Source of the DNA: an uncultured Gemmatimonadota bacterium | GTDB lineage: Bacteria; Blakebacterota; Blakebacteria; Blakebacterales; Blakebacteraceae | Length of the DNA stretch: 64,000 bases | Direction: 5' to 3' | NCBI GenBank assembly: GCA_964576115.1 | Contig: CAZNUA010000014.1 | Span: 1 to 64,000, forward strand | Shown: in pieces, positions 1 through 64,000 of the stretch | Position numbering within the stretch: the stretch's first letter is position 1 | How the letters are laid out: each line of letters starts with the position of its first letter | Made by a program: the position numbers and the translations under genes | The notes under the pieces: generated by a model | What the model was told of the DNA's origin: nothing | The model's database searches: none | What the model saw: the letters and a program-made list of their open reading frames with translations, nothing else

Positions 1-290
1 TCCCATTCCTGCATCGCCTTCTCGAGCTGCCGCTGCCCGGCACCGGTGATGCTGTAGTAGCGCGCCCGGCGGTTGTTCTCGCTTCTGCGCCACTCGGCCG
101 TGAGCCAGCCCTTGCGGATCAGGCGCTGCAGGGCCGGGTAGAGCGAGCCCTGATTGACCTGGAAGACCCCGTCGGTAATCTGCTCCAGACGCACCGAGAG
201 GCCCCAGCCGTGCAGGCTCTCCAGGGCCAGGATGCGCAGCACCAGCATGTCGAGCGTTCCCAGCAGCAGGTCCGATTTCTTCTCTGCCAT
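1..290 (-). CDS. PadR-family transcriptional regulator (Acidobacteria-type), 3' end outside window
   Basis: Not in the ORF track. Manual translation from ATG at 290: MAEKKSDLLLGTLDMLVLRILALESLHGWGLSVRLEQITDGVFQVNQGSLYPALQRLIRKGWLTAEWRRSENNRRARYYSIT; GSLYPAL and RRARYY are PadR hallmarks. GGAGG RBS upstream. Confidence 0.93.
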   Translation of the reverse strand, partial: MAEKKSDLLLGTLDMLVLRILALESLHGWGLSVRLEQITDGVFQVNQGSLYPALQRLIRKGWLTAEWRRSENNRRARYYSITGAGQRQLEKAMQEW

Positions 291-307
291 GGTCGGCCTC
301 CTTCAGA

Positions 308-326
308 CCTATAGACGGACTAAAGG
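308..326. promoter_or_regulatory. Imperfect palindrome CCTATAG-N5-CTAAAGG, candidate PadR autoregulatory operator
   Basis: Inverted repeat (6/7 match) 18 bp upstream of the padR start, in a divergent intergenic region; function inferred. Confidence 0.45.
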
Positions 327-455
327 ACGTCGAGGTTTCGCTAAACTGCATTCACGTATCGAACGTCCGAAAAATACATCAACGCCTATACAGCCCAGGG
401 CAATTCGTTATAATCATATCGTCTGACGACTCGTCACAAACTGTTCGAGGTCGCC

Positions 456-1422
456 ATGCCCGTGATCAGATCATTCCTGCTGTTTATCGCAACCTTCACC
501 CTTCTGGCCGCCTGTACGTCCTCCCGCACTCCCGATGAAGGAACGGCGGGGCACTCCTTCTCATCCTTTGTCGAGGACGGAGTGCCGGTCGCGGTTACTT
601 CCGACGTCCCGAAGTATCCCGGTGAGCTCTTCGCATTCGAAGAAGAGGTCCGGCTCCACCAGGATGAAGCAAATCCGGAGTCGCTGCTGAACCGGGCCTT
701 CACATTTGTCCGTGGTGACGACGGTCGCTACTACGTCCCCGACATGGGCGACTGCCGGATCGTCGTCTTCGATGAGACCGGGGAATACGTTCAGTCGATC
801 GGGCGCAAGGGCGAGGGGCCGGGCGAGTTCCGAAGCCTGATCCAGATCACTGTCAGAAATGGCCTGATCATGGCCTACGATCACCAGTTGAACCGCAGTG
901 CGGTCTTTGCGACCGACGGGGAATTCCTGGAACAGCACCGTCTGCCGGTGACGAACTCGCCCGATATTTTTCACATCGTCCAGGGCATCTTCCCCCTGGC
1001 CGGAGACTGCCTGCTGATCTACGGCACCGAATATGACATGAGCGACCGCGAGAACCAGCCGATGTGCGATCACATCACCGTGCTCTCAGCCGCCGGCGAC
1101 ACCCTGAGCCGGATGCAGGGAGAGTGGTGGAGTCTCGGCAAACAGGTCAGGGTTGGCACCCGGGGGTCAGCAGCCACCCACTATTACGGGCCGCGCTCGT
1201 CCCTGCAGTACTATGAGGATTCCGGGATCTTCGCTTACAACACTGCCGAGCCGGAGATGAAGTGGTATGACCTGGAGGGCAACCTGCAGCGGATCATCCG
1301 TATGGACACCGAACCGGAGCCGGTTTCCGACGCCGAGCGCCGGGGGATCGAACGACTGCTCCAACAGCAGGTTGAAGAAAGCGATGACGAATGGCGGGCA
1401 GTCAGGGAAGAGGCTCGCCGGC
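456..1422 (+). CDS. 6-bladed beta-propeller lipoprotein, C-terminus lost in assembly gap
   Basis: Lipobox LLAAC; IGRKGEGPGEF motif shared with three paralogs in the window; runs into Ns at 1423. Confidence 0.8.
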
Positions 1423-1522
1423 NNNNNNNNNNNNNNNNNNNNNNNNNNNNNNNNNNNNNNNNNNNNNNNNNNNNNNNNNNNNNNNNNNNNNNNNNNNNNN
1501 NNNNNNNNNNNNNNNNNNNNNN
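1423..1522. other. Assembly gap (100 N)
   Basis: Run of exactly 100 N. Confidence 0.99.
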
Positions 1523-1539
1523 CGCCGGCCGCGTGACCT

Positions 1540-2253
1540 CTACCGGACGGCCGCGTAGCGCCGGGCGACGTCTTCCCAGTCGACGACCTCCCACCAGGCG
1601 GCGATGTAGTCGGTTCGCCGGTTCCGGTACTGCAGGTAATAGGCGTGTTCCCAGACATCGAGCACCAGCAGGGGGATGGCGCCCCACACCGTCAGGTTCT
1701 GGTGTTTCTCGGCCTCGAGCACGAGCAGGCGTTCGGCCATCGGATGCCAGGCCAGGATCCCCCAGCCGCTACCCTCCACCTGGGCAGTTGCGGCCGAGAA
1801 ATGGGCCCGGAAGGCATCACCTCTCCCGAAATCGCGCGCCAGGGCCCGGGCGAGTTCTCCGGCGGGCGAACCGCCCCCATCCGGACTCATGTTCTCCCAG
1901 AACACGCTGTGCAGGAAGTGCCCGGAACCGTGGAAGGCCAGCGCCCGGCTCAGGTCCTTCGTTCCGGCAAAGTCTCCCTGTCCGCGCCGGCCGGCCAGGC
2001 CGCTCAGGGCGGCATTGAGCCCCCGTACGTACCCGGCATGATGCAGATCGTGGTGCAGATGCATGGTCTCGGCGTCAATGGCGGGTTCCAGGGCGTTGTA
2101 GGCATAGGGCAGCGGGGGCAGTTCATACTCGTTGCCGGCGGCTTGCAGACCGGCGGTCAGGTCGCGCAGGGGGCGGAAATCGAAACCGGCTGTGAGGGCG
2201 GCTCCACCGAAAAGGGCGGGAGCACTCTCCATGAAGGCTCGTCGGGTCGGCAT
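1540..2253 (-). CDS. Fe/Mn superoxide dismutase with twin-arginine (Tat) signal peptide
   Basis: LPPLPYAYNALEP, HHDLHH, HFLHSVFW, DVWEHAYY motifs; N-terminus MPTRRAFM followed by a hydrophobic stretch. ATG at 2253 chosen. Confidence 0.93.
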   Translation of the reverse strand: MPTRRAFMESAPALFGGAALTAGFDFRPLRDLTAGLQAAGNEYELPPLPYAYNALEPAIDAETMHLHHDLHHAGYVRGLNAALSGLAGRRGQGDFAGTKDLSRALAFHGSGHFLHSVFWENMSPDGGGSPAGELARALARDFGRGDAFRAHFSAATAQVEGSGWGILAWHPMAERLLVLEAEKHQNLTVWGAIPLLVLDVWEHAYYLQYRNRRTDYIAAWWEVVDWEDVARRYAAVR

Positions 2254-2330
2254 GGGTGGGCCTCGCAGAGTTTGAGTTCGATCTGCAAAAATATGAGAAT
2301 ACTTCTCATTAGTATACGCCCATCGTTCCT

Positions 2331-2380
2331 CGCCATCGAACTCCAATCCATCCGTCGCCATCGAACTCCAATCCATCCGT
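2331..2380. repeat. Perfect 25-bp tandem duplication CGCCATCGAACTCCAATCCATCCGT x2
   Basis: Copies at 2331-2355 and 2356-2380 in the sod/PPTase divergent intergenic region. Confidence 0.9.
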
Positions 2381-2480
2381 CAGGTCATTTCAGCAAGCAA
2401 TCGATATCGAACCCTTCAGTTGCAACCTGATGGTTTATCTGCGGGTATGTAGAGATACGGAAGGAAGAGGTCGAATACGG

Positions 2481-3191
2481 ATGATCGAAGTGTACGCCCT
2501 GAAGATCCCCACCCTGCTCGAGGACATTCTCGTGGATCGGCTCATGCGGGCTGTCAGTCCGGAACAACGGGAACGCCTGGGCAGGATGCACTCCCGGGAC
2601 GAAGTCCGGCGGTCGGTCCTGGCCGAACTCCTGTTGCGGGCTCTTGTGGCTGAGCGTCGGGGTGATGGCGGGTCTGTCTTCGCTATCGAGCGGGGAGACT
2701 ACGGCAAACCGTATCTACGCCACATGCCCGGACTGCAATTCGCCCTCTCGCACGCCGGCCGTTGGGTGGTGTGCGCTCTTGACAATCACCCGGTTGGAGT
2801 GGATGTGGAAGAAAAACGCCCTCTGGCTGACGGCTACCCCGAGAACTTCTTCTCACCCCAGGAACGGAGCGAGCTGAACCGCCTTGCGGGAATTCAGCAG
2901 CGGGACCGTTTCTTTGCGATGTGGACCCTCAAAGAAAGCGCCGGCAAGGCGACCGGAAAAGGACTGTCTTCGGCGCTGGTTTCCTGGACTCTCCGGTACC
3001 TGCCTGGCGGATCTATCAGGCTCGAGGAAAACGGTCTCCTGATTCCACACATGTTCCTGCGCACCTATGATCTGGAAGCCAGCTACAGCCTGGCTGTCTG
3101 TGGTGCCCACCCGCACTTCGCCCCGGCAGTGCGTCTGGTTCCGGCGGTTGACATCATCACCCGCTTTGTGGGCGGCATGCGGCATGCCTGA
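2481..3191 (+). CDS. Sfp-type 4'-phosphopantetheinyl transferase
   Basis: YGKPYL, FALSHAG, VGVDVE, WTLKESAGKATGKGL motifs; directly upstream of and overlapping the PKS start. Confidence 0.92.
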   Translation: MIEVYALKIPTLLEDILVDRLMRAVSPEQRERLGRMHSRDEVRRSVLAELLLRALVAERRGDGGSVFAIERGDYGKPYLRHMPGLQFALSHAGRWVVCALDNHPVGVDVEEKRPLADGYPENFFSPQERSELNRLAGIQQRDRFFAMWTLKESAGKATGKGLSSALVSWTLRYLPGGSIRLEENGLLIPHMFLRTYDLEASYSLAVCGAHPHFAPAVRLVPAVDIITRFVGGMRHA

Positions 3192-6100
3192 CCGGCAAGA
3201 CGGACACAGGGCAGGCGACTCCGGCGCCATCGCCGTCATTGGTCTGGCGGGACGTTTTCCCGGGGCTGCTTCGATCGACACCTTCTGGGACAACCTCGTG
3301 GCCGGCCGGGAAACGATTACCTCTTTCTCGCACCGGGAACTGAAGCGGGCGGGTGAGCACCCCGCCCTGCTGCGCGACCCCGCCTATGTCCGTGCCAAGG
3401 GTGTCGTCGAGGACATCGATTCCTTCGACGCTGCCTTCTTCGGCTATACCCCCCGTGAAGCCGAGAAGATGGATCCACAGTTGCGGCTTCTGCACGAATG
3501 CTGTTGGGAAGCGCTCGAAAACGCCGGGTACACGCCGGCGGCCGAGAAGGGGCGGATCGGTCTGTATGTCGGAGCCAATGAGAACCAGGAATGGCTGCGC
3601 CGGGTGCGGCTGCGCGAGAACGATACCTCCGACGAGTGGGATGGCTTCCTGTACTCGTACCGGGATTATGTCTCGACCCGGATCTCCTGGGCTCTCGACC
3701 TCAAGGGACCGGCATTCACCATGCTCTCGGCCTGTTCGACCTCGCTGGTGAGTATCCATCTGGCCTGTCAGGCCCTGCGGGGCGGCGAGTGCGGCCTGGC
3801 GCTGGCCGGCGGGGTCTCGCTCTCCCTGCCGCAGATGCGCGGGTATCTCTACCAGGACGGCCTGATGGTGTCCCGTTCGGGCCACTGCCGCACCTTCGAT
3901 GAACGGGCCGACGGCACCGTTTTCGGTGAAGGGGTCGGAATCGTCGTTCTCAAACCGCTCGAGCGTGCCAAAGCGGATCGCGACTGCATTCGCGCCGTGA
4001 TCAGGGGCTCGGCCGTTACCAACGACGGCAGCAGCAAGGAGGGTTTCGTCGCGCCCGGCATTGAGGGGCAGGTCGCCAGTATCCGTTCGGCGCTGGAACG
4101 GGCCGGCATCGAAGCCGATGATATCGGCTACGTGGAAGCCCACGGTACGGCCGCCCCGCTCGGCGACGCCGTCGAAATGCAGGCCCTGGCCCGGGCCTTC
4201 GCCGACCGGCGCAACGGCCGCTGCCGGGTGGGCTCGGTCAAAACCAATATCGGACACGTGAACGTGGCGGCCGGCGTGGCCGCCTTCATCAAGACGGTCC
4301 TGACGCTGGAGAACCGCCTCATCCCGCCGAACCTGCACTACCGGCGACCCAATCCCGATATGATCGCCACCAACGGCCGGTTCGAGATCCCGACCGAAGC
4401 CGTGGCGTGGAACTCCAACGGCTCTCCCCGGCGGGCGGGGGTGAGCGCCTTCGGGTTCGGCGGCACCAATGCCCATATGATTCTCGAAGAGGCCCCGCGT
4501 CGGCGCCGGGCACCGAAGACCCGGACCCACCAGCTTCTGGTTCTCTCGGCCCGCTCCACCCCGGCCGTACAGGAAGCCGCGACCCGTCTGGCAGCCCACC
4601 TCGAGGCCCACCCCGACACCCCTCTCGCCGATGCCGCCTGGACTCTGAGTGCCGGCCGACGCGCTTTCGCTTTCCGACGCACCGTCGTCGCCGACGATCA
4701 CACGGGAGCGATCGCAGCTCTGAACGAACCGGGAACCGTCATCGAAGCAGACGAAGCACAGCGGGCGGTCGCTTTCCTCTTCCCCGGCCAGGGGGCGCAG
4801 TATGTCGGGATGGGAGCGGATCTGTACCGCAACGAACCGACCTACCGCCGACACTTCGATCGCTGCTGTGAGATCGTCCGGGATTGTTCGGGCCGGGATC
4901 TTCGCCCGGTCCTCTTCCCCGAACCGGGCGAGCAGGAAGCGCCCGCCGCCCGGCTGGCGCAAACCGACCTGGCCCAACCGGCCATCTTCGCGGTCTCGTG
5001 GGCGCTCGCAAAACTCTGGGCCGAATGGGGCGTGCAGCCCACGGCCCTGATCGGTCACAGCATCGGAGAACTCACCGCCGCCACCCTGGCGGGCGTTTTC
5101 ACGTTGACCGACGCGCTGACGATCGTCGCCCGGCGCGGCGAACTGATGGGCCGGCTTCCCCCCGGCGCCATGCTGGCCGTTCCCCTGAGCGAGGCGGAGG
5201 TCCAGCCCCTGCTCGACGGCCCAATCGCCCTGGCGGCCGTGAACGGGCCAGCTCTCTGCGTTCTTTCAGGGCCGGTTCACGCCCTCGAGGAAACCAGGCG
5301 GCAATTGCGCGAACGCGGCGTGGCAAGCCGCTTCCTGGAAACGTCCCATGCGTTCCACTCGCCGATGATGGATCCGATCCTGGAGGATTTCACCGCCCTG
5401 ATCGCTTCGGTCAGACGCCGGGCTCCCCGGCTGCCCGTTCGCTCCACGGTCACTGGCCGGTGGGCTCGACCCGACGAACTCACCGATCCGGCTTACTGGG
5501 CGCAAAACCTGCGCTCGACAGTCCGTTTCGCCGACGCCCTGACCGGGTTGATGCGGGAATCGGACGCCGCCCTGCTCGAGATCGGGCCCGGACGCACGCT
5601 GACCAATCTGGCGAAAATGCAGCCCGACACCGGACCCGGCCGTCCGGCTCTGGCGTCACTGCCCGGGGCCTGCGAGAACCGCGATGACACTGCCTTTATC
5701 CTCGCCACCCTCGGGCAGCTCTGGCAGGCAGGAGCCGGCATCGACTTCACCGGTTTCTACCGGGGCCAGCGCCGGAGCCGCGTGCCTCTGCCTGCCTATC
5801 CCTTCGAGCGCCGCCGTTTCTGGCTTGGAGCCGAAAAACCCCGCGAGAATGCCCTGCGACGTCTCGGCACCCTGCCGAAGATTCCCGAGATGGCCGACTG
5901 GTTCTCGGTCCCGACCTGGGTTCGCACCCCGGCGCTGCCCGCACCGGCTTCGACCGGAACGGGAACCTGGCTGTTGCTGGCCGATTCGACGGGTGTGGCC
6001 GACCGTCTCGCGACGACCTTACGGACCGGACGACGCAGTGTGGTTCTCGTCGAGGCAGGATCGGGCTTCGAACGGATCGACGAGCGCCATTTCATCATCG

Positions 6101-7782
6101 CCCCCGGCAACCGCGAAGATTATGCCCGTCTCTTCGACGAGTTGGCCGCAAGCAACCGGCTGCCCCGCCGGATCCTCCATCTCTGGAGCCTGGAGGGTGA
6201 GGTCCCCTCCCCGACCGATCCTCCGGTAACGTCTGTCGGACGCACCGATGACTCAAAGGCGGATGACGAGCGGGTCGACGCCGGGCTGGCGCGGGGATTC
6301 CTGAGCCTGCTCTTTCTGGCGCAGATGATCGAACGCGGGAACATCGCCGACGAGGTGAACCTGCTGCTGGTGACCGACGGCCTGCACGAGGTGACCGGCA
6401 CCGAGGTCCTGAAGCCCGTTACAGCCACAGCTCTGGGTCTGGTGAAGGTCATCCCCCAGGAGTACCCCAACATCCACTGCCGCAATCTCGATCTCGCCCC
6501 CGAGCTGGTATCCCGCGGCGGCGACGACCTCACCGGGCTGCTGCTGGCCGAAAGTCTGGGCGCCGTCGTCGACCGCGTTACCGCCCAACGGGGCGAGCAC
6601 CGCTGGGTGCAGAGCTACGAGGCTCTGCCGCTGGACCGTTCGTGGCAGAAACGCACCTTCCTGCGCTCCGAAGGAACCTATCTGATAACCGGAGGGCTCG
6701 GCGGGATCGGACTGGTGCTGGCCGAGAGCCTGGCCCGGGCGGCTCGCGCCCGGCTGGTGCTGACCACCCGGTCGGCCTTCCCGCCGAAGAACCGTTGGGC
6801 CGAATGGCTCGACACCCATGCCGAAGACAATCCGGTCAGTCGCCGGATCGCGGTCCTCGAGTCGATCGAAGAAAAGGGGGGCGATGTACTGATCGTCAGG
6901 GCCGATGTGGCCGACGCTGCGGCCATGCGCCACGCCGTCGCCCGGGCCGAGAAGCGGTTCGGCCCGATCACGGGCGTCATCCACGCCGCCGGCATACCGG
7001 GCGAGGGGATCCTCCAGCTCAAGGAAGCCGAAACGGCCCTGGCGGTACTGCGACCGAAGGTTCACGGCACTCTCGTTCTGGCTGAACTCTTCGCCGGATA
7101 CGAGCTCGATTTCTTCGTGCTCTGTTCCTCGATAGCGGCCGTGCTGGGGGGGATCGGTCTGGGCGATTACGCTTCGGCCAATAATTTTCTGGACACCTTC
7201 GCCGCCGCCCGCCGTCACTCCCCCGGCCTGACCGTCTCGGTGAACTGGGATATGTGGGGGGAAACCGGCATGGGGCTCACGACCGAAATCCCCGACGAAC
7301 TGCGTGACTGGTTCCGAACCGAACTGACCAACGGCCTGACATCGCGTGAAGGCGTGTCGGCTCTGCAGCGCATCCTCACCCGCGGCCTGAACGGCAATGT
7401 CGTCGTTGCCACCCGCGATCTGCAGGAACGTCTCGACATCTGGATCCGCCGCACTTTCATGGAGGAAAAGGAATCACTGCTCACAGAGCAGGCCGAGCAG
7501 GTCACCTACACCCGACCGAACCTCTCCACCTCCTACGACGCTCCGCAGACACCGATCGAGAACTCGATCGCCACCATCTGGGGACAGCTCTTCGGGATCG
7601 ACCGGGTGGGCCGTCACGACAACTTCTACGAACTGGGTGGCCACAGCCTGCTGGCGACGACGATGCTGAACCGGTTGCGCCAGGATTTCGATGTGAGCAT
7701 CTCGATCCGGAATGTCCTCGATCATCCGACCGTCGTCGAGCTGGCCGACCTGATCGCCGTGGACACCGACGGCGGAGAGTGA
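3184..7782 (+). CDS. Single-module type I polyketide synthase KS-AT-KR-carrier protein
   Basis: KS: SACSTSL, EAHGT, KTNIGH. AT: GHSIGE and HAFHS (malonyl-type). KR: GGLGGIG, HAAG, YASAN. C-terminal carrier LGGHSLLA. No DH, ER or TE recognised. ATG at 3184 overlaps the PPTase stop. Confidence 0.93.
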   Translation: MPDRQDGHRAGDSGAIAVIGLAGRFPGAASIDTFWDNLVAGRETITSFSHRELKRAGEHPALLRDPAYVRAKGVVEDIDSFDAAFFGYTPREAEKMDPQLRLLHECCWEALENAGYTPAAEKGRIGLYVGANENQEWLRRVRLRENDTSDEWDGFLYSYRDYVSTRISWALDLKGPAFTMLSACSTSLVSIHLACQALRGGECGLALAGGVSLSLPQMRGYLYQDGLMVSRSGHCRTFDERADGTVFGEGVGIVVLKPLERAKADRDCIRAVIRGSAVTNDGSSKEGFVAPGIEGQVASIRSALERAGIEADDIGYVEAHGTAAPLGDAVEMQALARAFADRRNGRCRVGSVKTNIGHVNVAAGVAAFIKTVLTLENRLIPPNLHYRRPNPDMIATNGRFEIPTEAVAWNSNGSPRRAGVSAFGFGGTNAHMILEEAPRRRRAPKTRTHQLLVLSARSTPAVQEAATRLAAHLEAHPDTPLADAAWTLSAGRRAFAFRRTVVADDHTGAIAALNEPGTVIEADEAQRAVAFLFPGQGAQYVGMGADLYRNEPTYRRHFDRCCEIVRDCSGRDLRPVLFPEPGEQEAPAARLAQTDLAQPAIFAVSWALAKLWAEWGVQPTALIGHSIGELTAATLAGVFTLTDALTIVARRGELMGRLPPGAMLAVPLSEAEVQPLLDGPIALAAVNGPALCVLSGPVHALEETRRQLRERGVASRFLETSHAFHSPMMDPILEDFTALIASVRRRAPRLPVRSTVTGRWARPDELTDPAYWAQNLRSTVRFADALTGLMRESDAALLEIGPGRTLTNLAKMQPDTGPGRPALASLPGACENRDDTAFILATLGQLWQAGAGIDFTGFYRGQRRSRVPLPAYPFERRRFWLGAEKPRENALRRLGTLPKIPEMADWFSVPTWVRTPALPAPASTGTGTWLLLADSTGVADRLATTLRTGRRSVVLVEAGSGFERIDERHFIIAPGNREDYARLFDELAASNRLPRRILHLWSLEGEVPSPTDPPVTSVGRTDDSKADDERVDAGLARGFLSLLFLAQMIERGNIADEVNLLLVTDGLHEVTGTEVLKPVTATALGLVKVIPQEYPNIHCRNLDLAPELVSRGGDDLTGLLLAESLGAVVDRVTAQRGEHRWVQSYEALPLDRSWQKRTFLRSEGTYLITGGLGGIGLVLAESLARAARARLVLTTRSAFPPKNRWAEWLDTHAEDNPVSRRIAVLESIEEKGGDVLIVRADVADAAAMRHAVARAEKRFGPITGVIHAAGIPGEGILQLKEAETALAVLRPKVHGTLVLAELFAGYELDFFVLCSSIAAVLGGIGLGDYASANNFLDTFAAARRHSPGLTVSVNWDMWGETGMGLTTEIPDELRDWFRTELTNGLTSREGVSALQRILTRGLNGNVVVATRDLQERLDIWIRRTFMEEKESLLTEQAEQVTYTRPNLSTSYDAPQTPIENSIATIWGQLFGIDRVGRHDNFYELGGHSLLATTMLNRLRQDFDVSISIRNVLDHPTVVELADLIAVDTDGGE

Positions 7783-7786
7783 ACTG

Positions 7787-8767
7787 ATGAGCGTCGATCC
7801 ATGGTCGGTGGCGGTCGCTTTCGGGGGCGGCGTGCTCGGAGCCGCACTGGGGGCCCTGCCGGCCTTCGTCCTCTGCGGCGCGGCAGTTGTGGCCGGTTCG
7901 ATCGTCATGGCCGTCACCGGCGATCCGATGTGGCTGAACACCCTCGCCTGGGGGCCGCTGCTCGGCCCGCACGTGGCTTTCGCCGGCGGTGCCGCAGCAG
8001 CAGCGTACGCCGGCCGACGCCACGACGCCTTCAGCGGACGCGACGTCCTCACTCCCCTGCTCGGCCTCAATGACGTCCGCGTTCTCACCGTCGGCGGACT
8101 CTTCGGCCTCGGCGGCCACCTGCTCTTCCTGCTGCTCTGGCTCATCCCCGATCCGGGGGGCCTCGAGATTCTCAACCGCATGGCGCTGGTGGTGGTGCTG
8201 AGCTCAATCGCCGCCCGGTTGCTCTTCGGGACGACCGGCCTGTTCGGACAACCCGCCTCCGGCCGGCGCTGGGATCCGCAGGACCAGGCGGCCCACCTGC
8301 CCTGGCACGCCCGTCCCGGAATCGTGCTTCTGCTCGGGCTGGGAACCGGCACGGCAGCCGCCTGGTTGGCAATAGTACTGCCCGCAGTCCGCTTCCTTTC
8401 TTTCGGGATCGCCGCCCTGGCCCTTTTTCCCCTTCTCTTCGGCCGGAAGGCTCCGGTTCTGCTGCATATCGTCCTGGCCGCCGAACTGGCCACCCTGGCC
8501 AGTGGCAGTATTATCTGGGGAGTGGCGGCGGGCGTGCTGGCGGCCTGGCTGGGCGAGCTGGCCGCCTGTCTGCTGCTCATTCACGGTGACACCCATATCG
8601 ACCCCCCGGCGACGGCACTGCTCATCAGCTGGGCCGTCAATGCACTATTCACCTCAACCGGGTTCTATACGGCGGGTACCGCCGCGGCCGCAGCCGCGAC
8701 GGCGATTTTCGCCTTCGGGGGGTACGCTCTCCTGACAGCACTCGGACGCCGGGACCAACGAGAGTAA
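7787..8767 (+). CDS. Polytopic integral membrane protein of unknown function (possible permease)
   Basis: Many Gly/Ala-rich hydrophobic helices; motifs GPHVAFAGG and DTHIDPPA; starts 4 bp after the PKS stop. Confidence 0.75.
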   Translation: MSVDPWSVAVAFGGGVLGAALGALPAFVLCGAAVVAGSIVMAVTGDPMWLNTLAWGPLLGPHVAFAGGAAAAAYAGRRHDAFSGRDVLTPLLGLNDVRVLTVGGLFGLGGHLLFLLLWLIPDPGGLEILNRMALVVVLSSIAARLLFGTTGLFGQPASGRRWDPQDQAAHLPWHARPGIVLLLGLGTGTAAAWLAIVLPAVRFLSFGIAALALFPLLFGRKAPVLLHIVLAAELATLASGSIIWGVAAGVLAAWLGELAACLLLIHGDTHIDPPATALLISWAVNALFTSTGFYTAGTAAAAAATAIFAFGGYALLTALGRRDQRE

Positions 8768-8776
8768 ACGACGTAA

Positions 8777-9640
8777 CTATCCCGCCGCAGGATTCGGTAC
8801 CCAGAGCACGTTGATGATCTTCCACTCCCCGTCGATACGGGCGCACTGCAGGTAGTCGATGTACTGACTCGAGTACACCTTCACGGTGGCCATATCGTAG
8901 GCCACATCATAAACCGTGACCTCGATGTCCCACTCATCGGGCGGCAGTGTCCCCAGACCGATCTCGGTGCCGACGACCAGGTCCCGGGCTCCCATCGGAC
9001 CGAGAAAATAACGGCCGGTCTGCGGCAGACGGTAGAGCACCACTTTGGTCAGCTCGGGATAAAGCGCCCGTTCCATGCGCTCGGCCGAACCGCTGAAGGA
9101 ACCCTCGATGTAGTCGAGGGCGCACTGTTCGATCGCGGCTTCATCCGCGGGCGTCCCGCGGTATTCGAGCGAGGAATCGCGCGCGGCCGCATGAGGTGCC
9201 CAGAGCACGTTCACGATCTGCCACTCATCTTCGATCTTCGCCAGCTGGAGGTAATCGTAGTAGGCCACGGAAGTTACCGCCGCCACCGCCAGGTCGTGGC
9301 CGATGTCGAAAACCCGGACCTCGATGTTGCGCTCTTCGGGCGGGATCTGCGTGACACCGGCCCGAACCAGTTCGACCAGGTAGGTGAAACCGCTCTTGCG
9401 CAGGTACTGCCCGCCCCCGTCGGAGTACCGCCTGACCGTCACCTTGGTCAGTTCCACATGCACTCCGCGGGCCACCCGGTCGACATCCGAGGAGAGGGCT
9501 CCCTCCATATAGTCCATGGCGGCCTGGATAACCGCCTGCTTGTCGGCTTCGGGCAGGGTATCCTGTTGGGCCCGGGCGGTACCGGCAACCGTAACGACGG
9601 TGCCGAGAACGACAGCCATCAGGAAACACGTCTTCTGCAT
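8777..9640 (-). CDS. Secreted protein with two tandem NTF2-like (putative lumazine-binding-type) domains
   Basis: Signal peptide; internal duplication (A.DY.EG ... DYLQ.A.I..EW.I.NVLW twice). Confidence 0.75.
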   Translation of the reverse strand: MQKTCFLMAVVLGTVVTVAGTARAQQDTLPEADKQAVIQAAMDYMEGALSSDVDRVARGVHVELTKVTVRRYSDGGGQYLRKSGFTYLVELVRAGVTQIPPEERNIEVRVFDIGHDLAVAAVTSVAYYDYLQLAKIEDEWQIVNVLWAPHAAARDSSLEYRGTPADEAAIEQCALDYIEGSFSGSAERMERALYPELTKVVLYRLPQTGRYFLGPMGARDLVVGTEIGLGTLPPDEWDIEVTVYDVAYDMATVKVYSSQYIDYLQCARIDGEWKIINVLWVPNPAAG

Positions 9641-9821
9641 TACAGCTCTCCTTGAAACTCTTACAGGGCCTGAGATCGACCGGGATACTCACTTCTATCC
9701 CGGTCCCGATTGCACGTAGTCCGTTTCCTCATAATACGTACTCCCCGCGGGCAGGTTGTTGGGAAGAAAGTACCCATTCCGGCCGCTGAATCCCGGCTGC
9801 TCTTTTTCCAGCCCTTTTGAG

Positions 9822-12041
9822 CTATAGCCGCCAGAGATAGCTGGCCTTGAAGAAAATACCGCGGCTCATTTCCAGGAAACGGTCGGCGGCGATGTAGTTC
9901 CCCGCCAGGGCATCCCACTTCGTCTTCTCGTACAGCGAACCGTAGCCCAGGTGGATGACGGTGCCGGGGATCCAGGTGAAGGAGATCAGAAAATCGGTGG
10001 TAAGGCTGTCATAGAAGGAATTGTACTCCACGATCGCGCGCAGGAAGAGGTAGCGGTTGATCTGGTAGGTATTGAGGGTGCGCAGGATGGAATAGTCGTA
10101 TTCCTTGGCACCATCCGATTCCCGGTAGAGATCTTCATAGATCCAGGAATTGGTCGAGTTGAGATGCTCGGAGGGCTGGTAGATGAAGGCCACCGAGGCG
10201 GTAGTGCCCCGCCCCTGCCAGGGATCGATCTGAGAGTACCTGATTTTACCCCCATAGCGGTAGTAGACACTGCCGTAGAAGCCCCGGGTGAACTGCCGGT
10301 TGGCGTGTAAGCGCAGGTTGCTGGTATCGAAATCCTGCCCGGCAAAGATCTCGTTCGAGAGCACATACCCCACCTGCAGGTAGGTAGTGCGTGGCATCAT
10401 CAGGCGCAGGTCGAGGGCTCCCCCCCGCTCCCACATGTCGTCGTACTTGTCGTGAGTTCCGAAGAGATGAACCAGCCCGTCAATGCGCTGTATGGCTTCC
10501 GGAGCGGGTCGGAGCATCCGCAGCACCCCGAGCTGGAGCCGGGTGATCCCGGTCCGGGTCACGAAGCCGGCCTCGCTCTCGAAGTGCTTCGAAAGATCCT
10601 GGGCGATGGCGTTTACCAGCCAGTCACGCGTCGAGTAAGTGTAATCGAATCCAAGGGCGTGTCCCTCTCTGGTGGTATCCACGACCGCATCCTCGGTGCG
10701 CGAGTAGAAGCCGTAGAGGCCGACGGTGCTGGAAGGATCAAGCCGAATGAAGGCATCAGGTCCGGCCACGCCGTTGAAGCTGCCGTCGGTATCCCGCACC
10801 GTCGCGAAACCCCCAATGAAGCTGTCGCCTCCCAGAGCCTGCTTGGACCGGAAGATGGCAAAGTCGGCGGTCTCGCCGTACGGGTACGGGGCACTGCCGC
10901 CGTAGATGGGGAAGAGCTCGTCGCGGGCCACGATGGCGGCGATGGTGTTCCGGTCGCTGACCTTGCCGGTCAACTTCACCCCGTAGTCGGGATTGGCGAT
11001 GCTGCGGGTGTAGACCACCGAACCGAGCGGATCCCCCGTGTGGGCGCCGGCGTGATTAAAGTTCTCACGCCCTTCGAGGAAGAAGGGACGTTTTTCGGGG
11101 TAGTAGAGGGTAAAGCGCTGGTTGAAATCCACCTGACCGGCGTCGGCTTCGACCTGGCTGAAATCGGGATTCACGGTGGCATCGACAATCAGGCGGGAGG
11201 TAAGCCCGTATTTCAGGGTCAGGCTCACATCGGCGTCATCATCGAGCGAACCCAGCTCGGGACCGGTGGTGACGTTGCGTACCTGGCTACCCCCCCAGGT
11301 CACCGCCGGCAGGATCTCGACCAGAGTGTAGTGCCTGATGTCGTTATAGAGCAGGGTCCGGGTCTGGGTCAGGAAATTGGGACCGTGCCGGGGATCGAGC
11401 GGCGGGTAAGTGCCGGCTTCGGTCAGCCGGCTGATATGGCGCTCGAAGATGATCCCCATCTCGACCGGTTCGCGGTGCGAATAGCGGATACTCTTGAAGG
11501 GGATCCGGATCTCGACCGTGAAACCCTCGTCGTCGATCACCCCCTTCGAGTACCAGACCACATCCACGCTGAAATCCTCGGCGGTGGTGAAACGGCTGTC
11601 CATCTGGATACCGCGGGGATTGACGTAGAAAGCGTAGAGTGACTGGTGGTCGTTGAAGGTGTCGAGATTCAGGCAGATCCAGTCGTCAGGCCTGATCTGA
11701 TCGCGGGCCGAGATCGAGGACTTGATCTGATCGGGTTCGCCGTCGTAACAGCGGTACGCGAAGTACAGATTCTCCCAATCATAGGCGTACCAGACGATTG
11801 TATCGAAGGCCATGTCCTGGCCGTAGTCGGGATTGTAGGTCTGGAAACCGGTTTCGCTCGGAGCCCGCTGCCAGACCTCGTCATCGAGGATGCCGTCGAT
11901 CACCGGCGGGGTGTCGGTCCGGTACGGCTCGAAGGGTTCGGCGTAGTTCTGGCCGGCAGCCGGGGCCGGTGAAAGCGACAGAGCCAGCATCACGAACAAG
12001 GAGCAGATACAGATCGGGAAAGGCGCGGCGGTTCTCTTCAC
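9822..12041 (-). CDS. Outer-membrane protein, CBM9-like N-terminal domain + DUF5916-like barrel
   Basis: Signal peptide, PVIDGILDDEVW, TVNPDFSQVEAD, YPEKRPFFLEG, C-terminal FFKASYLWRL; GTG start. Confidence 0.8.
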   Translation of the reverse strand: MKRTAAPFPICICSLFVMLALSLSPAPAAGQNYAEPFEPYRTDTPPVIDGILDDEVWQRAPSETGFQTYNPDYGQDMAFDTIVWYAYDWENLYFAYRCYDGEPDQIKSSISARDQIRPDDWICLNLDTFNDHQSLYAFYVNPRGIQMDSRFTTAEDFSVDVVWYSKGVIDDEGFTVEIRIPFKSIRYSHREPVEMGIIFERHISRLTEAGTYPPLDPRHGPNFLTQTRTLLYNDIRHYTLVEILPAVTWGGSQVRNVTTGPELGSLDDDADVSLTLKYGLTSRLIVDATVNPDFSQVEADAGQVDFNQRFTLYYPEKRPFFLEGRENFNHAGAHTGDPLGSVVYTRSIANPDYGVKLTGKVSDRNTIAAIVARDELFPIYGGSAPYPYGETADFAIFRSKQALGGDSFIGGFATVRDTDGSFNGVAGPDAFIRLDPSSTVGLYGFYSRTEDAVVDTTREGHALGFDYTYSTRDWLVNAIAQDLSKHFESEAGFVTRTGITRLQLGVLRMLRPAPEAIQRIDGLVHLFGTHDKYDDMWERGGALDLRLMMPRTTYLQVGYVLSNEIFAGQDFDTSNLRLHANRQFTRGFYGSVYYRYGGKIRYSQIDPWQGRGTTASVAFIYQPSEHLNSTNSWIYEDLYRESDGAKEYDYSILRTLNTYQINRYLFLRAIVEYNSFYDSLTTDFLISFTWIPGTVIHLGYGSLYEKTKWDALAGNYIAADRFLEMSRGIFFKASYLWRL

Positions 12042-12144
12042 AGGGATTCCCTTTTCACCTGGGCGGAGTGAGCGATGTTGGATGCTACCTGATAAACGGA
12101 CTGCCGGCCGATGTTGTTTCCGCCGGTTGCCTGATCTCGGGGTA

Positions 12145-14742
12145 TCAGTATCGCCTGAGCAGAGCCTGAAAGCGGGGATTGTCGCGCACCGGATCGAAAC
12201 GGACGTCGAGTTCGAGCCAGGCGGGGGAGAACCAGGAGGGGATCCGCAGCAGGTGCTCGATCTCGTCCAGGGCCGTTTCGTGATCTCCGAGCTGGGTGTG
12301 GATGATGGCCATATCCTGCAGGTAGGAAAGACCGTAGAATCCGTCGGCGGACAGGGGCAGCAGATCGATCGCCTCCTGCCCGTACCGGATCGCTTCTTCC
12401 CGCTGCCCCAGGCCGGCCAGAGCGATGCCCAGCGAACTGCGGTAGCGGGGATCCCAGGGATAGCGTTCGACCAGAACGGTCAGTTCCGATCGGGCCTGCT
12501 CGAAGCCGAGCCGGGTCGAGTCGGGCTCATCGAGCAGACGGTAACACCAGGCCCGGAGCAGCGCTTCAGGACGGGCCCACATCTTGGTCCGGTTCAGCTC
12601 CCCGGGAGTCTGATCGAGCAGAGCGATCGCCTCGCGTAAGCGGCCATCGAAGATGTGCTGCCAGTATCTCGCCCAGTAGGCCCAGCTGCTTGTCTGTGAT
12701 TCCAGTGCCTCGACTGCGGCCCGGCCTTCCTCGGTCAGCCCCTTCCAGCTCCAGAGGGTGAAAACCTTACACAGGTACGGCCAGAGTTGATCGGGTGCCA
12801 GCAGGATGGCCCGATTGTAGTTCTCCCGGGCCTCGGAGTACCGACGCAATGTCCACAGGAGGTTGGACTGGTTGGTATAGAGGGTGGCGTACTGGGGATC
12901 GAGCTCTTTGGCCAGTTCATTGGCAGCGACCGCTTCCTCGAAACGGCCCTGGGCGAAATAGACCTCACGCAGGGCGACCGGGATGCGGGCATCCCCCGGC
13001 ATCTGCGGGGCGGCGGTGGTGATCAGTTCCAACGCCCGTTCGGTATCCCGGAAGGCATAGAGATGATAGAGGCCGAGATCCATGCGGATCTCGGGGGAAT
13101 TGGGAGCCAGGGAAACAGCGCATTCGGCCGCCTCCCGGGCCAGTTCCCGCTGCTCGGGCGAGGCATCGGTCCAGAGGTAGACCCGCCGGGAGTAGACGAC
13201 CGCCAGTTCGGCCCAGGCCTGGGCGAAACCGGGATCGAGTTCTACCGCCTGCTGCAGGGCGGCCATACCGCGGTTCCAGTCCTCGGATGTGTAGTGCGGC
13301 AGGTTCATGTAGTAGCGACCGCGCATGAAGGCCTGGTAGGCCTCGAGGTTCTCTGTCGGCTGCTCCTGCACCAGGCTGCGTTCCGCTGGGTGCAGCTCGA
13401 TATCGAGAGCGGCCGCGATCTGTTCGGCCACCTGGCTCTGGATCGTGAAGATCCCGGTCACGTCGGCGGTGCAGGGCTCGGACCAGATCTCGGCCCGATC
13501 CGACACCCGGATGAGGTGGGGGGTGATCCGCACCCGGTCGCCATCGGCGGCCCTCTCCCAGCGGGTTGTGCCGGTCAGCAGGTAATCGGCCGCCAGCTCG
13601 CGGGCGATCCGGGCATGATCCTTCTCGGTCTGGTCGTATCCCATGACCGATTCCCGGCCGATCGGCACCAGGCCCTGCAAATGGGAGAGGTGCGAGATCA
13701 GCTCGTCGGTCAGGCCGGCGGCGAAGTAGTCGTGCTCGGCATCGCCCAGGTTTTCGAAGGGCAGGACCGCCACCCGGGGCACTTCCGGGACGCGCGGGCT
13801 GAGCAGGATCAGACCGGCGGCGACCAGCGCGACGAGGAGCGTCCCCGCCAGCGCGATCATACGCGTGCGCCGGGCCCCGGCGGCGCGGCCGGCGGCAGTG
13901 CCGCGGGCCAGAACCGTGGTCGTCCCCGGTTCGGGACGCAGGGCCTCGAGATCGACCAGCAGGTCCTCGACGTGCTGGTACCGCTTGCCCGGCTCTTTGT
14001 GCAGAGCCTTGGCCAGAAGCCGGTCGAGGTCGATCGGTAACCCGCTCCGGCGGGCGGTGGGCGGTTCGGGATCGTCGTTGAGAATGGCGTAGACGATTCC
14101 CTGCTCGTGGTCGCTTTCAAAGGGCGGCCGGCCCGTGATCATTTCATAGACCAGCGCTCCCAGGGCCCAGATGTCGGCCCGGTGATCGACCTGTTCGCCC
14201 CGGACCTGTTCGGGGCTCATGTAGGCCACCGTCCCCATCGAGGTGCCGGTGCGGGTCAGGGCCGAGTCGCCGGCCATCCGGGCCAGACCGAAATCGACGA
14301 TCTTCACCAGCCCCTCGTCGGTGACAATGGCGTTGGCCGGCTTGATGTCGCGGTGGACGATCCCCTCGCGGTGGGCCCGGGCCAGTCCCTGCCCGATCCC
14401 GGCCGCGATATCGATCGCCTCGCCCAGCGGCAGGGGACCCCGGGCGATCTTCTCGCGCACCGTTTCCCCCTCGCAGTAGGCCATGGCCAGCCAGGTCCGG
14501 CCGTCGTCGGTTTCGCCGATCTCGTGGAGGGTGCAGATATTGGGATGATCCAGAGCCGAGGCGGCCCGGGCCTCGCGCAGCAGGCGGATTCGGCTTTCGG
14601 GGTCGTCGGCCATCTCGCGCGGCAGGAACTTCAGGGCCACCCGACGCCCCAGGCGGGTATCCTCGGCCAGCCACACCTCCCCCATCCCGCCGGCGCCGAT
14701 CTTCTCCTGTATCCGGAAGGAACCGATCTGCTCGCCGATCAT
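12145..14742 (-). CDS. Hanks-type Ser/Thr protein kinase with TM segment, TolB-N-like domain and TPR repeats
   Basis: GAGGMGEV, VALK, HRDIKPAN, DFG, YMSPE; TM helix; VAVLPFENL; helical TPR-like C-terminus ending DPVRDNPRFQALL. Confidence 0.93.
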   Translation of the reverse strand: MIGEQIGSFRIQEKIGAGGMGEVWLAEDTRLGRRVALKFLPREMADDPESRIRLLREARAASALDHPNICTLHEIGETDDGRTWLAMAYCEGETVREKIARGPLPLGEAIDIAAGIGQGLARAHREGIVHRDIKPANAIVTDEGLVKIVDFGLARMAGDSALTRTGTSMGTVAYMSPEQVRGEQVDHRADIWALGALVYEMITGRPPFESDHEQGIVYAILNDDPEPPTARRSGLPIDLDRLLAKALHKEPGKRYQHVEDLLVDLEALRPEPGTTTVLARGTAAGRAAGARRTRMIALAGTLLVALVAAGLILLSPRVPEVPRVAVLPFENLGDAEHDYFAAGLTDELISHLSHLQGLVPIGRESVMGYDQTEKDHARIARELAADYLLTGTTRWERAADGDRVRITPHLIRVSDRAEIWSEPCTADVTGIFTIQSQVAEQIAAALDIELHPAERSLVQEQPTENLEAYQAFMRGRYYMNLPHYTSEDWNRGMAALQQAVELDPGFAQAWAELAVVYSRRVYLWTDASPEQRELAREAAECAVSLAPNSPEIRMDLGLYHLYAFRDTERALELITTAAPQMPGDARIPVALREVYFAQGRFEEAVAANELAKELDPQYATLYTNQSNLLWTLRRYSEARENYNRAILLAPDQLWPYLCKVFTLWSWKGLTEEGRAAVEALESQTSSWAYWARYWQHIFDGRLREAIALLDQTPGELNRTKMWARPEALLRAWCYRLLDEPDSTRLGFEQARSELTVLVERYPWDPRYRSSLGIALAGLGQREEAIRYGQEAIDLLPLSADGFYGLSYLQDMAIIHTQLGDHETALDEIEHLLRIPSWFSPAWLELDVRFDPVRDNPRFQALLRRY

Positions 14743-14757
14743 AATGACCCGATTGTA

Positions 14758-15840
14758 CTACTCCCCGGCACCCCCGGGAAAGGCTCCCCTCCGGTGGTCC
14801 TCTTTCCAGACCGGATCGCGGAGGATGAGAGCGGCGATGGCGACCAGGAAGAGCAGGCCGAAGATCCCCAGACCGAAGGCAATGACGGGATTATCGGGAC
14901 GCACCACATACGTCCGGACGAATCCATACAGGCTGTTGACCACCCCGTGCAGGAAGACCGCCGACCAGATGCTCTGCGTCTTGAGCACGGCATAGCTCAG
15001 GATCAGGCCGAAGAGGATGAAGAAGACCAGCCCGAGCGCGATCCCGCCCGCCGAAGCCGGATACGTGTGAATACCCGAGAGGATGATCGGGATGTGCCAG
15101 AGCCCCCAGATGAAGCCGGTCAGCAGGGCGCCGGGGATCCGGCCCAGCCGCATCAGTTCGTTCTGCACGAATCCACGCCAGGCATACTCCTCGCCGAAAG
15201 TTACCGCCAGCTGGGCCAGGGGCACGCCGATCAGGGCGATCAGAAAGTAGATCAGCAGTCCCGGGTAGTAGAGTGCGGGCGGAATGGCGAGACCGGCGAT
15301 GCGATCGAGCCGCCCGACGAAGGGGCCCGTTGCGCAGAGCAGATCGAGAGCGGCCTGAACGACGAAGAAGGCGGCCGTGGCCAGGATGAAGGTCACCGTC
15401 GTACCGGCCTCGCCCAGTCCGAGTCCGGCCCGGGTGAACCGCTCGGAGCCGACCTGGGGGTAGATGAAGAGCAGGAGCAGGGTCCAGAGGGTGATGAGCA
15501 GCGAGCCCAGACCGCCGAGCAGGTCGGCCCGCACATCGGTGAACAGGAGCAGGGCGGTCGGTACGGCGTAGAGAGCGGTCAGGGCCAGAAAAGCGAACAG
15601 AATCAGACGGGGCGTGTCCTGATATGAACTCCGGTGGAGTGGATCGTCACTCAGCAGGAAGAGGCGGAAGACGATGACCACCGCGGCCGGCAGCAGCATC
15701 CCGAGCGGCGCCATCCCGCTTTCGAGCAGACCCTGCTGACCGATGGTGGAGTTCACGAGCAGATCGAAACCCCAGGTCAGGCCGAAAACGACAAGCAGGA
15801 ACAGGGCGGTACGCTGCAGGCGGACAGGCACGGTTGACAC
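14758..15840 (-). CDS. CPBP (CAAX/Abi) family intramembrane metalloprotease
   Basis: EEYAWRG, GLWH and HGVVN motifs; multiple TM helices; GTG at 15840 with GGAGGAG upstream. Confidence 0.88.
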   Translation of the reverse strand: MSTVPVRLQRTALFLLVVFGLTWGFDLLVNSTIGQQGLLESGMAPLGMLLPAAVVIVFRLFLLSDDPLHRSSYQDTPRLILFAFLALTALYAVPTALLLFTDVRADLLGGLGSLLITLWTLLLLFIYPQVGSERFTRAGLGLGEAGTTVTFILATAAFFVVQAALDLLCATGPFVGRLDRIAGLAIPPALYYPGLLIYFLIALIGVPLAQLAVTFGEEYAWRGFVQNELMRLGRIPGALLTGFIWGLWHIPIILSGIHTYPASAGGIALGLVFFILFGLILSYAVLKTQSIWSAVFLHGVVNSLYGFVRTYVVRPDNPVIAFGLGIFGLLFLVAIAALILRDPVWKEDHRRGAFPGGAGE

Positions 15841-16035
15841 CGCACGGCTCCTCCGAAACGGGTTCTGCACACGGGGGCGGGCAATTGTGATACTGTAGAT
15901 ACGCTTTCTATGTTGCGGGGGCAACCGCCCCTGCGACTCGTTTTTTTCGTTCCGGACAACCGGGACGATTCCTCTGCCCACCGGCCGCATTCCTGCGTAT
16001 CACTTCCTGACAGGATACCTGCGATCGGAGAAACC

Positions 16036-17496
16036 ATGAAGCTGCTTACAGTACTCGGCCCTACTCTGGCCCTCCTCGTCGTTGCCGGTTTTGTCACCGC
16101 CCGTATTGCGGCTCACGATCAGGACCGGATCGTCTATGACGCCTGGGTGGAGTTCACCGACAAAGGGATCGAATCCGACGAGCAGCGCCGACAGCTGTTA
16201 CGCGAACTCGAACGGGAATTCGACCCTCGGTCTCTGGAGCGACGCCGGGCCAGACGCACCCTGCCGGGTCTGTTCGACGAACACGACCTGCCGGTTGTTC
16301 CCGCCTACCTCGAGGCCGTGGCCGCCACCGGGGCCGAACTGATGGCCGTCAGCCGCTGGCTCAACGGAGTCGCCGTCCGGGCCACCGCCGACGAAATCGA
16401 GCAGATCGAAGCCCTGCCCGGCGTCAGAGCCGTTCATGACGCCCACGTCCCCGATCCCGAAGGCCCCTTCTCCGACCGCCGGGAAGCGGACCATCAGATC
16501 GACCGCAGCCGGCTGGCGGGATCAGCCGGTTATTACGGCCGTTCCTCGTCCCAGCTGAGCCAGCTTGGTCTGGATCGTCTCCACCGGGCGGGATTCACCG
16601 GACAGGGAGTGATCATCGGGGTGATCGACACCGGTTTCGAGATCGAGCACGAGGTCTTCACCCATCCCGATCACCCGCTCCGCGTACGAGCACAGTGGGA
16701 TTTCATCTTCAACGACGGCGTCACCTCTTCGGAGCCGGGTGATCCCCCCTTCCACAACCTGCACGGGACCTACGTTCTGGGTACCATGGCCGCCTGTCTG
16801 CCGGGGGAACTGGTGGGGAGCGCACCCGAAGCCGAATACATCCTCTGCCGGGCCGAGTACTCGGCCGAGGAGTTCAGTCTCGAAGAGCGCTGGTTCGTGG
16901 CCGCCCTCGAATTCGCCGAAGCCCACGGCGCCGACCTGATTACCAGCTCATGTGTTCTCTATACCGGTTACGAACAGGATCAGCTGGACGGGAAAACCTC
17001 GATCATGGCCCGGGGGTGGACCCTGGCGGTCGGCAACGGCGTCATCGGACTGCAGGGCGCCGGTAACTGGGGCCATGACGACGATCCCGCAACCTCGACC
17101 CTGATGCCGCCCGCCGATGCCTTCGGGGTGATCGCCTGCGGGGCGGTGGACACGACCGGTGCGGCGGCTCCCTTCAGTTCCGACGGTCCGACCGCGGACG
17201 GCCGGTCGAAACCGGATGTGCTGGCCTGCGGAGACTTCGTCTGGACCGTTTCCCTGGGCGCCGCCGACGGCTATGTCACAGCTGCCGGAACCTCGATGGC
17301 CACTCCGATCATGGCCGGCGGTCTGGCATGTCTGCTGCAGGCGAATCCCGACTGGACCGTCGCCGAACTCAAGGACGCTCTTTTCCAGACCGGCGACTAT
17401 TACCGCGAGCACGGTCGGACCGATCCGCTCTTTGTCCGCGGTTACGGGATTCCCGACCTGTATCTCGCGGCCGGTCTGGACCGTGAGCGCCGATAG
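16036..17496 (+). CDS. Secreted S8 (subtilisin-like) serine protease
   Basis: Signal peptide, propeptide SRWLNGV, triad IDTG / HGT / GTSMATP. Confidence 0.92.
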   Translation: MKLLTVLGPTLALLVVAGFVTARIAAHDQDRIVYDAWVEFTDKGIESDEQRRQLLRELEREFDPRSLERRRARRTLPGLFDEHDLPVVPAYLEAVAATGAELMAVSRWLNGVAVRATADEIEQIEALPGVRAVHDAHVPDPEGPFSDRREADHQIDRSRLAGSAGYYGRSSSQLSQLGLDRLHRAGFTGQGVIIGVIDTGFEIEHEVFTHPDHPLRVRAQWDFIFNDGVTSSEPGDPPFHNLHGTYVLGTMAACLPGELVGSAPEAEYILCRAEYSAEEFSLEERWFVAALEFAEAHGADLITSSCVLYTGYEQDQLDGKTSIMARGWTLAVGNGVIGLQGAGNWGHDDDPATSTLMPPADAFGVIACGAVDTTGAAAPFSSDGPTADGRSKPDVLACGDFVWTVSLGAADGYVTAAGTSMATPIMAGGLACLLQANPDWTVAELKDALFQTGDYYREHGRTDPLFVRGYGIPDLYLAAGLDRERR

Positions 17497-17511
17497 CGGG
17501 GAGCGCCCGCC

Positions 17512-19191
17512 TCAGGTCCAGCTGCGCCCCCCCTTGCGGGTGCCGCACAGGCTGACCCGGATCCCCAGGGCTTCGGCCATGGCGGCCCGGGTCAGCAGAG
17601 CCCGGTCGGCCGCCGCGGCATCGGAGGCGTACACACACTGCACGTGATTGGCCTTGTGCCGGGCCATCATCTGATCGCGGGTCACCCCGTAGAGCACGGC
17701 GTGCATGATCGGCCACTGCGGAGTGGTCGACTGCCACCGCCGTTCGGTTTCCTTTGCCGGCAGGTCGATCGCCCTGCCCCGCCCGATATCCATATGCAGC
17801 CGGTCCCGCTCGACGAAGATGCGCGACCAGATGATCTCGCCGGGTTTGCTCACCCCCTTGATGGTGCTCCCCCCCAGCCGGAAGTACATCGGAGGCTGGC
17901 GCTCTCCCGTCGCACCGGCCCAGCCGTCGGCGAAGTGGGCCGGCGGAACCGCCCCGCTGATCTCGAAGACCCAGACATACTCGTCGGTCGTGCCCGAGGC
18001 GTCATGGTCGGCCCAGCGCACGTCGTGCAGGGTGTTCTCGACCGGTTGGCCCAGAGCGGTGTGCACCCGGTTGATCAGCAGGGCGTCGAGCCCGGCGCAC
18101 TCGTCCACCTCGTTGAAATGGGGCAGCGGCCGGTCCTTGTAAAGGATGCGGCCGCGGGCGTCCTCGACCGGAGGACGGTCGGAGTTGTTGAGCATTCCCT
18201 CGACGAGGTCGGAAGCCGGCAGGGTGTCCTTGAGACCCTGCTGGTACTGAATCCCTATCAGATCGCAGCCGAACTCATGAGCGATCCGCACCGCTGCCAC
18301 GTACATCCGGCACTGCTCGAGTACCTGATCCCTGGTGAGATCGGTCTCCGGGTTTTTACCGAATCGGAACTTCATCCCGGCCCGCCGCAGCCAGCGATAG
18401 ACCTCTTCGGCCTCCTTCTTCGTCACCTGCGAGGCGGCAAAAACCAGGGCCGACTGGCTGAGCCGTTCCTTGAACACCCCGGTCACATTGAGCAGGTGGT
18501 CGGGGATGATGGCGTTGAACATGCCCATGCAGCCCTCGTCGAAGACCCCCATGATGGCCTTCCCTCGCTGCAGGTCGGCGGCCAGATTACCCCCCAGGCG
18601 TCGGGCTCTCGCCGGCACCTCGATCTGCCGCAGGGGGGTGACATGATCGGCGCGATGGAGCACCCGCCCCCGTTCGAGCCAGCGCTGCAGCTTGTTGCGG
18701 AAGGCCGGGGCGGCGAAATCCTCGGCCCAGAGGGTGGAGTATTTCACCCCGGCCTTGGAGAGCGAACCGTTGAGGTTGAGCATTCCCACCAGTCCGGGCC
18801 ACTGTCCCGACCAGTTGGCTACGGTCAGGATCGGACCCCGGTGGGTCGTCAGACCGGGCAGAACGTGGTGGGAATACTGCCAGACCGCCTCGGCCACGAT
18901 CAGCGGCGCCTCGGGATCGAGACCGCGGAAGACTTCCATGCCTTCGTGCTGCGAACCGATGAAGCCGTGCCGGCGCGAGCGGCGGTAGGGATGGGCCCGG
19001 ACGATCTCGTACCCGAGTTCGGCCGCCGCCTTCGTGAGCTCGCGCTCCATATCCCTCTGGGCCGGCCAGCAGACCCGGTTGGCCGATTCGCGCAGATCGC
19101 CGCTGGCCACGAGCAGGACCTGCTTGTTTTTCGTCGAGGTCGGCTTACCGGTAGCCTTCGATTTCCGTATCGACGTCCTCTTCTTCGGCAT
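17512..19191 (-). CDS. L-fucose/L-arabinose isomerase-family protein
   Basis: [34 protein letters not shown] motifs typical of FucI-like proteins; last gene of the sugar ABC operon. Confidence 0.75.
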
Positions 19192-19203
19192 GATCGACTC
19201 CCG

Positions 19204-20415
19204 TCATCCGGTTGAGGTGTCCGGTACCTTTTCAGTATCACCCTCCGGCTCCGATCCGGCAACCGGCCGGTCGGCCCGGCGGTGCCGGAACTGGTCGAGA
19301 GCCACCGCCGCGATGATGATCGCGCCGGTGACGATTTCCTGGACCCAGTTCTCGAGCCCGAGCCGGGTACAGCCGTTGTCCACCACGGTCATGATCAGGG
19401 CCCCCACCAGCGTGCCCCGGATCGACCCCTCTCCCCCCGAGAGACTGGCCCCGCCGATCACCACCGCCGCGATGACCCGCAGTTCGTAGCCCTCGGCCGT
19501 GGTGGGATCGCCCATCGAGAGATAGGCGAACTGCAGCAGGGCGGCCACGCCGGCGCAGCCGATCCCGAGGATATAGACCAGCATTTTGGTCCGGTCGATC
19601 CGCACTCCGCAGAGCCGGGCCGTGAGTTCGTTCGAGCCGATGGCGTAGATGTGCCGGCCCAGCCGGGTGTACCGCAGCAGGCCCGCCATCAGGAGGGCCA
19701 GCAGGAGCAGGATCCAGACCCCCGGGGCCACGATCGCCCCGAGCCCCCCGGTGGTGTTGGTCATCAGGTCGGTCAGCCAGGCGGCCGAGTCGGGATAGAC
19801 CGGCTGGTTGTTGCCCAATCCCTTGGCCAGCCCGCGCAGTCCCCCCCACATGCCCAGGGTCACGATAAAGGGTGCGATCGGCACCCGCCCGATCAGGGTT
19901 TCGTTCAGGGTCAGGACAGCCGCGGTTCCCGCCGCTCCGGCGAGCAGGGCCGGTATGAGGCCGAGCGGCCCGGTCGTCCAGAGCACGATCAGTCCGCCGA
20001 CCGTCAGGGCCGCCACCCGCCCCACGTGCCCGACGACCATCGCCCCGACCGCCGCACCGCAGAGCATGCCGGCCGCCACGCCCCCGACCGCAGCCGACAG
20101 GGGTGGGATCCCGGCCTTGAGGAGCAGGGCGATGACGACCGTTCCCAGGGCGATGGTCGAACCGACCGAAAGATCGATCCCCCCGGCGATGATGATGAGG
20201 GTGGCGCCGAGAGCCGCCGTACCGACCACCGCCGTCTGCAGCAGCATCAGACGCTGGTTATCCCAGCGCATGAAATCGGCCCCCATCAGCACCGCGAACA
20301 GGCCCCAGACGAAGATCAGCCCGATCAGGGGGCCGAGCTGCCCGAGCAGCCGGCTCCCGACCTCCCTGGCCCGCTCCGCCCCCGCCCCGTTCGTCAGTTC
20401 CTTCACCCGGTTCAT
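19204..20415 (-). CDS. Monosaccharide ABC transporter permease (RbsC-like)
   Basis: GGIDLSVGS, PFIVTLG, GRHIYAIGSN, IAAVVIGGASLSGGEGS. Confidence 0.93.
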   Translation of the reverse strand: MNRVKELTNGAGAERAREVGSRLLGQLGPLIGLIFVWGLFAVLMGADFMRWDNQRLMLLQTAVVGTAALGATLIIIAGGIDLSVGSTIALGTVVIALLLKAGIPPLSAAVGGVAAGMLCGAAVGAMVVGHVGRVAALTVGGLIVLWTTGPLGLIPALLAGAAGTAAVLTLNETLIGRVPIAPFIVTLGMWGGLRGLAKGLGNNQPVYPDSAAWLTDLMTNTTGGLGAIVAPGVWILLLLALLMAGLLRYTRLGRHIYAIGSNELTARLCGVRIDRTKMLVYILGIGCAGVAALLQFAYLSMGDPTTAEGYELRVIAAVVIGGASLSGGEGSIRGTLVGALIMTVVDNGCTRLGLENWVQEIVTGAIIIAAVALDQFRHRRADRPVAGSEPEGDTEKVPDTSTG

Positions 20416-21980
20416 GCGGCGGCTCCCGTTCCGGTGGCTTCGAGCATCAGCGTGTGTTCGTCGAATTCGGCGGCCGGACGGGGCCGGCCGAGGCGGCCGC
20501 GCCGCATGACCGCGATCCGGTCGCAGATGCCCAGCAGTTCGGGCAGGTAGCTCGAGACCATGACGATGGCCCGGGGTGCTGTGCCGGTATCGGGGTCACC
20601 GCCGGCCAGCAGATCGATCAGCCGGTAGATGAGCGCTTTCGAACCCACATCGATCCCTCGGGTGGGTTCGTCGAGCAGGAGCACCTCGCACTCGGCGTGC
20701 AGCAGTCGCGCCAGGGCGACCTTCTGCTGGTTGCCCCCCGAGAGCGAATTCACCCGCTGACGGGACGAGGTGCAGCGGATCGGCAGGCGTTCGATCCAGG
20801 GTCGGGCGGCCCGGTCCAGACCGGAGGGCGTCACCAGTCCCCCGGGGCCCAGGCCCGCCAGGTGCGGCAGAACCAGATTGTCGGCCAGACTCAGGCCGAC
20901 CGCCAGACCCTCCCGGGCCCGGTCCTCGCTCACCATGCCGGCGCCCGAGCGCCACCTCTCGGGCGGTCCGCCCCCTACCGCGTACCCGACCCGTACGTCC
21001 CCGCGACGGACCGGATCGAGCCCGAAGACCGCCCGGAGCAGTTCGGTGCGCCCCGAACCCACCAGCCCGGCGATTCCCAGCACTTCGCCGCGGTGCAGGT
21101 CGAAGGAGACTCCACGGGGCAGAACGTCGCCTTGCAGGTCACGCACCGTCAGCAGGACCTCGCCGGGTTCGCGCCGGGAGTGCGGATAGAGTTCGGCGAT
21201 CTCGCGTCCCACCATGAGGGCGACGATCTCGTCCAGGGGAGTGCGGGCCGGCTCCCCCCGCCCCGTCACCAGTCCGTCGCGCAGAACCGTGAACCTGTCA
21301 CCGATCTCCTGTACTTCTTCGAGCACGTGCGAAATGTAGACGACCGCGATCCCCTCGGCACGTAGGCGGCGGATGAGTCCGAAGAGACGGTCGATGTCGG
21401 TCCGGGCCAGGCTCGAGGTGGGCTCGTCCAGGACCAGCACCCGGCAGCCGGTCGCCACCGCCCGGGCGATTTCGACCAGCTGCTGTTCGGCGGCCGAGAG
21501 CCTGCCGACCGGCGCCTCGAGATCCAGGTCGGGCCGTCCCACCCGTTCCAGCGCTCCGGCCCCCCGGGCGCGCATCTCGCGCCGGCGCACGAAGGGCCCC
21601 GTGACCGGTTCCCGGCCCAGAACGATGTTCTCGGCCACGGTCAGGTGCGGAGCCAGCGAGAGTTCCTGGTAGATCATCGCCACACCGGCCGCCCGACCGT
21701 CGGCGGGAGAACGGGGCTCGTAGGTCCGGCCGTCGAGCGCCATCGAGCCGGCATCGGGTTCGAGCGCTCCGGAGAGGATTTTCATCAGGGTACTTTTACC
21801 GGCCCCGTTCTCCCCGATCAGAGCGTGTACCTCGCCCGGCTCAACGCTCAGATCGACCCCGGCCAGGGCCACGGTGGCGCCGAAACGGCGGTGGATGTTC
21901 TCCATCCGGAGCCGGGCAGGTGCAGGGGAAGCGGCGGAGAGAGCGGCAGGGGTACCGACCGTGGCGGAGGGAGGCGACAC
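20412..21980 (-). CDS. Monosaccharide ABC transporter ATP-binding protein (RbsA-like, two ABC domains)
   Basis: GENGAGKST, LDEPTS, LSGGNQQK, LDEPTRGIDVG; start (GTG 21980) uncertain. Confidence 0.93.
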   Translation of the reverse strand: MSPPSATVGTPAALSAASPAPARLRMENIHRRFGATVALAGVDLSVEPGEVHALIGENGAGKSTLMKILSGALEPDAGSMALDGRTYEPRSPADGRAAGVAMIYQELSLAPHLTVAENIVLGREPVTGPFVRRREMRARGAGALERVGRPDLDLEAPVGRLSAAEQQLVEIARAVATGCRVLVLDEPTSSLARTDIDRLFGLIRRLRAEGIAVVYISHVLEEVQEIGDRFTVLRDGLVTGRGEPARTPLDEIVALMVGREIAELYPHSRREPGEVLLTVRDLQGDVLPRGVSFDLHRGEVLGIAGLVGSGRTELLRAVFGLDPVRRGDVRVGYAVGGGPPERWRSGAGMVSEDRAREGLAVGLSLADNLVLPHLAGLGPGGLVTPSGLDRAARPWIERLPIRCTSSRQRVNSLSGGNQQKVALARLLHAECEVLLLDEPTRGIDVGSKALIYRLIDLLAGGDPDTGTAPRAIVMVSSYLPELLGICDRIAVMRRGRLGRPRPAAEFDEHTLMLEATGTGAAA

Positions 21981-21981
21981 G

Positions 21982-23118
21982 TCAGCCGCCCGGTGCGATG
22001 AGAGCCCTGATGTCGGGCTCGTCCAGATTCTCGCGCGTAATGAGCGCCACCCCGGTGTCCACCACCGGCGGGACTTCCTGCCCGCGCAGGTGACGCACCA
22101 GGGTCGCGACAGCCTCATAACCCATGCGGTCGGGATTCTGGACCACCAGGGCGTCGATCTCGCCCGCTTCGAGCGCCTCGACGAGCGGCGGGGAGGCGTC
22201 GAAACCCACGAAGCGGATCTGTCCGGCCAGGCCTTCCTGCCGCAGGGCCAGCAGCATGCCGTAGGTGGAGGGTTCGTTGGAGCAGAAAATGCCGTCGGCC
22301 GAACGAACCCGATCGAACATGTTCAGGGCCTGCGTCTTGGCCTCACCGGCCGTGGGTCCGGCATAGCGGTTCTCGACCAGCACCTCGATCCCTCCCCCAC
22401 CCCGCACGGCGTCCAGAAAGCCCTCCTCGCGCGCCGTGGTGCTGGCCGAGCCGACCAGGTAACGCAGCAGCACCACCCGGCCCCGGCCGTCGAGCAGTTC
22501 GGCCAGGTGCTCGCCGCCCAGACGTCCCCCGCGGGCGTTGTCGGTAGCCACGAAACTGACGAAATCCTCGCCCGGCTCACCCTCGAGAGCGGAATCCATG
22601 ATCACCACCGGGATCCCCCGCTCGGCCGCCTGCCGGACCGGGGCCACCAGGGCGTGCAGGTCGAGCGGAGCCAGGACGATACCATCGACATTCTGGGAGA
22701 TGAACTGCTGGACGACCTGGATCTGCTGGGCCCGGTCGTTCTCCTTCAGGGGCCCCTTCCAGATGATCTCGACCACCTGTTCATCACCGGCCCGCCTGGC
22801 GCCGGCCTCGACCGACTTCCAGAAGACGTGGGTCGTGCCCTTGGGGATGACAGCCAGGGTGTAGGCGGTCTCTGAAACGGTTTGGCCGCCGGCCTCGGCA
22901 CCGCCTCCGCTTTCCCTGCCGCCGCTCCCGCTGCAGGCGGCGGCGAGCAGAATAGCCGCACCGACCAGACAGAAGCCCACTGTACGCCCGACCCGCCGGC
23001 CGTCCGGGTTCGCTGACTGACGTTTCAGGGGATATCGTTCACGCAGGGGGGTGTACTGGGCCACGGTGCACTCCACGGCCGGGATCGGGCTCACCACCCG
23101 ATGGTTGATGTCCGCCAC
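21982..23118 (-). CDS. Sugar ABC transporter substrate-binding lipoprotein (RbsB-like)
   Basis: Lipobox LAAAC; VIPKGTTHVFWKSV, VATDN, VGFD, QNPDRMGY; start uncertain. Confidence 0.9.
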   Translation of the reverse strand: MADINHRVVSPIPAVECTVAQYTPLRERYPLKRQSANPDGRRVGRTVGFCLVGAAILLAAACSGSGGRESGGGAEAGGQTVSETAYTLAVIPKGTTHVFWKSVEAGARRAGDEQVVEIIWKGPLKENDRAQQIQVVQQFISQNVDGIVLAPLDLHALVAPVRQAAERGIPVVIMDSALEGEPGEDFVSFVATDNARGGRLGGEHLAELLDGRGRVVLLRYLVGSASTTAREEGFLDAVRGGGGIEVLVENRYAGPTAGEAKTQALNMFDRVRSADGIFCSNEPSTYGMLLALRQEGLAGQIRFVGFDASPPLVEALEAGEIDALVVQNPDRMGYEAVATLVRHLRGQEVPPVVDTGVALITRENLDEPDIRALIAPGG

Positions 23119-23195
23119 CGCAACCGGTGGCTATCCTCCCTTCTTGTTATACCCGTCCGCGGGTGAGGCTCCAACCATTCCTTTTCCGTGCTCGA

Positions 23196-24812
23196 TCAGG
23201 TCGATGCGGGCGGTATTTTCAACTCCTCGATCGCCTGGCGGGCATGATCAGCCTGGGGCCCCTCCCCAACCATCGCGATGATGCGCTCGTAGCATGCGAT
23301 CGCTTCGTCCCTGTCTCCCATCGCCTGGTGAACCCGCGCCATCGAAAAGAGCGGGCCGGCGTCCCCGGGCATTCCCAGCGCCCAGAGCCGGCAGATATCC
23401 AGGGCCTGCTGGTGGCGTCCGTCAGAGAGGGCTTCCATGTACAACGGCCCCATCACCTCGGAAACGATAAGCTCGGCTTCGGGATCCACGGCCGTGACCT
23501 CGCGCCAGACCCGCTCGGCGGCATCGACCCCCTGCTCGAGCAGGATGGCGGCGAACATGTCCCCGGTGGGAGGCTGAGGTAGAGCCGGTTTCACTTCAGC
23601 CAGCACCAGCATGCCGGCCGGCGCTCCGTGCTGTGCCGGTGGAGCGGTGAGAAAGGCCCGGCTGTCCCGATCGTCTTTCAGGACGGCATCGAAGAAGTGT
23701 CGGACATGCCGGCCCAGGACTCTGGCGAAGGTCTCCAGGTATTCGACCCGGTCCGGGTCGGATTCGAGGAGGTTACGAAGCCGCACATAGCCGGGGCTGA
23801 AATCGTCGTGCGAGACACCTTCGAACTGGTACATGTACGCCTCCGAGTACCGAAGCGCGTCCCAGAAACGCAGGTCTTTGGGGCGGAAGCGGGCCGTCTG
23901 TGGCGAGACCATGAGCTGCAGACAGGCGGCCCGGACCGACGCGTGATCATACCCGGGTACGGCTTCGATCAGCTCGAGTTCCGCAGGCATCGTGATCGCT
24001 CCATCCAGGGTCACCACGGCGTCAACCCGGGCGTTGCGCTGAGCGAACAGGACGTTCGACATCCCCCCCCAGCTCATGCCGGTCGTCCCCACCCGCTCGG
24101 GATCGACATACGGCACCAGGCGCATGACAGAGAAGGCAAACTCGAGATCGCGGGCCTGGACATCGAGACTGACCGCCTCGTCGTCGATGCCGCGGGAGTA
24201 CCGGCCCATATTGGGAACGGCCGCGACCACATACCCATGACTGGCCAGGTACTCGAAGAGGGGTGTGTGATGGGTCGCCGAACCGTTGTAGCCGGGCATG
24301 TGCAGGATGAGTGGAAACCTTCCGGCGGCCGGCCGGGCATCCCTGGCCGCTGTCGTCCTGATATCGAAAAGAGAATCGAGAGCGGCCTGTACGCGCGGCC
24401 GATCCGGCGGCGCGATCCGCCACTCCACCATCAGGATCTGCTTGTGTTCCTCGACCACGGCCGCGAGCGCTTCGGGCGAAGGCGGCGCAAAGTCGATCTC
24501 GGTCGCCAGGGCCTGATAATATTCCTCGAACCGCATTCTCTGCGATCGGGCCGTCACCTCGGCCGGATACCAGATCGAGATCTGAACCGGCCGGGCGATC
24601 TCCCCCTCGACCCGCTGGCCGAAGTAGTCGAATTTCTCGCGGAAGGTACGGCTGTAATCGTATTCGTGTCGGACCGTGTACCCCACGGCGTAGGGCCCCG
24701 GTTCCAGACCGGGCCAGATTTGTTCCTGAGTCGACTGGGCCGATATTCCGGTCCGGAATGTGCATGTGAGAATCAGGGCGGCGATGACCACCTGCGAGCG
24801 CGAGTGCGACAT
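23196..24812 (-). CDS. Secreted alpha/beta hydrolase with C-terminal TPR
   Basis: Signal peptide; GPYAVG, IWYPA, LASHGYVV, nucleophile elbow GMSWGG; TPR-like tail. Confidence 0.8.
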   Translation of the reverse strand: MSHSRSQVVIAALILTCTFRTGISAQSTQEQIWPGLEPGPYAVGYTVRHEYDYSRTFREKFDYFGQRVEGEIARPVQISIWYPAEVTARSQRMRFEEYYQALATEIDFAPPSPEALAAVVEEHKQILMVEWRIAPPDRPRVQAALDSLFDIRTTAARDARPAAGRFPLILHMPGYNGSATHHTPLFEYLASHGYVVAAVPNMGRYSRGIDDEAVSLDVQARDLEFAFSVMRLVPYVDPERVGTTGMSWGGMSNVLFAQRNARVDAVVTLDGAITMPAELELIEAVPGYDHASVRAACLQLMVSPQTARFRPKDLRFWDALRYSEAYMYQFEGVSHDDFSPGYVRLRNLLESDPDRVEYLETFARVLGRHVRHFFDAVLKDDRDSRAFLTAPPAQHGAPAGMLVLAEVKPALPQPPTGDMFAAILLEQGVDAAERVWREVTAVDPEAELIVSEVMGPLYMEALSDGRHQQALDICRLWALGMPGDAGPLFSMARVHQAMGDRDEAIACYERIIAMVGEGPQADHARQAIEELKIPPAST

Positions 24813-24892
24813 GTCGGATACCCTTTCACACTGATGGTGACGGTCTTTCCTCAAATATTTATCTAAGTTACTTAGTATACAGACGTTCCCTT

Positions 24893-25018
24893 CCGGAGGT
24901 TTCATGATCTTCACCGGAGATTTCACGATCTCCGCTTTTCGAAGCACCGCGGGCACTCTCCTGCAGGTAGCGGGTTGACGGTCTCTTCCTTGACGAAAAC
25001 CACAAATTCGGTCAAAAT
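24893..25018. promoter_or_regulatory. Divergent promoter region with 18-bp direct repeat and TTGAC-N16-GTCAA inverted repeat
   Basis: CCGGAGGTTTCATGATCT (24893) and CCGGAGATTTCACGATCT (24914), 21-bp period; TTGACG at 24990 is -35-like, with CAAAAT 17 bp later. Confidence 0.45.
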
Positions 25019-25069
25019 ACAACACTATCAGACATCGGGATTCGTGCCGACCATGAGGAAAGGTCTCGT

Positions 25070-26464
25070 GTGACGCCGGACGGAAAGCTACAGAAAGAAC
25101 GGGCCGCGATCCCCTCGCAGGCAGAGCTCGAGCGCGAGCTGAACAGTTTCGATCCCGACGTGCGCGCCGGGGCCCTGGAACGGCTCCTGACCCTGGCCGA
25201 GGCCGGCGGGATCGCGTGCCGGCCCTGGACCGAACGCTCTAATCTGCACGCCCATTCCTTTCACTCCTACAACGCCCGGGGATTCTCCCCCTCTGCCCTG
25301 GCCTGGGTCGCCCGGCGGGAGGGGATCGGACTGATGGGGATCGTCGACTTCGACACCCTCGCCGGGACCGAAGAGTTCCTGACGGCCTGCGACCGGGCCG
25401 GGGTGCACGGCACGGCCGGAATCGAAACCCGGGTCTGGCTGCCCGCCCTGGCCGGGAAGGTCGTCAACTCCCCCGGCGAACCGGGAGTGGCCTACATGAT
25501 GGGGATCGGTTTCACCCGTACCCCCCCGCCCCCGCCCGCCCGGGAGGTGCTCGATGAGCTGGGCCGCGGCGCCCGGGCCCGTAACTCGGCCCTGATCGAC
25601 CGGATCAACGCCCGCCTGCCCGAGGTGGCGATCGACCGGGCCCGGGACGTCGAACCCCTCTCTCCCTCGGGCACGCCGACCGAGCGCCACATCGTGCGGG
25701 CCTATGCCGAGCGGGCCGCCGGGGCGAGCGAGGAACCGGCCGCTTTCTGGGCCCGCGCTTTCGACGAACCGGCCGACCGGGTTCCCGATACCGCCGAGCC
25801 CGCCTCGCCCGAATTCGGGAACTGGCTGCGCGCCCGGCTCATCAAGCGCGGGGGCATCGGGTACCTGCCGCCCGGACCCGACACCTTCCCTCCCGCGGAG
25901 ACCTTCATTCGCTTCATCGAAGAGTGTTCGGCCCTGCCCTGTGCGGCCTGGCTCGACGGCACCTCCGCGGGCGAGCGCGATCCCGAGGCTCTGCTCGACC
26001 TCTACCTCGACCTGGGCATCCTGGTCATCAATATCATCCCCGACCGCAACTGGAACCTGACCGACAAGCAGGGCCGGGCCGAGAAAATCTATCACCTGCA
26101 CGCTCTCGTCGCCGCGGCCCGCTGGCGCGGCCTGCCGGTCATCGCCGGCACCGAGATGAACGCTCCGGGGCAGAAGCTGGTCGACGATTTCGTCGCCCCC
26201 GCCCTGGCTCCCCTGCGCCGGACCTTGACCGACGGGGCCTGGTTCGTGCGGGGCCACACGATCATGCAGGAGGAGACCGGGCTCGGCTGGTGGAGCGGCT
26301 GGGCGGGCCACCACCTGCCCGAGCGGACCGACCGGGTCGCTTTCTATACCCGCCTGGCGCGCGCCCTGCCCCCCGGGGAACTGGGCCTCGAAGTGGTCGC
26401 CGGACTCAACGCCGACCTCGAGCCGGCTGCCATGCTCGCCCGAATAGGGCGGAGGGAGATCTGA
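25070..26464 (+). CDS. PHP-domain-like metal-binding protein
   Basis: NLHAHSFHS (HxH), GIVDFD, AGIE motifs resembling the PHP fold; first gene of the rightward catabolic operon. Confidence 0.65.
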   Translation: MTPDGKLQKERAAIPSQAELERELNSFDPDVRAGALERLLTLAEAGGIACRPWTERSNLHAHSFHSYNARGFSPSALAWVARREGIGLMGIVDFDTLAGTEEFLTACDRAGVHGTAGIETRVWLPALAGKVVNSPGEPGVAYMMGIGFTRTPPPPPAREVLDELGRGARARNSALIDRINARLPEVAIDRARDVEPLSPSGTPTERHIVRAYAERAAGASEEPAAFWARAFDEPADRVPDTAEPASPEFGNWLRARLIKRGGIGYLPPGPDTFPPAETFIRFIEECSALPCAAWLDGTSAGERDPEALLDLYLDLGILVINIIPDRNWNLTDKQGRAEKIYHLHALVAAARWRGLPVIAGTEMNAPGQKLVDDFVAPALAPLRRTLTDGAWFVRGHTIMQEETGLGWWSGWAGHHLPERTDRVAFYTRLARALPPGELGLEVVAGLNADLEPAAMLARIGRREI

Positions 26465-28204
26465 GTGACCGACGCCTCCTTGAAGAACTGGATCGCTGGC
26501 CGTGCCCCTCTGCCCCCCGACTCGCACTGCTGGCCGCTCTACGGCGCCGGGTTCGAGAACCTGGGCCGGGAGGGGCATCCGCTCGTCCGCCCCCGGCCCG
26601 AGCCCGGTCCGGAGCAGCTGCTGGTCCGGCACGATGCCTGCGGGCTCTGTTTTTCGGACATCAAGGTCATCCGGGCCGGTCCCGACCACCCCCGGATCTA
26701 CCGCGACATGCAGAGTGACCCGGTCGTGCTCGGCCACGAGGTCAGCCTGACGGTAGTGGGGGTCGGCCCGGGGCTGGAGGAGCGCTACCGGATCGGCGAC
26801 CGCTTCACCCTGCAGGCCGACATCTTCGTGCACGGGGTCGGCTACGCCTACGGCTACGAACTGCAGGGCGGTCTCTCGCAATACGCGATTCTCGACGACC
26901 GCGTTCTCAACGGCGACGACGGCTGTTACCTGCTGCCGCTGCAGGCCGAAACGGGCTACGCCCAGGCCGCGCTCATCGAACCGTGGGCCTGCGTCATCGC
27001 CGCCTACGGTCTGCGTTACAGGACCGGGCTGAAGGCGGGCGGCACGACCTGGATCCATGGCACCGACCGGGCCCGTGGGAGCGGGTACGAGATCTCGCGC
27101 GGTTTCGACCGCGCCTCGGCCCCGGCCCGGCTCCTGCTCACCGACGTTCCGGCCGGCTTCACCGAGAGTCTGCGAACCCGCGCCGCCGAACTCGGAATCG
27201 AAGTCGTTACGACCGACGAAGAACCGGTCGTGGCCCACGAGAGCGTGGACGATCTTGTCCTGCTCGGTGCCGATGAAGATCTGATCGAAGCTCTCAGTCC
27301 CGCCCTGGCCCACGGCGGTATCATGGCCGTCGTCGACTCCGAGCCCCTGCTGCGGCCGGTCGACCTCGATATCGGACGCATTCACTATAACCGCTGGCTC
27401 TTCATCGGCGGACCCGGGCCCGACCTGGCCGAGGTCTACGCCGGTCGTCCGGTGCGCTCGGAGCTGCAGCCCGGCGGCCGGGCCCTCTTCGTCGGAGCCG
27501 GAGGGCCGATGGGACGCATGCACGTGCAGCGGGCCCTCTCTCTGCCCGGGGGACCGGCGGTGGTGGTCGCCACCGATGTGAGCGGGGCCCGTCTGGCCGA
27601 GCTGGAACGCTCCTTTACCGCCGAAGCGACAAAACGCGGGGTGACCCTGCTCTGCCTCGATCCGACCGACCGGGCGGAGTATGAGGCCGGTCTGGAACGG
27701 GCCCTGCAGGTGTCCGGTCCGGGAACCTCGGGTTTCGACGACATCATCGTACTGGCCCCGATCCCCGGCCTGATCGAAGAAGCGTCCTTCCTGCTCGCTC
27801 CCGGCGGGGTAATGAACGTCTTTGCCGGTCTGGCCCGGGGGACGACCGCCGCCATCGATCTGAGCGAGGCCTGGCTGCGGGGCACCCGTATCATCGGCCA
27901 TTCGGCCTCGACCATCGCCGACATGCGCCTGATGCTCGAGCGCACCGAAGCCGGCGAGCTGGCGCCGGAAAGAGCGGTGGCGGCCGTGGGCAGCCTCGAG
28001 GCGGCCCGCGACGGCCTCGAAGCGGTCCGCGACGCCCGCTTTGCGGGCAAAATCGTCATCTACCCCCACATCCGGCCCTTCCCCCTGACCCCCCTGAGCG
28101 AGCTGGCCGACAGCCTGCCCGAGGTCCACGCCCTGCTGCGCGAGGGACGGGAATGGACGGCGGCGGCCGAACGGGAATTCCTGAAACGGATGCTGCCCGG
28201 ATGA
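26465..28204 (+). CDS. Zn-dependent MDR oxidoreductase, L-sorbose-1-phosphate reductase (SorE)-like, extended
   Basis: CGLCFSD, LGHE, GGLSQY, EPWACVI, GAGGPMG; longer than a typical MDR, with an apparent extra Rossmann-like segment. Confidence 0.75.
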   Translation: MTDASLKNWIAGRAPLPPDSHCWPLYGAGFENLGREGHPLVRPRPEPGPEQLLVRHDACGLCFSDIKVIRAGPDHPRIYRDMQSDPVVLGHEVSLTVVGVGPGLEERYRIGDRFTLQADIFVHGVGYAYGYELQGGLSQYAILDDRVLNGDDGCYLLPLQAETGYAQAALIEPWACVIAAYGLRYRTGLKAGGTTWIHGTDRARGSGYEISRGFDRASAPARLLLTDVPAGFTESLRTRAAELGIEVVTTDEEPVVAHESVDDLVLLGADEDLIEALSPALAHGGIMAVVDSEPLLRPVDLDIGRIHYNRWLFIGGPGPDLAEVYAGRPVRSELQPGGRALFVGAGGPMGRMHVQRALSLPGGPAVVVATDVSGARLAELERSFTAEATKRGVTLLCLDPTDRAEYEAGLERALQVSGPGTSGFDDIIVLAPIPGLIEEASFLLAPGGVMNVFAGLARGTTAAIDLSEAWLRGTRIIGHSASTIADMRLMLERTEAGELAPERAVAAVGSLEAARDGLEAVRDARFAGKIVIYPHIRPFPLTPLSELADSLPEVHALLREGREWTAAAEREFLKRMLPG

Positions 28205-28243
28205 CCGGCACGATCTGTACCGGACCGCGCTGAAGGAGAAGGC

Positions 28244-29068
28244 ATGAACGACACCGACATGTCGCCGCCAGAGACTGGCGGATCAGAGCCCGCCGGGCGG
28301 GTTGCGCTCGTCACCGGCGCCGCCCAGGGGCTCGGCGAGGCGATCGCCCGGCACCTGGCCGGTGAGGGATGGGCCGTGGCTGCTGCCGATCTGAATGCCG
28401 CGGGGGCCGAACGGGTCGCCGCCGGGATCAGAGACGCAACCGGCCTGCCGGCGAGTGGAATCGAAGTGGACGTGACCGACGAAACCGGAGTCGAGGCTAT
28501 GATCCAACGCACCGTGACCGAACTCGGCGCCCTCGACCTGCTGGTTTCGAACGCCGGCATCCTCATCGCCGGTCCGGTCGAGGAATTCGCAGCCGACGAG
28601 TGGCGGGCGGTCATGGAGGTCAACCTCTTCGGGTATTTTCTCTGCGCCCGGGCCGCGGCGCGGGTCATGATCGAACGGGGGGGCGGGGTGATCGTCCAGG
28701 TCAACTCCAAGTCGGGCAAGAAGGGCAGTTATCGCAACTCGGCCTATGCCGCCTCGAAGTTCGGCGGTATCGGGCTGACCCAGAGCCTGGCCCTGGAACT
28801 GGCCGAGTACGGTATCCGGGTCAATGCCGTCTGCCCCGGCAACCTGCTCGATTCCCCCCTCTGGACCGACTCGCTCTACGCCCAGTACGCCGAACGCTGG
28901 GGCATCAGCGAAGCAGAAGTCAGGGAACGCTACATCGAGCAGGTGCCGCTCAAAAGGGGCTGTACCTACGAGGATGTCTGCCGGGTGATTTCCTTCCTGG
29001 CCTCGGACGCAGCCGCCTACATGACCGGACAGGCCGTCAACGTCACCGGCGGACAGGAGATGCGCTGA
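28244..29068 (+). CDS. srlD: Sorbitol-6-phosphate 2-dehydrogenase-like SDR
   Basis: TGAAQGLG, NAG, NSKSGKKGS..NSAYAASKFGGIGLTQSLALELA, GNLLDSP, NVTGGQ: SrlD-subfamily signature. Confidence 0.82.
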   Translation: MNDTDMSPPETGGSEPAGRVALVTGAAQGLGEAIARHLAGEGWAVAAADLNAAGAERVAAGIRDATGLPASGIEVDVTDETGVEAMIQRTVTELGALDLLVSNAGILIAGPVEEFAADEWRAVMEVNLFGYFLCARAAARVMIERGGGVIVQVNSKSGKKGSYRNSAYAASKFGGIGLTQSLALELAEYGIRVNAVCPGNLLDSPLWTDSLYAQYAERWGISEAEVRERYIEQVPLKRGCTYEDVCRVISFLASDAAAYMTGQAVNVTGGQEMR

Positions 29069-30573
29069 TGAGGGACAACGCGACGACCTACCTCGCCTGC
29101 GATCTGGGGGCCGAGAGCGGACGGGTGGTGGCCGGCACCATCGCCGGGGGCCGGCTCGAGCTGACCGAAATGCACCGTTTCGCCAACGGCCCGATCGAGC
29201 AGGATGGGAGCCTGCGCTGGCACGTCGAAGAGATCTGGCGCCAGATCCAGACCGGCCTGCGCTCGGCGGCCGAACGCTTCGGTGACCGTCTGGCCGGGAT
29301 CGGCGTGGATACCTGGGGAGTGGATTTCGGTCTGCTCGACGGCGACAATCGTCTGATCGAGAATCCCTGGCACTACCGCGACGCCCGCACCAACGGCATG
29401 ATGGACGAGGCCTTCAGTATCGTCGAGCGGGCCGATATCTTCGCCCGCACCGGCATCCAGTTCATGCAGCTCAATACCCTCTACCAGCTGCTGGCCATGG
29501 TCTGCGCCGATTCCGGGGCCCTGGCCCGGGCCGAACGCCTGCTCTTCATGCCCGACCTGTTCGCCTTCATGCTCTCGGGCCGGGCCGCGAACGAGTTTAC
29601 CATCGCCACGACCAGCCAGTGCTACGACCCGCGGGCCGGGAGCTGGGCTGCCGGACTGCTCGAAGAGCTGGAGATCCCGACTCATATCTTCGGGCGCATC
29701 GTGGAGCCGGGGACCGACCTGGGCGATCTGCTCCCCGAGGTGGCCGCGGCGACCGGCTGCGGCCCGGTACCGGTGATCGCTCCGGGATCCCACGATACCG
29801 CTTCGGCCGTGGCCGCGGTTCCCTTCGCCTCGGGGGAGGCGATCTACCTCAGCTCGGGCACCTGGTCGCTGATGGGGGTCGAGGTCGCCGAACCGGTCAT
29901 CACCGAACGCAGCCTCGACTACAACCTGACCAACGAGGGGGGTGTCGGAAACCGCTTCCGCCTGCTGAAGAACATCATGGGCCTCTGGCTGGTGCAGGAG
30001 TGCCGGCGGGAATGGGAACGGGAAGGCCGACCGTACACCTACGGCGAACTCACCGACCTGGCGGCTGCGGCCCCGGCCTTCGGTTCCCTCGTCGACCCCG
30101 GCGACGAGCGCTTTCTGCACCCCGGCGACATGCCCGCCCGGATGCGGGCCTTCTGCCGCGAAACGGGTCAGCCCGAACCGGCCGACGAGGGAGCGCTGGT
30201 GCGCTGCGCGCTCGAAAGCCTGGCCTGCGAGTACCGCCGGGTGGCCGGGATCCTGGACGAGCTGACCGGCCGGCGGGCCGACACCATCCACATCATCGGC
30301 GGCGGCTGCCGCAACCGCCTGCTCAACCGGCTCACGGCCGACGCCACCGGACGGCGGGTGCTGGCCGGACCGGTCGAAGCCACCGCCATGGGCAACATCC
30401 TGGTCCAGGCCATGGCCCGCGGCGAGCTGGCCTCGCTGGCCGAGGGGCGCGCGCTCGTCGCCGCCTCGGTCGAACCCGACGCGTACGAGCCGGAGTCCGA
30501 TCCCGCCTGGGACGAAGCCTGCGAACGTTATCTCGAGATCTGCAACCACACCGACTCAGGAGCCGGCGCATGA
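29068..30573 (+). CDS. Rhamnulokinase/fuculokinase-family (FGGY) sugar kinase
   Basis: DLGAESGR, DTWGVDF, YRDART, HDTASAV, SSGTWSL, NEGG, KNIMGLW, GPVEATA; ATG overlaps the srlD stop. Confidence 0.9.
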   Translation: MRDNATTYLACDLGAESGRVVAGTIAGGRLELTEMHRFANGPIEQDGSLRWHVEEIWRQIQTGLRSAAERFGDRLAGIGVDTWGVDFGLLDGDNRLIENPWHYRDARTNGMMDEAFSIVERADIFARTGIQFMQLNTLYQLLAMVCADSGALARAERLLFMPDLFAFMLSGRAANEFTIATTSQCYDPRAGSWAAGLLEELEIPTHIFGRIVEPGTDLGDLLPEVAAATGCGPVPVIAPGSHDTASAVAAVPFASGEAIYLSSGTWSLMGVEVAEPVITERSLDYNLTNEGGVGNRFRLLKNIMGLWLVQECRREWEREGRPYTYGELTDLAAAAPAFGSLVDPGDERFLHPGDMPARMRAFCRETGQPEPADEGALVRCALESLACEYRRVAGILDELTGRRADTIHIIGGGCRNRLLNRLTADATGRRVLAGPVEATAMGNILVQAMARGELASLAEGRALVAASVEPDAYEPESDPAWDEACERYLEICNHTDSGAGA

Positions 30574-32645
30574 CCGCCCGAACCGAACCCCCCGCCCTGA
30601 CCCCGCACGGCCTGGCCCGTGATGAGGCCCTCGAACTGCTGCGGCAGATGTGGGAGATCCGCATGTTCGAAGACCGGGTCTACGATCTGCTGGGACGCAA
30701 TGTCATCAAGGGCGCTTCGCACCTGTACGCCGGCCAGGAAGCGGTGGCGGTCGGCGCCGTCTCGACCCTGCGCTCAGACGACCTGATTACCAGCACTCAT
30801 CGCGGCCACGGTCACTGCCACGCCCGGGGGGCCAGCCTGGTGGCCGATGATGACGAGCGTCGGGAGCACTACAACCGCATGATGGCCGAGCTCTGCGGAC
30901 GCGAAACCGGCTACTGCCGGGGGCGCGGCGGTTCGATGCACATCGCCGACGTCGAGCGCGGCAACCTTGGCGCCACCGGCATCGTGGGGGGCAACATCCC
31001 CGTGGCCACCGGGGCCGGAGTGGCCCAGCAGCAGCTGGGTTCGGACCGGGTAGTGCTCTGCTTTTTCGGCGACGGAGCCACCAGTACCGGAAACTTTCAC
31101 GAGTCGCTGAACCTGGCCGGTCTCTGGGACCTGCCGGTGGTCTACATCATCGAGAACAACCTCTACGGCATGTCGGTTCCCCTCTCGGCCGCCGCGGCGC
31201 AGACGGCTCTGTCCGAGCGCGCCGGGATCTATGCCATGCCGGGCGAGGTCGTCGACGGCATGGACGTGCTGGGGGTGCGGGCCGCCGTGGACCGAGCGGT
31301 ACAACGGGCCCGCTCGGGCCAGGGACCGACCCTGATCGAAGCCCGCACCTACCGCTGGTACGGCCACTCCCGCTCCGACCCGCGCGCCTACCGCACCCGG
31401 GAAGAGGAAGCCGAATGGAAGGCCCGCGACCCGATCCCGGCCTTTGCGGCCTGGCTGGTCGAAAACGACGTCGCCGGAACCGAAGAGCTCGATGCCCTCG
31501 AAGCCCGCTGCGAGGAAGCCATCGAGGAAGCCACTGCCTTTGCCCTCGATTCCCCCCTCCCCTCCCCCGACGAGGTCGCCGCCGATGTCTTCGCCCCCTC
31601 GCCCTGGACCGAGGAGGAGTACGCCATCGAGAAGCGTCTGCGCGAACTCTCCCGCACGGAGGAGTTCGGGGGACGCACCCTGACCTACCGCGACGCCCTG
31701 CAGGAGGCGCTGCGCACCGAGATGGAGCGCGACGAGCGGGTCTTCGTCATGGGCGAGGATGTGGGTCTGTACGGCGGAGCCTACGGGGCCACCAAAGGGC
31801 TGTTCGAGCAGTTCGGTCCCCAGCGTATCAAGGACACCCCGATCTGCGAAGCCACCATCGGGGGTGCGGCGGTCGGGGCCGCCATGGCCGGCACCCGCCC
31901 GGTGGCCGAGATCATGTACGTCGATTTCACCCCCCTGGCCATGGACCAGATCGCCAACCAGGGAGCCAAGAACCGTTACATGTTCGGCGGCAAGACCACT
32001 GTGCCCATGGTGATCCGCACCGAGGGGGGTGCCGGGCGCTGCATCGCCGCCCACCACTCGCAGAGTCTCGAGGCCCTCTGGACCCACTTCCCGGGTATCA
32101 GGGTCGTCATGCCCGCCACCCCCTTCGACGCCAAGGGTCTGCTCATTGCCGCCATCCGGGACGACAATCCGGTCATGTTCATCGAGCACAAGATGCTCTA
32201 CGGCATCGAAGGGCCGGTACCAGAGGAGGAGTACCTGATCCCCTTCGGGGTGGCGGACGTCAAGCGAGCGGGCGAAGACGTGACCGTCATCACCTGGTCG
32301 CGCATGGTCCACCGGGCCCTGGAGGCGGCCGAGCGGCTGGCCGCCGACGGTCTTTCGGTCGAGGTCATCGACCTGCGCACCCTCGATCCGCTCGACATGG
32401 AGACCATCGCAGCTTCGGTCGAAAAAACCGGCCGGGTGGTGGGGGTGACCGAAGCCTGCCGGACCGGCTCCTTTCTCTCCGAGATCTCGGCCCGCATCTC
32501 CGAGGAACTCTTCGATATGCTCGACGCTCCGGTGGTGCGGGTGGCCGCGGCCGACGTACCGGTGCCGATGTCAGAAACCCTGGAGGATGCCGCCATACCC
32601 GGCACCGAGGCCGTCATCGCCGGCATCAGGGAGGTCGTGAGATGA
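30570..32645 (+). CDS. ThDP-dependent dehydrogenase E1, fused alpha+beta (AcoAB/PdhAB-like)
   Basis: GQEA, THRGHGH, GRGGSMH, FGDGA..N, TYRWYGHS (alpha); GEDVG, DTPICE, EIMY, HSQ, IDLRTL (beta). Confidence 0.92.
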   Translation: MTARTEPPALTPHGLARDEALELLRQMWEIRMFEDRVYDLLGRNVIKGASHLYAGQEAVAVGAVSTLRSDDLITSTHRGHGHCHARGASLVADDDERREHYNRMMAELCGRETGYCRGRGGSMHIADVERGNLGATGIVGGNIPVATGAGVAQQQLGSDRVVLCFFGDGATSTGNFHESLNLAGLWDLPVVYIIENNLYGMSVPLSAAAAQTALSERAGIYAMPGEVVDGMDVLGVRAAVDRAVQRARSGQGPTLIEARTYRWYGHSRSDPRAYRTREEEAEWKARDPIPAFAAWLVENDVAGTEELDALEARCEEAIEEATAFALDSPLPSPDEVAADVFAPSPWTEEEYAIEKRLRELSRTEEFGGRTLTYRDALQEALRTEMERDERVFVMGEDVGLYGGAYGATKGLFEQFGPQRIKDTPICEATIGGAAVGAAMAGTRPVAEIMYVDFTPLAMDQIANQGAKNRYMFGGKTTVPMVIRTEGGAGRCIAAHHSQSLEALWTHFPGIRVVMPATPFDAKGLLIAAIRDDNPVMFIEHKMLYGIEGPVPEEEYLIPFGVADVKRAGEDVTVITWSRMVHRALEAAERLAADGLSVEVIDLRTLDPLDMETIAASVEKTGRVVGVTEACRTGSFLSEISARISEELFDMLDAPVVRVAAADVPVPMSETLEDAAIPGTEAVIAGIREVVR

Positions 32646-34092
32646 TCAGCGAAGTCATCATGCCCAAACTGGGTCAGACGATGGAAGAGGGCCGGGTGGT
32701 GGAGTGGTTCAAGGCCGAGGGGGACGAGATCCGGCGGGGCGACATTCTCTACACCCTCGAGTCGGACAAGGCCGCTCTCGATGTCGAGGCCACCGGACGG
32801 GGCTGGCTGCGCCGGATTCTGGTCGCCGAAGACGAAGTCGTACCGGTCCTGACCGTGGTGGCCCTGATCACCACCGAGCCCGACGAGCCGATCGACGACT
32901 GGCGCCCGGTGGTACCGGNNNNNNNNNNNNNNNNNNNNNNNNNNNNNNNNNNNNNNNNNNNNNNNNNNNNNNNNNNNNNNNNNNNNNNNNNNNNNNNNNN
33001 NNNNNNNNNNNNNNNNNNCTGATCACCACCGAGCCCGACGAGCCGATCGACGACTGGCGCCCGGTGGTACCGGGTGCGTCGACTCCGACCACAGGGGAGC
33101 CGGGTGAGGTGTCCGAAGAACCCGCTCGATCCCCCGAACGCCTCGCCGCTTCCCCCCGGGCCCGCCGCCTGGCCGCCGACCGGGGTGTGGATCTGAAAAC
33201 GGTCGCCGGCACGGGGCCGGGAGGCCGGATCGTCGAGGCCGACGTTCTCGCCGCCGCCGTCTCTGCTGCGTCCGGCCCGACTCCGAACGCCGTGACGGAC
33301 CGAACGGGCCCCGCGACTCCGGGCGACGCCTTTCCCCGGGCCGAGCTGCCGGTGGCCCGGACCGTTCCCCTGACCGGCCGGCGCGGCCTGACCGCCGAGC
33401 GGATGACGCAGAGCGCCCGCACCATCCCGCAGGTGACCCTGACGACCGAAGTGGATGCCGACAACCTGCAGGAGCTGCGCGGTCGACTCTCGGACATGGA
33501 GGCCGGATGGGGTTTCGCCCCCGGCTACGCCGAGCTGATCGGGTACCTCACGGTGCGGGCTCTGCGCGAGCACCCGGAGCTGAACGCCCGTCTGAGCGCC
33601 GACGGCCAGGCGATCGAGATTCTGGCTGACATCAACCTGGGGCTGGCGGTCGACACCGGCCAGGGCCTGCTCGTGCCGGTCGTCACCGGCGCCGACGGAA
33701 TGGACCTGCGCACCTTCACCACCCGCGCCCGCGAACTCATCACCCGGGCCCGCGAGGGCACCGCCCTGCCCGACGATCTGGCCGGGGGCACCTTCACCAT
33801 CACCAGCCTGGGGGCGCTGGGCGTCGACGCTTTCACCCCCCTGATCAATCCCCCCGAGGCGGCCATCCTGGGGCTGGGACGCATCCGGGAGAAACCGGCT
33901 GTCTTCGCCGGCCGGATCACTCCCCGTCCCCTGCTGACCCTGAGCCTGGTCTTCGACCACCGGATCGTCGACGGCGCTCCGGCCGCCCGCTTCCTGCAGC
34001 GACTCGGCGAAATGATCGAGCATCCCGAAGCCGCGATCGCAGACAGCCGCGGGGACGGTCGGGCCACATCGGCCGGGGAGCCGGCATCATGA
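32642..34092 (+). CDS. Dihydrolipoamide acyltransferase E2 (interrupted by assembly gap)
   Basis: Lipoyl domain MPKLGQTMEEG..ESDKA; E3-binding ASPRARRLA..GTGPGGRI; catalytic FDHRIVDGA. The frame change across the gap is explained by a 55-bp duplicated flank. Confidence 0.9.
32919..33018. other. Assembly gap (100 N) flanked by an identical 55-bp sequence
   Basis: 32864-32918 is identical to 33019-33073. Confidence 0.95.
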
Positions 34093-34898
34093 AAAACGGT
34101 ATGCTCCCCGTCGAGCGGCAGCGCGAGATCGTCAGCCGGGTCGAGACCGCCGGCAGCGTGCGGACCGTCGAACTGGCCCGGGCCCTGGAGGTGGCCCAGG
34201 AAACCATTCGCCGCGATCTCGACAAACTGGCGGCCGAAGGCCGGCTGACACGCATTCACGGCGGAGCGCTGAGCCTGGCGAACGTACGCCGGGAAATCCC
34301 CTTCGACGTCCGCGAGGTGGTCAACCTGAAGCAGAAGCGGGCCCTGGCCCGGGCGGCGGCCGGATATGTGCGCGAGGGGGATGTGATCGCTCTGGATGCC
34401 AGTTCGACCGTGCGCGAGCTGGCCCGGCTCATTCCCGACGCCCCTCTGACGGTCGTGACCAATTCGATCGCCGTGGCGACGGTCCTGCTCGACCGTCCCC
34501 AAGTGCGGGTCGTCTCGACCGGCGGCACTCTCGACGGTCCCTCCCTTTCCTATGTCGGCCCCCCGGCCGAGGAGGCTCTGGAGCGCTATGCCATACGGCG
34601 CACCTTCCTGTCGTGCACCGCCATCGATCCCGAGCGGGGCCTGGCCGTCGCCACCGGGGAGCACGCCCGAATCAAGCGCCGTATGATGCAGCTTGCCGAC
34701 GAGGTCATCCTGCTCGTCGACGCCTCGAAGTTCTCGGCTCAGGGGGTGGAGTTCTTTGCCGCTCCCGACGAGGTGGACGTGCTCGTCACCGATACCGGGG
34801 CGCCGGCTGCAGTCGTCAAAGCGCTCAGGAAACTGGGGGTGACGGTTCGTCAGGGTGCTGCAGAGGATGCTGTTCCCGCTCGAACTCCCGGGCCTTGA
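34089..34898 (+). CDS. DeoR/GlpR-family transcriptional regulator
   Basis: ERQREI, ETIRRDL, RIHGGA, LDASST, VTNS, DASKF. Confidence 0.93.
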   Translation: MKNGMLPVERQREIVSRVETAGSVRTVELARALEVAQETIRRDLDKLAAEGRLTRIHGGALSLANVRREIPFDVREVVNLKQKRALARAAAGYVREGDVIALDASSTVRELARLIPDAPLTVVTNSIAVATVLLDRPQVRVVSTGGTLDGPSLSYVGPPAEEALERYAIRRTFLSCTAIDPERGLAVATGEHARIKRRMMQLADEVILLVDASKFSAQGVEFFAAPDEVDVLVTDTGAPAAVVKALRKLGVTVRQGAAEDAVPARTPGP

Positions 34899-35910
34899 GC
34901 CCGGTCGGGTGCTCGGGCCAGGTGCTTTCCGGCATGATGTGCTGACGCTGCATGGCCAACTTGCACCCCTGCTCTCCGTCACAGTTCACTCCCGGTTCGC
35001 AAGGATCAACGTGGATGATCACCTGGCTCTGGGGGATGATTGCCTCCAGGGCGTTCTCGATATGATCGACCAGCCGATGTGATTCCTCCAGAGTGCGGTA
35101 CCGGCAGACGGTCAGATGGAAGTCGATATGCTTCTCCGGCCCCGCCTGCCTGGTTCGCATGCGATGGTAATCGACATATTCCCCTTTATGCTCAGTCATC
35201 TCCTGTTCGATCAGTTTGAGATATTCAGCCGGCAGGCGCCGATCGAGCAGATCGCGCATCGCCTTCCAGGCCAGACCGGCGGATTGCCAGAGGATATAGG
35301 CGGCTACAGCGATACTCGCAACGGCGTCGGCAGCCTGCCAGCCGGTCGCAGTTACGATTCCGAGAGCGATCAGCACACCCAGGTGAGTCACCACATCCAC
35401 GCCGAAGGTCAGCGCGCTGCCCCGGACCGCGATACTGTCGGTCGTACCGGCCGTACGCCGCAGATAGCGGGCGGTCCACCATCCGATGGCGAGCATGAGG
35501 ACGGTAACGACTGCCGCCCCGAGCGGATTCCCGACCGCCCGTCCCCTTTCAAGATGCTCGACGGCCTGCCAGACGAGAACTCCGGCCGCAGGCAGAAGAA
35601 AAGCTACTTGTACCAGAGCTCCGAGGGGCTCGATCTTGCCATGCCCGAAAGGATGGTCGGTATCGGGGGGACGGGATCCCAGTCCGACCGCCAGCCGGGC
35701 GATCCCGACATTGAGAAAGTCGCCTACCGAATCAAAGGCGGTGGCGAGCAGAGCCAGCGATCCGGTCACGATACCGGCGGTACCCTTTATGAGGGCCTGG
35801 AAGACGGCGGAACAGACTGCAACCCGTAGAGCGGTTTGCTTGGTTTCTCGGGCCGCCTCAGCATCCTCGCGGCGGGCGATATCTCTCTCGAATACAGGCG
35901 GTTCGCTCAC
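34825..35910 (-). CDS. Cation diffusion facilitator (FieF-like) metal transporter
   Basis: PPDTDHPFGHGKIE, six TM helices, MRTRQAG, IHVDP; Cys/His-rich tail; convergent overlap with the DeoR gene. Confidence 0.9.
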   Translation of the reverse strand: MSEPPVFERDIARREDAEAARETKQTALRVAVCSAVFQALIKGTAGIVTGSLALLATAFDSVGDFLNVGIARLAVGLGSRPPDTDHPFGHGKIEPLGALVQVAFLLPAAGVLVWQAVEHLERGRAVGNPLGAAVVTVLMLAIGWWTARYLRRTAGTTDSIAVRGSALTFGVDVVTHLGVLIALGIVTATGWQAADAVASIAVAAYILWQSAGLAWKAMRDLLDRRLPAEYLKLIEQEMTEHKGEYVDYHRMRTRQAGPEKHIDFHLTVCRYRTLEESHRLVDHIENALEAIIPQSQVIIHVDPCEPGVNCDGEQGCKLAMQRQHIMPESTWPEHPTGLKAREFEREQHPLQHPDEPSPPVS

Positions 35911-35992
35911 AGATCGGGATCTCTTCCCACAGGTTCCTGGGTACCTCGAGGAAGATACCCGATTGTCAAATCCCGGACCAGAGCGGGTTCTC

Positions 35993-36841
35993 TCAGCGCA
36001 CCACGATCCCGGTTGAAGCCTCCGGCACGGCTTCGAACTGGATCTCCCCGCTGCTGAAGGCGCTGAATATTCCCAGGCCGCCGACGATATTGGTGAGCGG
36101 TTCGTTCAGATCGCGCGAGTCCTGCTGCCGGGTGGAATAGAGATCGGCATATTCCTGGTTGATGCGGAACACCCGGATCCGGTGGGTTCCGTAATGGGTC
36201 AGGCTCATGGGTCGCAGGAGGTATTCGTTCCGGGCCGTGGGCGGTGAGATGAACATCTGCGGCCCCCTGCCCCCAAAGGGCCGATCGGTCTCGACCGGAA
36301 CGGGATCGGCCTCGAGATTCTCGAGGACCACGAACCAGAGGGCATCCTCGACCTCATCCCAGGTGATGGTGAGCTCGTCGAACTCCGGTTGCTCACCGAA
36401 CGTGAAGCTCTCGATCACCTCGACCGTATCGCCGGACGCTGTCACGTTGGCGGGCGGTGAGGGCACGACGGTCTCGGCCTTCGCGGTCCTGCCGCCGGCG
36501 GCGACCTCGAGTTCGAAGAGATCGCCGATCTCCACGTTCAGGTCGCTCCCCGGGTAGTGATAGTAACCGCTGTCGCCGGCGCTCGGGACCAGCACGTACT
36601 CGAGCCCGTCCCTGTACAGGGAAATCCCGGCGTCATTCACGGGCGCCATGACCGTTTCCTGGCTGCCGAGCGGCAGGGGTTCGGTGAGCCTGATATCAGT
36701 CACGGCTTCTCCGGCGTAGAGATAGGCTCTGATGACGACCCCCGTCGTCTCCGGACCGGTGACGGTGCCCCCGGAACACTGCCCCAGCCCGAGCAGGAGA
36801 ACGACGGCCGTAGCGGGCAGATATAAGCGATGCGACATCAT
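35993..36841 (-). CDS. DUF4249-like lipoprotein (TonB-receptor partner)
   Basis: Lipoprotein-like signal with Cys; C-terminal TNIVGGLGIFSA; directly downstream of the TonB receptor. Confidence 0.75.
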   Translation of the reverse strand: MMSHRLYLPATAVVLLLGLGQCSGGTVTGPETTGVVIRAYLYAGEAVTDIRLTEPLPLGSQETVMAPVNDAGISLYRDGLEYVLVPSAGDSGYYHYPGSDLNVEIGDLFELEVAAGGRTAKAETVVPSPPANVTASGDTVEVIESFTFGEQPEFDELTITWDEVEDALWFVVLENLEADPVPVETDRPFGGRGPQMFISPPTARNEYLLRPMSLTHYGTHRIRVFRINQEYADLYSTRQQDSRDLNEPLTNIVGGLGIFSAFSSGEIQFEAVPEASTGIVVR

Positions 36842-36851
36842 CTCGTCCTCC

Positions 36852-39476
36852 TTACTTCAGACGGAACTTGACGAAGATCGTGGGTGTGAAGCCCAGCATG
36901 AGGGCGTCGGTCACGGTGATCGGGGTGGTGTCGAGCTGGTACTCACGATACCAGACGTTCTTGTGGTTGTAGGCGTTGAACAGACTCACTCCCAGTTCGG
37001 TGATCACTTTCTTCCCGATCCACTGGCGGGAGGCACTCACGTCGAGCCGGTGGTAGTCAGGCAGGCGGTTGGCGTTCTTGCCGCTGATATGGATGTAGCT
37101 GAGATACTCGCCGTCCAGGAGTTCGACGAAGTACTGGCTCTGTGGTGCGGTATAGGCCCGGCCGGTGGCGTAGGTCCAGGTCGCCGCGAAGGTCCAGTCC
37201 CCGACCGTGCGGCGTACGACGGCGTTGATCTCATGCCGTCGGTCGTGATCGGCCGGGAAGGGTTGCCCGTCATTGAACTCGGGGAAGGTGTGCTCCACCT
37301 GACCGAGGGTGTATCCCAGCCAGCCGGTCGTGAAACCCCGTTTCTTCTGCAGGAGCAGCTCGACCCCCCGGGCCGTACCGCTGCCGAGATAGAAGAACCG
37401 GTCGGGTCGATCGGGCTGTCTGATGCGCCGGGTGTACTCGATGAGGTTGTCCAGATTCTTGTAGTAGGCTTCGGCGCTCAGCAGCCACGAACCGGTCTCG
37501 TAACTCACCCCGGCGATGACGTGTTCGGCGAAACCCGGTTCGAGTTCCTCGTCGGCCAGGATCCAGAAATCCCGGCTGCCTTCGAGCACGTTCTCGTTCA
37601 CGATCCGATTCACGAACTGGCGGTAGTATCCCCAGGCCCCCCGCAGATCGAAGCGGTCGGTCAACGCGTATGTGACCGAGAACCGGGGATCGAGGTACGC
37701 CGTGCCGGTTTCTTCGAACCACGCCGCCCGTACCCCGGCGGTCGTTTCGAGCCGCCCGATCCGCCAGGTATCCTGCAGGTAGCCGGAATAGAGTCCGGCG
37801 GCCGAGGATCGATCGAGCAGCTTCAGGGTGTCGTTCAGGGTGGTCTGAAAACGGGCTTCGAACCGGGAGGCCTCGAGCCCGAACCCCAGTTCGTGGTTCC
37901 GTGACACGTTCCAGGCGGCATCGAGCCGCAGGGTGCGGTCCTCGACCCGGTTTTCTTCCTCCGAGGCCATCGCCAGGCCGCGGACCACGCCGATCGAATC
38001 CTGCTGGGCGCCGAACCGTTCGCCCATGTTCGTTCCCTGGTCGAACTCGCTGAAATAGACCGACCCGGCGACCAGCAGGTCGGTGCTGAACCGCTCGTGC
38101 CACTGTCGCGTCCAGAGCGCGCTCAGTCCCACATTTCCCCAGCGCTGGATATCGGTGGTCTCCAGGCTCAGTTGCTCCTCGCTGCCGGGGATCGTGAAAT
38201 CCGTCGAGCCGAAATCCTGCGAGCGATCGAGATTGTCGACCCCGGTATAGAAACTCAGGCTGACGGTGTTGCGGCCGATATCGAGCAGCGAGAGTTTGGC
38301 GTTGATGTCGGAGAAATAGAAATCGGGGCGGTAGGAACCGGAGAACATCCCTGCCCCGCCCCCACCCGGACCGCCGCCGGGCGTACCGCCGCGCACCTCC
38401 CGCCCCGAAGCTCCACCCTGATCGCCCGTCAGGGTGTCATAGATCTTTTCGTACAAACCGCTCTGCAGGAAATCGGTGAAGGACCGCCGGCCGGCAACCA
38501 TGAAGGTCAGGTGCTCGTTGAGCGGATATTCCACGGCACCGTTGACGCTCAGCAGGTTGGCGCCCACACTCAGCCGCGGCCGGTAGCGGTCGCCGGTCTT
38601 CCCGGTCAGGTTCACCACGCTCGACAGGCGCCCCCCGTAGCGGGCCGGATACCCGCCCTTGTACACCTGCACGTTCTTGACCGCATCGGCGTTAAAAGCA
38701 CTGAAGAATCCGAAAAAATGATCGACATGGTAGATCGTCATGCCGTCGAAGAGCACCAGGTTCTGATCGGGCGTGCCGCCGCGCACATACAGCCCCGAAG
38801 AACCGTCAGTCACTCCGCTGATACCGGGCAGGTACTGCAGGGAGCGGAAGATGTCGATCTCGCCGATACTGGGCAGGGTCGCCAGCTGTTCGGGAGCCAC
38901 GATGACCATCCCGGGCCGTTCGGTATTCTGCACCATCTCCTCGCGATAGGCCGTCACCGTTACTCCCTCGACTTCGAGCGGACGCGGCTGCAACCTGACG
39001 GTCAGAGGGTCCATTTCACCCGGCCGGTTGTTCACTTTCACAAACTGCGTCTCGTACCCGATATAGCTCACCCGCAGCGAGCAGATCCCCGCCGGTACCG
39101 CCACCAGCACGAAATAGCCGGCGGCCGTACTCATCGTCCCCTGGGTCGTACCAACCAGGATGACATTGGCGAAGGGGAGTCTTTCCCCGCTCTCATGGTC
39201 GGTCACATAACCCCGGATGTCGCCGGTGCCGACGGGTTGCTGGGCGCCGACGGTGGAGAGGGGAACCAGCAGCAGGAGGGTCAGAAGCAAGGCCGGTCCC
39301 GAGAATGGTGGTAAGGATGGCAATCGAAATGGGGATGGCAATCGGGATAGAGATGGGAATCGGGATAGAGATGGCAATCGGGATAGAGATGGGAATCGGG
39401 AGGGGAATCGTGATGAGAATCGGGCTGGGAAAAGAAAAACAAAGAAGATTGGAGATCGGCGCACAGGTTGAGCCAT
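36852..39476 (-). CDS. TonB-dependent receptor with N-terminal carboxypeptidase-regulatory-like domain
   Basis: GYVTD..GERLPFANV, SYIGY, plug YVRGGTPDQNL..DG, YGGRLSSV, RLPDYHRLD, FNAYN. Confidence 0.92.
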   Translation of the reverse strand: MAQPVRRSPIFFVFLFPARFSSRFPSRFPSLSRLPSLSRFPSLSRLPSPFRLPSLPPFSGPALLLTLLLLVPLSTVGAQQPVGTGDIRGYVTDHESGERLPFANVILVGTTQGTMSTAAGYFVLVAVPAGICSLRVSYIGYETQFVKVNNRPGEMDPLTVRLQPRPLEVEGVTVTAYREEMVQNTERPGMVIVAPEQLATLPSIGEIDIFRSLQYLPGISGVTDGSSGLYVRGGTPDQNLVLFDGMTIYHVDHFFGFFSAFNADAVKNVQVYKGGYPARYGGRLSSVVNLTGKTGDRYRPRLSVGANLLSVNGAVEYPLNEHLTFMVAGRRSFTDFLQSGLYEKIYDTLTGDQGGASGREVRGGTPGGGPGGGGAGMFSGSYRPDFYFSDINAKLSLLDIGRNTVSLSFYTGVDNLDRSQDFGSTDFTIPGSEEQLSLETTDIQRWGNVGLSALWTRQWHERFSTDLLVAGSVYFSEFDQGTNMGERFGAQQDSIGVVRGLAMASEEENRVEDRTLRLDAAWNVSRNHELGFGLEASRFEARFQTTLNDTLKLLDRSSAAGLYSGYLQDTWRIGRLETTAGVRAAWFEETGTAYLDPRFSVTYALTDRFDLRGAWGYYRQFVNRIVNENVLEGSRDFWILADEELEPGFAEHVIAGVSYETGSWLLSAEAYYKNLDNLIEYTRRIRQPDRPDRFFYLGSGTARGVELLLQKKRGFTTGWLGYTLGQVEHTFPEFNDGQPFPADHDRRHEINAVVRRTVGDWTFAATWTYATGRAYTAPQSQYFVELLDGEYLSYIHISGKNANRLPDYHRLDVSASRQWIGKKVITELGVSLFNAYNHKNVWYREYQLDTTPITVTDALMLGFTPTIFVKFRLK
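39316..39423. repeat. Coding tandem repeat: 4 x 18 bp (GATGG(C/G)AATCGGGATAGA) then 3 x 12 bp variants
   Basis: Read directly; encodes (S)R(F/L)PS(L) repeats before the signal-peptide hydrophobic core of the TonB receptor. Confidence 0.88.
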
Positions 39477-39590
39477 CGGTACACCACCCGCTCTGTGCTC
39501 GCGATCTCTCGGCACCTGAAAACTCTCACTCCTGCTGTACCGACACCACCTCCGGGAAGATCCTTGTGGTGGTTTTTCGAACGGCCTCCC

Positions 39591-41081
39591 TCAGCAGGTC
39601 AGAACAATGAGCAGGGTCAGGTCATCACTCGCCGGGGCATTACCGCGGAAGTCCTTCACGTCACCCAGCAGACCGTCACGGATCTCGGAGGCCGACGCCC
39701 CCTGCGCGGTGTCCTCCAGGAAGGCGTAGAGCCGGTCGCGTCCGTACATCTCGCCGAACCGGTTCTCGGCTTCATCGAGCCCGTCCGAATACATGACCAG
39801 CACTTCGCCCAGCTGCAGGATCTCGGTCCCGACCTCGTACGGCACCCCGGTTTTCATACCCGCGACCAGGCCGCCGACGGTAAGCTCGTGCAGACGATCA
39901 CCCCCGGAACCGATCCGCCGGATGACAGGCGGCGAGTGCCCGCAGTTGACGTATTCGAGCTTCCGGGTGCCGGGGTCGAAAACGGCCCAGAAGAGCGTGA
40001 CGAAGTTATCGGAGGCGGTCTGCCGGACCAGCAGATCGTTGACCCGGGAGACCTGGGCGGCCAGCCCGACTCCGTTACCGTCGGCAACGGTGCGGACCGC
40101 ACCGTGCAGCAGGGACATGATCAGCGCCGCCGAGATCCCCTTGCCGGAGACATCGCCGAGGATCATGACGACCCGACCGTCCTCGAGCGTGAAAACATCG
40201 TAATAGTCACCGGCCACACCGTAGGCCGGAGTGAAGGCGTCGGCGATCTCCAGACCGGGGATCGATGCCAGCCGAACCGGCAGGAGTCGCTGCTGCACCC
40301 CCTCGGCCAGGGCGACCTGCTGGGCCAGTTCCTGCCCGCGCAGGTAGGCCCGCAGGCGCAGGGCGGCGATCACCATAGCCAGCAGCAGGGCGGCCGCGGC
40401 AGTGATTCCGATAATGAGATTCCGTCGCAGGGGAAGATAGGAATCGGCGGCCTCACTGAGCGAGAGGAAGACTTCACCAACAGGGGTGCGCGGGGCTGCA
40501 CCCTGGCCCGGCTGGAACCGTGCAGGTATCCGGTCGAAACGCCTGAAGGAATCGGGACTGGCCTCTTCGGTCCGGTCCGGAGCAACTCGGAGTCCCGAAC
40601 CCGGCATGTCTCCCGGCCCCGGGCGCTGAGCGCGCAGGAAACCGGGTCGAAAGCGGAAGGGGACCAAAACCCGGACGTGACTGCGTCCCCGCCACTGCAG
40701 CCGGTTGACCACATACGGATCGGTCGGACCGATGAGGGCCTGGACATCCTCACCTTCGAGCGACGGCAGATCGGGGCCGCCGGCGGTGACCACCAGGCTG
40801 TCCTGCTCGGAGATGATCCGGATGCCGGCGATCTCAGGTTGATGTGCGGTCAGGAAGGAATCGAGCAGGGCCTGGAAGGCGGTCAGGTCGTCCGGCTGAT
40901 TCTCGCGCAGATCGATCTGCAGTTCAGCCAGATGCACGGTTGCGATCCGCCCGAAATGATCCATAAGCAGCTCACCGGTGACATACCGGTAGGTGATCAC
41001 CGTCCGCGTCAGGAGCAACAGACCGAGCAGAAAGCCCACCAGCAGAGCTGCCTTGAATATGGATTCGCGATGACGCTGCAT
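39591..41081 (-). CDS. Membrane-bound PP2C/SpoIIE (RsbU-like) Ser/Thr phosphatase
   Basis: Two TM helices; VAGDYYD, GDVSGKG, NCGH, YSDGL, DDLT. Confidence 0.92.
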   Translation of the reverse strand: MQRHRESIFKAALLVGFLLGLLLLTRTVITYRYVTGELLMDHFGRIATVHLAELQIDLRENQPDDLTAFQALLDSFLTAHQPEIAGIRIISEQDSLVVTAGGPDLPSLEGEDVQALIGPTDPYVVNRLQWRGRSHVRVLVPFRFRPGFLRAQRPGPGDMPGSGLRVAPDRTEEASPDSFRRFDRIPARFQPGQGAAPRTPVGEVFLSLSEAADSYLPLRRNLIIGITAAAALLLAMVIAALRLRAYLRGQELAQQVALAEGVQQRLLPVRLASIPGLEIADAFTPAYGVAGDYYDVFTLEDGRVVMILGDVSGKGISAALIMSLLHGAVRTVADGNGVGLAAQVSRVNDLLVRQTASDNFVTLFWAVFDPGTRKLEYVNCGHSPPVIRRIGSGGDRLHELTVGGLVAGMKTGVPYEVGTEILQLGEVLVMYSDGLDEAENRFGEMYGRDRLYAFLEDTAQGASASEIRDGLLGDVKDFRGNAPASDDLTLLIVLTC

Positions 41082-41256
41082 GACCGTCCTTTCGGGTTTC
41101 TTACTTCTTAGACACCGGTTCGGGAGATCGACGTGTGGTGACGGGAGTCAGCCGGGTCCGGTGCGGGAGTCCGGCGGAATGCGGTCTGTTCCTTATCTCA
41201 GGCGCGGCGGCGGCTCAGCCGGGCGGGTTCGAGATGGAAGAGAAACCCGGTCCGAT

Positions 41257-42534
41257 TCAGTCAGCCGGAAGTTTTGAACCGGTCTTGTTCTGCAGTCCGG
41301 GATAGAGCTTGCGGGCGCATTCGGGGCAGATCGAGTGGCTGAATTCCACCTGCGAGCGTTCCTGGATGTAGATATCCATCCGCTCCCACTCGCCGGTGTC
41401 GTTGCGGATCCGATGACAGTTGCTGCAGACCGGAAGCAGTCCCTCGAGCATCTGGACCTGTTTGACCGTTTCCTGCAGTTCTCCGATGAGTTTCTCGCGT
41501 TCGGATTCAGCCCGCCGGCGGGCGGTGATGTCGCGCAGTACGATTAGATGCCCACCCATCTGTCCCCCGCCAGTCTCGAACGGCGAGACATCCGCCTCGA
41601 TCACTCTCGTATTTTCACCGGTCTCTATCTCGATCTCCACGGGCCGGCCGACCGTGTCGGGCAGGGTGGAGATCCGCTCGGCCAGAAGGCTGACAGCCGC
41701 ATGCCACTTTCCTCCGAGCGGGATCCGGCCGATCCGACCCAGCAGGTCCGGCGCGGCCGGATTGGCATCCACGATCCGCCCTTCGACGTCGACCACGATC
41801 ATGCCCTCGCGCATGCTTTCGATCAGGGCGGTCCGGGCCACGGGACGCAGCGAGAGCAGGCCGAACCGGAAAATGGCCAGGCCGAGCAGCAGACCGGTCA
41901 GGGTAAAGACGGCCGGGGTCCAGTCCATACCGGGAATGGGATTGGCCTCGGAGAGATAGAGGGTGTTGCCGATCCAGGGGCAGAGAGTGGCGGCCAGCAG
42001 CATGAAGGACTGCGCCTGAAAGATCCGGCGGTTCTGAAAGGCCGAACGCAGCAACAGCACGGTCCCGGCCAGGACCGTGATGTAGGCCCCGCTTACCCAG
42101 ACAGGGAAGAAGGGACCGCGGTCGTAGCTGAGCAGGCCGGTCACCGGGTGCAGATCGAGCCCCTGCCAGTGCAGCCCGAGCCAGGTGTTGGTCCAGACCG
42201 CCAGAAAGGTCGCCAGCGAGACGGTCCAGGCGAAGAACTGCAGATACCGGGCAAACCGCGTGCGCCAGCCGGTGTAGGCGATCGTGAAGGCGAGGAAGAG
42301 CGGGGGCGTGGTGGCGATCCCGAAGTACTCCAGCTTCATCCAGAATTCTTTGCCTTCGACCGTGACGGCGGCCACTTCGAAGGCGCTCATCAGCGCGTAT
42401 ATCGAGACTGCGATCATGAGCAGAGAGAGCTGGCCGGCACCGCTCACACCGCGGATCCGACCCGCTATGACCGCCACGCTCACCGCGATCGCAGCCGTGA
42501 TCAGGTAGGCGAATGGGATGACACCGAAGAGCAT
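41257..42534 (-). CDS. 7TM (HisKA_7TM-like) + PAS sensor with C-terminal Cys-rich domain, no kinase domain
   Basis: Seven hydrophobic segments; PAS (EGMIVVD..DANPAA..RDIT); tail LPVCSNCHRIR..SHSICPEC. Confidence 0.82.
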   Translation of the reverse strand: MLFGVIPFAYLITAAIAVSVAVIAGRIRGVSGAGQLSLLMIAVSIYALMSAFEVAAVTVEGKEFWMKLEYFGIATTPPLFLAFTIAYTGWRTRFARYLQFFAWTVSLATFLAVWTNTWLGLHWQGLDLHPVTGLLSYDRGPFFPVWVSGAYITVLAGTVLLLRSAFQNRRIFQAQSFMLLAATLCPWIGNTLYLSEANPIPGMDWTPAVFTLTGLLLGLAIFRFGLLSLRPVARTALIESMREGMIVVDVEGRIVDANPAAPDLLGRIGRIPLGGKWHAAVSLLAERISTLPDTVGRPVEIEIETGENTRVIEADVSPFETGGGQMGGHLIVLRDITARRRAESEREKLIGELQETVKQVQMLEGLLPVCSNCHRIRNDTGEWERMDIYIQERSQVEFSHSICPECARKLYPGLQNKTGSKLPAD

Positions 42535-42836
42535 CGGGATTTTCTCCGCTCGGGGGTATCACAGAAAACCGTTCAGGAGCCTGTCGGAGTAATCCACCGG
42601 CTGCGGTCTGCGCTGGCGCCGGTTACTCCGACAGGCTCCTGGAGACGGGAAACAGCTATAGTAGACATCGCGGTTACAGATGGCAAGCGGGTGACCGGGC
42701 CCGATCCGGGAATGCACCGCTCTGACTCCTGGCGGCGGCGGGATCGACACGGTATTGTATCCGCGCGGGCCGTATAACGGTCCTCGAACCATCAAGCCGC
42801 AGACCGGTTTTCACATCCATCCGCAAGGAGCCTCCC

Positions 42837-43940
42837 ATGGTCCGTGCCGCCGTCATGCCAGCCCCCGGAGAAACGATCGAGATCCGGGAGTACCCCGATC
42901 CCGTCCTGCAGCCGGGTCAGGTCCTGCTCGAAACCCTGGCCAGCGAGATCTGCGGTACCGACGTGCATCTCTGGCACGGTCGGCTCGAGGGGGTCCCCTA
43001 CCCCCTCATCCCGGGCCATGTCTCGGTCGGCCGGGTACTCGAAACCGCCGGGGCGGTGACGGACATCGACGGTGCCGTCATCGAACCGGGGCGGATCGTG
43101 ACCTTCCTCGACGTGCATGAAACCTGTCACGACTGCTGGTACTGCCTGGTGGCCCGCGAAGCCACCCGCTGTCCCGAACGTCAGGTCTACGGTATCACCT
43201 ACGGCGCCGACGAGGGACTTTTCGGCGGCTGGTCGGAGCGGCTGGTCATGCAGGCGGGCGTGAAGATCATTCCCCTGCCCGAGGGAGTGGAAACGATCGA
43301 CTACATGGGGGCGGGGTGCGGTCTCTCGACCGCCTTCCACGCCGTGGAGCGGGCCGGGGTGAAGCTGGGCGATACGGTCGTGGTACAGGGAGCCGGCCCG
43401 GTCGGACTCTCCTGCGCCGTTTTCGCCCGGCTCAGCGGCGCCGACGACGTCATTGTCATCGGCGGCCCCGAACAGCGCCTGGAGTTCGCCCGCCGCTTCG
43501 AGGCCGACTACACCCTCGATATCGGGTCGACCGACCGCGGTGACCGGATCGACCTGGTGCGCTCTGTGACCGGCGGTCGGGGTGCGGATGTCGTAATCGA
43601 GGCCAGCGGCAACGTAGCGGCCGTCCCCGAGGGATTCGACCTGGCCCGCGACGGGGGCACCTATGTGATCGTGGGGCAGTATACCGACGCCGGCGAAGCG
43701 AGTCTCAATCCGCACACTCAGATCAACCGCAAGCACCTCGATATCAGGGGCTGCTGGGGGACCGCCTTCACTCATGTCTACCGGGGTCTGCAGTTGCTGG
43801 CCCGCTACGGCCGGCGTTTTCCCTGGCGCGAGATGGTCACGCACACCTTCAGCCTCGACGATGTCCAGGAGGGGCTCGAGCTGGTCGAGAACTACGGCGC
43901 CGTCAAGGCACTGGTGGTGCCGGGTGAGTGGCGACCCTGA
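42837..43940 (+). CDS. Zn-dependent alcohol dehydrogenase (MDR)
   Basis: ICGTD, PGH, CxxCxxC-x7-C structural zinc site, QGAGPVG. Confidence 0.9.
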   Translation: MVRAAVMPAPGETIEIREYPDPVLQPGQVLLETLASEICGTDVHLWHGRLEGVPYPLIPGHVSVGRVLETAGAVTDIDGAVIEPGRIVTFLDVHETCHDCWYCLVAREATRCPERQVYGITYGADEGLFGGWSERLVMQAGVKIIPLPEGVETIDYMGAGCGLSTAFHAVERAGVKLGDTVVVQGAGPVGLSCAVFARLSGADDVIVIGGPEQRLEFARRFEADYTLDIGSTDRGDRIDLVRSVTGGRGADVVIEASGNVAAVPEGFDLARDGGTYVIVGQYTDAGEASLNPHTQINRKHLDIRGCWGTAFTHVYRGLQLLARYGRRFPWREMVTHTFSLDDVQEGLELVENYGAVKALVVPGEWRP

Positions 43941-44927
43941 TCAGCTCACCGCGCGCCGGGTGGGGATGATCTGCGTCACGCCCTCGGCGAACGGGATCTG
44001 CGGTTCCCAGTCGAGGCGGCGGCGGGTGCGTTCGTTGCGGTATCGTTTGACCGTTCCGATCCCCAAGACAGCATAGAGGGTGAGTTTCGGCGTCCTGCCG
44101 GTCAGACGCGCCCATCCCTGCGAAAGTACGGCCGCCGCCAGCGCGACCGGGAGCGGAAGGTGGACGATGCGGGCTTTCCGGCCCAGGGCGCCGAATCCGA
44201 TCCGGACCGCTTCTATAACACTCGGACATTCCGGGTCGGAGATCAGAAACCGTTCCCCCGGTTCGGTCTCGACGGTGAGCAGGGCCAATAGAGCCCGGGC
44301 CGCATCCTCGACATGAATCAGGTTGGTCGGCTGCAGCCCATCGCCGACGACATAAAACCGCCCGGCCCGGGCCTGGTCGAGCAGCCGTCCGACGATATGG
44401 GGATCGCCGGGTCCGTAGACGGCCGAGATCCGGGCCAGCACGGCGGGCAGACCCCGGGTTGCGGCTTCGTCGACAAGGAGTTCCGCGGCGGCTTTGGTCC
44501 CCGGGTAGGGATGCCGGACCGGTCGGGGCGGCGCGGTCTCGTCGTATTCGCCCGGGCCGCTGTGGGCCGCGACCGAACTGACGTGCACAAACCGCTGCAG
44601 GCGCGGATTCTCCCGGTCCAGCGCCCGGAGAGCAGCCGTAATCACCCGGCGGGTGCCTTCGACGTTGACGCGTTCGTACTCGGCTCGCCGGAGCAGATCC
44701 CCGACCGCGGCGGCGGCGTGGATGACGGCGGCACATTCTCCCAGTTCGTCCATCCAGGGACCGTCGGCAGTGATATCACCCTCGACGACCCGCCCCCCCC
44801 AGGCCCGAACACGCAGGGCGGCCTGCTTCGAGCGGGCCAGACCGTATACCTCATGTCCGGCTTCGATCAGCCGCCGACCGGTCACCCCGCCGATGAATCC
44901 GCTGCCACCTGTCAGAAAGACTCTCAT
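43941..44927 (-). CDS. NAD-dependent epimerase/dehydratase (extended SDR, 3-beta-HSD-like)
   Basis: TGGSGFIG, HAAA, NVEGT, YPGTK (YxxxK), VYGPGD. Confidence 0.88.
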   Translation of the reverse strand: MRVFLTGGSGFIGGVTGRRLIEAGHEVYGLARSKQAALRVRAWGGRVVEGDITADGPWMDELGECAAVIHAAAAVGDLLRRAEYERVNVEGTRRVITAALRALDRENPRLQRFVHVSSVAAHSGPGEYDETAPPRPVRHPYPGTKAAAELLVDEAATRGLPAVLARISAVYGPGDPHIVGRLLDQARAGRFYVVGDGLQPTNLIHVEDAARALLALLTVETEPGERFLISDPECPSVIEAVRIGFGALGRKARIVHLPLPVALAAAVLSQGWARLTGRTPKLTLYAVLGIGTVKRYRNERTRRRLDWEPQIPFAEGVTQIIPTRRAVS

Positions 44928-44992
44928 GATTCCCGTCCCCGATACCTGCTTGTGGTAAACCGCCGGCCGACATCCGGCGTCCTATCCATACC

Positions 44993-45874
44993 ATGTCCAG
45001 ATACGGTCCGGCACTCCTGTTCTGTCTCGAACTTCTCGTGCCGTGCGCCCCGGTCCACGCTCAGATGACCAGTTCTCGGAGCGTGGCGGTCCTGCCCCTG
45101 GTCGCCTCATCATCCGACAGCGCACTCGCAGCGGTCCTCGACCAGCGCCTGATCGAGACCATCACCCCCGCTTTACAGCGGCGCGGCCTGCAGCTCGAGC
45201 TCGTCGGACAGGATCGCACTCCCCGCCAGATCGCCCGCCTGATCACCCAGCCGATGGATCTGCAGAAATTCACCCGCAGTCACGAGGCGGCCTTTCTGAT
45301 CGGCGGGGGCCTCCACCGTCTGCCCGAGGGCGATCTACTGGCCACCCTGATCCTTTTCTGCCTCGACGAGCGCAAGATCATCGCCAGCGAGTGGCAGACC
45401 TTCAGCACGACCGAGGAAGCGGTCGCCGGAATACGCGAGATGGCCGACCAGATCGCCCGGCCGCGGACTCTCACCCCGACCGACACCCCCATCTTCTACT
45501 CCATGGTGGTCCCGGGGATGGGGCAGCTCATGGTCGAGCAGCCGGTTCACGCCATCGCCTGTGCCGGGCTCTTTACCGCCGCCTGGTTCTCGCACCGCGA
45601 GATCGATACCCGGGTGCATCCCGCGTATCTGGCACGGCAAAAGAAGGAGCTCAAGCGCAAGCGCATTTTCCTGATCGTCACCACCTGGTTATTCAATGTC
45701 GCCGACACCATGGCTCTCTGCCGGTGGCGCTCGCAGCAGGTCGATACGACCGTTTTCTTCTCGATTATGGAATCGCTGCGCCCGGATGTATCGATGGGTC
45801 TGCCGTCCGGTTTCTCGATGAACGTCCGGCGTTCTTCCACACCCGGCCTGGCGGTGCGGATCGTCTTCCGCTGA
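44993..45874 (+). CDS. Hypothetical exported/membrane protein
   Basis: Signal-like N-terminus, SVAVLPL, SMVVPGMGQ followed by hydrophobic segments. Confidence 0.6.
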   Translation: MSRYGPALLFCLELLVPCAPVHAQMTSSRSVAVLPLVASSSDSALAAVLDQRLIETITPALQRRGLQLELVGQDRTPRQIARLITQPMDLQKFTRSHEAAFLIGGGLHRLPEGDLLATLILFCLDERKIIASEWQTFSTTEEAVAGIREMADQIARPRTLTPTDTPIFYSMVVPGMGQLMVEQPVHAIACAGLFTAAWFSHREIDTRVHPAYLARQKKELKRKRIFLIVTTWLFNVADTMALCRWRSQQVDTTVFFSIMESLRPDVSMGLPSGFSMNVRRSSTPGLAVRIVFR

Positions 45875-45986
45875 CAGCACCGTCCTTCGACTCCATCCCG
45901 CCTGAATCTCCTTTTCGCTTCAACTCCCCCGCTGCCCTTCCCTATCTTGAGACAGCCCCATCCGCCGCCCTATCCGGAGGTACCAG

Positions 45987-47426
45987 ATGCCTGTTTCGGT
46001 GCCCGTCAATCCATACGTCCTCGACATGGAATACGCCGTCCGGGGCCCCATCCCCCAGCGCGCCGCCGTACTGCAGCGCGAAGGCCGGACGACGATCCCC
46101 TGCAATATCGGCAATCCCCAGGCCCTGGGGCAGAAGCCGCTGACATTCCTGCGGCAGGTCCTGGCTCTGATGGAGGAACCGGGCCGTCTGGACCGGGAGA
46201 AAAAGATCAGCCGGCTCTGCGCTTCCTCGCACGAGGTCGCCGAGCAGATGCGCGAAGAGGATATCATCCCCGAATACGTGCTCGACTATGTCGCCGACAT
46301 GTACGAGAACTGGCCCACCGGGATGGGAGCCTACACCGAGAGCAAGGGACCGCTCTTCATCCGCGAGGCGATCGCCCGCTTTATCGATGCGCGTGACGGG
46401 ATTTCGACCGCCTCGGGCGTGCCGGCCGATCCCGAGAGCATCTTCCTGACCTCGGGAGCCAGTGAGGGCGTGCGCTTCATCCTGGAAATGCTCATCACCG
46501 ACTCCAGCGACGGGATCATGATCCCGATTCCGCAGTACCCGCTGTATTCGGCCACCATCGTCAAATGCGGCGGCACCCAGATCAATTATTACCCCGACGA
46601 AGACGACGACTGGAGTCTGGACCGCTCGATGCTCGATGAGGCCCTGGCCGAGGCGAAGAAGAAAAAGGTCAATGTCCGGGCCATCGTGGTCATCAACCCC
46701 GGCAATCCCACCGGCGCGGTGCTCGACGCAAAGAGCGGCCGCGAGGTGGTCTCGTTCGCGCGCGAGAACGGGCTGGCGATCATCGCCGACGAGGTCTATC
46801 AGGAAAACCTCTACGGTGCCGACTGGGTCTCGTTCGCGAAGTTGATCGGCGAGGACGACATCGCCCTGTTCAGTCTGCATTCCATTTCAAAGGGCTTTTA
46901 CGGCGAGTGCGGCCACCGCGGCGGCTACCTCGAAGTGCGCAATCCTCCTGCGGTCGAGAACGCCGAGACCGGATTCATGGATGTGTTACTCAAGCAGGCC
47001 TCGGTGCGTCTGAACTCGAACACCGCCGGACAGGTGCTGACCTATGTCATGGTCAATCCGCCCCCCGAAGGTTCGCCGGTCTACGCCCAGTTCGCAGCCG
47101 AGCGGGAAGCCATTCTGACCGAGCTGTACGAGAAGGCAGTCATGATCCGGGAAGCCTTTGACAAGATGGAGGGAGTGGAATCATTCGGACGCATCGGCGC
47201 TCTCTATCACTTTCCGCGCCTGAACGTGCTGCCGAAGGGGACCGGAGATTACGAATACTGCATGGCCCTGCTCGAGGAGACCGGCATCGTGACCGTCAAC
47301 GGCGCCGGGTTCGGCCAGAAACCGGGGACCAACCACCTGCGGATTGCCTTCCTGCCGCCCAAGGAGATGATCGAGGCCATGCTCCCCGACTGGATCGCCT
47401 TTCACAACACGTACGTGACAGGCTAG
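45987..47426 (+). CDS. Alanine aminotransferase (PLP class I/II, ALT/GPT-like)
   Basis: YAVRG, CNIGNPQ, GAYTESKG, PQYPLYSA, INPGNPTG, ADEVYQEN, SISKG..GECG.RGGY, GFGQKPGT.H.R. Confidence 0.9.
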   Translation: MPVSVPVNPYVLDMEYAVRGPIPQRAAVLQREGRTTIPCNIGNPQALGQKPLTFLRQVLALMEEPGRLDREKKISRLCASSHEVAEQMREEDIIPEYVLDYVADMYENWPTGMGAYTESKGPLFIREAIARFIDARDGISTASGVPADPESIFLTSGASEGVRFILEMLITDSSDGIMIPIPQYPLYSATIVKCGGTQINYYPDEDDDWSLDRSMLDEALAEAKKKKVNVRAIVVINPGNPTGAVLDAKSGREVVSFARENGLAIIADEVYQENLYGADWVSFAKLIGEDDIALFSLHSISKGFYGECGHRGGYLEVRNPPAVENAETGFMDVLLKQASVRLNSNTAGQVLTYVMVNPPPEGSPVYAQFAAEREAILTELYEKAVMIREAFDKMEGVESFGRIGALYHFPRLNVLPKGTGDYEYCMALLEETGIVTVNGAGFGQKPGTNHLRIAFLPPKEMIEAMLPDWIAFHNTYVTG

Positions 47427-47461
47427 CCGGTACCCGACACAGACAGCTTCACCCAGATCGA

Positions 47462-47491
47462 AAAACGGCTCCGTTCTCACGGAGCCGTTTT
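47462..47491 (+). terminator. Intrinsic terminator (potentially bidirectional)
   Basis: AAAACGGCTCCGT-TCTC-ACGGAGCCGTTTT, a perfect 13-bp inverted repeat 35 bp after the aminotransferase stop. Confidence 0.8.
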
Positions 47492-47729
47492 CCGTTCCTG
47501 CTCAGATAAGGTGCGACGCGAACCCGCCCCTCGCGCCGCCGTACTCTCCTCCACTGATTATCGTAGCCGCTCGAACCGAATCTGTCCAGTGCGGCGCGAG
47601 TTGCGCCCATGAACGATCGGACGAAAACCGTCACCTCCGTCCCGGAGCTGGCACAATACGTACCGGCATGATACCGTCGCGATGCCCGTCTTGAGAAGCT
47701 ATCAACGTTATACGGGAGGAACGATCACT

Positions 47730-48965
47730 ATGATCCGACCAGCCGGTCTCACAGATCTCCTGATACTCATCATTCTCTGCTGTTCCTGCACGACCGACCG
47801 GAGCACCGAGCATCGGTTTGCACTACGGACAGAAGACGGAATTTCGACTGCGATCACGACCGGGGGGCCGAAATACAACGAACCGCTCTTCACCTACGAA
47901 GAAGTCCTGATCCTGCAGCAATCCGAGGAGCGGGAGGAGAGTCTGCTCTACGAACCCGCCGTTTTCCTGAGGGATGAAGACGGGTATTTTTATATCCAGG
48001 ATACCGGCAACTACCGGATCGCCGTTTTTTCTCCCGGGGGAGAGTTCAGCCACAGCATCGGACGGGAGGGAGAAGGTCCTGGTGAGTTCCGGTCTCTTCG
48101 ACTCATCTCGGTTGAGAACTCAAACGTCACCGTTCATGACAACTGGCTTCAGCGCACCCTGATCTTCAGCCCCGACGGCCTTTTCCTGCGGGCGGTTTCC
48201 CGCCAGACAACTGCTGGAGGCCGCTATAACATGCTCTATCCCGGTCTGGAAGAGAGCCGGATACTGCTGAGCACCGTATGGGAGGGCGGAGCGAATGAGT
48301 ATCGCCGGGAAGGTATCCGCATCACGATCGAGAACGCCGCTGGTGATACCCTCGCAACGATCGAGAGCCCGCTGGTGCCGATCGGATATCTATTCCGTGA
48401 TCAGAATATTCGCAGTTCGGCCCCCATCCATTTCGGAGCCCGGGCCCGGACCGCCATCCGGCCCGAGAAAGGCATCCTCGTCACGACCGGTTCAGAACCC
48501 GTCCTTTCCTGGTACGATTTCTCCGGAAACCTTCAGCGGAACATCCGGATCGAACTGGAGCCGGAAGCCGTCTCGCCCGAGGAGAGATCCGCGATCATCA
48601 ACGAAATCGAGAAACAGTTCAATGAGGCTCCGAGCGATATCCACCGCACACTGGCCCGACTGCAGCGTGATTATCTGCAGATCCCCGATCGCAAAGCCTT
48701 CTGGTCAAACCTCCTCGTGGATGAAGCCGGATTCATCTGGCTGCAGAAGCCCCAGGATGCACTCGGTCTCCAGGCCGAAGGCGGTGTCCCCTATCGCTTG
48801 ATCAGTCCGGACGGTGAGTACCTGGGAGATACCGCGTACCCCCTTGCCGAGGGCAGGGTTTCCCGCGGACACTTCCTGGGGTACCGCGAGAATCCCGAGA
48901 GCGGTGCTGTCGAAGCAGTGGTCTTTCGCCTTATTCCGGCGGTCCGAAGCCTGCGCTACCCGTAG
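47730..48965 (+). CDS. 6-bladed beta-propeller lipoprotein
   Basis: Lipobox-like CCSC; IGREGEGPGEF; SPDGEYLG; ends LRYP; GGAGG RBS. Confidence 0.8.
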   Translation: MIRPAGLTDLLILIILCCSCTTDRSTEHRFALRTEDGISTAITTGGPKYNEPLFTYEEVLILQQSEEREESLLYEPAVFLRDEDGYFYIQDTGNYRIAVFSPGGEFSHSIGREGEGPGEFRSLRLISVENSNVTVHDNWLQRTLIFSPDGLFLRAVSRQTTAGGRYNMLYPGLEESRILLSTVWEGGANEYRREGIRITIENAAGDTLATIESPLVPIGYLFRDQNIRSSAPIHFGARARTAIRPEKGILVTTGSEPVLSWYDFSGNLQRNIRIELEPEAVSPEERSAIINEIEKQFNEAPSDIHRTLARLQRDYLQIPDRKAFWSNLLVDEAGFIWLQKPQDALGLQAEGGVPYRLISPDGEYLGDTAYPLAEGRVSRGHFLGYRENPESGAVEAVVFRLIPAVRSLRYP

Positions 48966-48982
48966 CCGCTTATGTACTGAGA

Positions 48983-49405
48983 TCATTCTTCTTTAGTCTG
49001 AAATTGAGCCAGGAAGGGCTCGGGCAGGATCACTTCGGTTGTGATCGGCGGAAAATCCTGCGGATTTCTCGTCACCAGGAAATCGGCCTCGACCGCCATG
49101 GCACAGACCGCCTGAACGGCATCTTCGAAATCGTCGCCTCCCATGGCCAGGGCCTGCAGCAGACGCTGCCGGTCCACCGGAACGACCTCCACCAGGTCGA
49201 AGAGATCGAGCAGCGCGAATCGCGCTACCTCCACACCCGCATCCCGGCTGATCAGATAGAAGATGGTAGTGATGGTATGAGCAGCCACGAAGGCCTGCAG
49301 GCGGCCGCGTTCGGCCAGCGCGAGGATACCAGCCGCTGCCTCGGCGAACGGCACCCGGTCAGACAGAAAATCCAGAACGACGTTGGTGTCCAGGAAAACC
49401 CTCAC
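48983..49405 (-). CDS. PIN-domain (VapC-like) toxin
   Basis: VFLDTNVVLD, DFEDAVQ, LVTRNPQDF. Confidence 0.9.
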   Translation of the reverse strand: MRVFLDTNVVLDFLSDRVPFAEAAAGILALAERGRLQAFVAAHTITTIFYLISRDAGVEVARFALLDLFDLVEVVPVDRQRLLQALAMGGDDFEDAVQAVCAMAVEADFLVTRNPQDFPPITTEVILPEPFLAQFQTKEE

Positions 49406-49635
49406 CGGCCGTACTTCCCGGCCAGATACCGCCGGTAGGCTTCGCGGTCGGCATCGGGGCCGATGATACCGCGCAGGCGTTCGACCACGGGAGAATCTGC
49501 TCCGGAGGCCCGGGTCAAGGCGACCAGATATTTCGTAACGATACTGCTGATACTGATGTCATTCTGCTCGCTGTACCGGCGGGCGGCTTCGATGACATCC
49601 TCTTCGATGCTCAGGGTCAGTTTCTTCTTCGCCAT
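49402..49635 (-). CDS. Antitoxin, ribbon-helix-helix (DUF6364-like)
   Basis: KKLTLSIEEDVIEAARRYS..SISSIV; 4-bp overlap with the PIN gene. Confidence 0.82.
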   Translation of the reverse strand: MAKKKLTLSIEEDVIEAARRYSEQNDISISSIVTKYLVALTRASGADSPVVERLRGIIGPDADREAYRRYLAGKYGR

Positions 49636-49647
49636 GTTTTGCATCCT

Positions 49648-49679
49648 TATACGTATTAATTACAAAGAGTATACGTATA
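49648..49679. promoter_or_regulatory. Two ATACGTAT palindromes 22 bp apart, candidate TA operator
   Basis: TATACGTAT at 49648 and TATACGTATA at 49670, in an AT-rich stretch immediately upstream of the antitoxin. Confidence 0.65.
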
Positions 49680-49873
49680 TTTTACCCCGGCCTCAAGCAC
49701 ATTCCTGTATACGACAGCTCTGTTCCCGGATGAGATTGCCTCGGCCTGTATCATCGAACCTGTCATCGGAGAAGGAACAGTCTCACGTCATCGCCTCAAG
49801 CCGGTGCAGGGCCCGCCGGTAGGCCGGTTGCGGTTCCCGGATGAAGCGACCGCCCTCGCCCGGTGACTGGATG

Positions 49874-51187
49874 TTATTCGGGGTACGCCAATCCCCGGGC
49901 CAGCGGCCGGATCGCATAGACGCAGAGTTCGACGGCCCCGGTTTCTTCATCCTCCCGACGCAGTAGAAACCGCCCGCGGCAGGATCGCCGGAACTGGTCG
50001 CTCGGCGGCACCGTCGTCAAACCGAGGTACTCACCCTCGGGGCTGACGATCCGGTAGGCGACGGCATTGTTACCGGGGATAAAGTCGGAAAAATCGGGCA
50101 GCCGCAGCCAGAGATAGCCTGCCTCGTCGAGCTGGATGTTGGTCCAGGCCGCCTTGGCTGCCGGCATGTCGTCGAAGGCCTTTCGCTGAGCCTCGAGCAT
50201 ACCCTGCAGAAGCGGAATATCGCTGGCTTCGATCTGCTCCCGCAGAGCCGTCTGGATCCGTTCTTTTTCTTCAGCAGTCGGCGCTTCGGGCTGCAGCTCG
50301 AGCCTGACCCGGCGGGTCACGGCGCCGGTCAGGAGATCGCGGTATTCCAGTTCGGGCCCGGCCCCGCTGCTCATGACCAGTCCGTAGACCGGGCTGAAGG
50401 CGGCATCGGGATAGGGCGCGAAGGGGATCGAGGTCATCAGTTCCATCTCCTCCCCCTCCACGGTGACTGTCTCGTAGGTCCAGAGGGGCACGCGCTCGGT
50501 GGTATGCGACCAGAGGGTATCACCCCCGGCCGCCCAGACCGTCACGGTCACCGCCGCATCGTCCCCCCGGGCGGGCCAGACGGCGGTATCGAAACGGTGC
50601 AGCAGAGAGTGACCCGGGGCCGGTTCGGCGAAACCGCGCACGTTCGAGACCAGATCGCCCCCCGGCAGGCGGCGGTCCTCGAACAGGGTGCCGTCGGTAC
50701 GGTAGCGCACGACCCGGTGGCGGGAGCCATCGACAGTGGTTACGATTCCGTCTCGGACCACCGGTACCCCCACCGATTCGAACTCGCCGGGTCCCTGCCC
50801 CTGCCGACCGAAAGAGCGCTCATAGCGGCCGTCGGGACCAAAGACCGCGATCCGGTCATTGCCCGTATCGGCCACATAGAAACGACCCGCTTCATCCATC
50901 GTGAACCCACCCGGCCGGTTGAGCAGCGACTGCTCGCGCTCGTCTTCGCGCAGAATCAGCAGCAGATCGTACGCGAAGAGTTCTTCCGCATAGCGCGGCC
51001 CGCCGGTGGAAACAGCAACCGGGATGCCTGCTTCCAATGCGATCGAGAAGGCATGCTTGCCGCTGCGATCGGCGGAACAGGCGCTCAACAACCCTATCGA
51101 GAGAACACCTGCCAGAACGGGAAGCAGGATAGGGATCAGAAAGGGAACCAGAACATCAGACAGCGTAGAAACTCTCCGGATCGACAC
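49874..51187 (-). CDS. 6-bladed beta-propeller lipoprotein
   Basis: Lipobox LLSAC; FGRQGQGPGEF; SPEGEYLG; ends LAYPE; GTG 51187 with GAGGAGG. Confidence 0.8.
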   Translation of the reverse strand: MSIRRVSTLSDVLVPFLIPILLPVLAGVLSIGLLSACSADRSGKHAFSIALEAGIPVAVSTGGPRYAEELFAYDLLLILREDEREQSLLNRPGGFTMDEAGRFYVADTGNDRIAVFGPDGRYERSFGRQGQGPGEFESVGVPVVRDGIVTTVDGSRHRVVRYRTDGTLFEDRRLPGGDLVSNVRGFAEPAPGHSLLHRFDTAVWPARGDDAAVTVTVWAAGGDTLWSHTTERVPLWTYETVTVEGEEMELMTSIPFAPYPDAAFSPVYGLVMSSGAGPELEYRDLLTGAVTRRVRLELQPEAPTAEEKERIQTALREQIEASDIPLLQGMLEAQRKAFDDMPAAKAAWTNIQLDEAGYLWLRLPDFSDFIPGNNAVAYRIVSPEGEYLGLTTVPPSDQFRRSCRGRFLLRREDEETGAVELCVYAIRPLARGLAYPE

Positions 51188-51198
51188 TGCTGTCCTCC

Positions 51199-52353
51199 TC
51201 AGAAGAGATGTCCGAAGTTGAAGTAGAAACCGGTGTTTTTCTCCCCCCAGTCGTCCCGCCCGAAACCGATATCCATCCGCACGACGAAGGTCTCCATGTA
51301 GAACCGCAGGCCCAGTGCCAGGTTCCACGCCCAGCCATCGAAGTCGAACTTGCTGGCCATATTCCAGACCTTGCCGGCATCGACTCCAGCCACCGCCCCG
51401 AAGCGCCAGACGAGCGGGAACCGGATCTCGGCGTTCACCAGCGCAGAGGCCGAATCGAGGAACCGGTCCTGAGCCATGCCCCGCATGGTGTTGACTCCCC
51501 CGATCGGCAACAGTACCTGAACCGGCAGGTCGCCCCCCTCCAGGTCGCGGGCGATGCCCCGGAAGGCGAAAACGACATCGGGGGCGATAAGAGGCCGGTA
51601 GTACTGCAGGGTGGCCGTATACCGGGTGTGGGGGACATCGTTGGTTCGAAAGTCGGGGATGTTCTCGACCTCGGCCTGCAGGACGATTCCCCGCGAGGGG
51701 TTGATATAACTGTCACGGGTGTCGTAGCGGAAGGTGACGAAGACCGAGGTGTTGGTGACCCGGCCCCGGTGCCGGGGGTGCAGAGTATAGAAGAGACTGT
51801 CCTCTTCGAAATTGAAGTTGCGCACCGTGCGAAAGCGCACTCCCACCTGCCCCACCAGCTGCGCGGTGAAGCCCCGGCTCAGAGTCAGCGCCGCTTCCGA
51901 AATCTCCTTGGTGTACCGTTCCTCATCACTGAACCGGGACCAGCTCCCGAGCCCGAAGAACTTGTTCTTGATGTACTTGTCGTATTCCAGAGAAAGATCG
52001 AGCGACAGGGGGTAAACCGTGCCCTGGCGCAGTTCGAAATCGGGCACTGAGAAAACCAGCTTGTACCAGCGCTCACCGCCGGTGGAGTTGAAGGCGATCA
52101 GATCGAACGACTCCTGTCGGCCCAGGGTATTGAGAACGAACACCTTGGCCCCGTACCCGAAGCCGATATCGGTGTCGTACATCGCGATCGGCATGGGTTC
52201 GATGCGGGATTGCGGGGCAGCAGCGGTCCGGGCCTGATCACGGATACGGTTGATCGAGTGATCCTGGGCGGTGACCTGCGAGAACGGCAGAAACAGTACC
52301 AACAGCAGTGATATCCAGAATCTCGCTGTACGATGGACTGAAGCGGCACTCAT
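51199..52353 (-). CDS. Omp85/BamA-TamA-family beta-barrel protein without recognisable POTRA domains
   Basis: Signal peptide; YDTRD, GGVNTMRG, NAEIRFP, GLGLR-like motif, terminal Phe; only 384 aa. Confidence 0.8.
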   Translation of the reverse strand: MSAASVHRTARFWISLLLVLFLPFSQVTAQDHSINRIRDQARTAAAPQSRIEPMPIAMYDTDIGFGYGAKVFVLNTLGRQESFDLIAFNSTGGERWYKLVFSVPDFELRQGTVYPLSLDLSLEYDKYIKNKFFGLGSWSRFSDEERYTKEISEAALTLSRGFTAQLVGQVGVRFRTVRNFNFEEDSLFYTLHPRHRGRVTNTSVFVTFRYDTRDSYINPSRGIVLQAEVENIPDFRTNDVPHTRYTATLQYYRPLIAPDVVFAFRGIARDLEGGDLPVQVLLPIGGVNTMRGMAQDRFLDSASALVNAEIRFPLVWRFGAVAGVDAGKVWNMASKFDFDGWAWNLALGLRFYMETFVVRMDIGFGRDDWGEKNTGFYFNFGHLF

Positions 52354-52528
52354 GAACCTGTCTCGTTGTTCTCTGTTAAGCTTCGATATTCGGATGAAAA
52401 GTCTGAGCTACTGTATCACATGTTTAAACGCGGTCCTATTGTCATCCGTCACTCCCCCTGCTATGCTGCGCTGCGGCCCTCCAGTGTATTGACAGTCCCC
52501 CCTGTCACGCCAGATCGAGGAGTATGCC

Positions 52529-53797
52529 ATGCGTACTCTCACCCCTGTGGGACTCTTTTTCTGTCTGCTGTCTTTTCTGACTGGATGTTCTTCAGAACAA
52601 TCGACTCCCGATGACCGGCATCGGTTCACGGTCACCGCAAAGAACGGAATCGAAACCGCCGTGACGACCGGCGGACCGGCTTTCGACGGTGAACTCTTTC
52701 GCTACGAGCACGTTCTGACACTGCAGGAAGATGAAGCGCGGGCAGAATCTCTCTTGAGCCGTCCATCTGTCTTCACACGCGACGAAAACGGCGATCATTA
52801 CGTCATCGATTCCGCTCAGAAACGGATCGTCGTCTTTGATCGTGAGGGCCGGTATGCCCGCTGCTTCGGCCGGAGGGGAGAGGGTCCGGGTGAATTCCGG
52901 TACATGATGCTGCAGTATGTCCGGGGGGGTATCGTATCCATCTGGGACTATATGACCGGCCGCCTGACCCGCCTGCACACCGACGGGACCTTGCACGATA
53001 TCGTTCGCAAACCGCTCGACTTCGAATATGTGCCGCGGGGAGTCTGGCGGACAGACGAGAACGGCCTGGTGGTCATGCGCCCTTTTCTCGTCGGCTCGGA
53101 TTCCACCAGTGTCACAGTCGCCTCCTACGACGCCGGGGACCGGTTGATCGCAACGCTCCAGTCGCCTGAACTGTTCGATACTGTCCATCTCATGAGCACC
53201 ATCGTGGGCCGCACCGTCAGCAACCCCATCCCCTTTGCTCCTTTCCCAACGGCAACCTACCGGCCGGGGCGGGGGATCCTCGTCAGTCCGGCACATCGTC
53301 CGGTCCTGCAGTGGTACGATACCCGCGGGGAACTCCTTTCTCTGATCGAGATCGATTGTGAGGACACACTGGTTACTGCTGAGGATCAGAAGAAGTTCAC
53401 CCGCCTGTGGGCCGACCGCCTGGAGGAACATCCCGAACTGTCAGAAAACATCCGGACCTTTGGCAATACGGCTCTTCTCCCGCAGAAAAAGGCAGCCTGG
53501 ACGTTCATCCACATCGATGATGCAGGGTATTACTGGCTGCGGTGCAACGATCAGCCCTACCTGGATTATGCCGTCACCGAGGGATACCGTTACTACCTGC
53601 TCAGCCCCGAGGGGGAGTATCTGGGTATCACCCGCACTCCACCCGAACAGCTGCCCAACGAAGCCCAGTGCCACCTCATACCGGTCTCGGTGGCTCACGG
53701 GTATTACATGGGTATCAGCGATGATCCGGACACCGGCGAGAAACGCCTGCAGGTGTACCGGCTCGTCCCGGAAGCAGAGGGATTCCGGTACCCCTGA
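52529..53797 (+). CDS. 6-bladed beta-propeller lipoprotein
   Basis: Lipobox LTGC; FGRRGEGPGEF; SPEGEYLG; ends FRYP. Confidence 0.8.
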   Translation: MRTLTPVGLFFCLLSFLTGCSSEQSTPDDRHRFTVTAKNGIETAVTTGGPAFDGELFRYEHVLTLQEDEARAESLLSRPSVFTRDENGDHYVIDSAQKRIVVFDREGRYARCFGRRGEGPGEFRYMMLQYVRGGIVSIWDYMTGRLTRLHTDGTLHDIVRKPLDFEYVPRGVWRTDENGLVVMRPFLVGSDSTSVTVASYDAGDRLIATLQSPELFDTVHLMSTIVGRTVSNPIPFAPFPTATYRPGRGILVSPAHRPVLQWYDTRGELLSLIEIDCEDTLVTAEDQKKFTRLWADRLEEHPELSENIRTFGNTALLPQKKAAWTFIHIDDAGYYWLRCNDQPYLDYAVTEGYRYYLLSPEGEYLGITRTPPEQLPNEAQCHLIPVSVAHGYYMGISDDPDTGEKRLQVYRLVPEAEGFRYP

Positions 53798-53903
53798 GAG
53801 ATGATCCCGACTGGCCGCGAACCGATACGGACGGTAGAATGGCTCGAACACGTGGACTGTTCTGTGTGCCGCTCATCGCGTTTCCATGAACGGGAGGCCC
53901 CCC

Positions 53904-54434
53904 GTGGCCGACGAGCCGGAGATCCTCTTCACGACAGCCGAGATCGAAGCCGCCGTCAGCCGGATAGCCGGCGAGATCAGCCGGGACTACGCCGGCGGCA
54001 AGCCCCTGCTGATCGGGGTGCTCAAGGGCGCCTTCGTCTTTCTTGCCGACCTGGTGCGTCACCTCACCATCGGTGTCGAGATCGATTTCGTGAAACTATC
54101 CAGTTACGGCACCGGCATGGAGAGTTCGGGCGAGGTACGTACCGTGGCCGGTCTGGAGCAGTCGCTGGAGGGCCGGGATGTGATCGTGGTCGAAGATATC
54201 GTCGACTCGGGGCTGACTCTCAATCATTTCCTCGACGATCTGCGCGCCCGCGGCCCGGCCTCGGTTGCGCTCTGCGTGCTGGTCGACAAACTGGCCCGGC
54301 GCGAGTGCGAGGTGACGATCGATTATATGGGCATGCAGATCGACGACGAGTTCGTGGTCGGCTACGGCATCGACTGTAACGAGCAATACCGCTACCTGCC
54401 CGACATCCGCTTCGTGCGGGAGATTCCGGAATGA
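53904..54434 (+). CDS. hpt: Hypoxanthine phosphoribosyltransferase
   Basis: VLKGAFVFLADL, SSYG, VEDIVDSGLTL, FVVGYGID..YRYLP; GTG 53904 (ATG 53886 alternative). Confidence 0.95.
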   Translation: MADEPEILFTTAEIEAAVSRIAGEISRDYAGGKPLLIGVLKGAFVFLADLVRHLTIGVEIDFVKLSSYGTGMESSGEVRTVAGLEQSLEGRDVIVVEDIVDSGLTLNHFLDDLRARGPASVALCVLVDKLARRECEVTIDYMGMQIDDEFVVGYGIDCNEQYRYLPDIRFVREIPE

Positions 54435-56128
54435 AAGATCTGATCGAGTATGCCCGGGGGACATGGCCGGCAAAGATTCTGCTCACCAATGCCCGGGCCG
54501 TGAACGTCTTCACCGGCGAGATCGAGACCGCGAATATTGCCCTGGCCACGGGTTGGATCGTCGGAGTCGGCGATTATACCGAGGGCGAGGAGGTCATCGA
54601 CCTCGAGGGCGCCTATGTCTATCCCGCCCTGATCAACGGGCATATCCATCCCGAGAGTTCGATGCTGCACCCGGTCACGTACGCCGAAACGGTGGTTCCG
54701 CGCGGTGTGGGCGGCATCGTTACCGACCTGCACGAGATCGCCAATGTGGCCGGCCTGAAGGGCATCCGCTGGATGCTGGATGCCTGGAAATACCTGCCGC
54801 TCGAAGTGTACTTCATGGTTCCCTCCTGCGTTCCGGCCACCGACCTGGAAACCGCCGGGGCCCGGATCGGCAATCGCCAGATGATCGACGCCTACGGGTG
54901 GGATGAAACGACCGGTATCGGTGAAGTGATGAACTTCCCCGGTGTGATCAACTGTGTCGGCGACGTTCTCGGCAAGCTGTATCTCGGCAAAGGTACTATC
55001 GACGGGCACGCCCCCGGTCTGTCGGGACGGGATCTGAACGCCTACATCGCGGCCGGGATCGATTCCGATCATGAGTGCACTAGGCTCGAGGAAGCCCGCG
55101 AGAAGCTGGCCCGCGGGATGTATATCATGATCAGGGAGGGTTCATCGGAAAAGAACCTCGAGACGCTCCTCCCGCTGGTGAACGACGCCACCTGGCCTCG
55201 CTGCCTCTTCGTGGTGGATGACCGCAATTGCACCGATCTCGGAACCGACGGCGACATCGACGCCGTGGTGCGCACAGCGATCGAACTCGGTCTCGATCCG
55301 ATACGCGCCATCCAGATGGCGACCATCACTCCGGCCCGGCGCTTCCGGCTTTCCGGGCAGGGAGCGATCGCGCCCGGCTACTGCGCCCACCTGGCGGTGA
55401 CTCATGATCTGGAAACCCTGATCCCCCACCTGGTCTTCCACAGCGGCCGGGTGGTGGCACGTGACGGCGAAGCCTGTTTCCGGGAACTGCCCGAAGAGAT
55501 CGATGACGCTCCCATGCGCCGGTTCATGTCCGTGGCCCCCTTTACCGTCGAGGATCTGGCGATTCCGGCCGAGAACCGGTACCACCCCGTCATCGGTATC
55601 ATCCCGGGACAGATCGTGACCGAGAAACGCGAACTCGAGCCCCTGATCGAAAACGGGCAGGTGGTTCCCGATCTCGATCGCGACCTGCTGAAACTGATCG
55701 TCGTGGAACGCCACCAGGGAACCGGCAACATCGGCAAGGGACTGGTCCAGGGAGTGGGTCTGAAACGGGGCGCTCTGGCCACCTCGGTCGGGCATGACTC
55801 GCACAACATCATCGCCGTGGGAACCACCGATGCCGATCTGTATGCAGCCGTCAAGGAAGTCGAGCGTCTGGGCGGTGGGCTTGTGGCCATGGCCGACGGC
55901 GAACCGCTGGCCGCCCTGCCCCTGCCCCTGGCCGGCCTGCTCTCCGATCAACCGCTCGAAGTGGTCACCGATCAGCACAAGCAGGTCGAGGCCGCCGCCC
56001 GCGAGCTGGGCGCCGGTCTCGATGCACCCTTCGACACCCTGAGCTTCCTGGCTCTGCCGGTGATCCCCGAACTCAAACTCACCGACCGGGGCCTGGTGGA
56101 CGTGACCGCATTCCGGCTGCTTGATTGA
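54431..56128 (+). CDS. ade: Adenine deaminase
   Basis: GHIHPESS, GEVMNFPGV, DGHAP, SDHEC, IREGS, HDSHN, LPVIPELKLTDRGL. Confidence 0.95.
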   Translation: MKDLIEYARGTWPAKILLTNARAVNVFTGEIETANIALATGWIVGVGDYTEGEEVIDLEGAYVYPALINGHIHPESSMLHPVTYAETVVPRGVGGIVTDLHEIANVAGLKGIRWMLDAWKYLPLEVYFMVPSCVPATDLETAGARIGNRQMIDAYGWDETTGIGEVMNFPGVINCVGDVLGKLYLGKGTIDGHAPGLSGRDLNAYIAAGIDSDHECTRLEEAREKLARGMYIMIREGSSEKNLETLLPLVNDATWPRCLFVVDDRNCTDLGTDGDIDAVVRTAIELGLDPIRAIQMATITPARRFRLSGQGAIAPGYCAHLAVTHDLETLIPHLVFHSGRVVARDGEACFRELPEEIDDAPMRRFMSVAPFTVEDLAIPAENRYHPVIGIIPGQIVTEKRELEPLIENGQVVPDLDRDLLKLIVVERHQGTGNIGKGLVQGVGLKRGALATSVGHDSHNIIAVGTTDADLYAAVKEVERLGGGLVAMADGEPLAALPLPLAGLLSDQPLEVVTDQHKQVEAAARELGAGLDAPFDTLSFLALPVIPELKLTDRGLVDVTAFRLLD

Positions 56129-56141
56129 GGAGGCAACACGT

Positions 56142-56600
56142 ATGAACGTATTTGATGAATTCGATCGCCTTGTTCGAGATCTGGAAGAACAGGGGGTGAG
56201 GTATGCTCTCGTTGGAGGTGTTGCCGTGGCATTCTATACCGAACCACGTTTCACAAGGGATATCGACCTCCTTGTCGAACCGGATGACTTTGAAACAACC
56301 AGGATCATTCTCGAAACAGCAGGGTATTTCGAATCGTCGTCACCATGGACTTTCTCCAACACACTGATCACCCTCCACCGCTTCCTGAAAACAAGCGATG
56401 AGGGGGAGATGATGATCGACATCCTCCTGCCGGGTTCGGACGAAATCAGAGAGATGATATCTCATGCTGTCCTGGCTGAATCAGCCGAGGGTTCTGTCAG
56501 GCTGGTGAGCCGGGAGGATCTGATCCAACTCAAGAGAGCCCGTGGTTCGAAACAGGATCAAGCCGATATCGAAAAACTGGAGCAAACAGAGAATGATTGA
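56142..56600 (+). CDS. Minimal nucleotidyltransferase-fold protein (AbiEii/DUF6036-like)
   Basis: YALVGGVAV..PRFTRDIDLL, IDIL, EDLIQLK..KQDQADI; GAGGAGG RBS; less GC-rich than its neighbours. Confidence 0.78.
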   Translation: MNVFDEFDRLVRDLEEQGVRYALVGGVAVAFYTEPRFTRDIDLLVEPDDFETTRIILETAGYFESSSPWTFSNTLITLHRFLKTSDEGEMMIDILLPGSDEIREMISHAVLAESAEGSVRLVSREDLIQLKRARGSKQDQADIEKLEQTEND

Positions 56601-56724
56601 GATTCTTAAACAACTCAGCGACCTCTATGAATTCAACCGTCGTATCCAGGCTTACACAATCAAGGAGGATGAATCATCTGACGACGGGGAAGAACTTTCT
56701 GCTTCCGACCAGGATCGTCAGTGA
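56593..56724 (+). CDS. Small acidic hypothetical protein (43 aa), possible partner of the nucleotidyltransferase
   Basis: ATG overlaps the upstream stop by 8 bp; MIEILKQLSDLYEFNRRIQ followed by an acidic tail. Confidence 0.35.
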   Translation: MIEILKQLSDLYEFNRRIQAYTIKEDESSDDGEELSASDQDRQ

Positions 56725-56782
56725 TACATATCGTCTCGCAGCCCAGAACTGCTACGTTATACCCTGTTGAGAGGATATTCGT

Positions 56783-56823
56783 GCCGGGGTGGCGGAATTG
56801 GTAGACGCCGGGGACTTAAAATC
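56783..56823 (+). pseudogene. 5' half of tRNA-Leu(UAA), truncated just after the anticodon loop (att site)
   Basis: GCCGGGG-TG-GCGGAATTGGTAGACGC-C-GGGGA-CTTAAAA-TC, then GGG instead of CCC; no T-arm or 3' acceptor strand follows. Confidence 0.9.
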
Positions 56824-56853
56824 GGGCAGAGAGCTCTTTGCCCCTGATCGCTT

Positions 56854-56903
56854 GAGGCGGCCCGAGGCCCGTAGAATAAGGGTTTCGGGCCGCTTCTTGT
56901 TTC
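56854..56903 (+). terminator. Long hairpin with T-rich tail, terminator-like
   Basis: GAGGCGGCCCGAGGCCC / GGGTTTCGGGCCGCTTC (with G-U pairs), then TTGTTT. Confidence 0.55.
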
Positions 56904-56940
56904 GCCCGAGTTGTGCTATAATTGACCCTGTTTGCCCCTG

Positions 56941-56962
56941 TTTGGGACACATTTGGGGCACA
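56941..56962. repeat. Tandem 11-bp direct repeat TTTGGG(A/G)CACA, candidate integrase arm-type sites
   Basis: TTTGGGACACA + TTTGGGGCACA about 120 bp inside the att core. Confidence 0.6.
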
Positions 56963-57002
56963 TATTTGATATTTGAAGCTACCACTATCGACTGGAGATA
57001 CT

Positions 57003-57476
57003 GTGCCTGATCCCTTCGGCATTATCAATTCCGTTGTCTCATGGATATTGTCCATTATCGGCCTTCAGAGGAAGGAGCGTCCACACCCCGGAATTGATAT
57101 CAACTGGTGGGCACGTGACCAGAATTTCAATAAACGTGGAGATAGCGTTGTTGTTATCAGCCCGTACTTGTATGACGAACCGACAATAGGAGTTAAAGTA
57201 ACTGTTGAGAATTATGAACCGATCCCCTTCATCGTCGATGCAATTGAAGTTGAAGTATTTTCGATTGACGATCGATCGAACTGTGGTGGTGCTATCTGGC
57301 AAGGACCAAGGGAAGTGACGTTGACGAGATCTTGCCAAGAGGTTCTAGAAATCCCAACAAGAACATTTAATACCCCTCTCGACACTCTCCCACATGCCCA
57401 GAAAATACGGGGCATTGTACGAGTGTATATTGTTGGATTACGAAAGCCTATTGAGCGCCCATTACCTGTGGAGTGA
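57003..57476 (+). CDS. AT-rich cargo hypothetical protein, hydrophobic N-terminus, beta-rich
   Basis: GTG at 57003 after GGAG; 4-bp overlap with the next gene; no family recognised. Confidence 0.65.
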   Translation: MPDPFGIINSVVSWILSIIGLQRKERPHPGIDINWWARDQNFNKRGDSVVVISPYLYDEPTIGVKVTVENYEPIPFIVDAIEVEVFSIDDRSNCGGAIWQGPREVTLTRSCQEVLEIPTRTFNTPLDTLPHAQKIRGIVRVYIVGLRKPIERPLPVE

Positions 57477-58054
57477 CCGATATGTGGATTGAAATCATAG
57501 TAGCACTTATCGGATTACTTGGTGTTCTCATCGGAGCAGAAATATCCATACATTCACAGAAGATTCAGCGACGACAAGCCAGGTATCGGGAACAGCTGGA
57601 CCAGTTCTATTCACCAATGTTTGCCTGGAGGTCATTCATTGATGCAAAAGGTAGAACAAGGATAAAGATAAACGAGGCGGCTGATTCTACCTGGCGGGAT
57701 CTTGTCGCTCGATCGAGACCAAATATCGAACAGATGTATGAGTTGACTGAAGAGCGAGGCCCAGAATTTCAACGAATAGAGGACGAGACAAACCGAATAT
57801 TTAAAGAGGAGATATTCCCTCAATATCAAAAGATGGTTCAGCATTTTATTGATCATTATTCCTTAGCAGAACCAAGCACACAGACACACCTTATTACTCT
57901 TGTAGAGTTTGTAGAAATATGGGAAAGGTGGTTGCAGGAAACAATTCCCTGGGATGTAATGAGAAATATTAACAATAATGAAGAAAAATTACTCCCGTTT
58001 TACGAAGATCTTCAGACCCAATTGAATCGACTCCAGTGTAAATTGGTGAAGTAG
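57473..58054 (+). CDS. AT-rich cargo hypothetical protein with N-terminal TM helix and helical body
   Basis: IEIIVALIGLLGVLIGA TM segment; 193-aa open frame in AT-rich DNA. Confidence 0.75.
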   Translation: MTDMWIEIIVALIGLLGVLIGAEISIHSQKIQRRQARYREQLDQFYSPMFAWRSFIDAKGRTRIKINEAADSTWRDLVARSRPNIEQMYELTEERGPEFQRIEDETNRIFKEEIFPQYQKMVQHFIDHYSLAEPSTQTHLITLVEFVEIWERWLQETIPWDVMRNINNNEEKLLPFYEDLQTQLNRLQCKLVK

Positions 58055-58189
58055 TCTCTTCCAAGAAAGACGGCTCCTGCGCCCCGCCTCAGATCTTTTT
58101 CTTCTTTTCTGTTGTCCTGAGTTAGCCTGAGTTATATGCCCCGACTATTTTTCTTCCCTTCTGTCAGAGACCACCCGTAGTATGGCCGC

Positions 58190-58560
58190 AGAGCCCCGCA
58201 GAGGGTTTCCTGATTGTTGACATACAGGGACTGCGCCGAGGCCCTTCCTACCCTCTGCGGGATCCGCCTCGGCGCTATCCCGATCTTGTGTGTGGTACCT
58301 CGGTACTGCCGGCTACCCAAGCCGATCTCTCCGTCAGGATGCACAATGACGTGAGTTGATCCTGAGCGAGGCCGACCGTCAGGGCCTAATCTGACTGGAG
58401 CAGCAACGTCCCCCATCGAGACGCCCCTTCGATGCGAGCTCAGGACACAACGACCGCCCGCCGCCGGGGCGTTGAATCGGCGCGTCTATGGGAGCCTACC
58501 GCCAGGCTTAACAGGCGAGACCAGAGAACGACCAGGCAATCAACCTTGTTCTGGAGGTCT
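58190..58560 (+). ncRNA. Candidate structured leader/ncRNA upstream of xis
   Basis: TAGTAT -10-like box at 58178; multiple perfect complementary segments (12, 10, 8, 7 bp); no convincing ORF. Confidence 0.4.
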
Positions 58561-58564
58561 TCCT

Positions 58565-58768
58565 ATGGGCGCTTCAACTACCCTGGAATTACTCGATGCA
58601 GAGGAAGTTGCAAAACTCCTTCACGTCTCCCTCGCGACTATCCGCAGTTGGACCAGTGAGGGCCGGATCCCCTTCTACAGAGTTGGCGGCCGTGCTGTTC
58701 GGTACGGCCGGGCCGAGATCTTGGACTGGCTGCAGTCTCAGCGTGTCGCGCCGAAAGCAGCGTCATGA
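58565..58768 (+). CDS. Excisionase/AlpA-like HTH DNA-binding protein
   Basis: LLDAEEVAKLLHVSLATIRSW..GRIPFYRVGGRAVRY..EILDWL; GGAGGT RBS. Confidence 0.9.
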   Translation: MGASTTLELLDAEEVAKLLHVSLATIRSWTSEGRIPFYRVGGRAVRYGRAEILDWLQSQRVAPKAAS

Positions 58769-59058
58769 ATGGCGCGCGCAACCGCAGATACGGCACTGCA
58801 GCTGAGCGGCGCACCGTCGAACACTTCCGGTCCAAGGGATATGAGGCGTTCCGACTGGCGAAGGGGACCGCGTTCGACGTGCTGATATTCAATGGCCAGG
58901 CTGCGTATCTCTGCGAGGTAAAGGCGAGCGCACGAAAGCCGAGCCCGTCACGCTACAAGCCGTTCTGTGATCTGGTCGCGGAACCGCACTTCGGTAAATT
59001 GCTCGTATGGTGGCCACCGAACGCCCGGCAACCCGAGACCTGGGAAGTGCCGGGGTGA
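58765..59058 (+). CDS. PD-(D/E)XK nuclease, Hjc-type Holliday junction resolvase-like
   Basis: G.AAER..F..KGY.AFR....FDVL......LCEVKAS pattern in a 97-aa protein. Confidence 0.75.
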   Translation: MNGARNRRYGTAAERRTVEHFRSKGYEAFRLAKGTAFDVLIFNGQAAYLCEVKASARKPSPSRYKPFCDLVAEPHFGKLLVWWPPNARQPETWEVPG

Positions 59059-59225
59059 TGGCCGCTGAACAGACCGACCGCACGGCGAACGCGGAAGCTG
59101 AAGACTTCCGGGAGATCTTCGGCCGCACCCGTGACCGAACACCGGCATCACCCGATGAGGCGAGCGCCTGGATCCGATCGATCAGGAGACGGCTCGAGGA
59201 TCGGACCCGAGAGGAAGAGACGTGA
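59058..59225 (+). CDS. Small hypothetical protein
   Basis: Start and stop overlap both neighbours (translational coupling). Confidence 0.5.
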   Translation: MAAEQTDRTANAEAEDFREIFGRTRDRTPASPDEASAWIRSIRRRLEDRTREEET

Positions 59226-60778
59226 CAGCCTCAGCCCGGCAACCGGAAGAGATTGCCCTGGCGGCAGCGATCCGGTCTCCCCTGATCATATCCGCATCAG
59301 ACATCGATCTATTCAGCACAGATAATCGAGATCTCGCCACTATCCTGCATCGGGCACCACTGAACGGCAATGACCTGGACGGACGGCTGACGGCTCTCCG
59401 GGAACTCGGCGCCGATCCCGGCCGCCTGGCCGGACTGTGGGATCTCGGGAAGGATGACCTGATCCATGCCGAAGACGGAGAGCGAGCCCTCCAGGAACTC
59501 AGACATAATAGGCGGATAACCCAGCTGCACGCTCTCGGGAAAGAGTTATCCGGGGCTGCTCCTGATCGAGCCGAGGAGCTACTTCTAGAGCTGAGGGAGA
59601 TCGAAACCGCCGAGCAGGATAACAGCGGACCCCAGTGGCTCACGGCCGCCGAGCTCTCCGATGATGAGGTATCCGGTCCGGATTGGATTCTCAGCCCGCT
59701 CTTGGTCCGAGAGACGGTCACAGACCTGACCGCGAAGGTGAAGGTTGGCAAAACGCGTCTGGCCCAGGAGTGTGCCCGTTCTGTGCTGACCGGGGATCCG
59801 CTCTTCGGGCACAAATCTACCACAACCGGACCGGTCGTCTACCTAACCGAAGAACGCCGCCAGACCTTCCGGGAATCCCTACGCCGGGTCGGTATTCTCG
59901 GAAACCCTGATCTACACCTGCTCTTCCGACACTCTGCGCGGGGCATGTCCTGGCCTTCGATTGTGGCCGCGGTCGGAGCAAAGGCCCGGGAGATCGGCGC
60001 GGTCCTGCTGGTGGTGGATACCGTCTCGGACTGGGCTGGACTCGCTGCCGACGAGGAGAATGACGCCGGCGCTGCCCTGGCGGCCGTCAGACCACTACAC
60101 GCGGTTGCAGCCGAAGGTCTGGCCGTGCTCATGCTCCGCCACGATCGCAAGTCGGGCGGTGAGATTGGGGAATCCGGACGCGGGTCGTCAGCCTGGGCGG
60201 GTGCTGCTGACATCTTATGGAACCTGCGCCGGGCGAACGTGGAAGGACACCCGAACCGGCGGCACCTGGTAGGGGTTGGCCGCTTCGAGGATATCCCGGC
60301 TGAACTGCTGATCGAACTCAGAGACAGTGAATACGTCAACCTGGGCACAGCCGTCGATGTTGAGCGCCAGGAGGTGCGTGAAGCCGTTTTCGAGATCCTG
60401 CCTGGGCCCGAAGAGCAGGGGATATCCGAGACCGACCTCCTGGAGCGCCTGGGCGATAAGGGATCCAGAACTACTCTCCGCAGGGTGCTCGAAGAGCTGA
60501 TAAAGGGCGAATTGGTCATTAAAGAGCGGGGTGCAGGAAAAACCGGAAGGGCTTTCGGATATCGTCTCTCTAATGATGTGACCACCTATAGTATGACCCC
60601 TGGTCAGTTCAATACTGAACCTTCAGTACTTCAGGTCTCTGAAGATGACCTGATTAATGATGTGACCAGCCCCCGTACCCCTGGTCACATGGATAATAGT
60701 AATCCAACTGACCAGCCCCCCCCTCTATATGGTCACAACGATAAAGCGCAGGGGGATGACGATGACCTTCCGTTCTGA
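59222..60778 (+). CDS. RecA-fold replicative helicase (AAA_25/RepA-like) with C-terminal winged helix
   Basis: Walker A AKVKVGKT, VVYLTEE, Walker B LLVVDT, LRHDRK..GRGSSAWAGAAD. Confidence 0.85.
   Translation: MTASARQPEEIALAAAIRSPLIISASDIDLFSTDNRDLATILHRAPLNGNDLDGRLTALRELGADPGRLAGLWDLGKDDLIHAEDGERALQELRHNRRITQLHALGKELSGAAPDRAEELLLELREIETAEQDNSGPQWLTAAELSDDEVSGPDWILSPLLVRETVTDLTAKVKVGKTRLAQECARSVLTGDPLFGHKSTTTGPVVYLTEERRQTFRESLRRVGILGNPDLHLLFRHSARGMSWPSIVAAVGAKAREIGAVLLVVDTVSDWAGLAADEENDAGAALAAVRPLHAVAAEGLAVLMLRHDRKSGGEIGESGRGSSAWAGAADILWNLRRANVEGHPNRRHLVGVGRFEDIPAELLIELRDSEYVNLGTAVDVERQEVREAVFEILPGPEEQGISETDLLERLGDKGSRTTLRRVLEELIKGELVIKERGAGKTGRAFGYRLSNDVTTYSMTPGQFNTEPSVLQVSEDDLINDVTSPRTPGHMDNSNPTDQPPPLYGHNDKAQGDDDDLPF
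60571..60737. repeat. Iteron-like array: three TGACCA..TGGTCA inverted pairs, candidate replication origin
   Basis: TAATGATGTGACCA at 60571 and 60655; ACCCCTGGTCA at 60596 and 60677; third pair at 60709/60730; AT-richer spacers. Confidence 0.65.
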
Positions 60779-60934
60779 TCCTCTCAGCCTCTCAGGGTGT
60801 CCCTTCCTGAATGCTCTCAAAGCTGAAACCGGGGATTCTCCGGGGGCGCTTCGAACGAGCAGTCCGCAGCCTGTCGGCGTCTTCTCTATGTTCCTGAACC
60901 GTTTGTGTCCCGCCCGTGTCCCGGGGGGCCTCCG

Positions 60935-61447
60935 ATGAGTCCGAAGGGAACGAATCCTAACTCCCTCGCAAACCTGCGCCAGACGGGCAATCTCACCGTT
61001 CACGGCTGGTGGTCCAAGGGCATACAGACAACCGGTATACCGACTCGGGGCGGGTGTCCGCTTCGCCTGCTCGGGAACTGTGACTGTGAGATCCCCGATA
61101 CCGAGCAATGCCCGATCATGCTGGAGCAATTCGTAGCCCGCGTGATCGAGCTTCAGGAGATCGGTCTGAGCAAGCAGGGAGCGGAGCTGATAACCCGGAT
61201 GGAGTTCCAATCTCTTCTCGGGCATTACGTCCTAGACCGACAGGGAGCGTTCAGGCGGGACGGTGACGACTCAGCACCGATGAAAGCTCATCGGGTGTGG
61301 GTATCCGTCGGTACCGTCGATCACGCCCTGGAGCGGCTGTACAAGGCTGCGGGGATCCTGAGGACTCAGGACCTTTCGGCCCCGAGCCTGGAGGAATACC
61401 TGGCGAAGATGTCCCGGGTAGAGATTGAGGATGATGAGGAGTGTTGA
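60935..61447 (+). CDS. Putative terminase small subunit (Cys-rich)
   Basis: Directly upstream of and overlapping terL; N-terminal NPNSLANL..GN..HG; four clustered Cys. Assignment mostly positional. Confidence 0.55.
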   Translation: MSPKGTNPNSLANLRQTGNLTVHGWWSKGIQTTGIPTRGGCPLRLLGNCDCEIPDTEQCPIMLEQFVARVIELQEIGLSKQGAELITRMEFQSLLGHYVLDRQGAFRRDGDDSAPMKAHRVWVSVGTVDHALERLYKAAGILRTQDLSAPSLEEYLAKMSRVEIEDDEEC

Positions 61448-62933
61448 TGCAAAGATGCAATCCATAAAGAAACAAAGGGCTCACGTCGATGCCGTGACTT
61501 TCGCGACGGATCCGCAACTGCTCGGGCTGACGCTCTCACCGGCTCAGGAAGTGGTGATCAGGGCGGCATACGGTCTCCCGATCGAGGGGGACCTGGTCAG
61601 CGTGTACTACGAGATCACCGGACGCCTGGACTGGCGCACCCGGACCGAGCCGGTGCATGACCTGACGGTGATCGGGGGGCGTCGGGGAGGGAAGGATTCC
61701 CGGATTATCACGGCGATTGCGGCATATGAGGCTTTCTGTGGCGGGCATGAGGCACACCTGGCACCGGGTGAGGAAGGCGTGGTGCTGGTGGTCTCTCAGG
61801 TGATCCGACGGGCCCGACAGGCGGCTTTCAGCCTGATACGCGGAGCTATCTTCAATTCCCCGATGTTGCGTAAGAAGGTGATCTCGGATCGGGCCTGGGA
61901 TCTCGGGCTGGACAACGGCCTGGTGATCAGGTGTGAGCCCTGCAGCTTCCGGAGCATCCGGGGATCAGCCGTGCCGGTGGCGCTCTTCGATGAGGCGGCT
62001 TTCTGGTCGTATGAGGGACACAACCCGGACCGTGAAGTAGAGCGGGCGGTACGGCCGGCAATGGCGCAATTCCCGGGCTGGAAGCTGGTGAAGGTATCGA
62101 CCCCGTGGATCCGGGCCGGGCTGCTCTTCGAGGACTACGAGAAGCACTACGGCGCCGATGAGGATCCGCACCTGGTCATGCAGGCCTCCACGTGGATCCT
62201 GAATCCGACCATTCCGCAGTCATTCCTCGATCAGGAACGCCGGAAGGATCCGGAGACCTTCGAGCGGGAGTACGGGGCACGGTTCAGCGATCGGGAGGCA
62301 TTGTGGCTTCCACATGATTCGATTGAGGCATGCCGTCAGGAGTGGACCGCCCGAAGTCTACCGGAGTATCCCCGGCCCCGGGCTGTTGCCGTGATCGATC
62401 CGGCGTACAAGCGGGATAGGTTCGCGGCCGCGATCGGCTGGTACGAGAAGGGCAAGGATGAGATTCCCGGGCGGGTTGTGATCGGCCGGCTGGAAGGCTG
62501 GACGCCTCCCCGGGGCGGTGAGCTCTCCCTGAATGCCGTTCTCGATCAGCTCTGTCCGATTCTCGGGCAGTACGACGTGCGGAAGGTTCATGGAGATCAG
62601 TACACGGCCGCACCTGTTCGGGAGGCTCTGCGGGCTCGAGGATTCGCTTTCGAGGAACACCCCTTCTCGGCCCCGTTCAAGGCCGAGATCTACTCCGATT
62701 TGAAATCCCTGGTGATCGAGGAACGCATTGACCTCCCGGATCATGACCGGGGGATCTCCGAGCTCAAATCCCTGCACGTGACCCACACCCCGGCCGGGAC
62801 TATGCGAATCGGAGCACCTGAGCGGGCCGGATACCACGACGACTACGCAACCGTCATTGCCCTGGCCGCTCACCTGGTCTTTTCCGAGACACAGACGCTC
62901 TGCACACGTGGCGGGCAAATGGTCGATATCTAG
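61431..62933 (+). CDS. Terminase large subunit
   Basis: LSPAQ, Walker A GGRRGGKDS, Walker B ALFDEAAF, VSTP, FEREYGARF, nuclease IDPA..D and HDD; exact start uncertain. Confidence 0.88.
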   Translation: MMRSVDAKMQSIKKQRAHVDAVTFATDPQLLGLTLSPAQEVVIRAAYGLPIEGDLVSVYYEITGRLDWRTRTEPVHDLTVIGGRRGGKDSRIITAIAAYEAFCGGHEAHLAPGEEGVVLVVSQVIRRARQAAFSLIRGAIFNSPMLRKKVISDRAWDLGLDNGLVIRCEPCSFRSIRGSAVPVALFDEAAFWSYEGHNPDREVERAVRPAMAQFPGWKLVKVSTPWIRAGLLFEDYEKHYGADEDPHLVMQASTWILNPTIPQSFLDQERRKDPETFEREYGARFSDREALWLPHDSIEACRQEWTARSLPEYPRPRAVAVIDPAYKRDRFAAAIGWYEKGKDEIPGRVVIGRLEGWTPPRGGELSLNAVLDQLCPILGQYDVRKVHGDQYTAAPVREALRARGFAFEEHPFSAPFKAEIYSDLKSLVIEERIDLPDHDRGISELKSLHVTHTPAGTMRIGAPERAGYHDDYATVIALAAHLVFSETQTLCTRGGQMVDI

Positions 62934-62942
62934 GAGACAGTC

Positions 62943-63290
62943 ATGCAGACACACACACCTGCACGGGAAGCCGAGAGCCGGGTGAGGACGGCCGGGAACT
63001 GGCAACGCCGGCTGTCCGAGCTCACGGCCGAGTACCGCCAGGCTGACGCCCGGGCCCGGTGCCTGCTCTCTCACGCCGTCCGGGCTCTCGGGGAGTTGAA
63101 AGCAGCTGCTGAGGCACCCGTACGGGAGGCCCCGCGCTACTACCGGCAATCCCGGCCCCTGCCTTTCGAGCCGTCCCTGATCATCGAGGAATTTCTGGAC
63201 GCACTCCGGCTGCAGGGGATCGATCTACACACCGAAACAATCACAACGATTGGAGATGATGAAGATGGTGGCACCACGGACGAGTTATGA
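62943..63290 (+). CDS. Hypothetical protein (element gene)
   Basis: AGGAG RBS; helical, 115 aa; no family recognised. Confidence 0.6.
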   Translation: MQTHTPAREAESRVRTAGNWQRRLSELTAEYRQADARARCLLSHAVRALGELKAAAEAPVREAPRYYRQSRPLPFEPSLIIEEFLDALRLQGIDLHTETITTIGDDEDGGTTDEL

Positions 63291-64000
63291 CAGAGACGAG
63301 CTGGTCACGGCTGACGGCCTGTTCCACTTCCACCCGGATCTTGAGGGTCAGGATCTGCAGGCTCAGCTGGCGTACCGGGCGAAGGAACTGCAGTCGATCA
63401 TCGATGAGACCCGGAAGAGGCATCACGTGATCCGCGGTCAGATCCGGCACACCGAACAGGAGAAAATGACCGCGATCGCGGAGCTCATGGGAGAAGTTGC
63501 CGGCGACGTGAGAAGCCGGATCCGGGATCTGCTCGGCCTGGACGCGTTCGAGAAACACACCTCACTGCTTCGCGAACTCCGCTCCCCCGATCGACACCTG
63601 GACCTGCCGCCTCAGTTCAAACATGAGAAGCAGACCGGCACGATGGAACGTGAGATCCGCGACGAGGTCCGCAAGCTGCCCGAGATGGATATCCGCGGCA
63701 CGCTCTATGAGGCCGTCAATGATGATGACCGGATCACGCTGCGTGCTTTCCGGTTCTGTCCTCCCCGGTTCCCGCTGGTGAAGACCGAGGACCTGGAAGA
63801 CGCCATGGAGAAGCACTCCCGCCGGCTGTTCCCCGAGCAGTGGGGGCTCTGTGACAGCCTGGGGCATCTCTGGAGTCTGTGCCGGACCAACTTCGAGCAG
63901 TTCTGCTCGATCCTGTTCGCCCTGGCCGGTCCCGGTGGTGATGCGATCATGGCCCAGCTGCGGGTTGAATCGTTCCTGCCCGAGAGTGTGACGACCGAGC
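63265..64000 (+). CDS. Hypothetical helical protein, runs off window
   Basis: Not in the ORF track; open frame MVAPRTSYDRDELVTADGLFHFHPDLEGQDLQAQLAYRAKELQ... to the window end; GGAG upstream. Confidence 0.7.
   Translation, partial: MVAPRTSYDRDELVTADGLFHFHPDLEGQDLQAQLAYRAKELQSIIDETRKRHHVIRGQIRHTEQEKMTAIAELMGEVAGDVRSRIRDLLGLDAFEKHTSLLRELRSPDRHLDLPPQFKHEKQTGTMEREIRDEVRKLPEMDIRGTLYEAVNDDDRITLRAFRFCPPRFPLVKTEDLEDAMEKHSRRLFPEQWGLCDSLGHLWSLCRTNFEQFCSILFALAGPGGDAIMAQLRVESFLPESVTTE

What the first reader, a model, noticed from the sequence alone, without database searches (positions are those of the whole stretch)
17512..34898. Aldolase-free sugar catabolic locus ending in an acetoin/pyruvate-dehydrogenase-like complex: candidate new deoxy-sugar pathway
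Seen: an ABC importer and FucI-like isomerase, plus one tightly coupled operon (several overlapping stop/starts) of PHP-like protein, SorE-like reductase, SrlD, RhaB/FucK-like kinase, fused E1, E2 and DeoR. No class II aldolase and no transketolase are present. Established: fucose and rhamnose go isomerase, kinase, aldolase; SorE plus an SrlD/SorD-type enzyme turn a ketose-1-P into a ketose-6-P via the alditol phosphate; AcoABC cleaves CH3-CO-CHOH-R to acetyl-CoA + aldehyde. Inference: a terminal-deoxy ketose-1-P is reduced, then re-oxidised at the other end to a 1-deoxy-2-ketose phosphate. That is a methyl acyloin, which E1/E2 (with a shared E3) could cleave to acetyl-CoA + aldose phosphate, avoiding lactaldehyde. 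The actual sugar is unknown.
Basis: partly seen in the sequence, partly recalled or inferred. Interest (0 to 1): 0.85.

Follow-up and report, generated by a model that had tools for sequence, protein, structure and literature searches.

The report
Rhamnose-linked sugar operon with acetoin-type complex
A real, widely conserved but uncharacterised sugar-breakdown operon joins a rhamnulose-type kinase, two sugar-phosphate dehydrogenases, a phosphatase-like protein and an acetoin-dehydrogenase-like complex, but it is not aldolase-free, because the aldolase and rhamnose isomerase lie elsewhere in this genome and inside the same locus in relatives.

Summary
The genes are there, with corrections. A tightly coupled + strand operon (25070-34898) encodes a PHP-fold phosphoesterase, a 579-aa SorE/YggP-like Zn dehydrogenase, an SrlD-like SDR, a RhaB-like kinase, a fused Aco/PDH-type E1, an E2 and DeoR. 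A divergent ABC importer ends in a distant fucose-isomerase-family gene. The apparent E2 frameshift is a 100-N scaffold gap.

The module is conserved: 269 relatives of the long dehydrogenase were found in species genomes, mostly Anaerolineae. The "aldolase-free" premise fails. This genome has a RhaE-type aldolase gene directly upstream of a bona fide RhaA on contig C37. The closest relative carries RhaE-RhaA in the transporter operon where the window has the isomerase-like gene. An aldolase-like gene lies in cis in 25 of 80 homologous loci and in 10 of 14 loci with RhaA.

The end-swap idea survives as the best but unproven model: ketose-1-P to alditol-P to 1-deoxyketose-P, then acyloin cleavage. 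In its favour, SorE and SrlD are the closest characterised relatives, the genome has a separate complete PDH, and this E1 clade recurs in sugar loci. Confidence about 0.4. The searched literature holds no description of the module.

The parts
17512..19191 (-). Distant L-fucose/L-arabinose-isomerase-family protein (longest ORF, 559 aa), last gene of the transporter operon, 12 nt after the permease stop. Positional association only.
   Evidence: Pfam Fucose_iso_C 27.2 and Fucose_iso_N1 20.7 bits, both below the gathering scores. No NCBIfam hit and no PDB sequence hit. Homologues 68-76% identical are named 'fucose isomerase' by NCBI, mostly in Planctomycetota. Present in 5 of 5 family relatives, but in G002 it lies beside a paralogous ABC system on another contig. 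Near the module in 1 of 80 loci.
19204..20415 (-). ABC sugar permease
   Evidence: BPD_transp_2, 125.8 bits. 87% identical to the permease of L001.
20412..22118 (-). ABC ATPase with two ABC domains (longest ORF; the true start is probably further downstream)
   Evidence: ABC_tran 177.7 bits, 2 stretches. 70% identical to L001.
21982..23118 (-). Periplasmic sugar-binding protein (longest ORF)
   Evidence: Peripla_BP_4 203 bits. Best NCBIfam hits are AlsB 103, RbsB 90.7 and RhaS 71.4 bits, all far below their cut-offs. 85% identical to L001.
25070..26464 (+). PHP-fold metal phosphoesterase-like protein, first gene of the operon. Substrate unknown.
   Evidence: No Pfam hit at E<=0.001. AF2 mean pLDDT 91.5, pTM 0.89. 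Foldseek: 2yb1 E 5.7e-10 (TMt 0.69), RNase AM 9etk, 3e0f. H60, H62, E119, H207, D296 and E362 are invariant in 36 sequences. Found in 54 of 80 loci.
26465..28204 (+). 579-aa Zn-dependent MDR dehydrogenase: SorE/YggP-like with an inserted alpha/beta domain of about 150 aa (about residues 187-333)
   Evidence: ADH_N 40.2 bits, ADH_zinc_N weak. Pairwise with Klebsiella sorE: 33% over 334-573 (E 1e-25) and 27% over 50-186 (E 5e-16). AF2 mean pLDDT 85; Foldseek TMt 0.72-0.80 to sorbitol, threonine and butanediol dehydrogenases. C62, H91, E92 and E172 invariant in 37 sequences. At least 3236 homologues at E<=1e-20.
28244..29068 (+). SrlD-like short-chain dehydrogenase (sorbitol-6-phosphate dehydrogenase family)
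   Evidence: NF009050 357.7 bits, above the cut-off of 307. 5o3z 251 bits against 164 for the next PDB hit. Found in 69 of 80 loci.
29068..30573 (+). FGGY kinase, rhamnulokinase-like
   Evidence: TIGR02627 484.7 bits (cut-off 527.95); fuculokinase 125.9 bits. Its ATG overlaps the SDR stop by 1 nt.
30570..32645 (+). Fused E1 alpha-beta, ThDP-dependent, of the Aco/PDH 'y' type
   Evidence: E1_dh 261 bits, Transket_pyr 150.5, Transketolase_C 134. NF006667 395.1 > 321; TIGR03182 353.4 < 393.85. About 50% identical to split Aco-like E1 pairs on plasmids.
32642..34092 (+). E2 acyltransferase (lipoyl domain, E3-binding domain, catalytic domain), interrupted by a 100-N scaffold gap at 32919-33018
   Evidence: Biotin_lipoyl 52.5 bits in one frame; E3_binding 56.4 and 2-oxoacid_dh 241 bits in the other. 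N run and duplicated flanks. The DKA and DHRxxDG motifs are visible in the translations; their meaning is recalled.
34089..34898 (+). DeoR-family regulator, last gene of the operon
   Evidence: HTH_DeoR 56.9 and DeoRC 155.1 bits.

Best explanation
The locus is one half of an L-rhamnose-type (6-deoxy-ketose) catabolic regulon. The isomerase RhaA and a RhaE-type aldolase are encoded on another contig here, and next to the transporter in the closest relative.

Proposed pathway of the + strand operon:
1. The RhaB-like kinase makes a ketose-1-phosphate.
2. The SorE-like Zn dehydrogenase reduces its C2 keto group to the alditol phosphate.
3. The SrlD-like SDR re-oxidises the penultimate carbon at the far, methyl end. 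The product is a 1-deoxy-2-ketohexose 6-phosphate, a methyl acyloin.
4. The Aco-like E1/E2 cleaves it to acetyl-CoA plus a tetrose 4-phosphate, borrowing E3 from the PDH operon on C47 or the gene on C12.

This branch runs beside the aldolase, not instead of it. The PHP phosphoesterase probably acts on one of the sugar phosphates; its role is open.

Shown: gene content, family assignments, operon coupling, conservation of the module, and presence of RhaA/RhaE and a separate PDH. Inferred: every substrate and every reaction.
For: 1. The closest named relatives of the two dehydrogenases act on sugar phosphates and work as a pair in the sorbose operon.
   - SorE. The sor operon as annotated carries an SDR gene and sorE.
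   - SrlD.
2. The kinase scores 484.7 bits on the rhamnulokinase model and 125.9 on the next family. A RhaB-like kinase is present in 12 of 12 further module genomes.
3. The module is syntenic in 80 loci: SDR 69, PHP 54, E1 34, kinase 25, E2 23. Two E1 lineages only 32-35% identical to each other are both linked to PHP-MDR-SDR.
4. Five of 5 fully flanked RhaA loci also carry E1.
5. The genome has a separate complete PDH operon (E1 alpha TIGR03181 458 > 411.35, E1 beta, E2, E3) on C47, so this E3-less set is an extra one.
6. The nearest E1 relatives (about 50% identity) lie in sugar loci. Agrobacterium and Sinorhizobium: ABC transporter + PfkB/sugar kinase + oxidoreductase + E1/E2/E3 + lipA. 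Brevibacillus and C. difficile: PTS genes + sugar-binding regulator.
7. A Deinococcus plasmid has SDR-long MDR-FGGY kinase without E1/E2. This fits E1/E2 being an add-on needed only for some substrates.
8. One Anaerolineae genome carries a bona fide RhaEW (641.7 > 567.75), which would dispose of lactaldehyde, and still has the E1/E2-PHP-MDR-SDR module elsewhere.
9. 1-deoxyfructose-6-phosphate is an accepted catabolic intermediate in another pathway (PMC13450708, passage read).
Against: - No enzyme was assayed, and no E1/E2 complex is known to me to cleave a sugar phosphate.
- By my own working of the Fischer projections, L-rhamnulose or L-fuculose would yield D-threose-4-P or L-erythrose-4-P, not D-erythrose-4-P. 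A further epimerase or isomerase is needed and none is identified.
- RhaE-like genes co-occur with the module (25 of 80 loci; 10 of 14 RhaA loci), so the canonical cleavage to DHAP + lactaldehyde is available. The module might act downstream of it.
- PHP has no place in the scheme.
- Twelve of 17 fully flanked E1-bearing loci have no kinase within the fetched flanks of up to 10 kb.
- The window SDR is also this genome's best match to the RhaW (lactaldehyde dehydrogenase) half of TIGR02632: 187.2 bits, next 159.9.
- A scan for module-specific basic residues in E1 found no extra phosphate-binding candidates.
- The binding protein is not RhaS-like (71.4 bits).
Confidence: 0.4

Rival explanations
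1. Canonical route plus a lactaldehyde module. RhaA, RhaB and the RhaE-type aldolase give DHAP + L-lactaldehyde. The MDR, SDR and E1/E2 then carry L-lactaldehyde to acetyl-CoA. One sub-route goes via 1,2-propanediol and acetol, with acyloin cleavage to acetyl-CoA + formaldehyde. The other goes via L-lactate and pyruvate, with E1/E2 acting as a dedicated PDH.
For: - The RhaE here and in relatives lacks the RhaW domain that oxidises lactaldehyde in RhaEW organisms (RhaEW function from PMC3870299, abstract and passages read).
- No RhaEW above cut-off in this genome, nor in 5 of 5 genomes with RhaA-ALDO2-module loci.
- The window SDR is the genome's best RhaW-like match (187.2 bits).
- Aldolase-like genes sit inside the module loci.
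- The MDR's top PDB sequence hit is (R,R)-butanediol dehydrogenase, and the E1 is Aco-like.
Against: - The closest characterised relatives, SorE and SrlD, act on phosphorylated hexose derivatives, not on C3 compounds.
- The SDR scores 357.7 bits on SrlD and only 187-189 on the RhaW half, less than on generic SDR families such as 3-hydroxybutyrate dehydrogenase (217 bits).
- A phosphoesterase and, in relatives, DUF89 phosphatase and MtlD-like genes have no role.
- The genome already has a PDH.
- Genome G052 has RhaEW and still keeps the module.
- The acetol route would release formaldehyde.
Confidence: 0.2
2. Generic ketohexose end-swap with an unrelated acetoin/pyruvate complex. Kinase + SorE-like + SrlD-like convert a non-deoxy ketose into fructose-6-P, as in the sorbose pathway. 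E1/E2 is an ordinary acetoin or pyruvate dehydrogenase that merely shares the regulon.
For: - The Deinococcus plasmid has SDR-long MDR-FGGY kinase without E1/E2, beside mannose-type genes.
- 46 of 80 loci show no E1 within the fetched flanks.
- The binding protein resembles AlsB and RbsB more than RhaS.
- RhaA is absent from 11 of 12 further module genomes.
Against: - 4-nt start/stop overlaps join kinase, E1, E2 and DeoR.
- Two distant E1 lineages are both recruited next to PHP-MDR-SDR.
- RhaA loci carry E1 in 9 of 14 cases, and in 5 of 5 when fully flanked.
- The kinase is RhaB-like.
Confidence: 0.15

Closest known systems
L-sorbose operon enzymes SorE (L-sorbose-1-phosphate reductase) and SorD/SrlD-type glucitol-6-phosphate dehydrogenase of Klebsiella and E. 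coli
   Same: An MDR reductase homologous to SorE over both its domains is paired in one operon with an SDR of the sorbitol-6-P dehydrogenase family. The Klebsiella operon as annotated has an SDR gene, PTS genes and sorE. The logic is the same: ketose-1-P to alditol-P to ketose with the carbonyl at the other end. The reaction scheme is recalled.
   Different: The MDR is 579 aa against 410 aa, with an inserted domain of about 150 aa. The SDR is SrlD-like and only 31% identical to the Klebsiella sor-operon SDR. Phosphorylation is by a RhaB-like kinase and ABC import, not by a PTS. PHP and E1/E2 are added. The presumed substrate is a 6-deoxy sugar.
Acetoin dehydrogenase complex AcoABCL
   Same: A heteromeric-type E1 (alpha + beta) about 50% identical to genes annotated acoA / alpha-ketoacid dehydrogenase beta on plasmids, plus an E2 with lipoyl, E3-binding and catalytic domains. 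Cleavage of a methyl acyloin to acetyl-CoA plus an aldehyde is the proposed chemistry; the Aco reaction is recalled.
   Different: E1 alpha and beta are fused into one 691-aa protein. No E3 lies in the locus. The complex is embedded in a sugar kinase/dehydrogenase operon under DeoR. No characterised AcoA/AcoB sequence was available for a tree, so membership in the Aco clade rests on annotation only.
Phosphorylated L-rhamnose pathway RhaA-RhaB-RhaD, or RhaEW (Rodionova et al. 2013, PMC3870299)
   Same: RhaA passes its equivalog model (670.1 > 572). A RhaB-like kinase, a RhaE-type aldolase domain, a DeoR-type regulator and a sugar ABC importer are present.
   Different: RhaE stands alone without the RhaW dehydrogenase. 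RhaA and RhaE lie on another contig. Five extra genes (PHP, MDR, SDR, E1, E2) are co-transcribed with rhaB. The paper's text does not contain the words acetoin or pyruvate dehydrogenase, nor Anaerolinea. Its supplements could not be seen.
1-deoxyfructose-6-phosphate route of 1,5-anhydroglucitol catabolism (YbiW/PflD plus aldolase)
   Same: A 1-deoxy-2-ketohexose 6-phosphate is a catabolic intermediate (PMC13450708, passage read).
   Different: There it is made by glycyl radical enzymes and split by an aldolase into glyceraldehyde-3-P and hydroxyacetone. Here a ThDP/lipoyl complex is proposed to split it between C2 and C3.

Membership tests
Sorbitol-6-phosphate dehydrogenase (SrlD; NCBIfam NF009050) | Whole-protein score above the curated equivalog cut-off | tested here: met
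   357.7 bits against a cut-off of 307. Best PDB relative is SrlD 5o3z, 251 bits over residues 18-273.
Sorbitol-6-phosphate dehydrogenase (SrlD; NCBIfam NF009050) | NAD-dependent oxidation of a hexitol 6-phosphate | not testable with these tools
   Needs an enzyme assay.
L-sorbose-1-phosphate reductase (SorE/YggP) | Homology to SorE over both the catalytic and the nucleotide-binding domain, including the C-terminal tail | tested here: met
   33% identity over 334-573 (E 1e-25) and 27% over 50-186 (E 5e-16) with the Klebsiella gene annotated sorE. A yggP-annotated E. coli match, other E. coli matches and sorE are among the only 8 plasmid-collection records at E<=1e-15.
L-sorbose-1-phosphate reductase (SorE/YggP) | Same length and domain architecture (about 410 aa) | tested here: not met
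   579 aa with an extra alpha/beta domain of about 150 aa between the two MDR domains, conserved in 37 sequences.
Rhamnulokinase (TIGR02627) | Score above the curated cut-off | tested here: not met
   484.7 bits against 527.95. Still by far the best family; the fuculokinase model gives 125.9 bits.
2-oxoacid/acetoin dehydrogenase E1 (heteromeric type) | E1_dh, Transket_pyr and Transketolase_C domains | tested here: met
   261, 150.5 and 134 bits. Beta-subunit subfamily NF006667 395.1 > 321. Alpha model TIGR03182 353.4 < 393.85.
Acetoin dehydrogenase AcoAB specifically | Clusters with characterised AcoA/AcoB rather than PdhA/PdhB in a tree | not tested
   No characterised Aco sequence was obtainable from the tools. 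Only annotated relatives at about 50% identity.
E2 dihydrolipoyl acyltransferase | Lipoyl domain, E3-binding domain and catalytic domain | tested here: met
   52.5, 56.4 and 241.2 bits, read in two pieces on either side of the N gap.
PHP phosphoesterase superfamily | Pfam PF02811 match | tested here: not met
   No Pfam family at E<=0.001. One weak NCBIfam N-terminal hit, E 0.001.
PHP phosphoesterase superfamily | PHP fold with conserved His/Asp/Glu metal-ligand candidates | tested here: met
   Foldseek probability 1.00 to 2yb1, 9etk, 3e0f and 7ug9. H60, H62, E119, H207, D296 and E362 are invariant. Which residues bind metal is inferred.
L-fucose isomerase (FucI) | Pfam Fucose_iso domains above the gathering score | tested here: not met
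   27.2 < 29.3 and 20.7 < 28. No NCBIfam hit. Sources name 68-76% identical proteins 'fucose isomerase' or 'L-fucose/L-arabinose isomerase family'.
   An aldolase-like gene in 25 of 80 loci and in 10 of 14 RhaA loci. PF00596 matches in 35 of 35 module genomes. Own genome: RhaE-like next to RhaA on C37.
Canonical phosphorylated L-rhamnose pathway | RhaA isomerase present in the genome | tested here: met
   C37:30829-32106, NF002203 670.1 > 572.
Canonical phosphorylated L-rhamnose pathway | Rhamnulose-1-P aldolase (RhaD or RhaE) present | tested here: inconclusive
   The C37 protein of 388-409 aa matches RhaEW models over profile positions 32-395 of 657, but at 85-90 bits, far below the whole-protein cut-offs. 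Aldolase activity is unknown.

The most novel reading that the evidence does not exclude
A lipoamide-dependent, acetoin-dehydrogenase-like complex cleaves a sugar phosphate. L-rhamnulose-1-P is end-swapped by a SorE-like reductase and an SrlD-like dehydrogenase into a 1-deoxy-hexulose-6-P. The short RhaE-like 'ALDO2' protein of relatives acts as an AraD-type 4-epimerase that sets the stereochemistry. E1/E2 then yields acetyl-CoA plus erythrose-4-P. This would be a lactaldehyde-free rhamnose route, widespread in Anaerolineae and present in this small candidate phylum. Related E1 clades in rhizobial and Firmicute sugar loci would do analogous cleavages.
Probability: 0.25. Interest if true: 0.85.

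Novelty: new variant of a known kind. Interest (0 to 1): 0.6.

Why it matters
The long SorE-like dehydrogenase has at least 3236 homologues at E<=1e-20. With its SrlD-like and PHP partners it forms a conserved module of unknown function in Anaerolineae, a group abundant in sediments, soils and digesters.

If the model is right, 2-oxoacid/acetoin dehydrogenase complexes would gain a new substrate class, sugar phosphates. Deoxy sugars from plant and algal polymers would then enter metabolism as acetyl-CoA plus a C4 phosphate instead of DHAP plus lactaldehyde. That changes carbon and redox budgets in metabolic models.

If it is wrong, the locus is still a clean case for finding out how bacteria with a RhaE that lacks RhaW dispose of lactaldehyde.

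Tried and rejected
1. **Real frameshift or split E2.** Rejected: a 100-N run with duplicated flanks.
2. **The - strand 1013-aa ORF 25088-28129 and other long antisense ORFs.** Treated as shadows of high G+C genes. Clusters c23 and c27 matched the opposite strand of RhaA and E1.
3. **The second class II aldolase of the genome (C87) as the missing aldolase.** Rejected: it is AraD (325.9 > 257) next to ribulokinase.
4. **E1/E2 as the housekeeping PDH.** Unlikely: a full PDH operon lies on C47.
5. **SDR as a split RhaW.** Not supported: 187-189 bits on the RhaW half against 357.7 on SrlD.
6. **Scan for residues shared by the two module E1 lineages but absent from five non-module E1s.** It gave only K47, M449/Y450 and S634/F635, with no extra Arg/Lys cluster. 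Inconclusive.
7. **Counting slips that I corrected.**
   - In one search one query (ALDO_L072) was cut in the wrong frame, after I wrongly equated two contigs. Its 2 hits (L065, L072) were dropped, leaving 26 of 80.
   - One search gives 25 of 80 at a stricter threshold.
   - The DUF89 count (63) is inflated by a chimeric query ORF that overlaps the SDR. I use 21 of 80.
   - The first cluster-based aldolase count (23 of 80) missed the L001 form.
8. **Earlier findings of this scan.** Three look-ups returned nothing.
9. **Literature.** Eight searches found no description of this gene set. The structure paper on SrlD 5o3z was not in the library, so its phosphate-binding residues could not be checked.
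10. **PDB sequence search with the isomerase-like protein.** Nothing.

Full report
**1. What is in the window**

The window is contig C14 of a 3.96-Mb, 144-contig genome, 93.7% complete, with about 65% G+C. Its phylum holds only 10 species genomes in the collection.

On the - strand lies a transporter operon:
- a Peripla_BP_4 binding protein (longest ORF 21982-23118);
- an ATPase with two ABC domains (20412-22118);
- a BPD_transp_2 permease (19204-20415);
- 12 nt further, a 559-aa ORF (17512-19191).

The last ORF's only family signals are Fucose_iso_C (27.2 bits) and Fucose_iso_N1 (20.7 bits). Both are below Pfam's gathering scores.

A secreted alpha/beta-hydrolase-TPR gene (23196-24812, -) separates this operon from the + strand operon.

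The + strand operon holds:
- a 464-aa protein without a Pfam hit (25070-26464);
- a 579-aa MDR dehydrogenase (26465-28204);
- an SDR (28244-29068);
- an FGGY kinase (29068-30573);
- a fused E1 alpha-beta (30570-32645);
- an E2 (32642-34092);
- a DeoR regulator (34089-34898).

The junctions are an abutment, a 39-nt gap, a 1-nt overlap and three ATGA overlaps.

E2 seems to change frame. In fact a run of exactly 100 N (32919-33018) sits between two copies of the same roughly 55 nt. This is a scaffolding artefact. I analysed E2 as two pieces and joined nothing.

**2. Family assignments**

- *SDR.* It passes NCBI's sorbitol-6-phosphate dehydrogenase equivalog (357.7 > 307). Its best solved relative is SrlD 5o3z (251 bits; the next hit has 164).
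- *Kinase.* It scores 484.7 bits on the rhamnulokinase model (cut-off 527.95) and 125.9 on fuculokinase.
- *Long MDR, named relatives.* It has no named close relatives. At least 3236 homologues reach E<=1e-20, nearly all unnamed. In the plasmid collection only 8 of 72,556 records match at E<=1e-15: a Deinococcus orthologue, E. coli matches of which one is annotated yggP, a Klebsiella sorE and a Photobacterium match.
- *Long MDR, comparison with SorE.* A pairwise comparison with the annotated Klebsiella SorE gives 33% identity over 334-573, including the unusual C-terminal tail, and 27% over 50-186.
- *Long MDR, fold.* The AF2 model (mean pLDDT 85) has the MDR fold (TMt 0.72-0.80 to sorbitol, threonine and butanediol dehydrogenases). 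It carries an extra alpha/beta domain of about 150 aa.
- *First gene.* It has a PHP fold. AF2 mean pLDDT is 91.5. Foldseek gives E 6e-10 to 2e-9 to the PHP phosphoesterases 2yb1, 9etk and 3e0f. His, Asp and Glu candidates are invariant in 36 sequences.
- *E1.* It is of the PDH 'y'/Aco type. It is about 50% identical to split E1 pairs on plasmids, some annotated acoA.
- *Other complexes in the genome.* A complete PDH operon with its own E3 lies on C47 (E1 alpha 458 > 411.35). A third E1 lies on C116.

**3. Conservation**

The long MDR has 269 confirmed relatives in one-per-species genomes. The 80 best are almost all Anaerolineae and other Chloroflexota, plus two close relatives of this genome.

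Within the fetched flanks of up to 10 kb, out of 80 loci (unless stated):

| Gene | Loci of 80 |
|---|---|
| SDR | 69 |
| PHP | 54 |
| E1 | 34 |
| Kinase | 25 |
| RhaE-like class II aldolase | 25 |
| E2 | 23 |
| DeoR | 23 |
| DUF89 phosphatase | 21 |
| MtlD-like | 17 |
| RhaA | 14 |
| URO-D-like | 14 |

Many loci are cut by contig ends. Among the 29 loci with at least 8 kb on both sides the counts are PHP 21, SDR 27, E1 17, E2 14, aldolase-like 11, kinase 7 and RhaA 5.

Two E1 lineages only 32-35% identical to each other are both found next to PHP-MDR-SDR. This argues for a functional link between the complex and the dehydrogenase pair.

**4. The aldolase question**

- *This genome.* It has two PF00596 matches. 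One (C87) is AraD next to ribulokinase. The other (C37) is a 388-409-aa protein that matches the aldolase half of the bifunctional RhaEW models (profile positions 32-395 of 657). It lies directly upstream of a RhaA that passes its equivalog model (670.1 > 572).
- *The closest relative.* In L001 (module proteins 65-87% identical) the transporter operon reads sbp-atp-perm-RhaE-RhaA. RhaE-RhaA occupy the place that the isomerase-like gene holds in the window.
- *The isomerase-like gene.* It is conserved in 5 of 5 family relatives. In G002 it sits beside a paralogous ABC system on another contig.
- *RhaA loci.* Of the 14 loci with RhaA, 10 have an aldolase-like gene and 9 have E1. Of the 5 fully flanked ones, all have both.
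- *Genomes.* All 35 of 35 module genomes examined have at least one PF00596 match.

One caution applies. In genome G052 a short aldolase-like gene (ALDO2) shares a locus with a bona fide RhaEW (641.7 > 567.75), a RhaB-like kinase and a RhaS-like ABC system. That genome's E2-E1-PHP-MDR-SDR-MtlD-like module lies elsewhere. The short form is thus probably not the main aldolase, at least there.

**5. Mechanism**

The closest characterised relatives of both dehydrogenases act on phosphorylated hexose derivatives. In the sorbose operon they work as a pair that moves the carbonyl from C2 to C5 through the alditol phosphate. The operon is as annotated; the reaction scheme is recalled.

With a RhaB-type kinase and a 6-deoxy substrate, the product would be a 1-deoxy-2-ketohexose 6-phosphate. 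That is a methyl acyloin, the substrate type of acetoin dehydrogenase E1.

Points in favour:
- The E3-less complex is surplus to a complete PDH.
- Its nearest relatives sit in sugar loci. In Agrobacterium and Sinorhizobium these hold an ABC transporter, a PfkB or sugar kinase, an oxidoreductase, E1/E2/E3 and lipA. In Brevibacillus and C. difficile they hold PTS genes and a sugar-binding regulator.
- A Deinococcus plasmid has SDR-long MDR-FGGY kinase without E1/E2.
- A genome with RhaEW still keeps the module.
- 1-deoxyfructose-6-P is a known intermediate elsewhere (PMC13450708, passage).

Points against:
- Nothing was assayed.
- By my own stereochemical working, L-rhamnulose gives D-threose-4-P or L-erythrose-4-P, so a further step is needed.
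- PHP has no assigned role.
- Most E1-bearing loci lack a kinase in cis: 12 of 17 fully flanked ones.
- The SDR is also the genome's best, though weak, RhaW-like sequence.
- The E1 residue scan showed no phosphate-binding signature.

I put this model at about 0.4, a lactaldehyde-processing role at 0.2, and a generic ketose end-swap with an unrelated Aco/PDH at 0.15. The remainder is unknown.

**6. Novelty**

Eight full-text searches found no description of this gene set. In the 2013 comparative study of rhamnose regulons (PMC3870299) I read the abstract and passages. The words acetoin and pyruvate dehydrogenase do not occur in its text, nor does Anaerolinea.

The parts are members of known families. 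The combination and the proposed substrate of E1/E2 would be new.

**7. Verdict**

The title claim 'aldolase-free' is wrong. The SorE/SrlD end-swap plus acyloin cleavage remains the best available, still unproven, reading of a widespread uncharacterised module.

Noticed in passing
window 1423-1522 and 32919-33018: Two runs of exactly 100 N. The second lies inside E2 and is flanked by two copies of the same roughly 55 nt, so the two scaffolded pieces overlap and the gap is artificial.
   Followed up: yes
window 56001-58000: G+C falls to 0.478 against about 0.60-0.65 around it. Only small ORFs (159-193 aa) lie at 56121-58054. Possibly foreign DNA.
   Followed up: no
L084 (Agrobacterium pAt plasmid) and L088 (Sinorhizobium Rm41 accessory plasmid): E1 relatives at about 50% identity sit in operons with a sugar ABC transporter, a PfkB or sugar kinase, a 441-aa NAD(P)H oxidoreductase, E1 alpha, E1 beta, E2, lpdA and lipA, next to a glycerol-3-P dehydrogenase/oxidase and a Zn dehydrogenase. 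This looks like another sugar-linked lipoyl complex of unknown substrate.
   Followed up: partly
L085 (Brevibacillus laterosporus) and L086 (C. difficile plasmid record): Aco-like E1/E2/E3 operons flanked by PTS IIA/IIB/IIC genes and a gene annotated 'sugar-binding transcriptional regulator'.
   Followed up: no
L095 (Deinococcus sp. AJ005 plasmid p380k): SDR-long MDR (37.5% identical to the window's)-FGGY kinase-GntR operon. It is divergent from mannose-6-P isomerase, AGE epimerase, ROK and sugar ABC genes. No PHP and no E1/E2.
   Followed up: partly
L093 = G052:C179:27000-46000: DeoR, a bona fide RhaEW (641.7 > 567.75), a RhaB-like kinase, a RhaS-like ABC system and a short RhaE-like 'ALDO2' gene lie together in one locus. 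The short form therefore coexists with the full aldolase.
   Followed up: partly
L005, L023, L031, L041, L060 and others (Anaerolineae loci): A second context type for the MDR-SDR pair: up to three distant URO-D-like paralogues (clusters c18, UROD, c29), a DUF89/ARMT1-like phosphatase, a second ordinary MDR and ALDO2, without RhaA and mostly without E1/E2.
   Followed up: partly
window 17512-19191 and its homologues: The isomerase-like protein belongs to a very large family that keeps 68-76% identity across Planctomycetota and this phylum, yet barely touches the Pfam FucI models. Its sugar is unknown.
   Followed up: partly
G000:C116:344-1225: A third E1 alpha-type gene (168.8 bits) lies at a contig end. 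The 93.7%-complete genome shows only two E2 genes.
   Followed up: no
G000:C37 (L081 13126-14616 and 14876-15892): Downstream of RhaE-RhaA lie an Old-Yellow-Enzyme-like oxidoreductase and a TonB-dependent receptor. Upstream is a 484-aa ORF with no NCBIfam hit.
   Followed up: no

Follow-up and report, generated by a model that had tools for sequence, protein, structure and literature searches.

A displaced 5' part of tRNA-Leu(UAA) as the probable left border of an integrative element with reversed tRNA polarity

Systems that resemble the locus described here reportedly include an element from Mesorhizobium loti (Zhao & Williams 2002). The Islander catalogue, according to the accessible part of its description, contains 3919 islands, 159 with a 5' tDNA fragment versus 3760 with a 3' fragment, and its configuration filter expects exactly the layout with the 5' fragment upstream (PMC4383910). 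Since that portion of the source documents such islands as a catalogued minority class, the layout is less novel than the original prediction for this locus had assumed (PMC4383910). In Thermococcales (archaea), the pTN3-like integrases of TKV4-type elements use the 5' half of a tRNA gene as attB and restore an intact tRNA downstream of the integrase gene, where it is said to be expressed from the integrase promoter; the available portion of the text calls the 5'-half attB situation 'seldomly encountered in bacteria' (PMC8371274).

We analyzed a stretch of 64,000 nucleotides (the window), which is the first 64000 bases of the 71298-base contig C14 from an uncultured Gemmatimonadota bacterium; positions on the contig keep the window numbering. 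The left border comprises the following features.

56718..56782, + strand: host-side stretch preceding the displaced 5' part; identity to the stretch preceding the complete tRNA is about 59%
56783..56823, + strand: probable displaced host tRNA-Leu(UAA) 5' part, positions 1-41, left junction (attL core); 40/41 identity to the complete gene
56824..56843, no strand: near-palindrome of 20 bp with an 8-bp stem, the first element-specific sequence past the crossover region
56854..56905, + strand: terminator-like hairpin (17-bp stem) and U-run, from fold energy versus shuffles
56941..56967, + strand: tandem 11-nt repeats GGGACACAT / GGGGCACAT, putative left arm (Tandem Repeats Finder, period 11), 161 and 172 nt from the fragment start

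The 41-nt fragment consists of the acceptor stem, the D arm, the anticodon stem and the loop CTTAAAA of tRNA-Leu(UAA), and it diverges from the tRNA sequence 2 nt past the anticodon loop, i.e. 2 nt into the 3' strand of the anticodon stem. A whole-genome blastn search places the fragment above chance (97.7% identity over 43 nt, E 3e-15). No complete tRNA was found in the 64,000-nt window by ARAGORN or Rfam, and a pattern search for the missing 3' half gave 0 matches in the window; this half sits past the window end. The near-palindrome folds into an 8-bp stem with a 4-nt loop (-12 kcal/mol, z -3.3; 2/200 shuffles equally good). The hairpin proper (56854-56896) has a 17-bp stem and a 9-nt loop followed by UUCUUGUUU (-39 kcal/mol, z -6.2; 0/200 shuffles equally good); it was not reported by a simple terminator scan because the loop rule of the scan is 3-8 nt. 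Tandem Repeats Finder detected repeats of period 10 at 56922-56944, period 11 at 56941-56963, and period 7 at 56962-76. Thus the tRNA 5' half that stops 2 nt past the anticodon loop, the palindrome, the terminator-like hairpin and the tandem 11-bp repeats, all reported in the original prediction for 56783-56962, are confirmed at those places, and so is the remark that no integrase adjoins the border, the nearest one beginning at 67440, 10.6 kb off.

The counterpart of this border lies just past the window end, where both a complete tRNA gene and an integrase gene were found, as the original prediction had proposed to check.

56824..64000, + strand: portion of the proposed element inside the window; it continues past the window to about contig position 68640
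67440-68579, + strand: tyrosine integrase, 379 aa (PF00589 1.1e-31; phrog_1 2.5e-72)
68527-68550, + strand: putative right-arm tandem GGGACACAT x2, 73 and 62 nt ahead of the complete tRNA
68600-68686 of C14, + strand: complete tRNA-Leu(UAA) (ARAGORN; RF00005 55.8 bits, full length)

The complete gene follows the fragment at a distance of 11817 nt, on the same contig and the same + strand; it scores 55.8 bits in its full-length match to RF00005 versus a gathering score of 29, and is the sole tRNA-Leu(UAA) among the 47 tRNAs detected by ARAGORN in the 144-contig assembly. It is identical to the fragment at 40 of 41 positions, with a T/C difference at position 16. The stop codon of the integrase gene lies 20 nt ahead of it. 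The integrase matches PF00589 with 110.4 bits versus a curated cut-off of 27.1; its ORF is intact and its catalytic set R208 K233 H296 R299 H322 Y331 is complete, R208, K233, R299, H322 and Y331 being invariant and H296 conserved in at least 90% of the 16 aligned sequences. The direct repeat shared by both ends, which includes the tRNA part, is 106 nt long (D1; 74% identity overall). The fragment covers tRNA positions 1-41, i.e. it is an end fragment rather than an internal one, and lies upstream of the complete gene; the identity block ends at the anticodon stem-loop, as in the anticodon-loop sublocation (Williams class A). The arrangement follows the Islander layout: a tDNA and a cognate 5' end fragment are co-oriented, the integrase is inside, and the 11.8-kb interval falls within 2-200 kb. 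The original prediction had envisaged a decayed relic for the case that neither a 3' half nor an integrase lay downstream; both were found.

The complete tRNA and the integrase downstream therefore point to an integrative element that carries its own copy of the tRNA 5' part. We assign a probability of about 0.9 to the reading in which an 11.8-kb integrative element, from 56824 to about 68640, carries a tRNA 5' part, entered by reversed integration and has the 41-nt piece as its attL. The repeat, the integrase, the intact tRNA, the geometry of the repeats and the recurrence in relatives are direct observations. The mechanism proposed from them has the following steps: (i) the tyrosine integrase would recombine at the anticodon stem-loop of the tRNA-Leu(UAA) gene, with a predicted crossover inside the 7-nt anticodon loop, (ii) the attachment site of the element, in contrast to that of most elements that target tRNA genes, would consist of the tRNA 5' part (1-41) and some 65-75 nt upstream of it, and would follow the integrase gene directly, (iii) integration would have displaced the host 5' part, presumably with its promoter, to the far end, and (iv) a complete tRNA would have been rebuilt at the integrase end from the element 5' part and the host 3' part. 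The difference at position 16 fits two copies of separate origin and a crossover 3' of this position. The left arm would combine two candidate arm-type repeats with the hairpin at 56854-56905, which we infer to be a putative stop for transcripts begun upstream of the orphaned tRNA part, i.e. at the orphaned promoter. The suggestion that the element supplies a replacement 5' half at its far end is borne out by the complete tRNA-Leu(UAA) and the integrase downstream. The broader label of a reversed or disruptive tRNA integration holds in its first part; the second part fails on the complete gene at the other end.

The repeats on the two arms have a third counterpart within the element.

60899..60922, - strand: third GGGACAC pair, inverted, in an intergenic gap inside the element (motif search; inverted repeat I11)

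The paired motif GGGACAC-few bases-GGGRCAC occurs four times on both strands of the 3.96-Mb genome, and three of these pairs are inside the element: at 56944 (161 nt from the fragment start), at 60905 (inverted), and at 68527 (73 nt upstream of the tRNA). The exact 9-mer GGGACACAT is present three times in the 12.1-kb span versus 0.07 occurrences expected from its genome frequency. As in an attP of the lambda type, short repeated motifs are found on both arms at a fixed distance from the core and are unlike the core; the GGGRCAC repeats spaced by 11 nt are thus probably arm-type binding sites of the integrase, as judged from motif and position. Similar pairs were observed in relatives of the integrase. 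A perfect 8-mer pair spaced by 10-12 nt is present in 29 of the 57 loci with a tRNA past the 3' end of the integrase gene. The spacing is 11 nt in 24 of these 29, and most pairs lie 64-98 nt away from the edge of the tRNA; 100 rounds of shuffling gave a mean of 0.61 and a maximum of 3. A GGACAC pair is found in seven reversed elements at tRNAs of six different anticodons, and is therefore read as element-borne.

Comparison with related integrases revealed how the two polarities are distributed. The closest protein outside the query's own cluster is 68% identical, the remaining ones at most 42%, and the best foreign match in a phylum-wide integrase search (10 genomes) is 33% identical. A single-protein query against genome contigs detected no relative of the integrase, and an alignment query was needed; the alignment-based scan of these contigs yielded 80 integrase loci with 28-41% identity from many bacterial phyla and some archaea. 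The polarity of each locus was scored by a tRNA within 1 kb of the integrase match. By this measure, 24 of the 80 loci are reversed, with a co-oriented tRNA just past the integrase 3' end and the tRNA 5' end facing the integrase; 34 are classical by adjacency (33 with a convergent and one with an upstream tRNA), and 22 have no tRNA. Ten of the first 13 loci listed are reversed. The reversed share among relatives with an adjacent tRNA, 24/58 versus roughly 4% in Islander, comes from a sample chosen by similarity to the query integrase and does not estimate a population frequency.

Ten reversed loci have 7 kb or more of upstream sequence available, and in three of them an orphan 5' part was found upstream of the integrase, namely in L049 (positions 1-38), L051 (1-43) and L080 (1-40; a tRNA-Leu(UAA)); the other seven showed none within the available flank. 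With the same length available, 4 of 13 classical loci have an orphan 3' part starting at positions 31-35. Since the 3' parts start at 31-35 and the 5' parts end at 38-43, the segment shared by both is the anticodon stem-loop. Three loci (L045, L050, L060) are reversed by adjacency, yet have 3' parts downstream of the tRNA; these carry a second, classical insertion on the other side of the tRNA. L049, L051 and L080 each have a tandem motif of their own, at +168 to +170 relative to the fragment and -72 to -95 relative to the tRNA, and in L049 and L051 these motifs are the only copies in the locus. The three loci have the integrase and the att design in common, not the cargo. L049 carries a carbamoyltransferase and an SxtJ-like ORF; L051 a prim-pol/DUF5906 protein, a small-terminase-like protein and SpoVG; L080 a radical SAM protein, a rolling-circle Rep (Phage_CRI) and an HTH_17 protein.

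A further case was observed in G016, a genome from the 'same domain'. One of its contigs contains an orphan 39-nt 5' part of tRNA-Leu(UAA). The best integrase homolog (28% identity, E 3e-27) is encoded on another contig, where its gene immediately precedes a complete tRNA-Leu(UAA). The two copies are near-identical over about 82 nt ahead of the tRNA, a stretch that includes a TATAAT box, and a tandem GGGCACAATTT pair is found 171 nt from the start of the fragment and 287 nt ahead of the gene. The four related reversed elements (G016, L049, L051, L080) repeat the design of the query. Two of the four candidate 5' fragments in relatives were false: that on contig C421 of G001 is a tRNA-Leu(CAA) cut by the contig end, and that on contig C352 of G015 is a complete tRNA partly masked by N.

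A quick maximum-likelihood tree was built from 77 integrases, i.e. the 80 loci without five (three with a stop in the ORF extension and two shorter than 200 aa) and with the query and G016 added. Polarity is clustered on this tree, as 0 of 500 label shuffles need as few changes, and it does not follow one clade: the starred branches force at least 4 changes, and parsimony gives 10 changes between reversed and classical. The query integrase is located on a long, poorly resolved branch.

Several solitary tRNA pieces were noted during this survey. In a genome of the same family (G003), locus L020 on contig C62 has a decayed orphan tRNA-Leu(UAA) 5' part at 965-1004 with a mutated anticodon loop. 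In L032 (G003:C3:70000-86946) and L031 (G005:C104:1-20000), tRNA-Leu(UAA) is followed by five and three orphan 3' pieces, respectively, of 25-33 nt and 93-97% identity within 3-10 kb, which looks like a classical integration hot spot with tandem remnants. In the query genome (G000), an orphan 3' end of tRNA-Leu(UAA) of about 30 nt (T arm and acceptor) is present at 1976-2005 of the 17-kb contig C62, which contains no relative of the C14 integrase; this piece was probably displaced by a separate classical insertion, and the assembly would have lost the link of that insertion to C14. ARAGORN also reported 'tRNAs' of 90-99 nt in this genome, on contigs C9 (Asp(atc)), C39 and C43 (Arg(tcg)), C50 (Arg(gcg)), C51 (Pro(cgg)) and C78 (Pro(tgg)); they are probably false positives because their flanks are unlike those of other tRNA genes.

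Between its borders, the element encodes the following proteins apart from the integrase.

56973..58054, + strand: two low-GC ORFs of 167 and 193 aa (41-45% GC), cargo without a significant family match
58472..58768, + strand: HTH_17 / excisionase-like DNA-binding protein (PF12728 1.4e-14; phrog_66 'excisionase and transcriptional regulator' 5e-11)
59222..60778, + strand: AAA_25 ATPase, primase/helicase-like (PF13481 2.5e-20; phrog_906 DNA polymerase/primase 1e-12)
61425..62933, + strand: terminase-large-subunit-like protein, a weak match (phrog_2 2.8e-16)
64937-66256, - strand: defence-like ABC ATPase (PADLOC NsnB 3e-44; PF13304/PF13175)

The first two ORFs gave one weak DUF1427 match below the cut-off, and GC content drops to 41-45% at 57000-58000 versus about 60% around. 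The AAA_25 ATPase is a probable replication protein, judging by its domain matches. The terminase-like protein has no Pfam match and no match in a PDB sequence search. The ABC ATPase, NsnB/AriA-like, belongs to a three-gene minus-strand cassette (contig positions 64497-67022) that resembles defence cargo and has a foreign composition. The left flank encodes an adenine deaminase and a nucleotidyltransferase, the right flank a MacB/FtsX permease, and by gene content both look like host DNA. In the relative G005, an adenine deaminase homolog shares a contig with tRNA-Leu(UAA) and lies upstream of it, which supports the left side as host DNA; five normal-GC ORFs separate the two genes there, and no 5' fragment is present. 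At 56121-56770, in a GC dip just left of the fragment, the nucleotidyltransferase gene (DUF2204/NTP_transf_5, with a weak AbiEii likeness) overlaps the end of the adenine deaminase gene and is followed by an ORF of 57-60 aa; the two ORFs could form a pair of the toxin-antitoxin type or be left over from an earlier element.

The sequences upstream of the two tRNA copies are themselves related. The host-side stretch 56718-56782 contains a degenerate copy of the arm motif, GTGATACAT, opposite GGGACACAT of the element side, and a register alignment gives 17/20 identities at -60..-41. The host-side sequence thus resembles the element side, and the 'host' copy may therefore itself descend from an earlier element, a descent that may blur the assignment of this flank to host or element. 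Many tRNA genes of the genome have a promoter of the form TTGACR-N17-TAnnTT. The tRNA-Leu(UAA) on the element side has a weak -10-like TAAGTT box 17 nt before the gene and lacks a TTGAC box; a consensus scan for sigma-70-type promoters found none on the tRNA strand upstream of either copy, its sole match being on the opposite strand. Transcription of the rebuilt tRNA may proceed by read-through from the integrase gene or from a weak internal promoter, which are equally good candidates; the proposal of the original prediction that the tRNA is under element control is plausible. In L080, TTGAC and TAAAAT/TAATAT boxes are kept in both copies while the spacer has diverged, and in G016 the promoter lies within the repeat; these relatives therefore do bring a promoter. 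In G005 and G003, a GGGACAC-type pair and a TGTAAnTT box are located upstream of tRNA-Leu(UAA), no integrase is present there, and divergently oriented genes adjoin; the tandem pair lies at -73 of the resident tRNA (L008 at about 1641-1660 in G005; L005 in G003). We give somewhat less than even odds to an origin of these resident upstream regions from earlier reversed insertions, of which they would be relics.

The alternative that survives best shares the origin proposed above and holds that the island has become fixed: it would be a remnant that no longer moves, and its right arm would permanently provide the upstream region of the tRNA. We regard it as unlikely. In its favor, no excision product or empty site was seen. 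For the circular junction and the empty site that the original prediction had proposed to look for, the assembled contigs of four runs (possibly the source sample) contain neither an excised circle nor a restored site. A single 'skip 11842' joint in one run (side of 21 nt, 23 foreign letters, depth 102) was rejected as the tRNA of another organism, and a 'goes back 50' joint lies inside the tRNA. Searches with the left and right flanks found no empty site in five relatives, which are too diverged: adenine deaminase is present in four of the five, the G003 copy shares its contig only with orphan 3' pieces, the right flank gives weak scattered matches only, and in G001, of the same genus and 83% complete, neither flank adjoins a Leu(UAA) gene. 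The pair and box that G005 and G003 retain without an integrase indicate that such arms can persist without the element, and G003 also has the decayed orphan 5' part. A fixed island is, however, at odds with the intact integrase ORF and its six catalytic residues, with the good preservation of both arm-site pairs including three exact GGGACACAT copies, with the open excisionase-like and replication genes, and with a repeat that differs at just 1 of 41 positions.

One joint reading of these observations, less likely than not, can be put forward tentatively. The polarity of the attP tRNA segment would flip often in this integrase family because the anticodon stem-loop core is symmetric; reversed elements would repeatedly overwrite the tRNA 5' half and the promoter region; G005 and G003 would have kept the element arm permanently; and the element described here would control how the sole tRNA for TTA is transcribed, a codon ten times more frequent in its own cargo than in the host.

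Returning to the reversed integration with a rebuilt gene, two further alternatives bear on whether the tRNA is broken at all, and both are very improbable. According to the first, integration was disruptive and split tRNA-Leu(UAA), so that UUA decoding would be off until excision in the manner of bldA, the tRNA-Leu(UAA)-based control in Streptomyces. The window alone shows only a 5' half, and TTA is rare in the host ORFs of the contig (18/19017 codons in the rest of the contig versus 34/3692 in the element, in a heuristic ORF set). Against this stands the complete, canonical tRNA-Leu(UAA) at the other end of the element, in the integrated state, so that excision would merely restore the host version; the split gene of the original prediction is thereby contradicted. 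The bldA-like translational switch that it had suggested loses its support too, since the gene is rebuilt rather than split. Moreover, the element genes use TTA ten times more and would therefore suffer most from a missing tRNA. Of the 34 TTA codons of the element, 22 are in the cassette at 64497-67022 (22 in 791 codons) and none in the integrase gene. This usage goes with the low GC content of the cargo and does not speak for regulation; the TTA-rich cargo would nevertheless depend on the tRNA-Leu(UAA) gene that the element occupies.

According to the second, which has just as small a chance, the border is an artefact of assembling the genome from a metagenome, with a chimeric join at 56823. 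Assembly graphs break at tRNA sequences, which different organisms have in common; no single Logan contig bridges the right junction, and depth is inflated there. The left junction, on the other side, is crossed with zero differences by a 3202-nt Logan contig (contig positions 56768-59969) in 4/4 runs, which are possibly the source data. This second assembly shows no misassembly at 56823, the fault that the original prediction had named as fatal to it; the Logan evidence represents a second assembler and not independent data, because the runs may be the source of the assembly. The design of fragment, arm sites, integrase and tRNA is also reproduced in other genomes. Separately, the Logan contigs of all four runs contain a minority variant at 56652-56748, which makes up roughly a third of the word depth and carries 7 substitutions in the 100 nt immediately preceding the fragment, and the main junction contig starts at 56768; a second strain may differ at the left border.

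Least probable of all is an interruption of the tRNA by a group I intron, or a split gene, of the kind found for cyanobacterial tRNA-Leu(UAA): this tRNA gene is a classic host of group I introns and the break falls at the anticodon loop, yet no Rfam family reaches the gathering threshold within the window, a permissive scan (E up to 1) of 1.65 kb around and after the fragment gave one sub-threshold snoRNA match only, and the 3' part is 11.8 kb away, joined to a complete 5' part of its own.

With reversed integration as the preferred reading, an apparently broken essential tRNA gene is resolved as an ordinary, minority integration layout. Island finders and annotators that expect a 3' fragment beside the integrase will misread such borders. 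In this group of integrases, the putative arm sites keep a fixed distance whichever direction the tRNA takes. The locus may be of interest for integrase/attB mining and for the study of tRNA promoter replacement. The layout is uncommon and already documented, and the present locus is a further case in a sparsely sampled phylum.

With the bldA system of Streptomyces the locus shares the rare codon and its tRNA in a GC-rich genome, and the TTA-rich element cargo would likewise depend on this tRNA; it differs in that the gene is intact in the integrated state, and a regulated tRNA supply finds no support. Classical anticodon-loop elements (Williams 2002 class A; P4/lambda-style attP), as far as the accessible parts of their descriptions go, have in common with it a tyrosine integrase, a core at the anticodon stem-loop, an integrase gene that adjoins attP, and tandem arm-type repeats on both arms. 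In contrast to them, the tRNA segment of attP would be reversed here, so that the 5' part and its upstream sequence are brought in, and the host promoter would be orphaned, whereas in classical elements a 3' fragment is displaced. The pTN3-like elements, in the portion of the source available, have the same 5'-half attB and the same intact tRNA restored downstream of the integrase gene, a likeness that is functional only, and the host here is a bacterium (PMC8371274). A further match is provided by the 5'-fragment islands of Islander, which in the accessible part of that source have a complete tDNA, a co-oriented upstream 5' fragment with the integrase between them, an anticodon-centred site and a length of 2-200 kb (PMC4383910); the element described here differs from them by a new host lineage, whose phylum is represented by 10 genomes in the collection, and by a new integrase.
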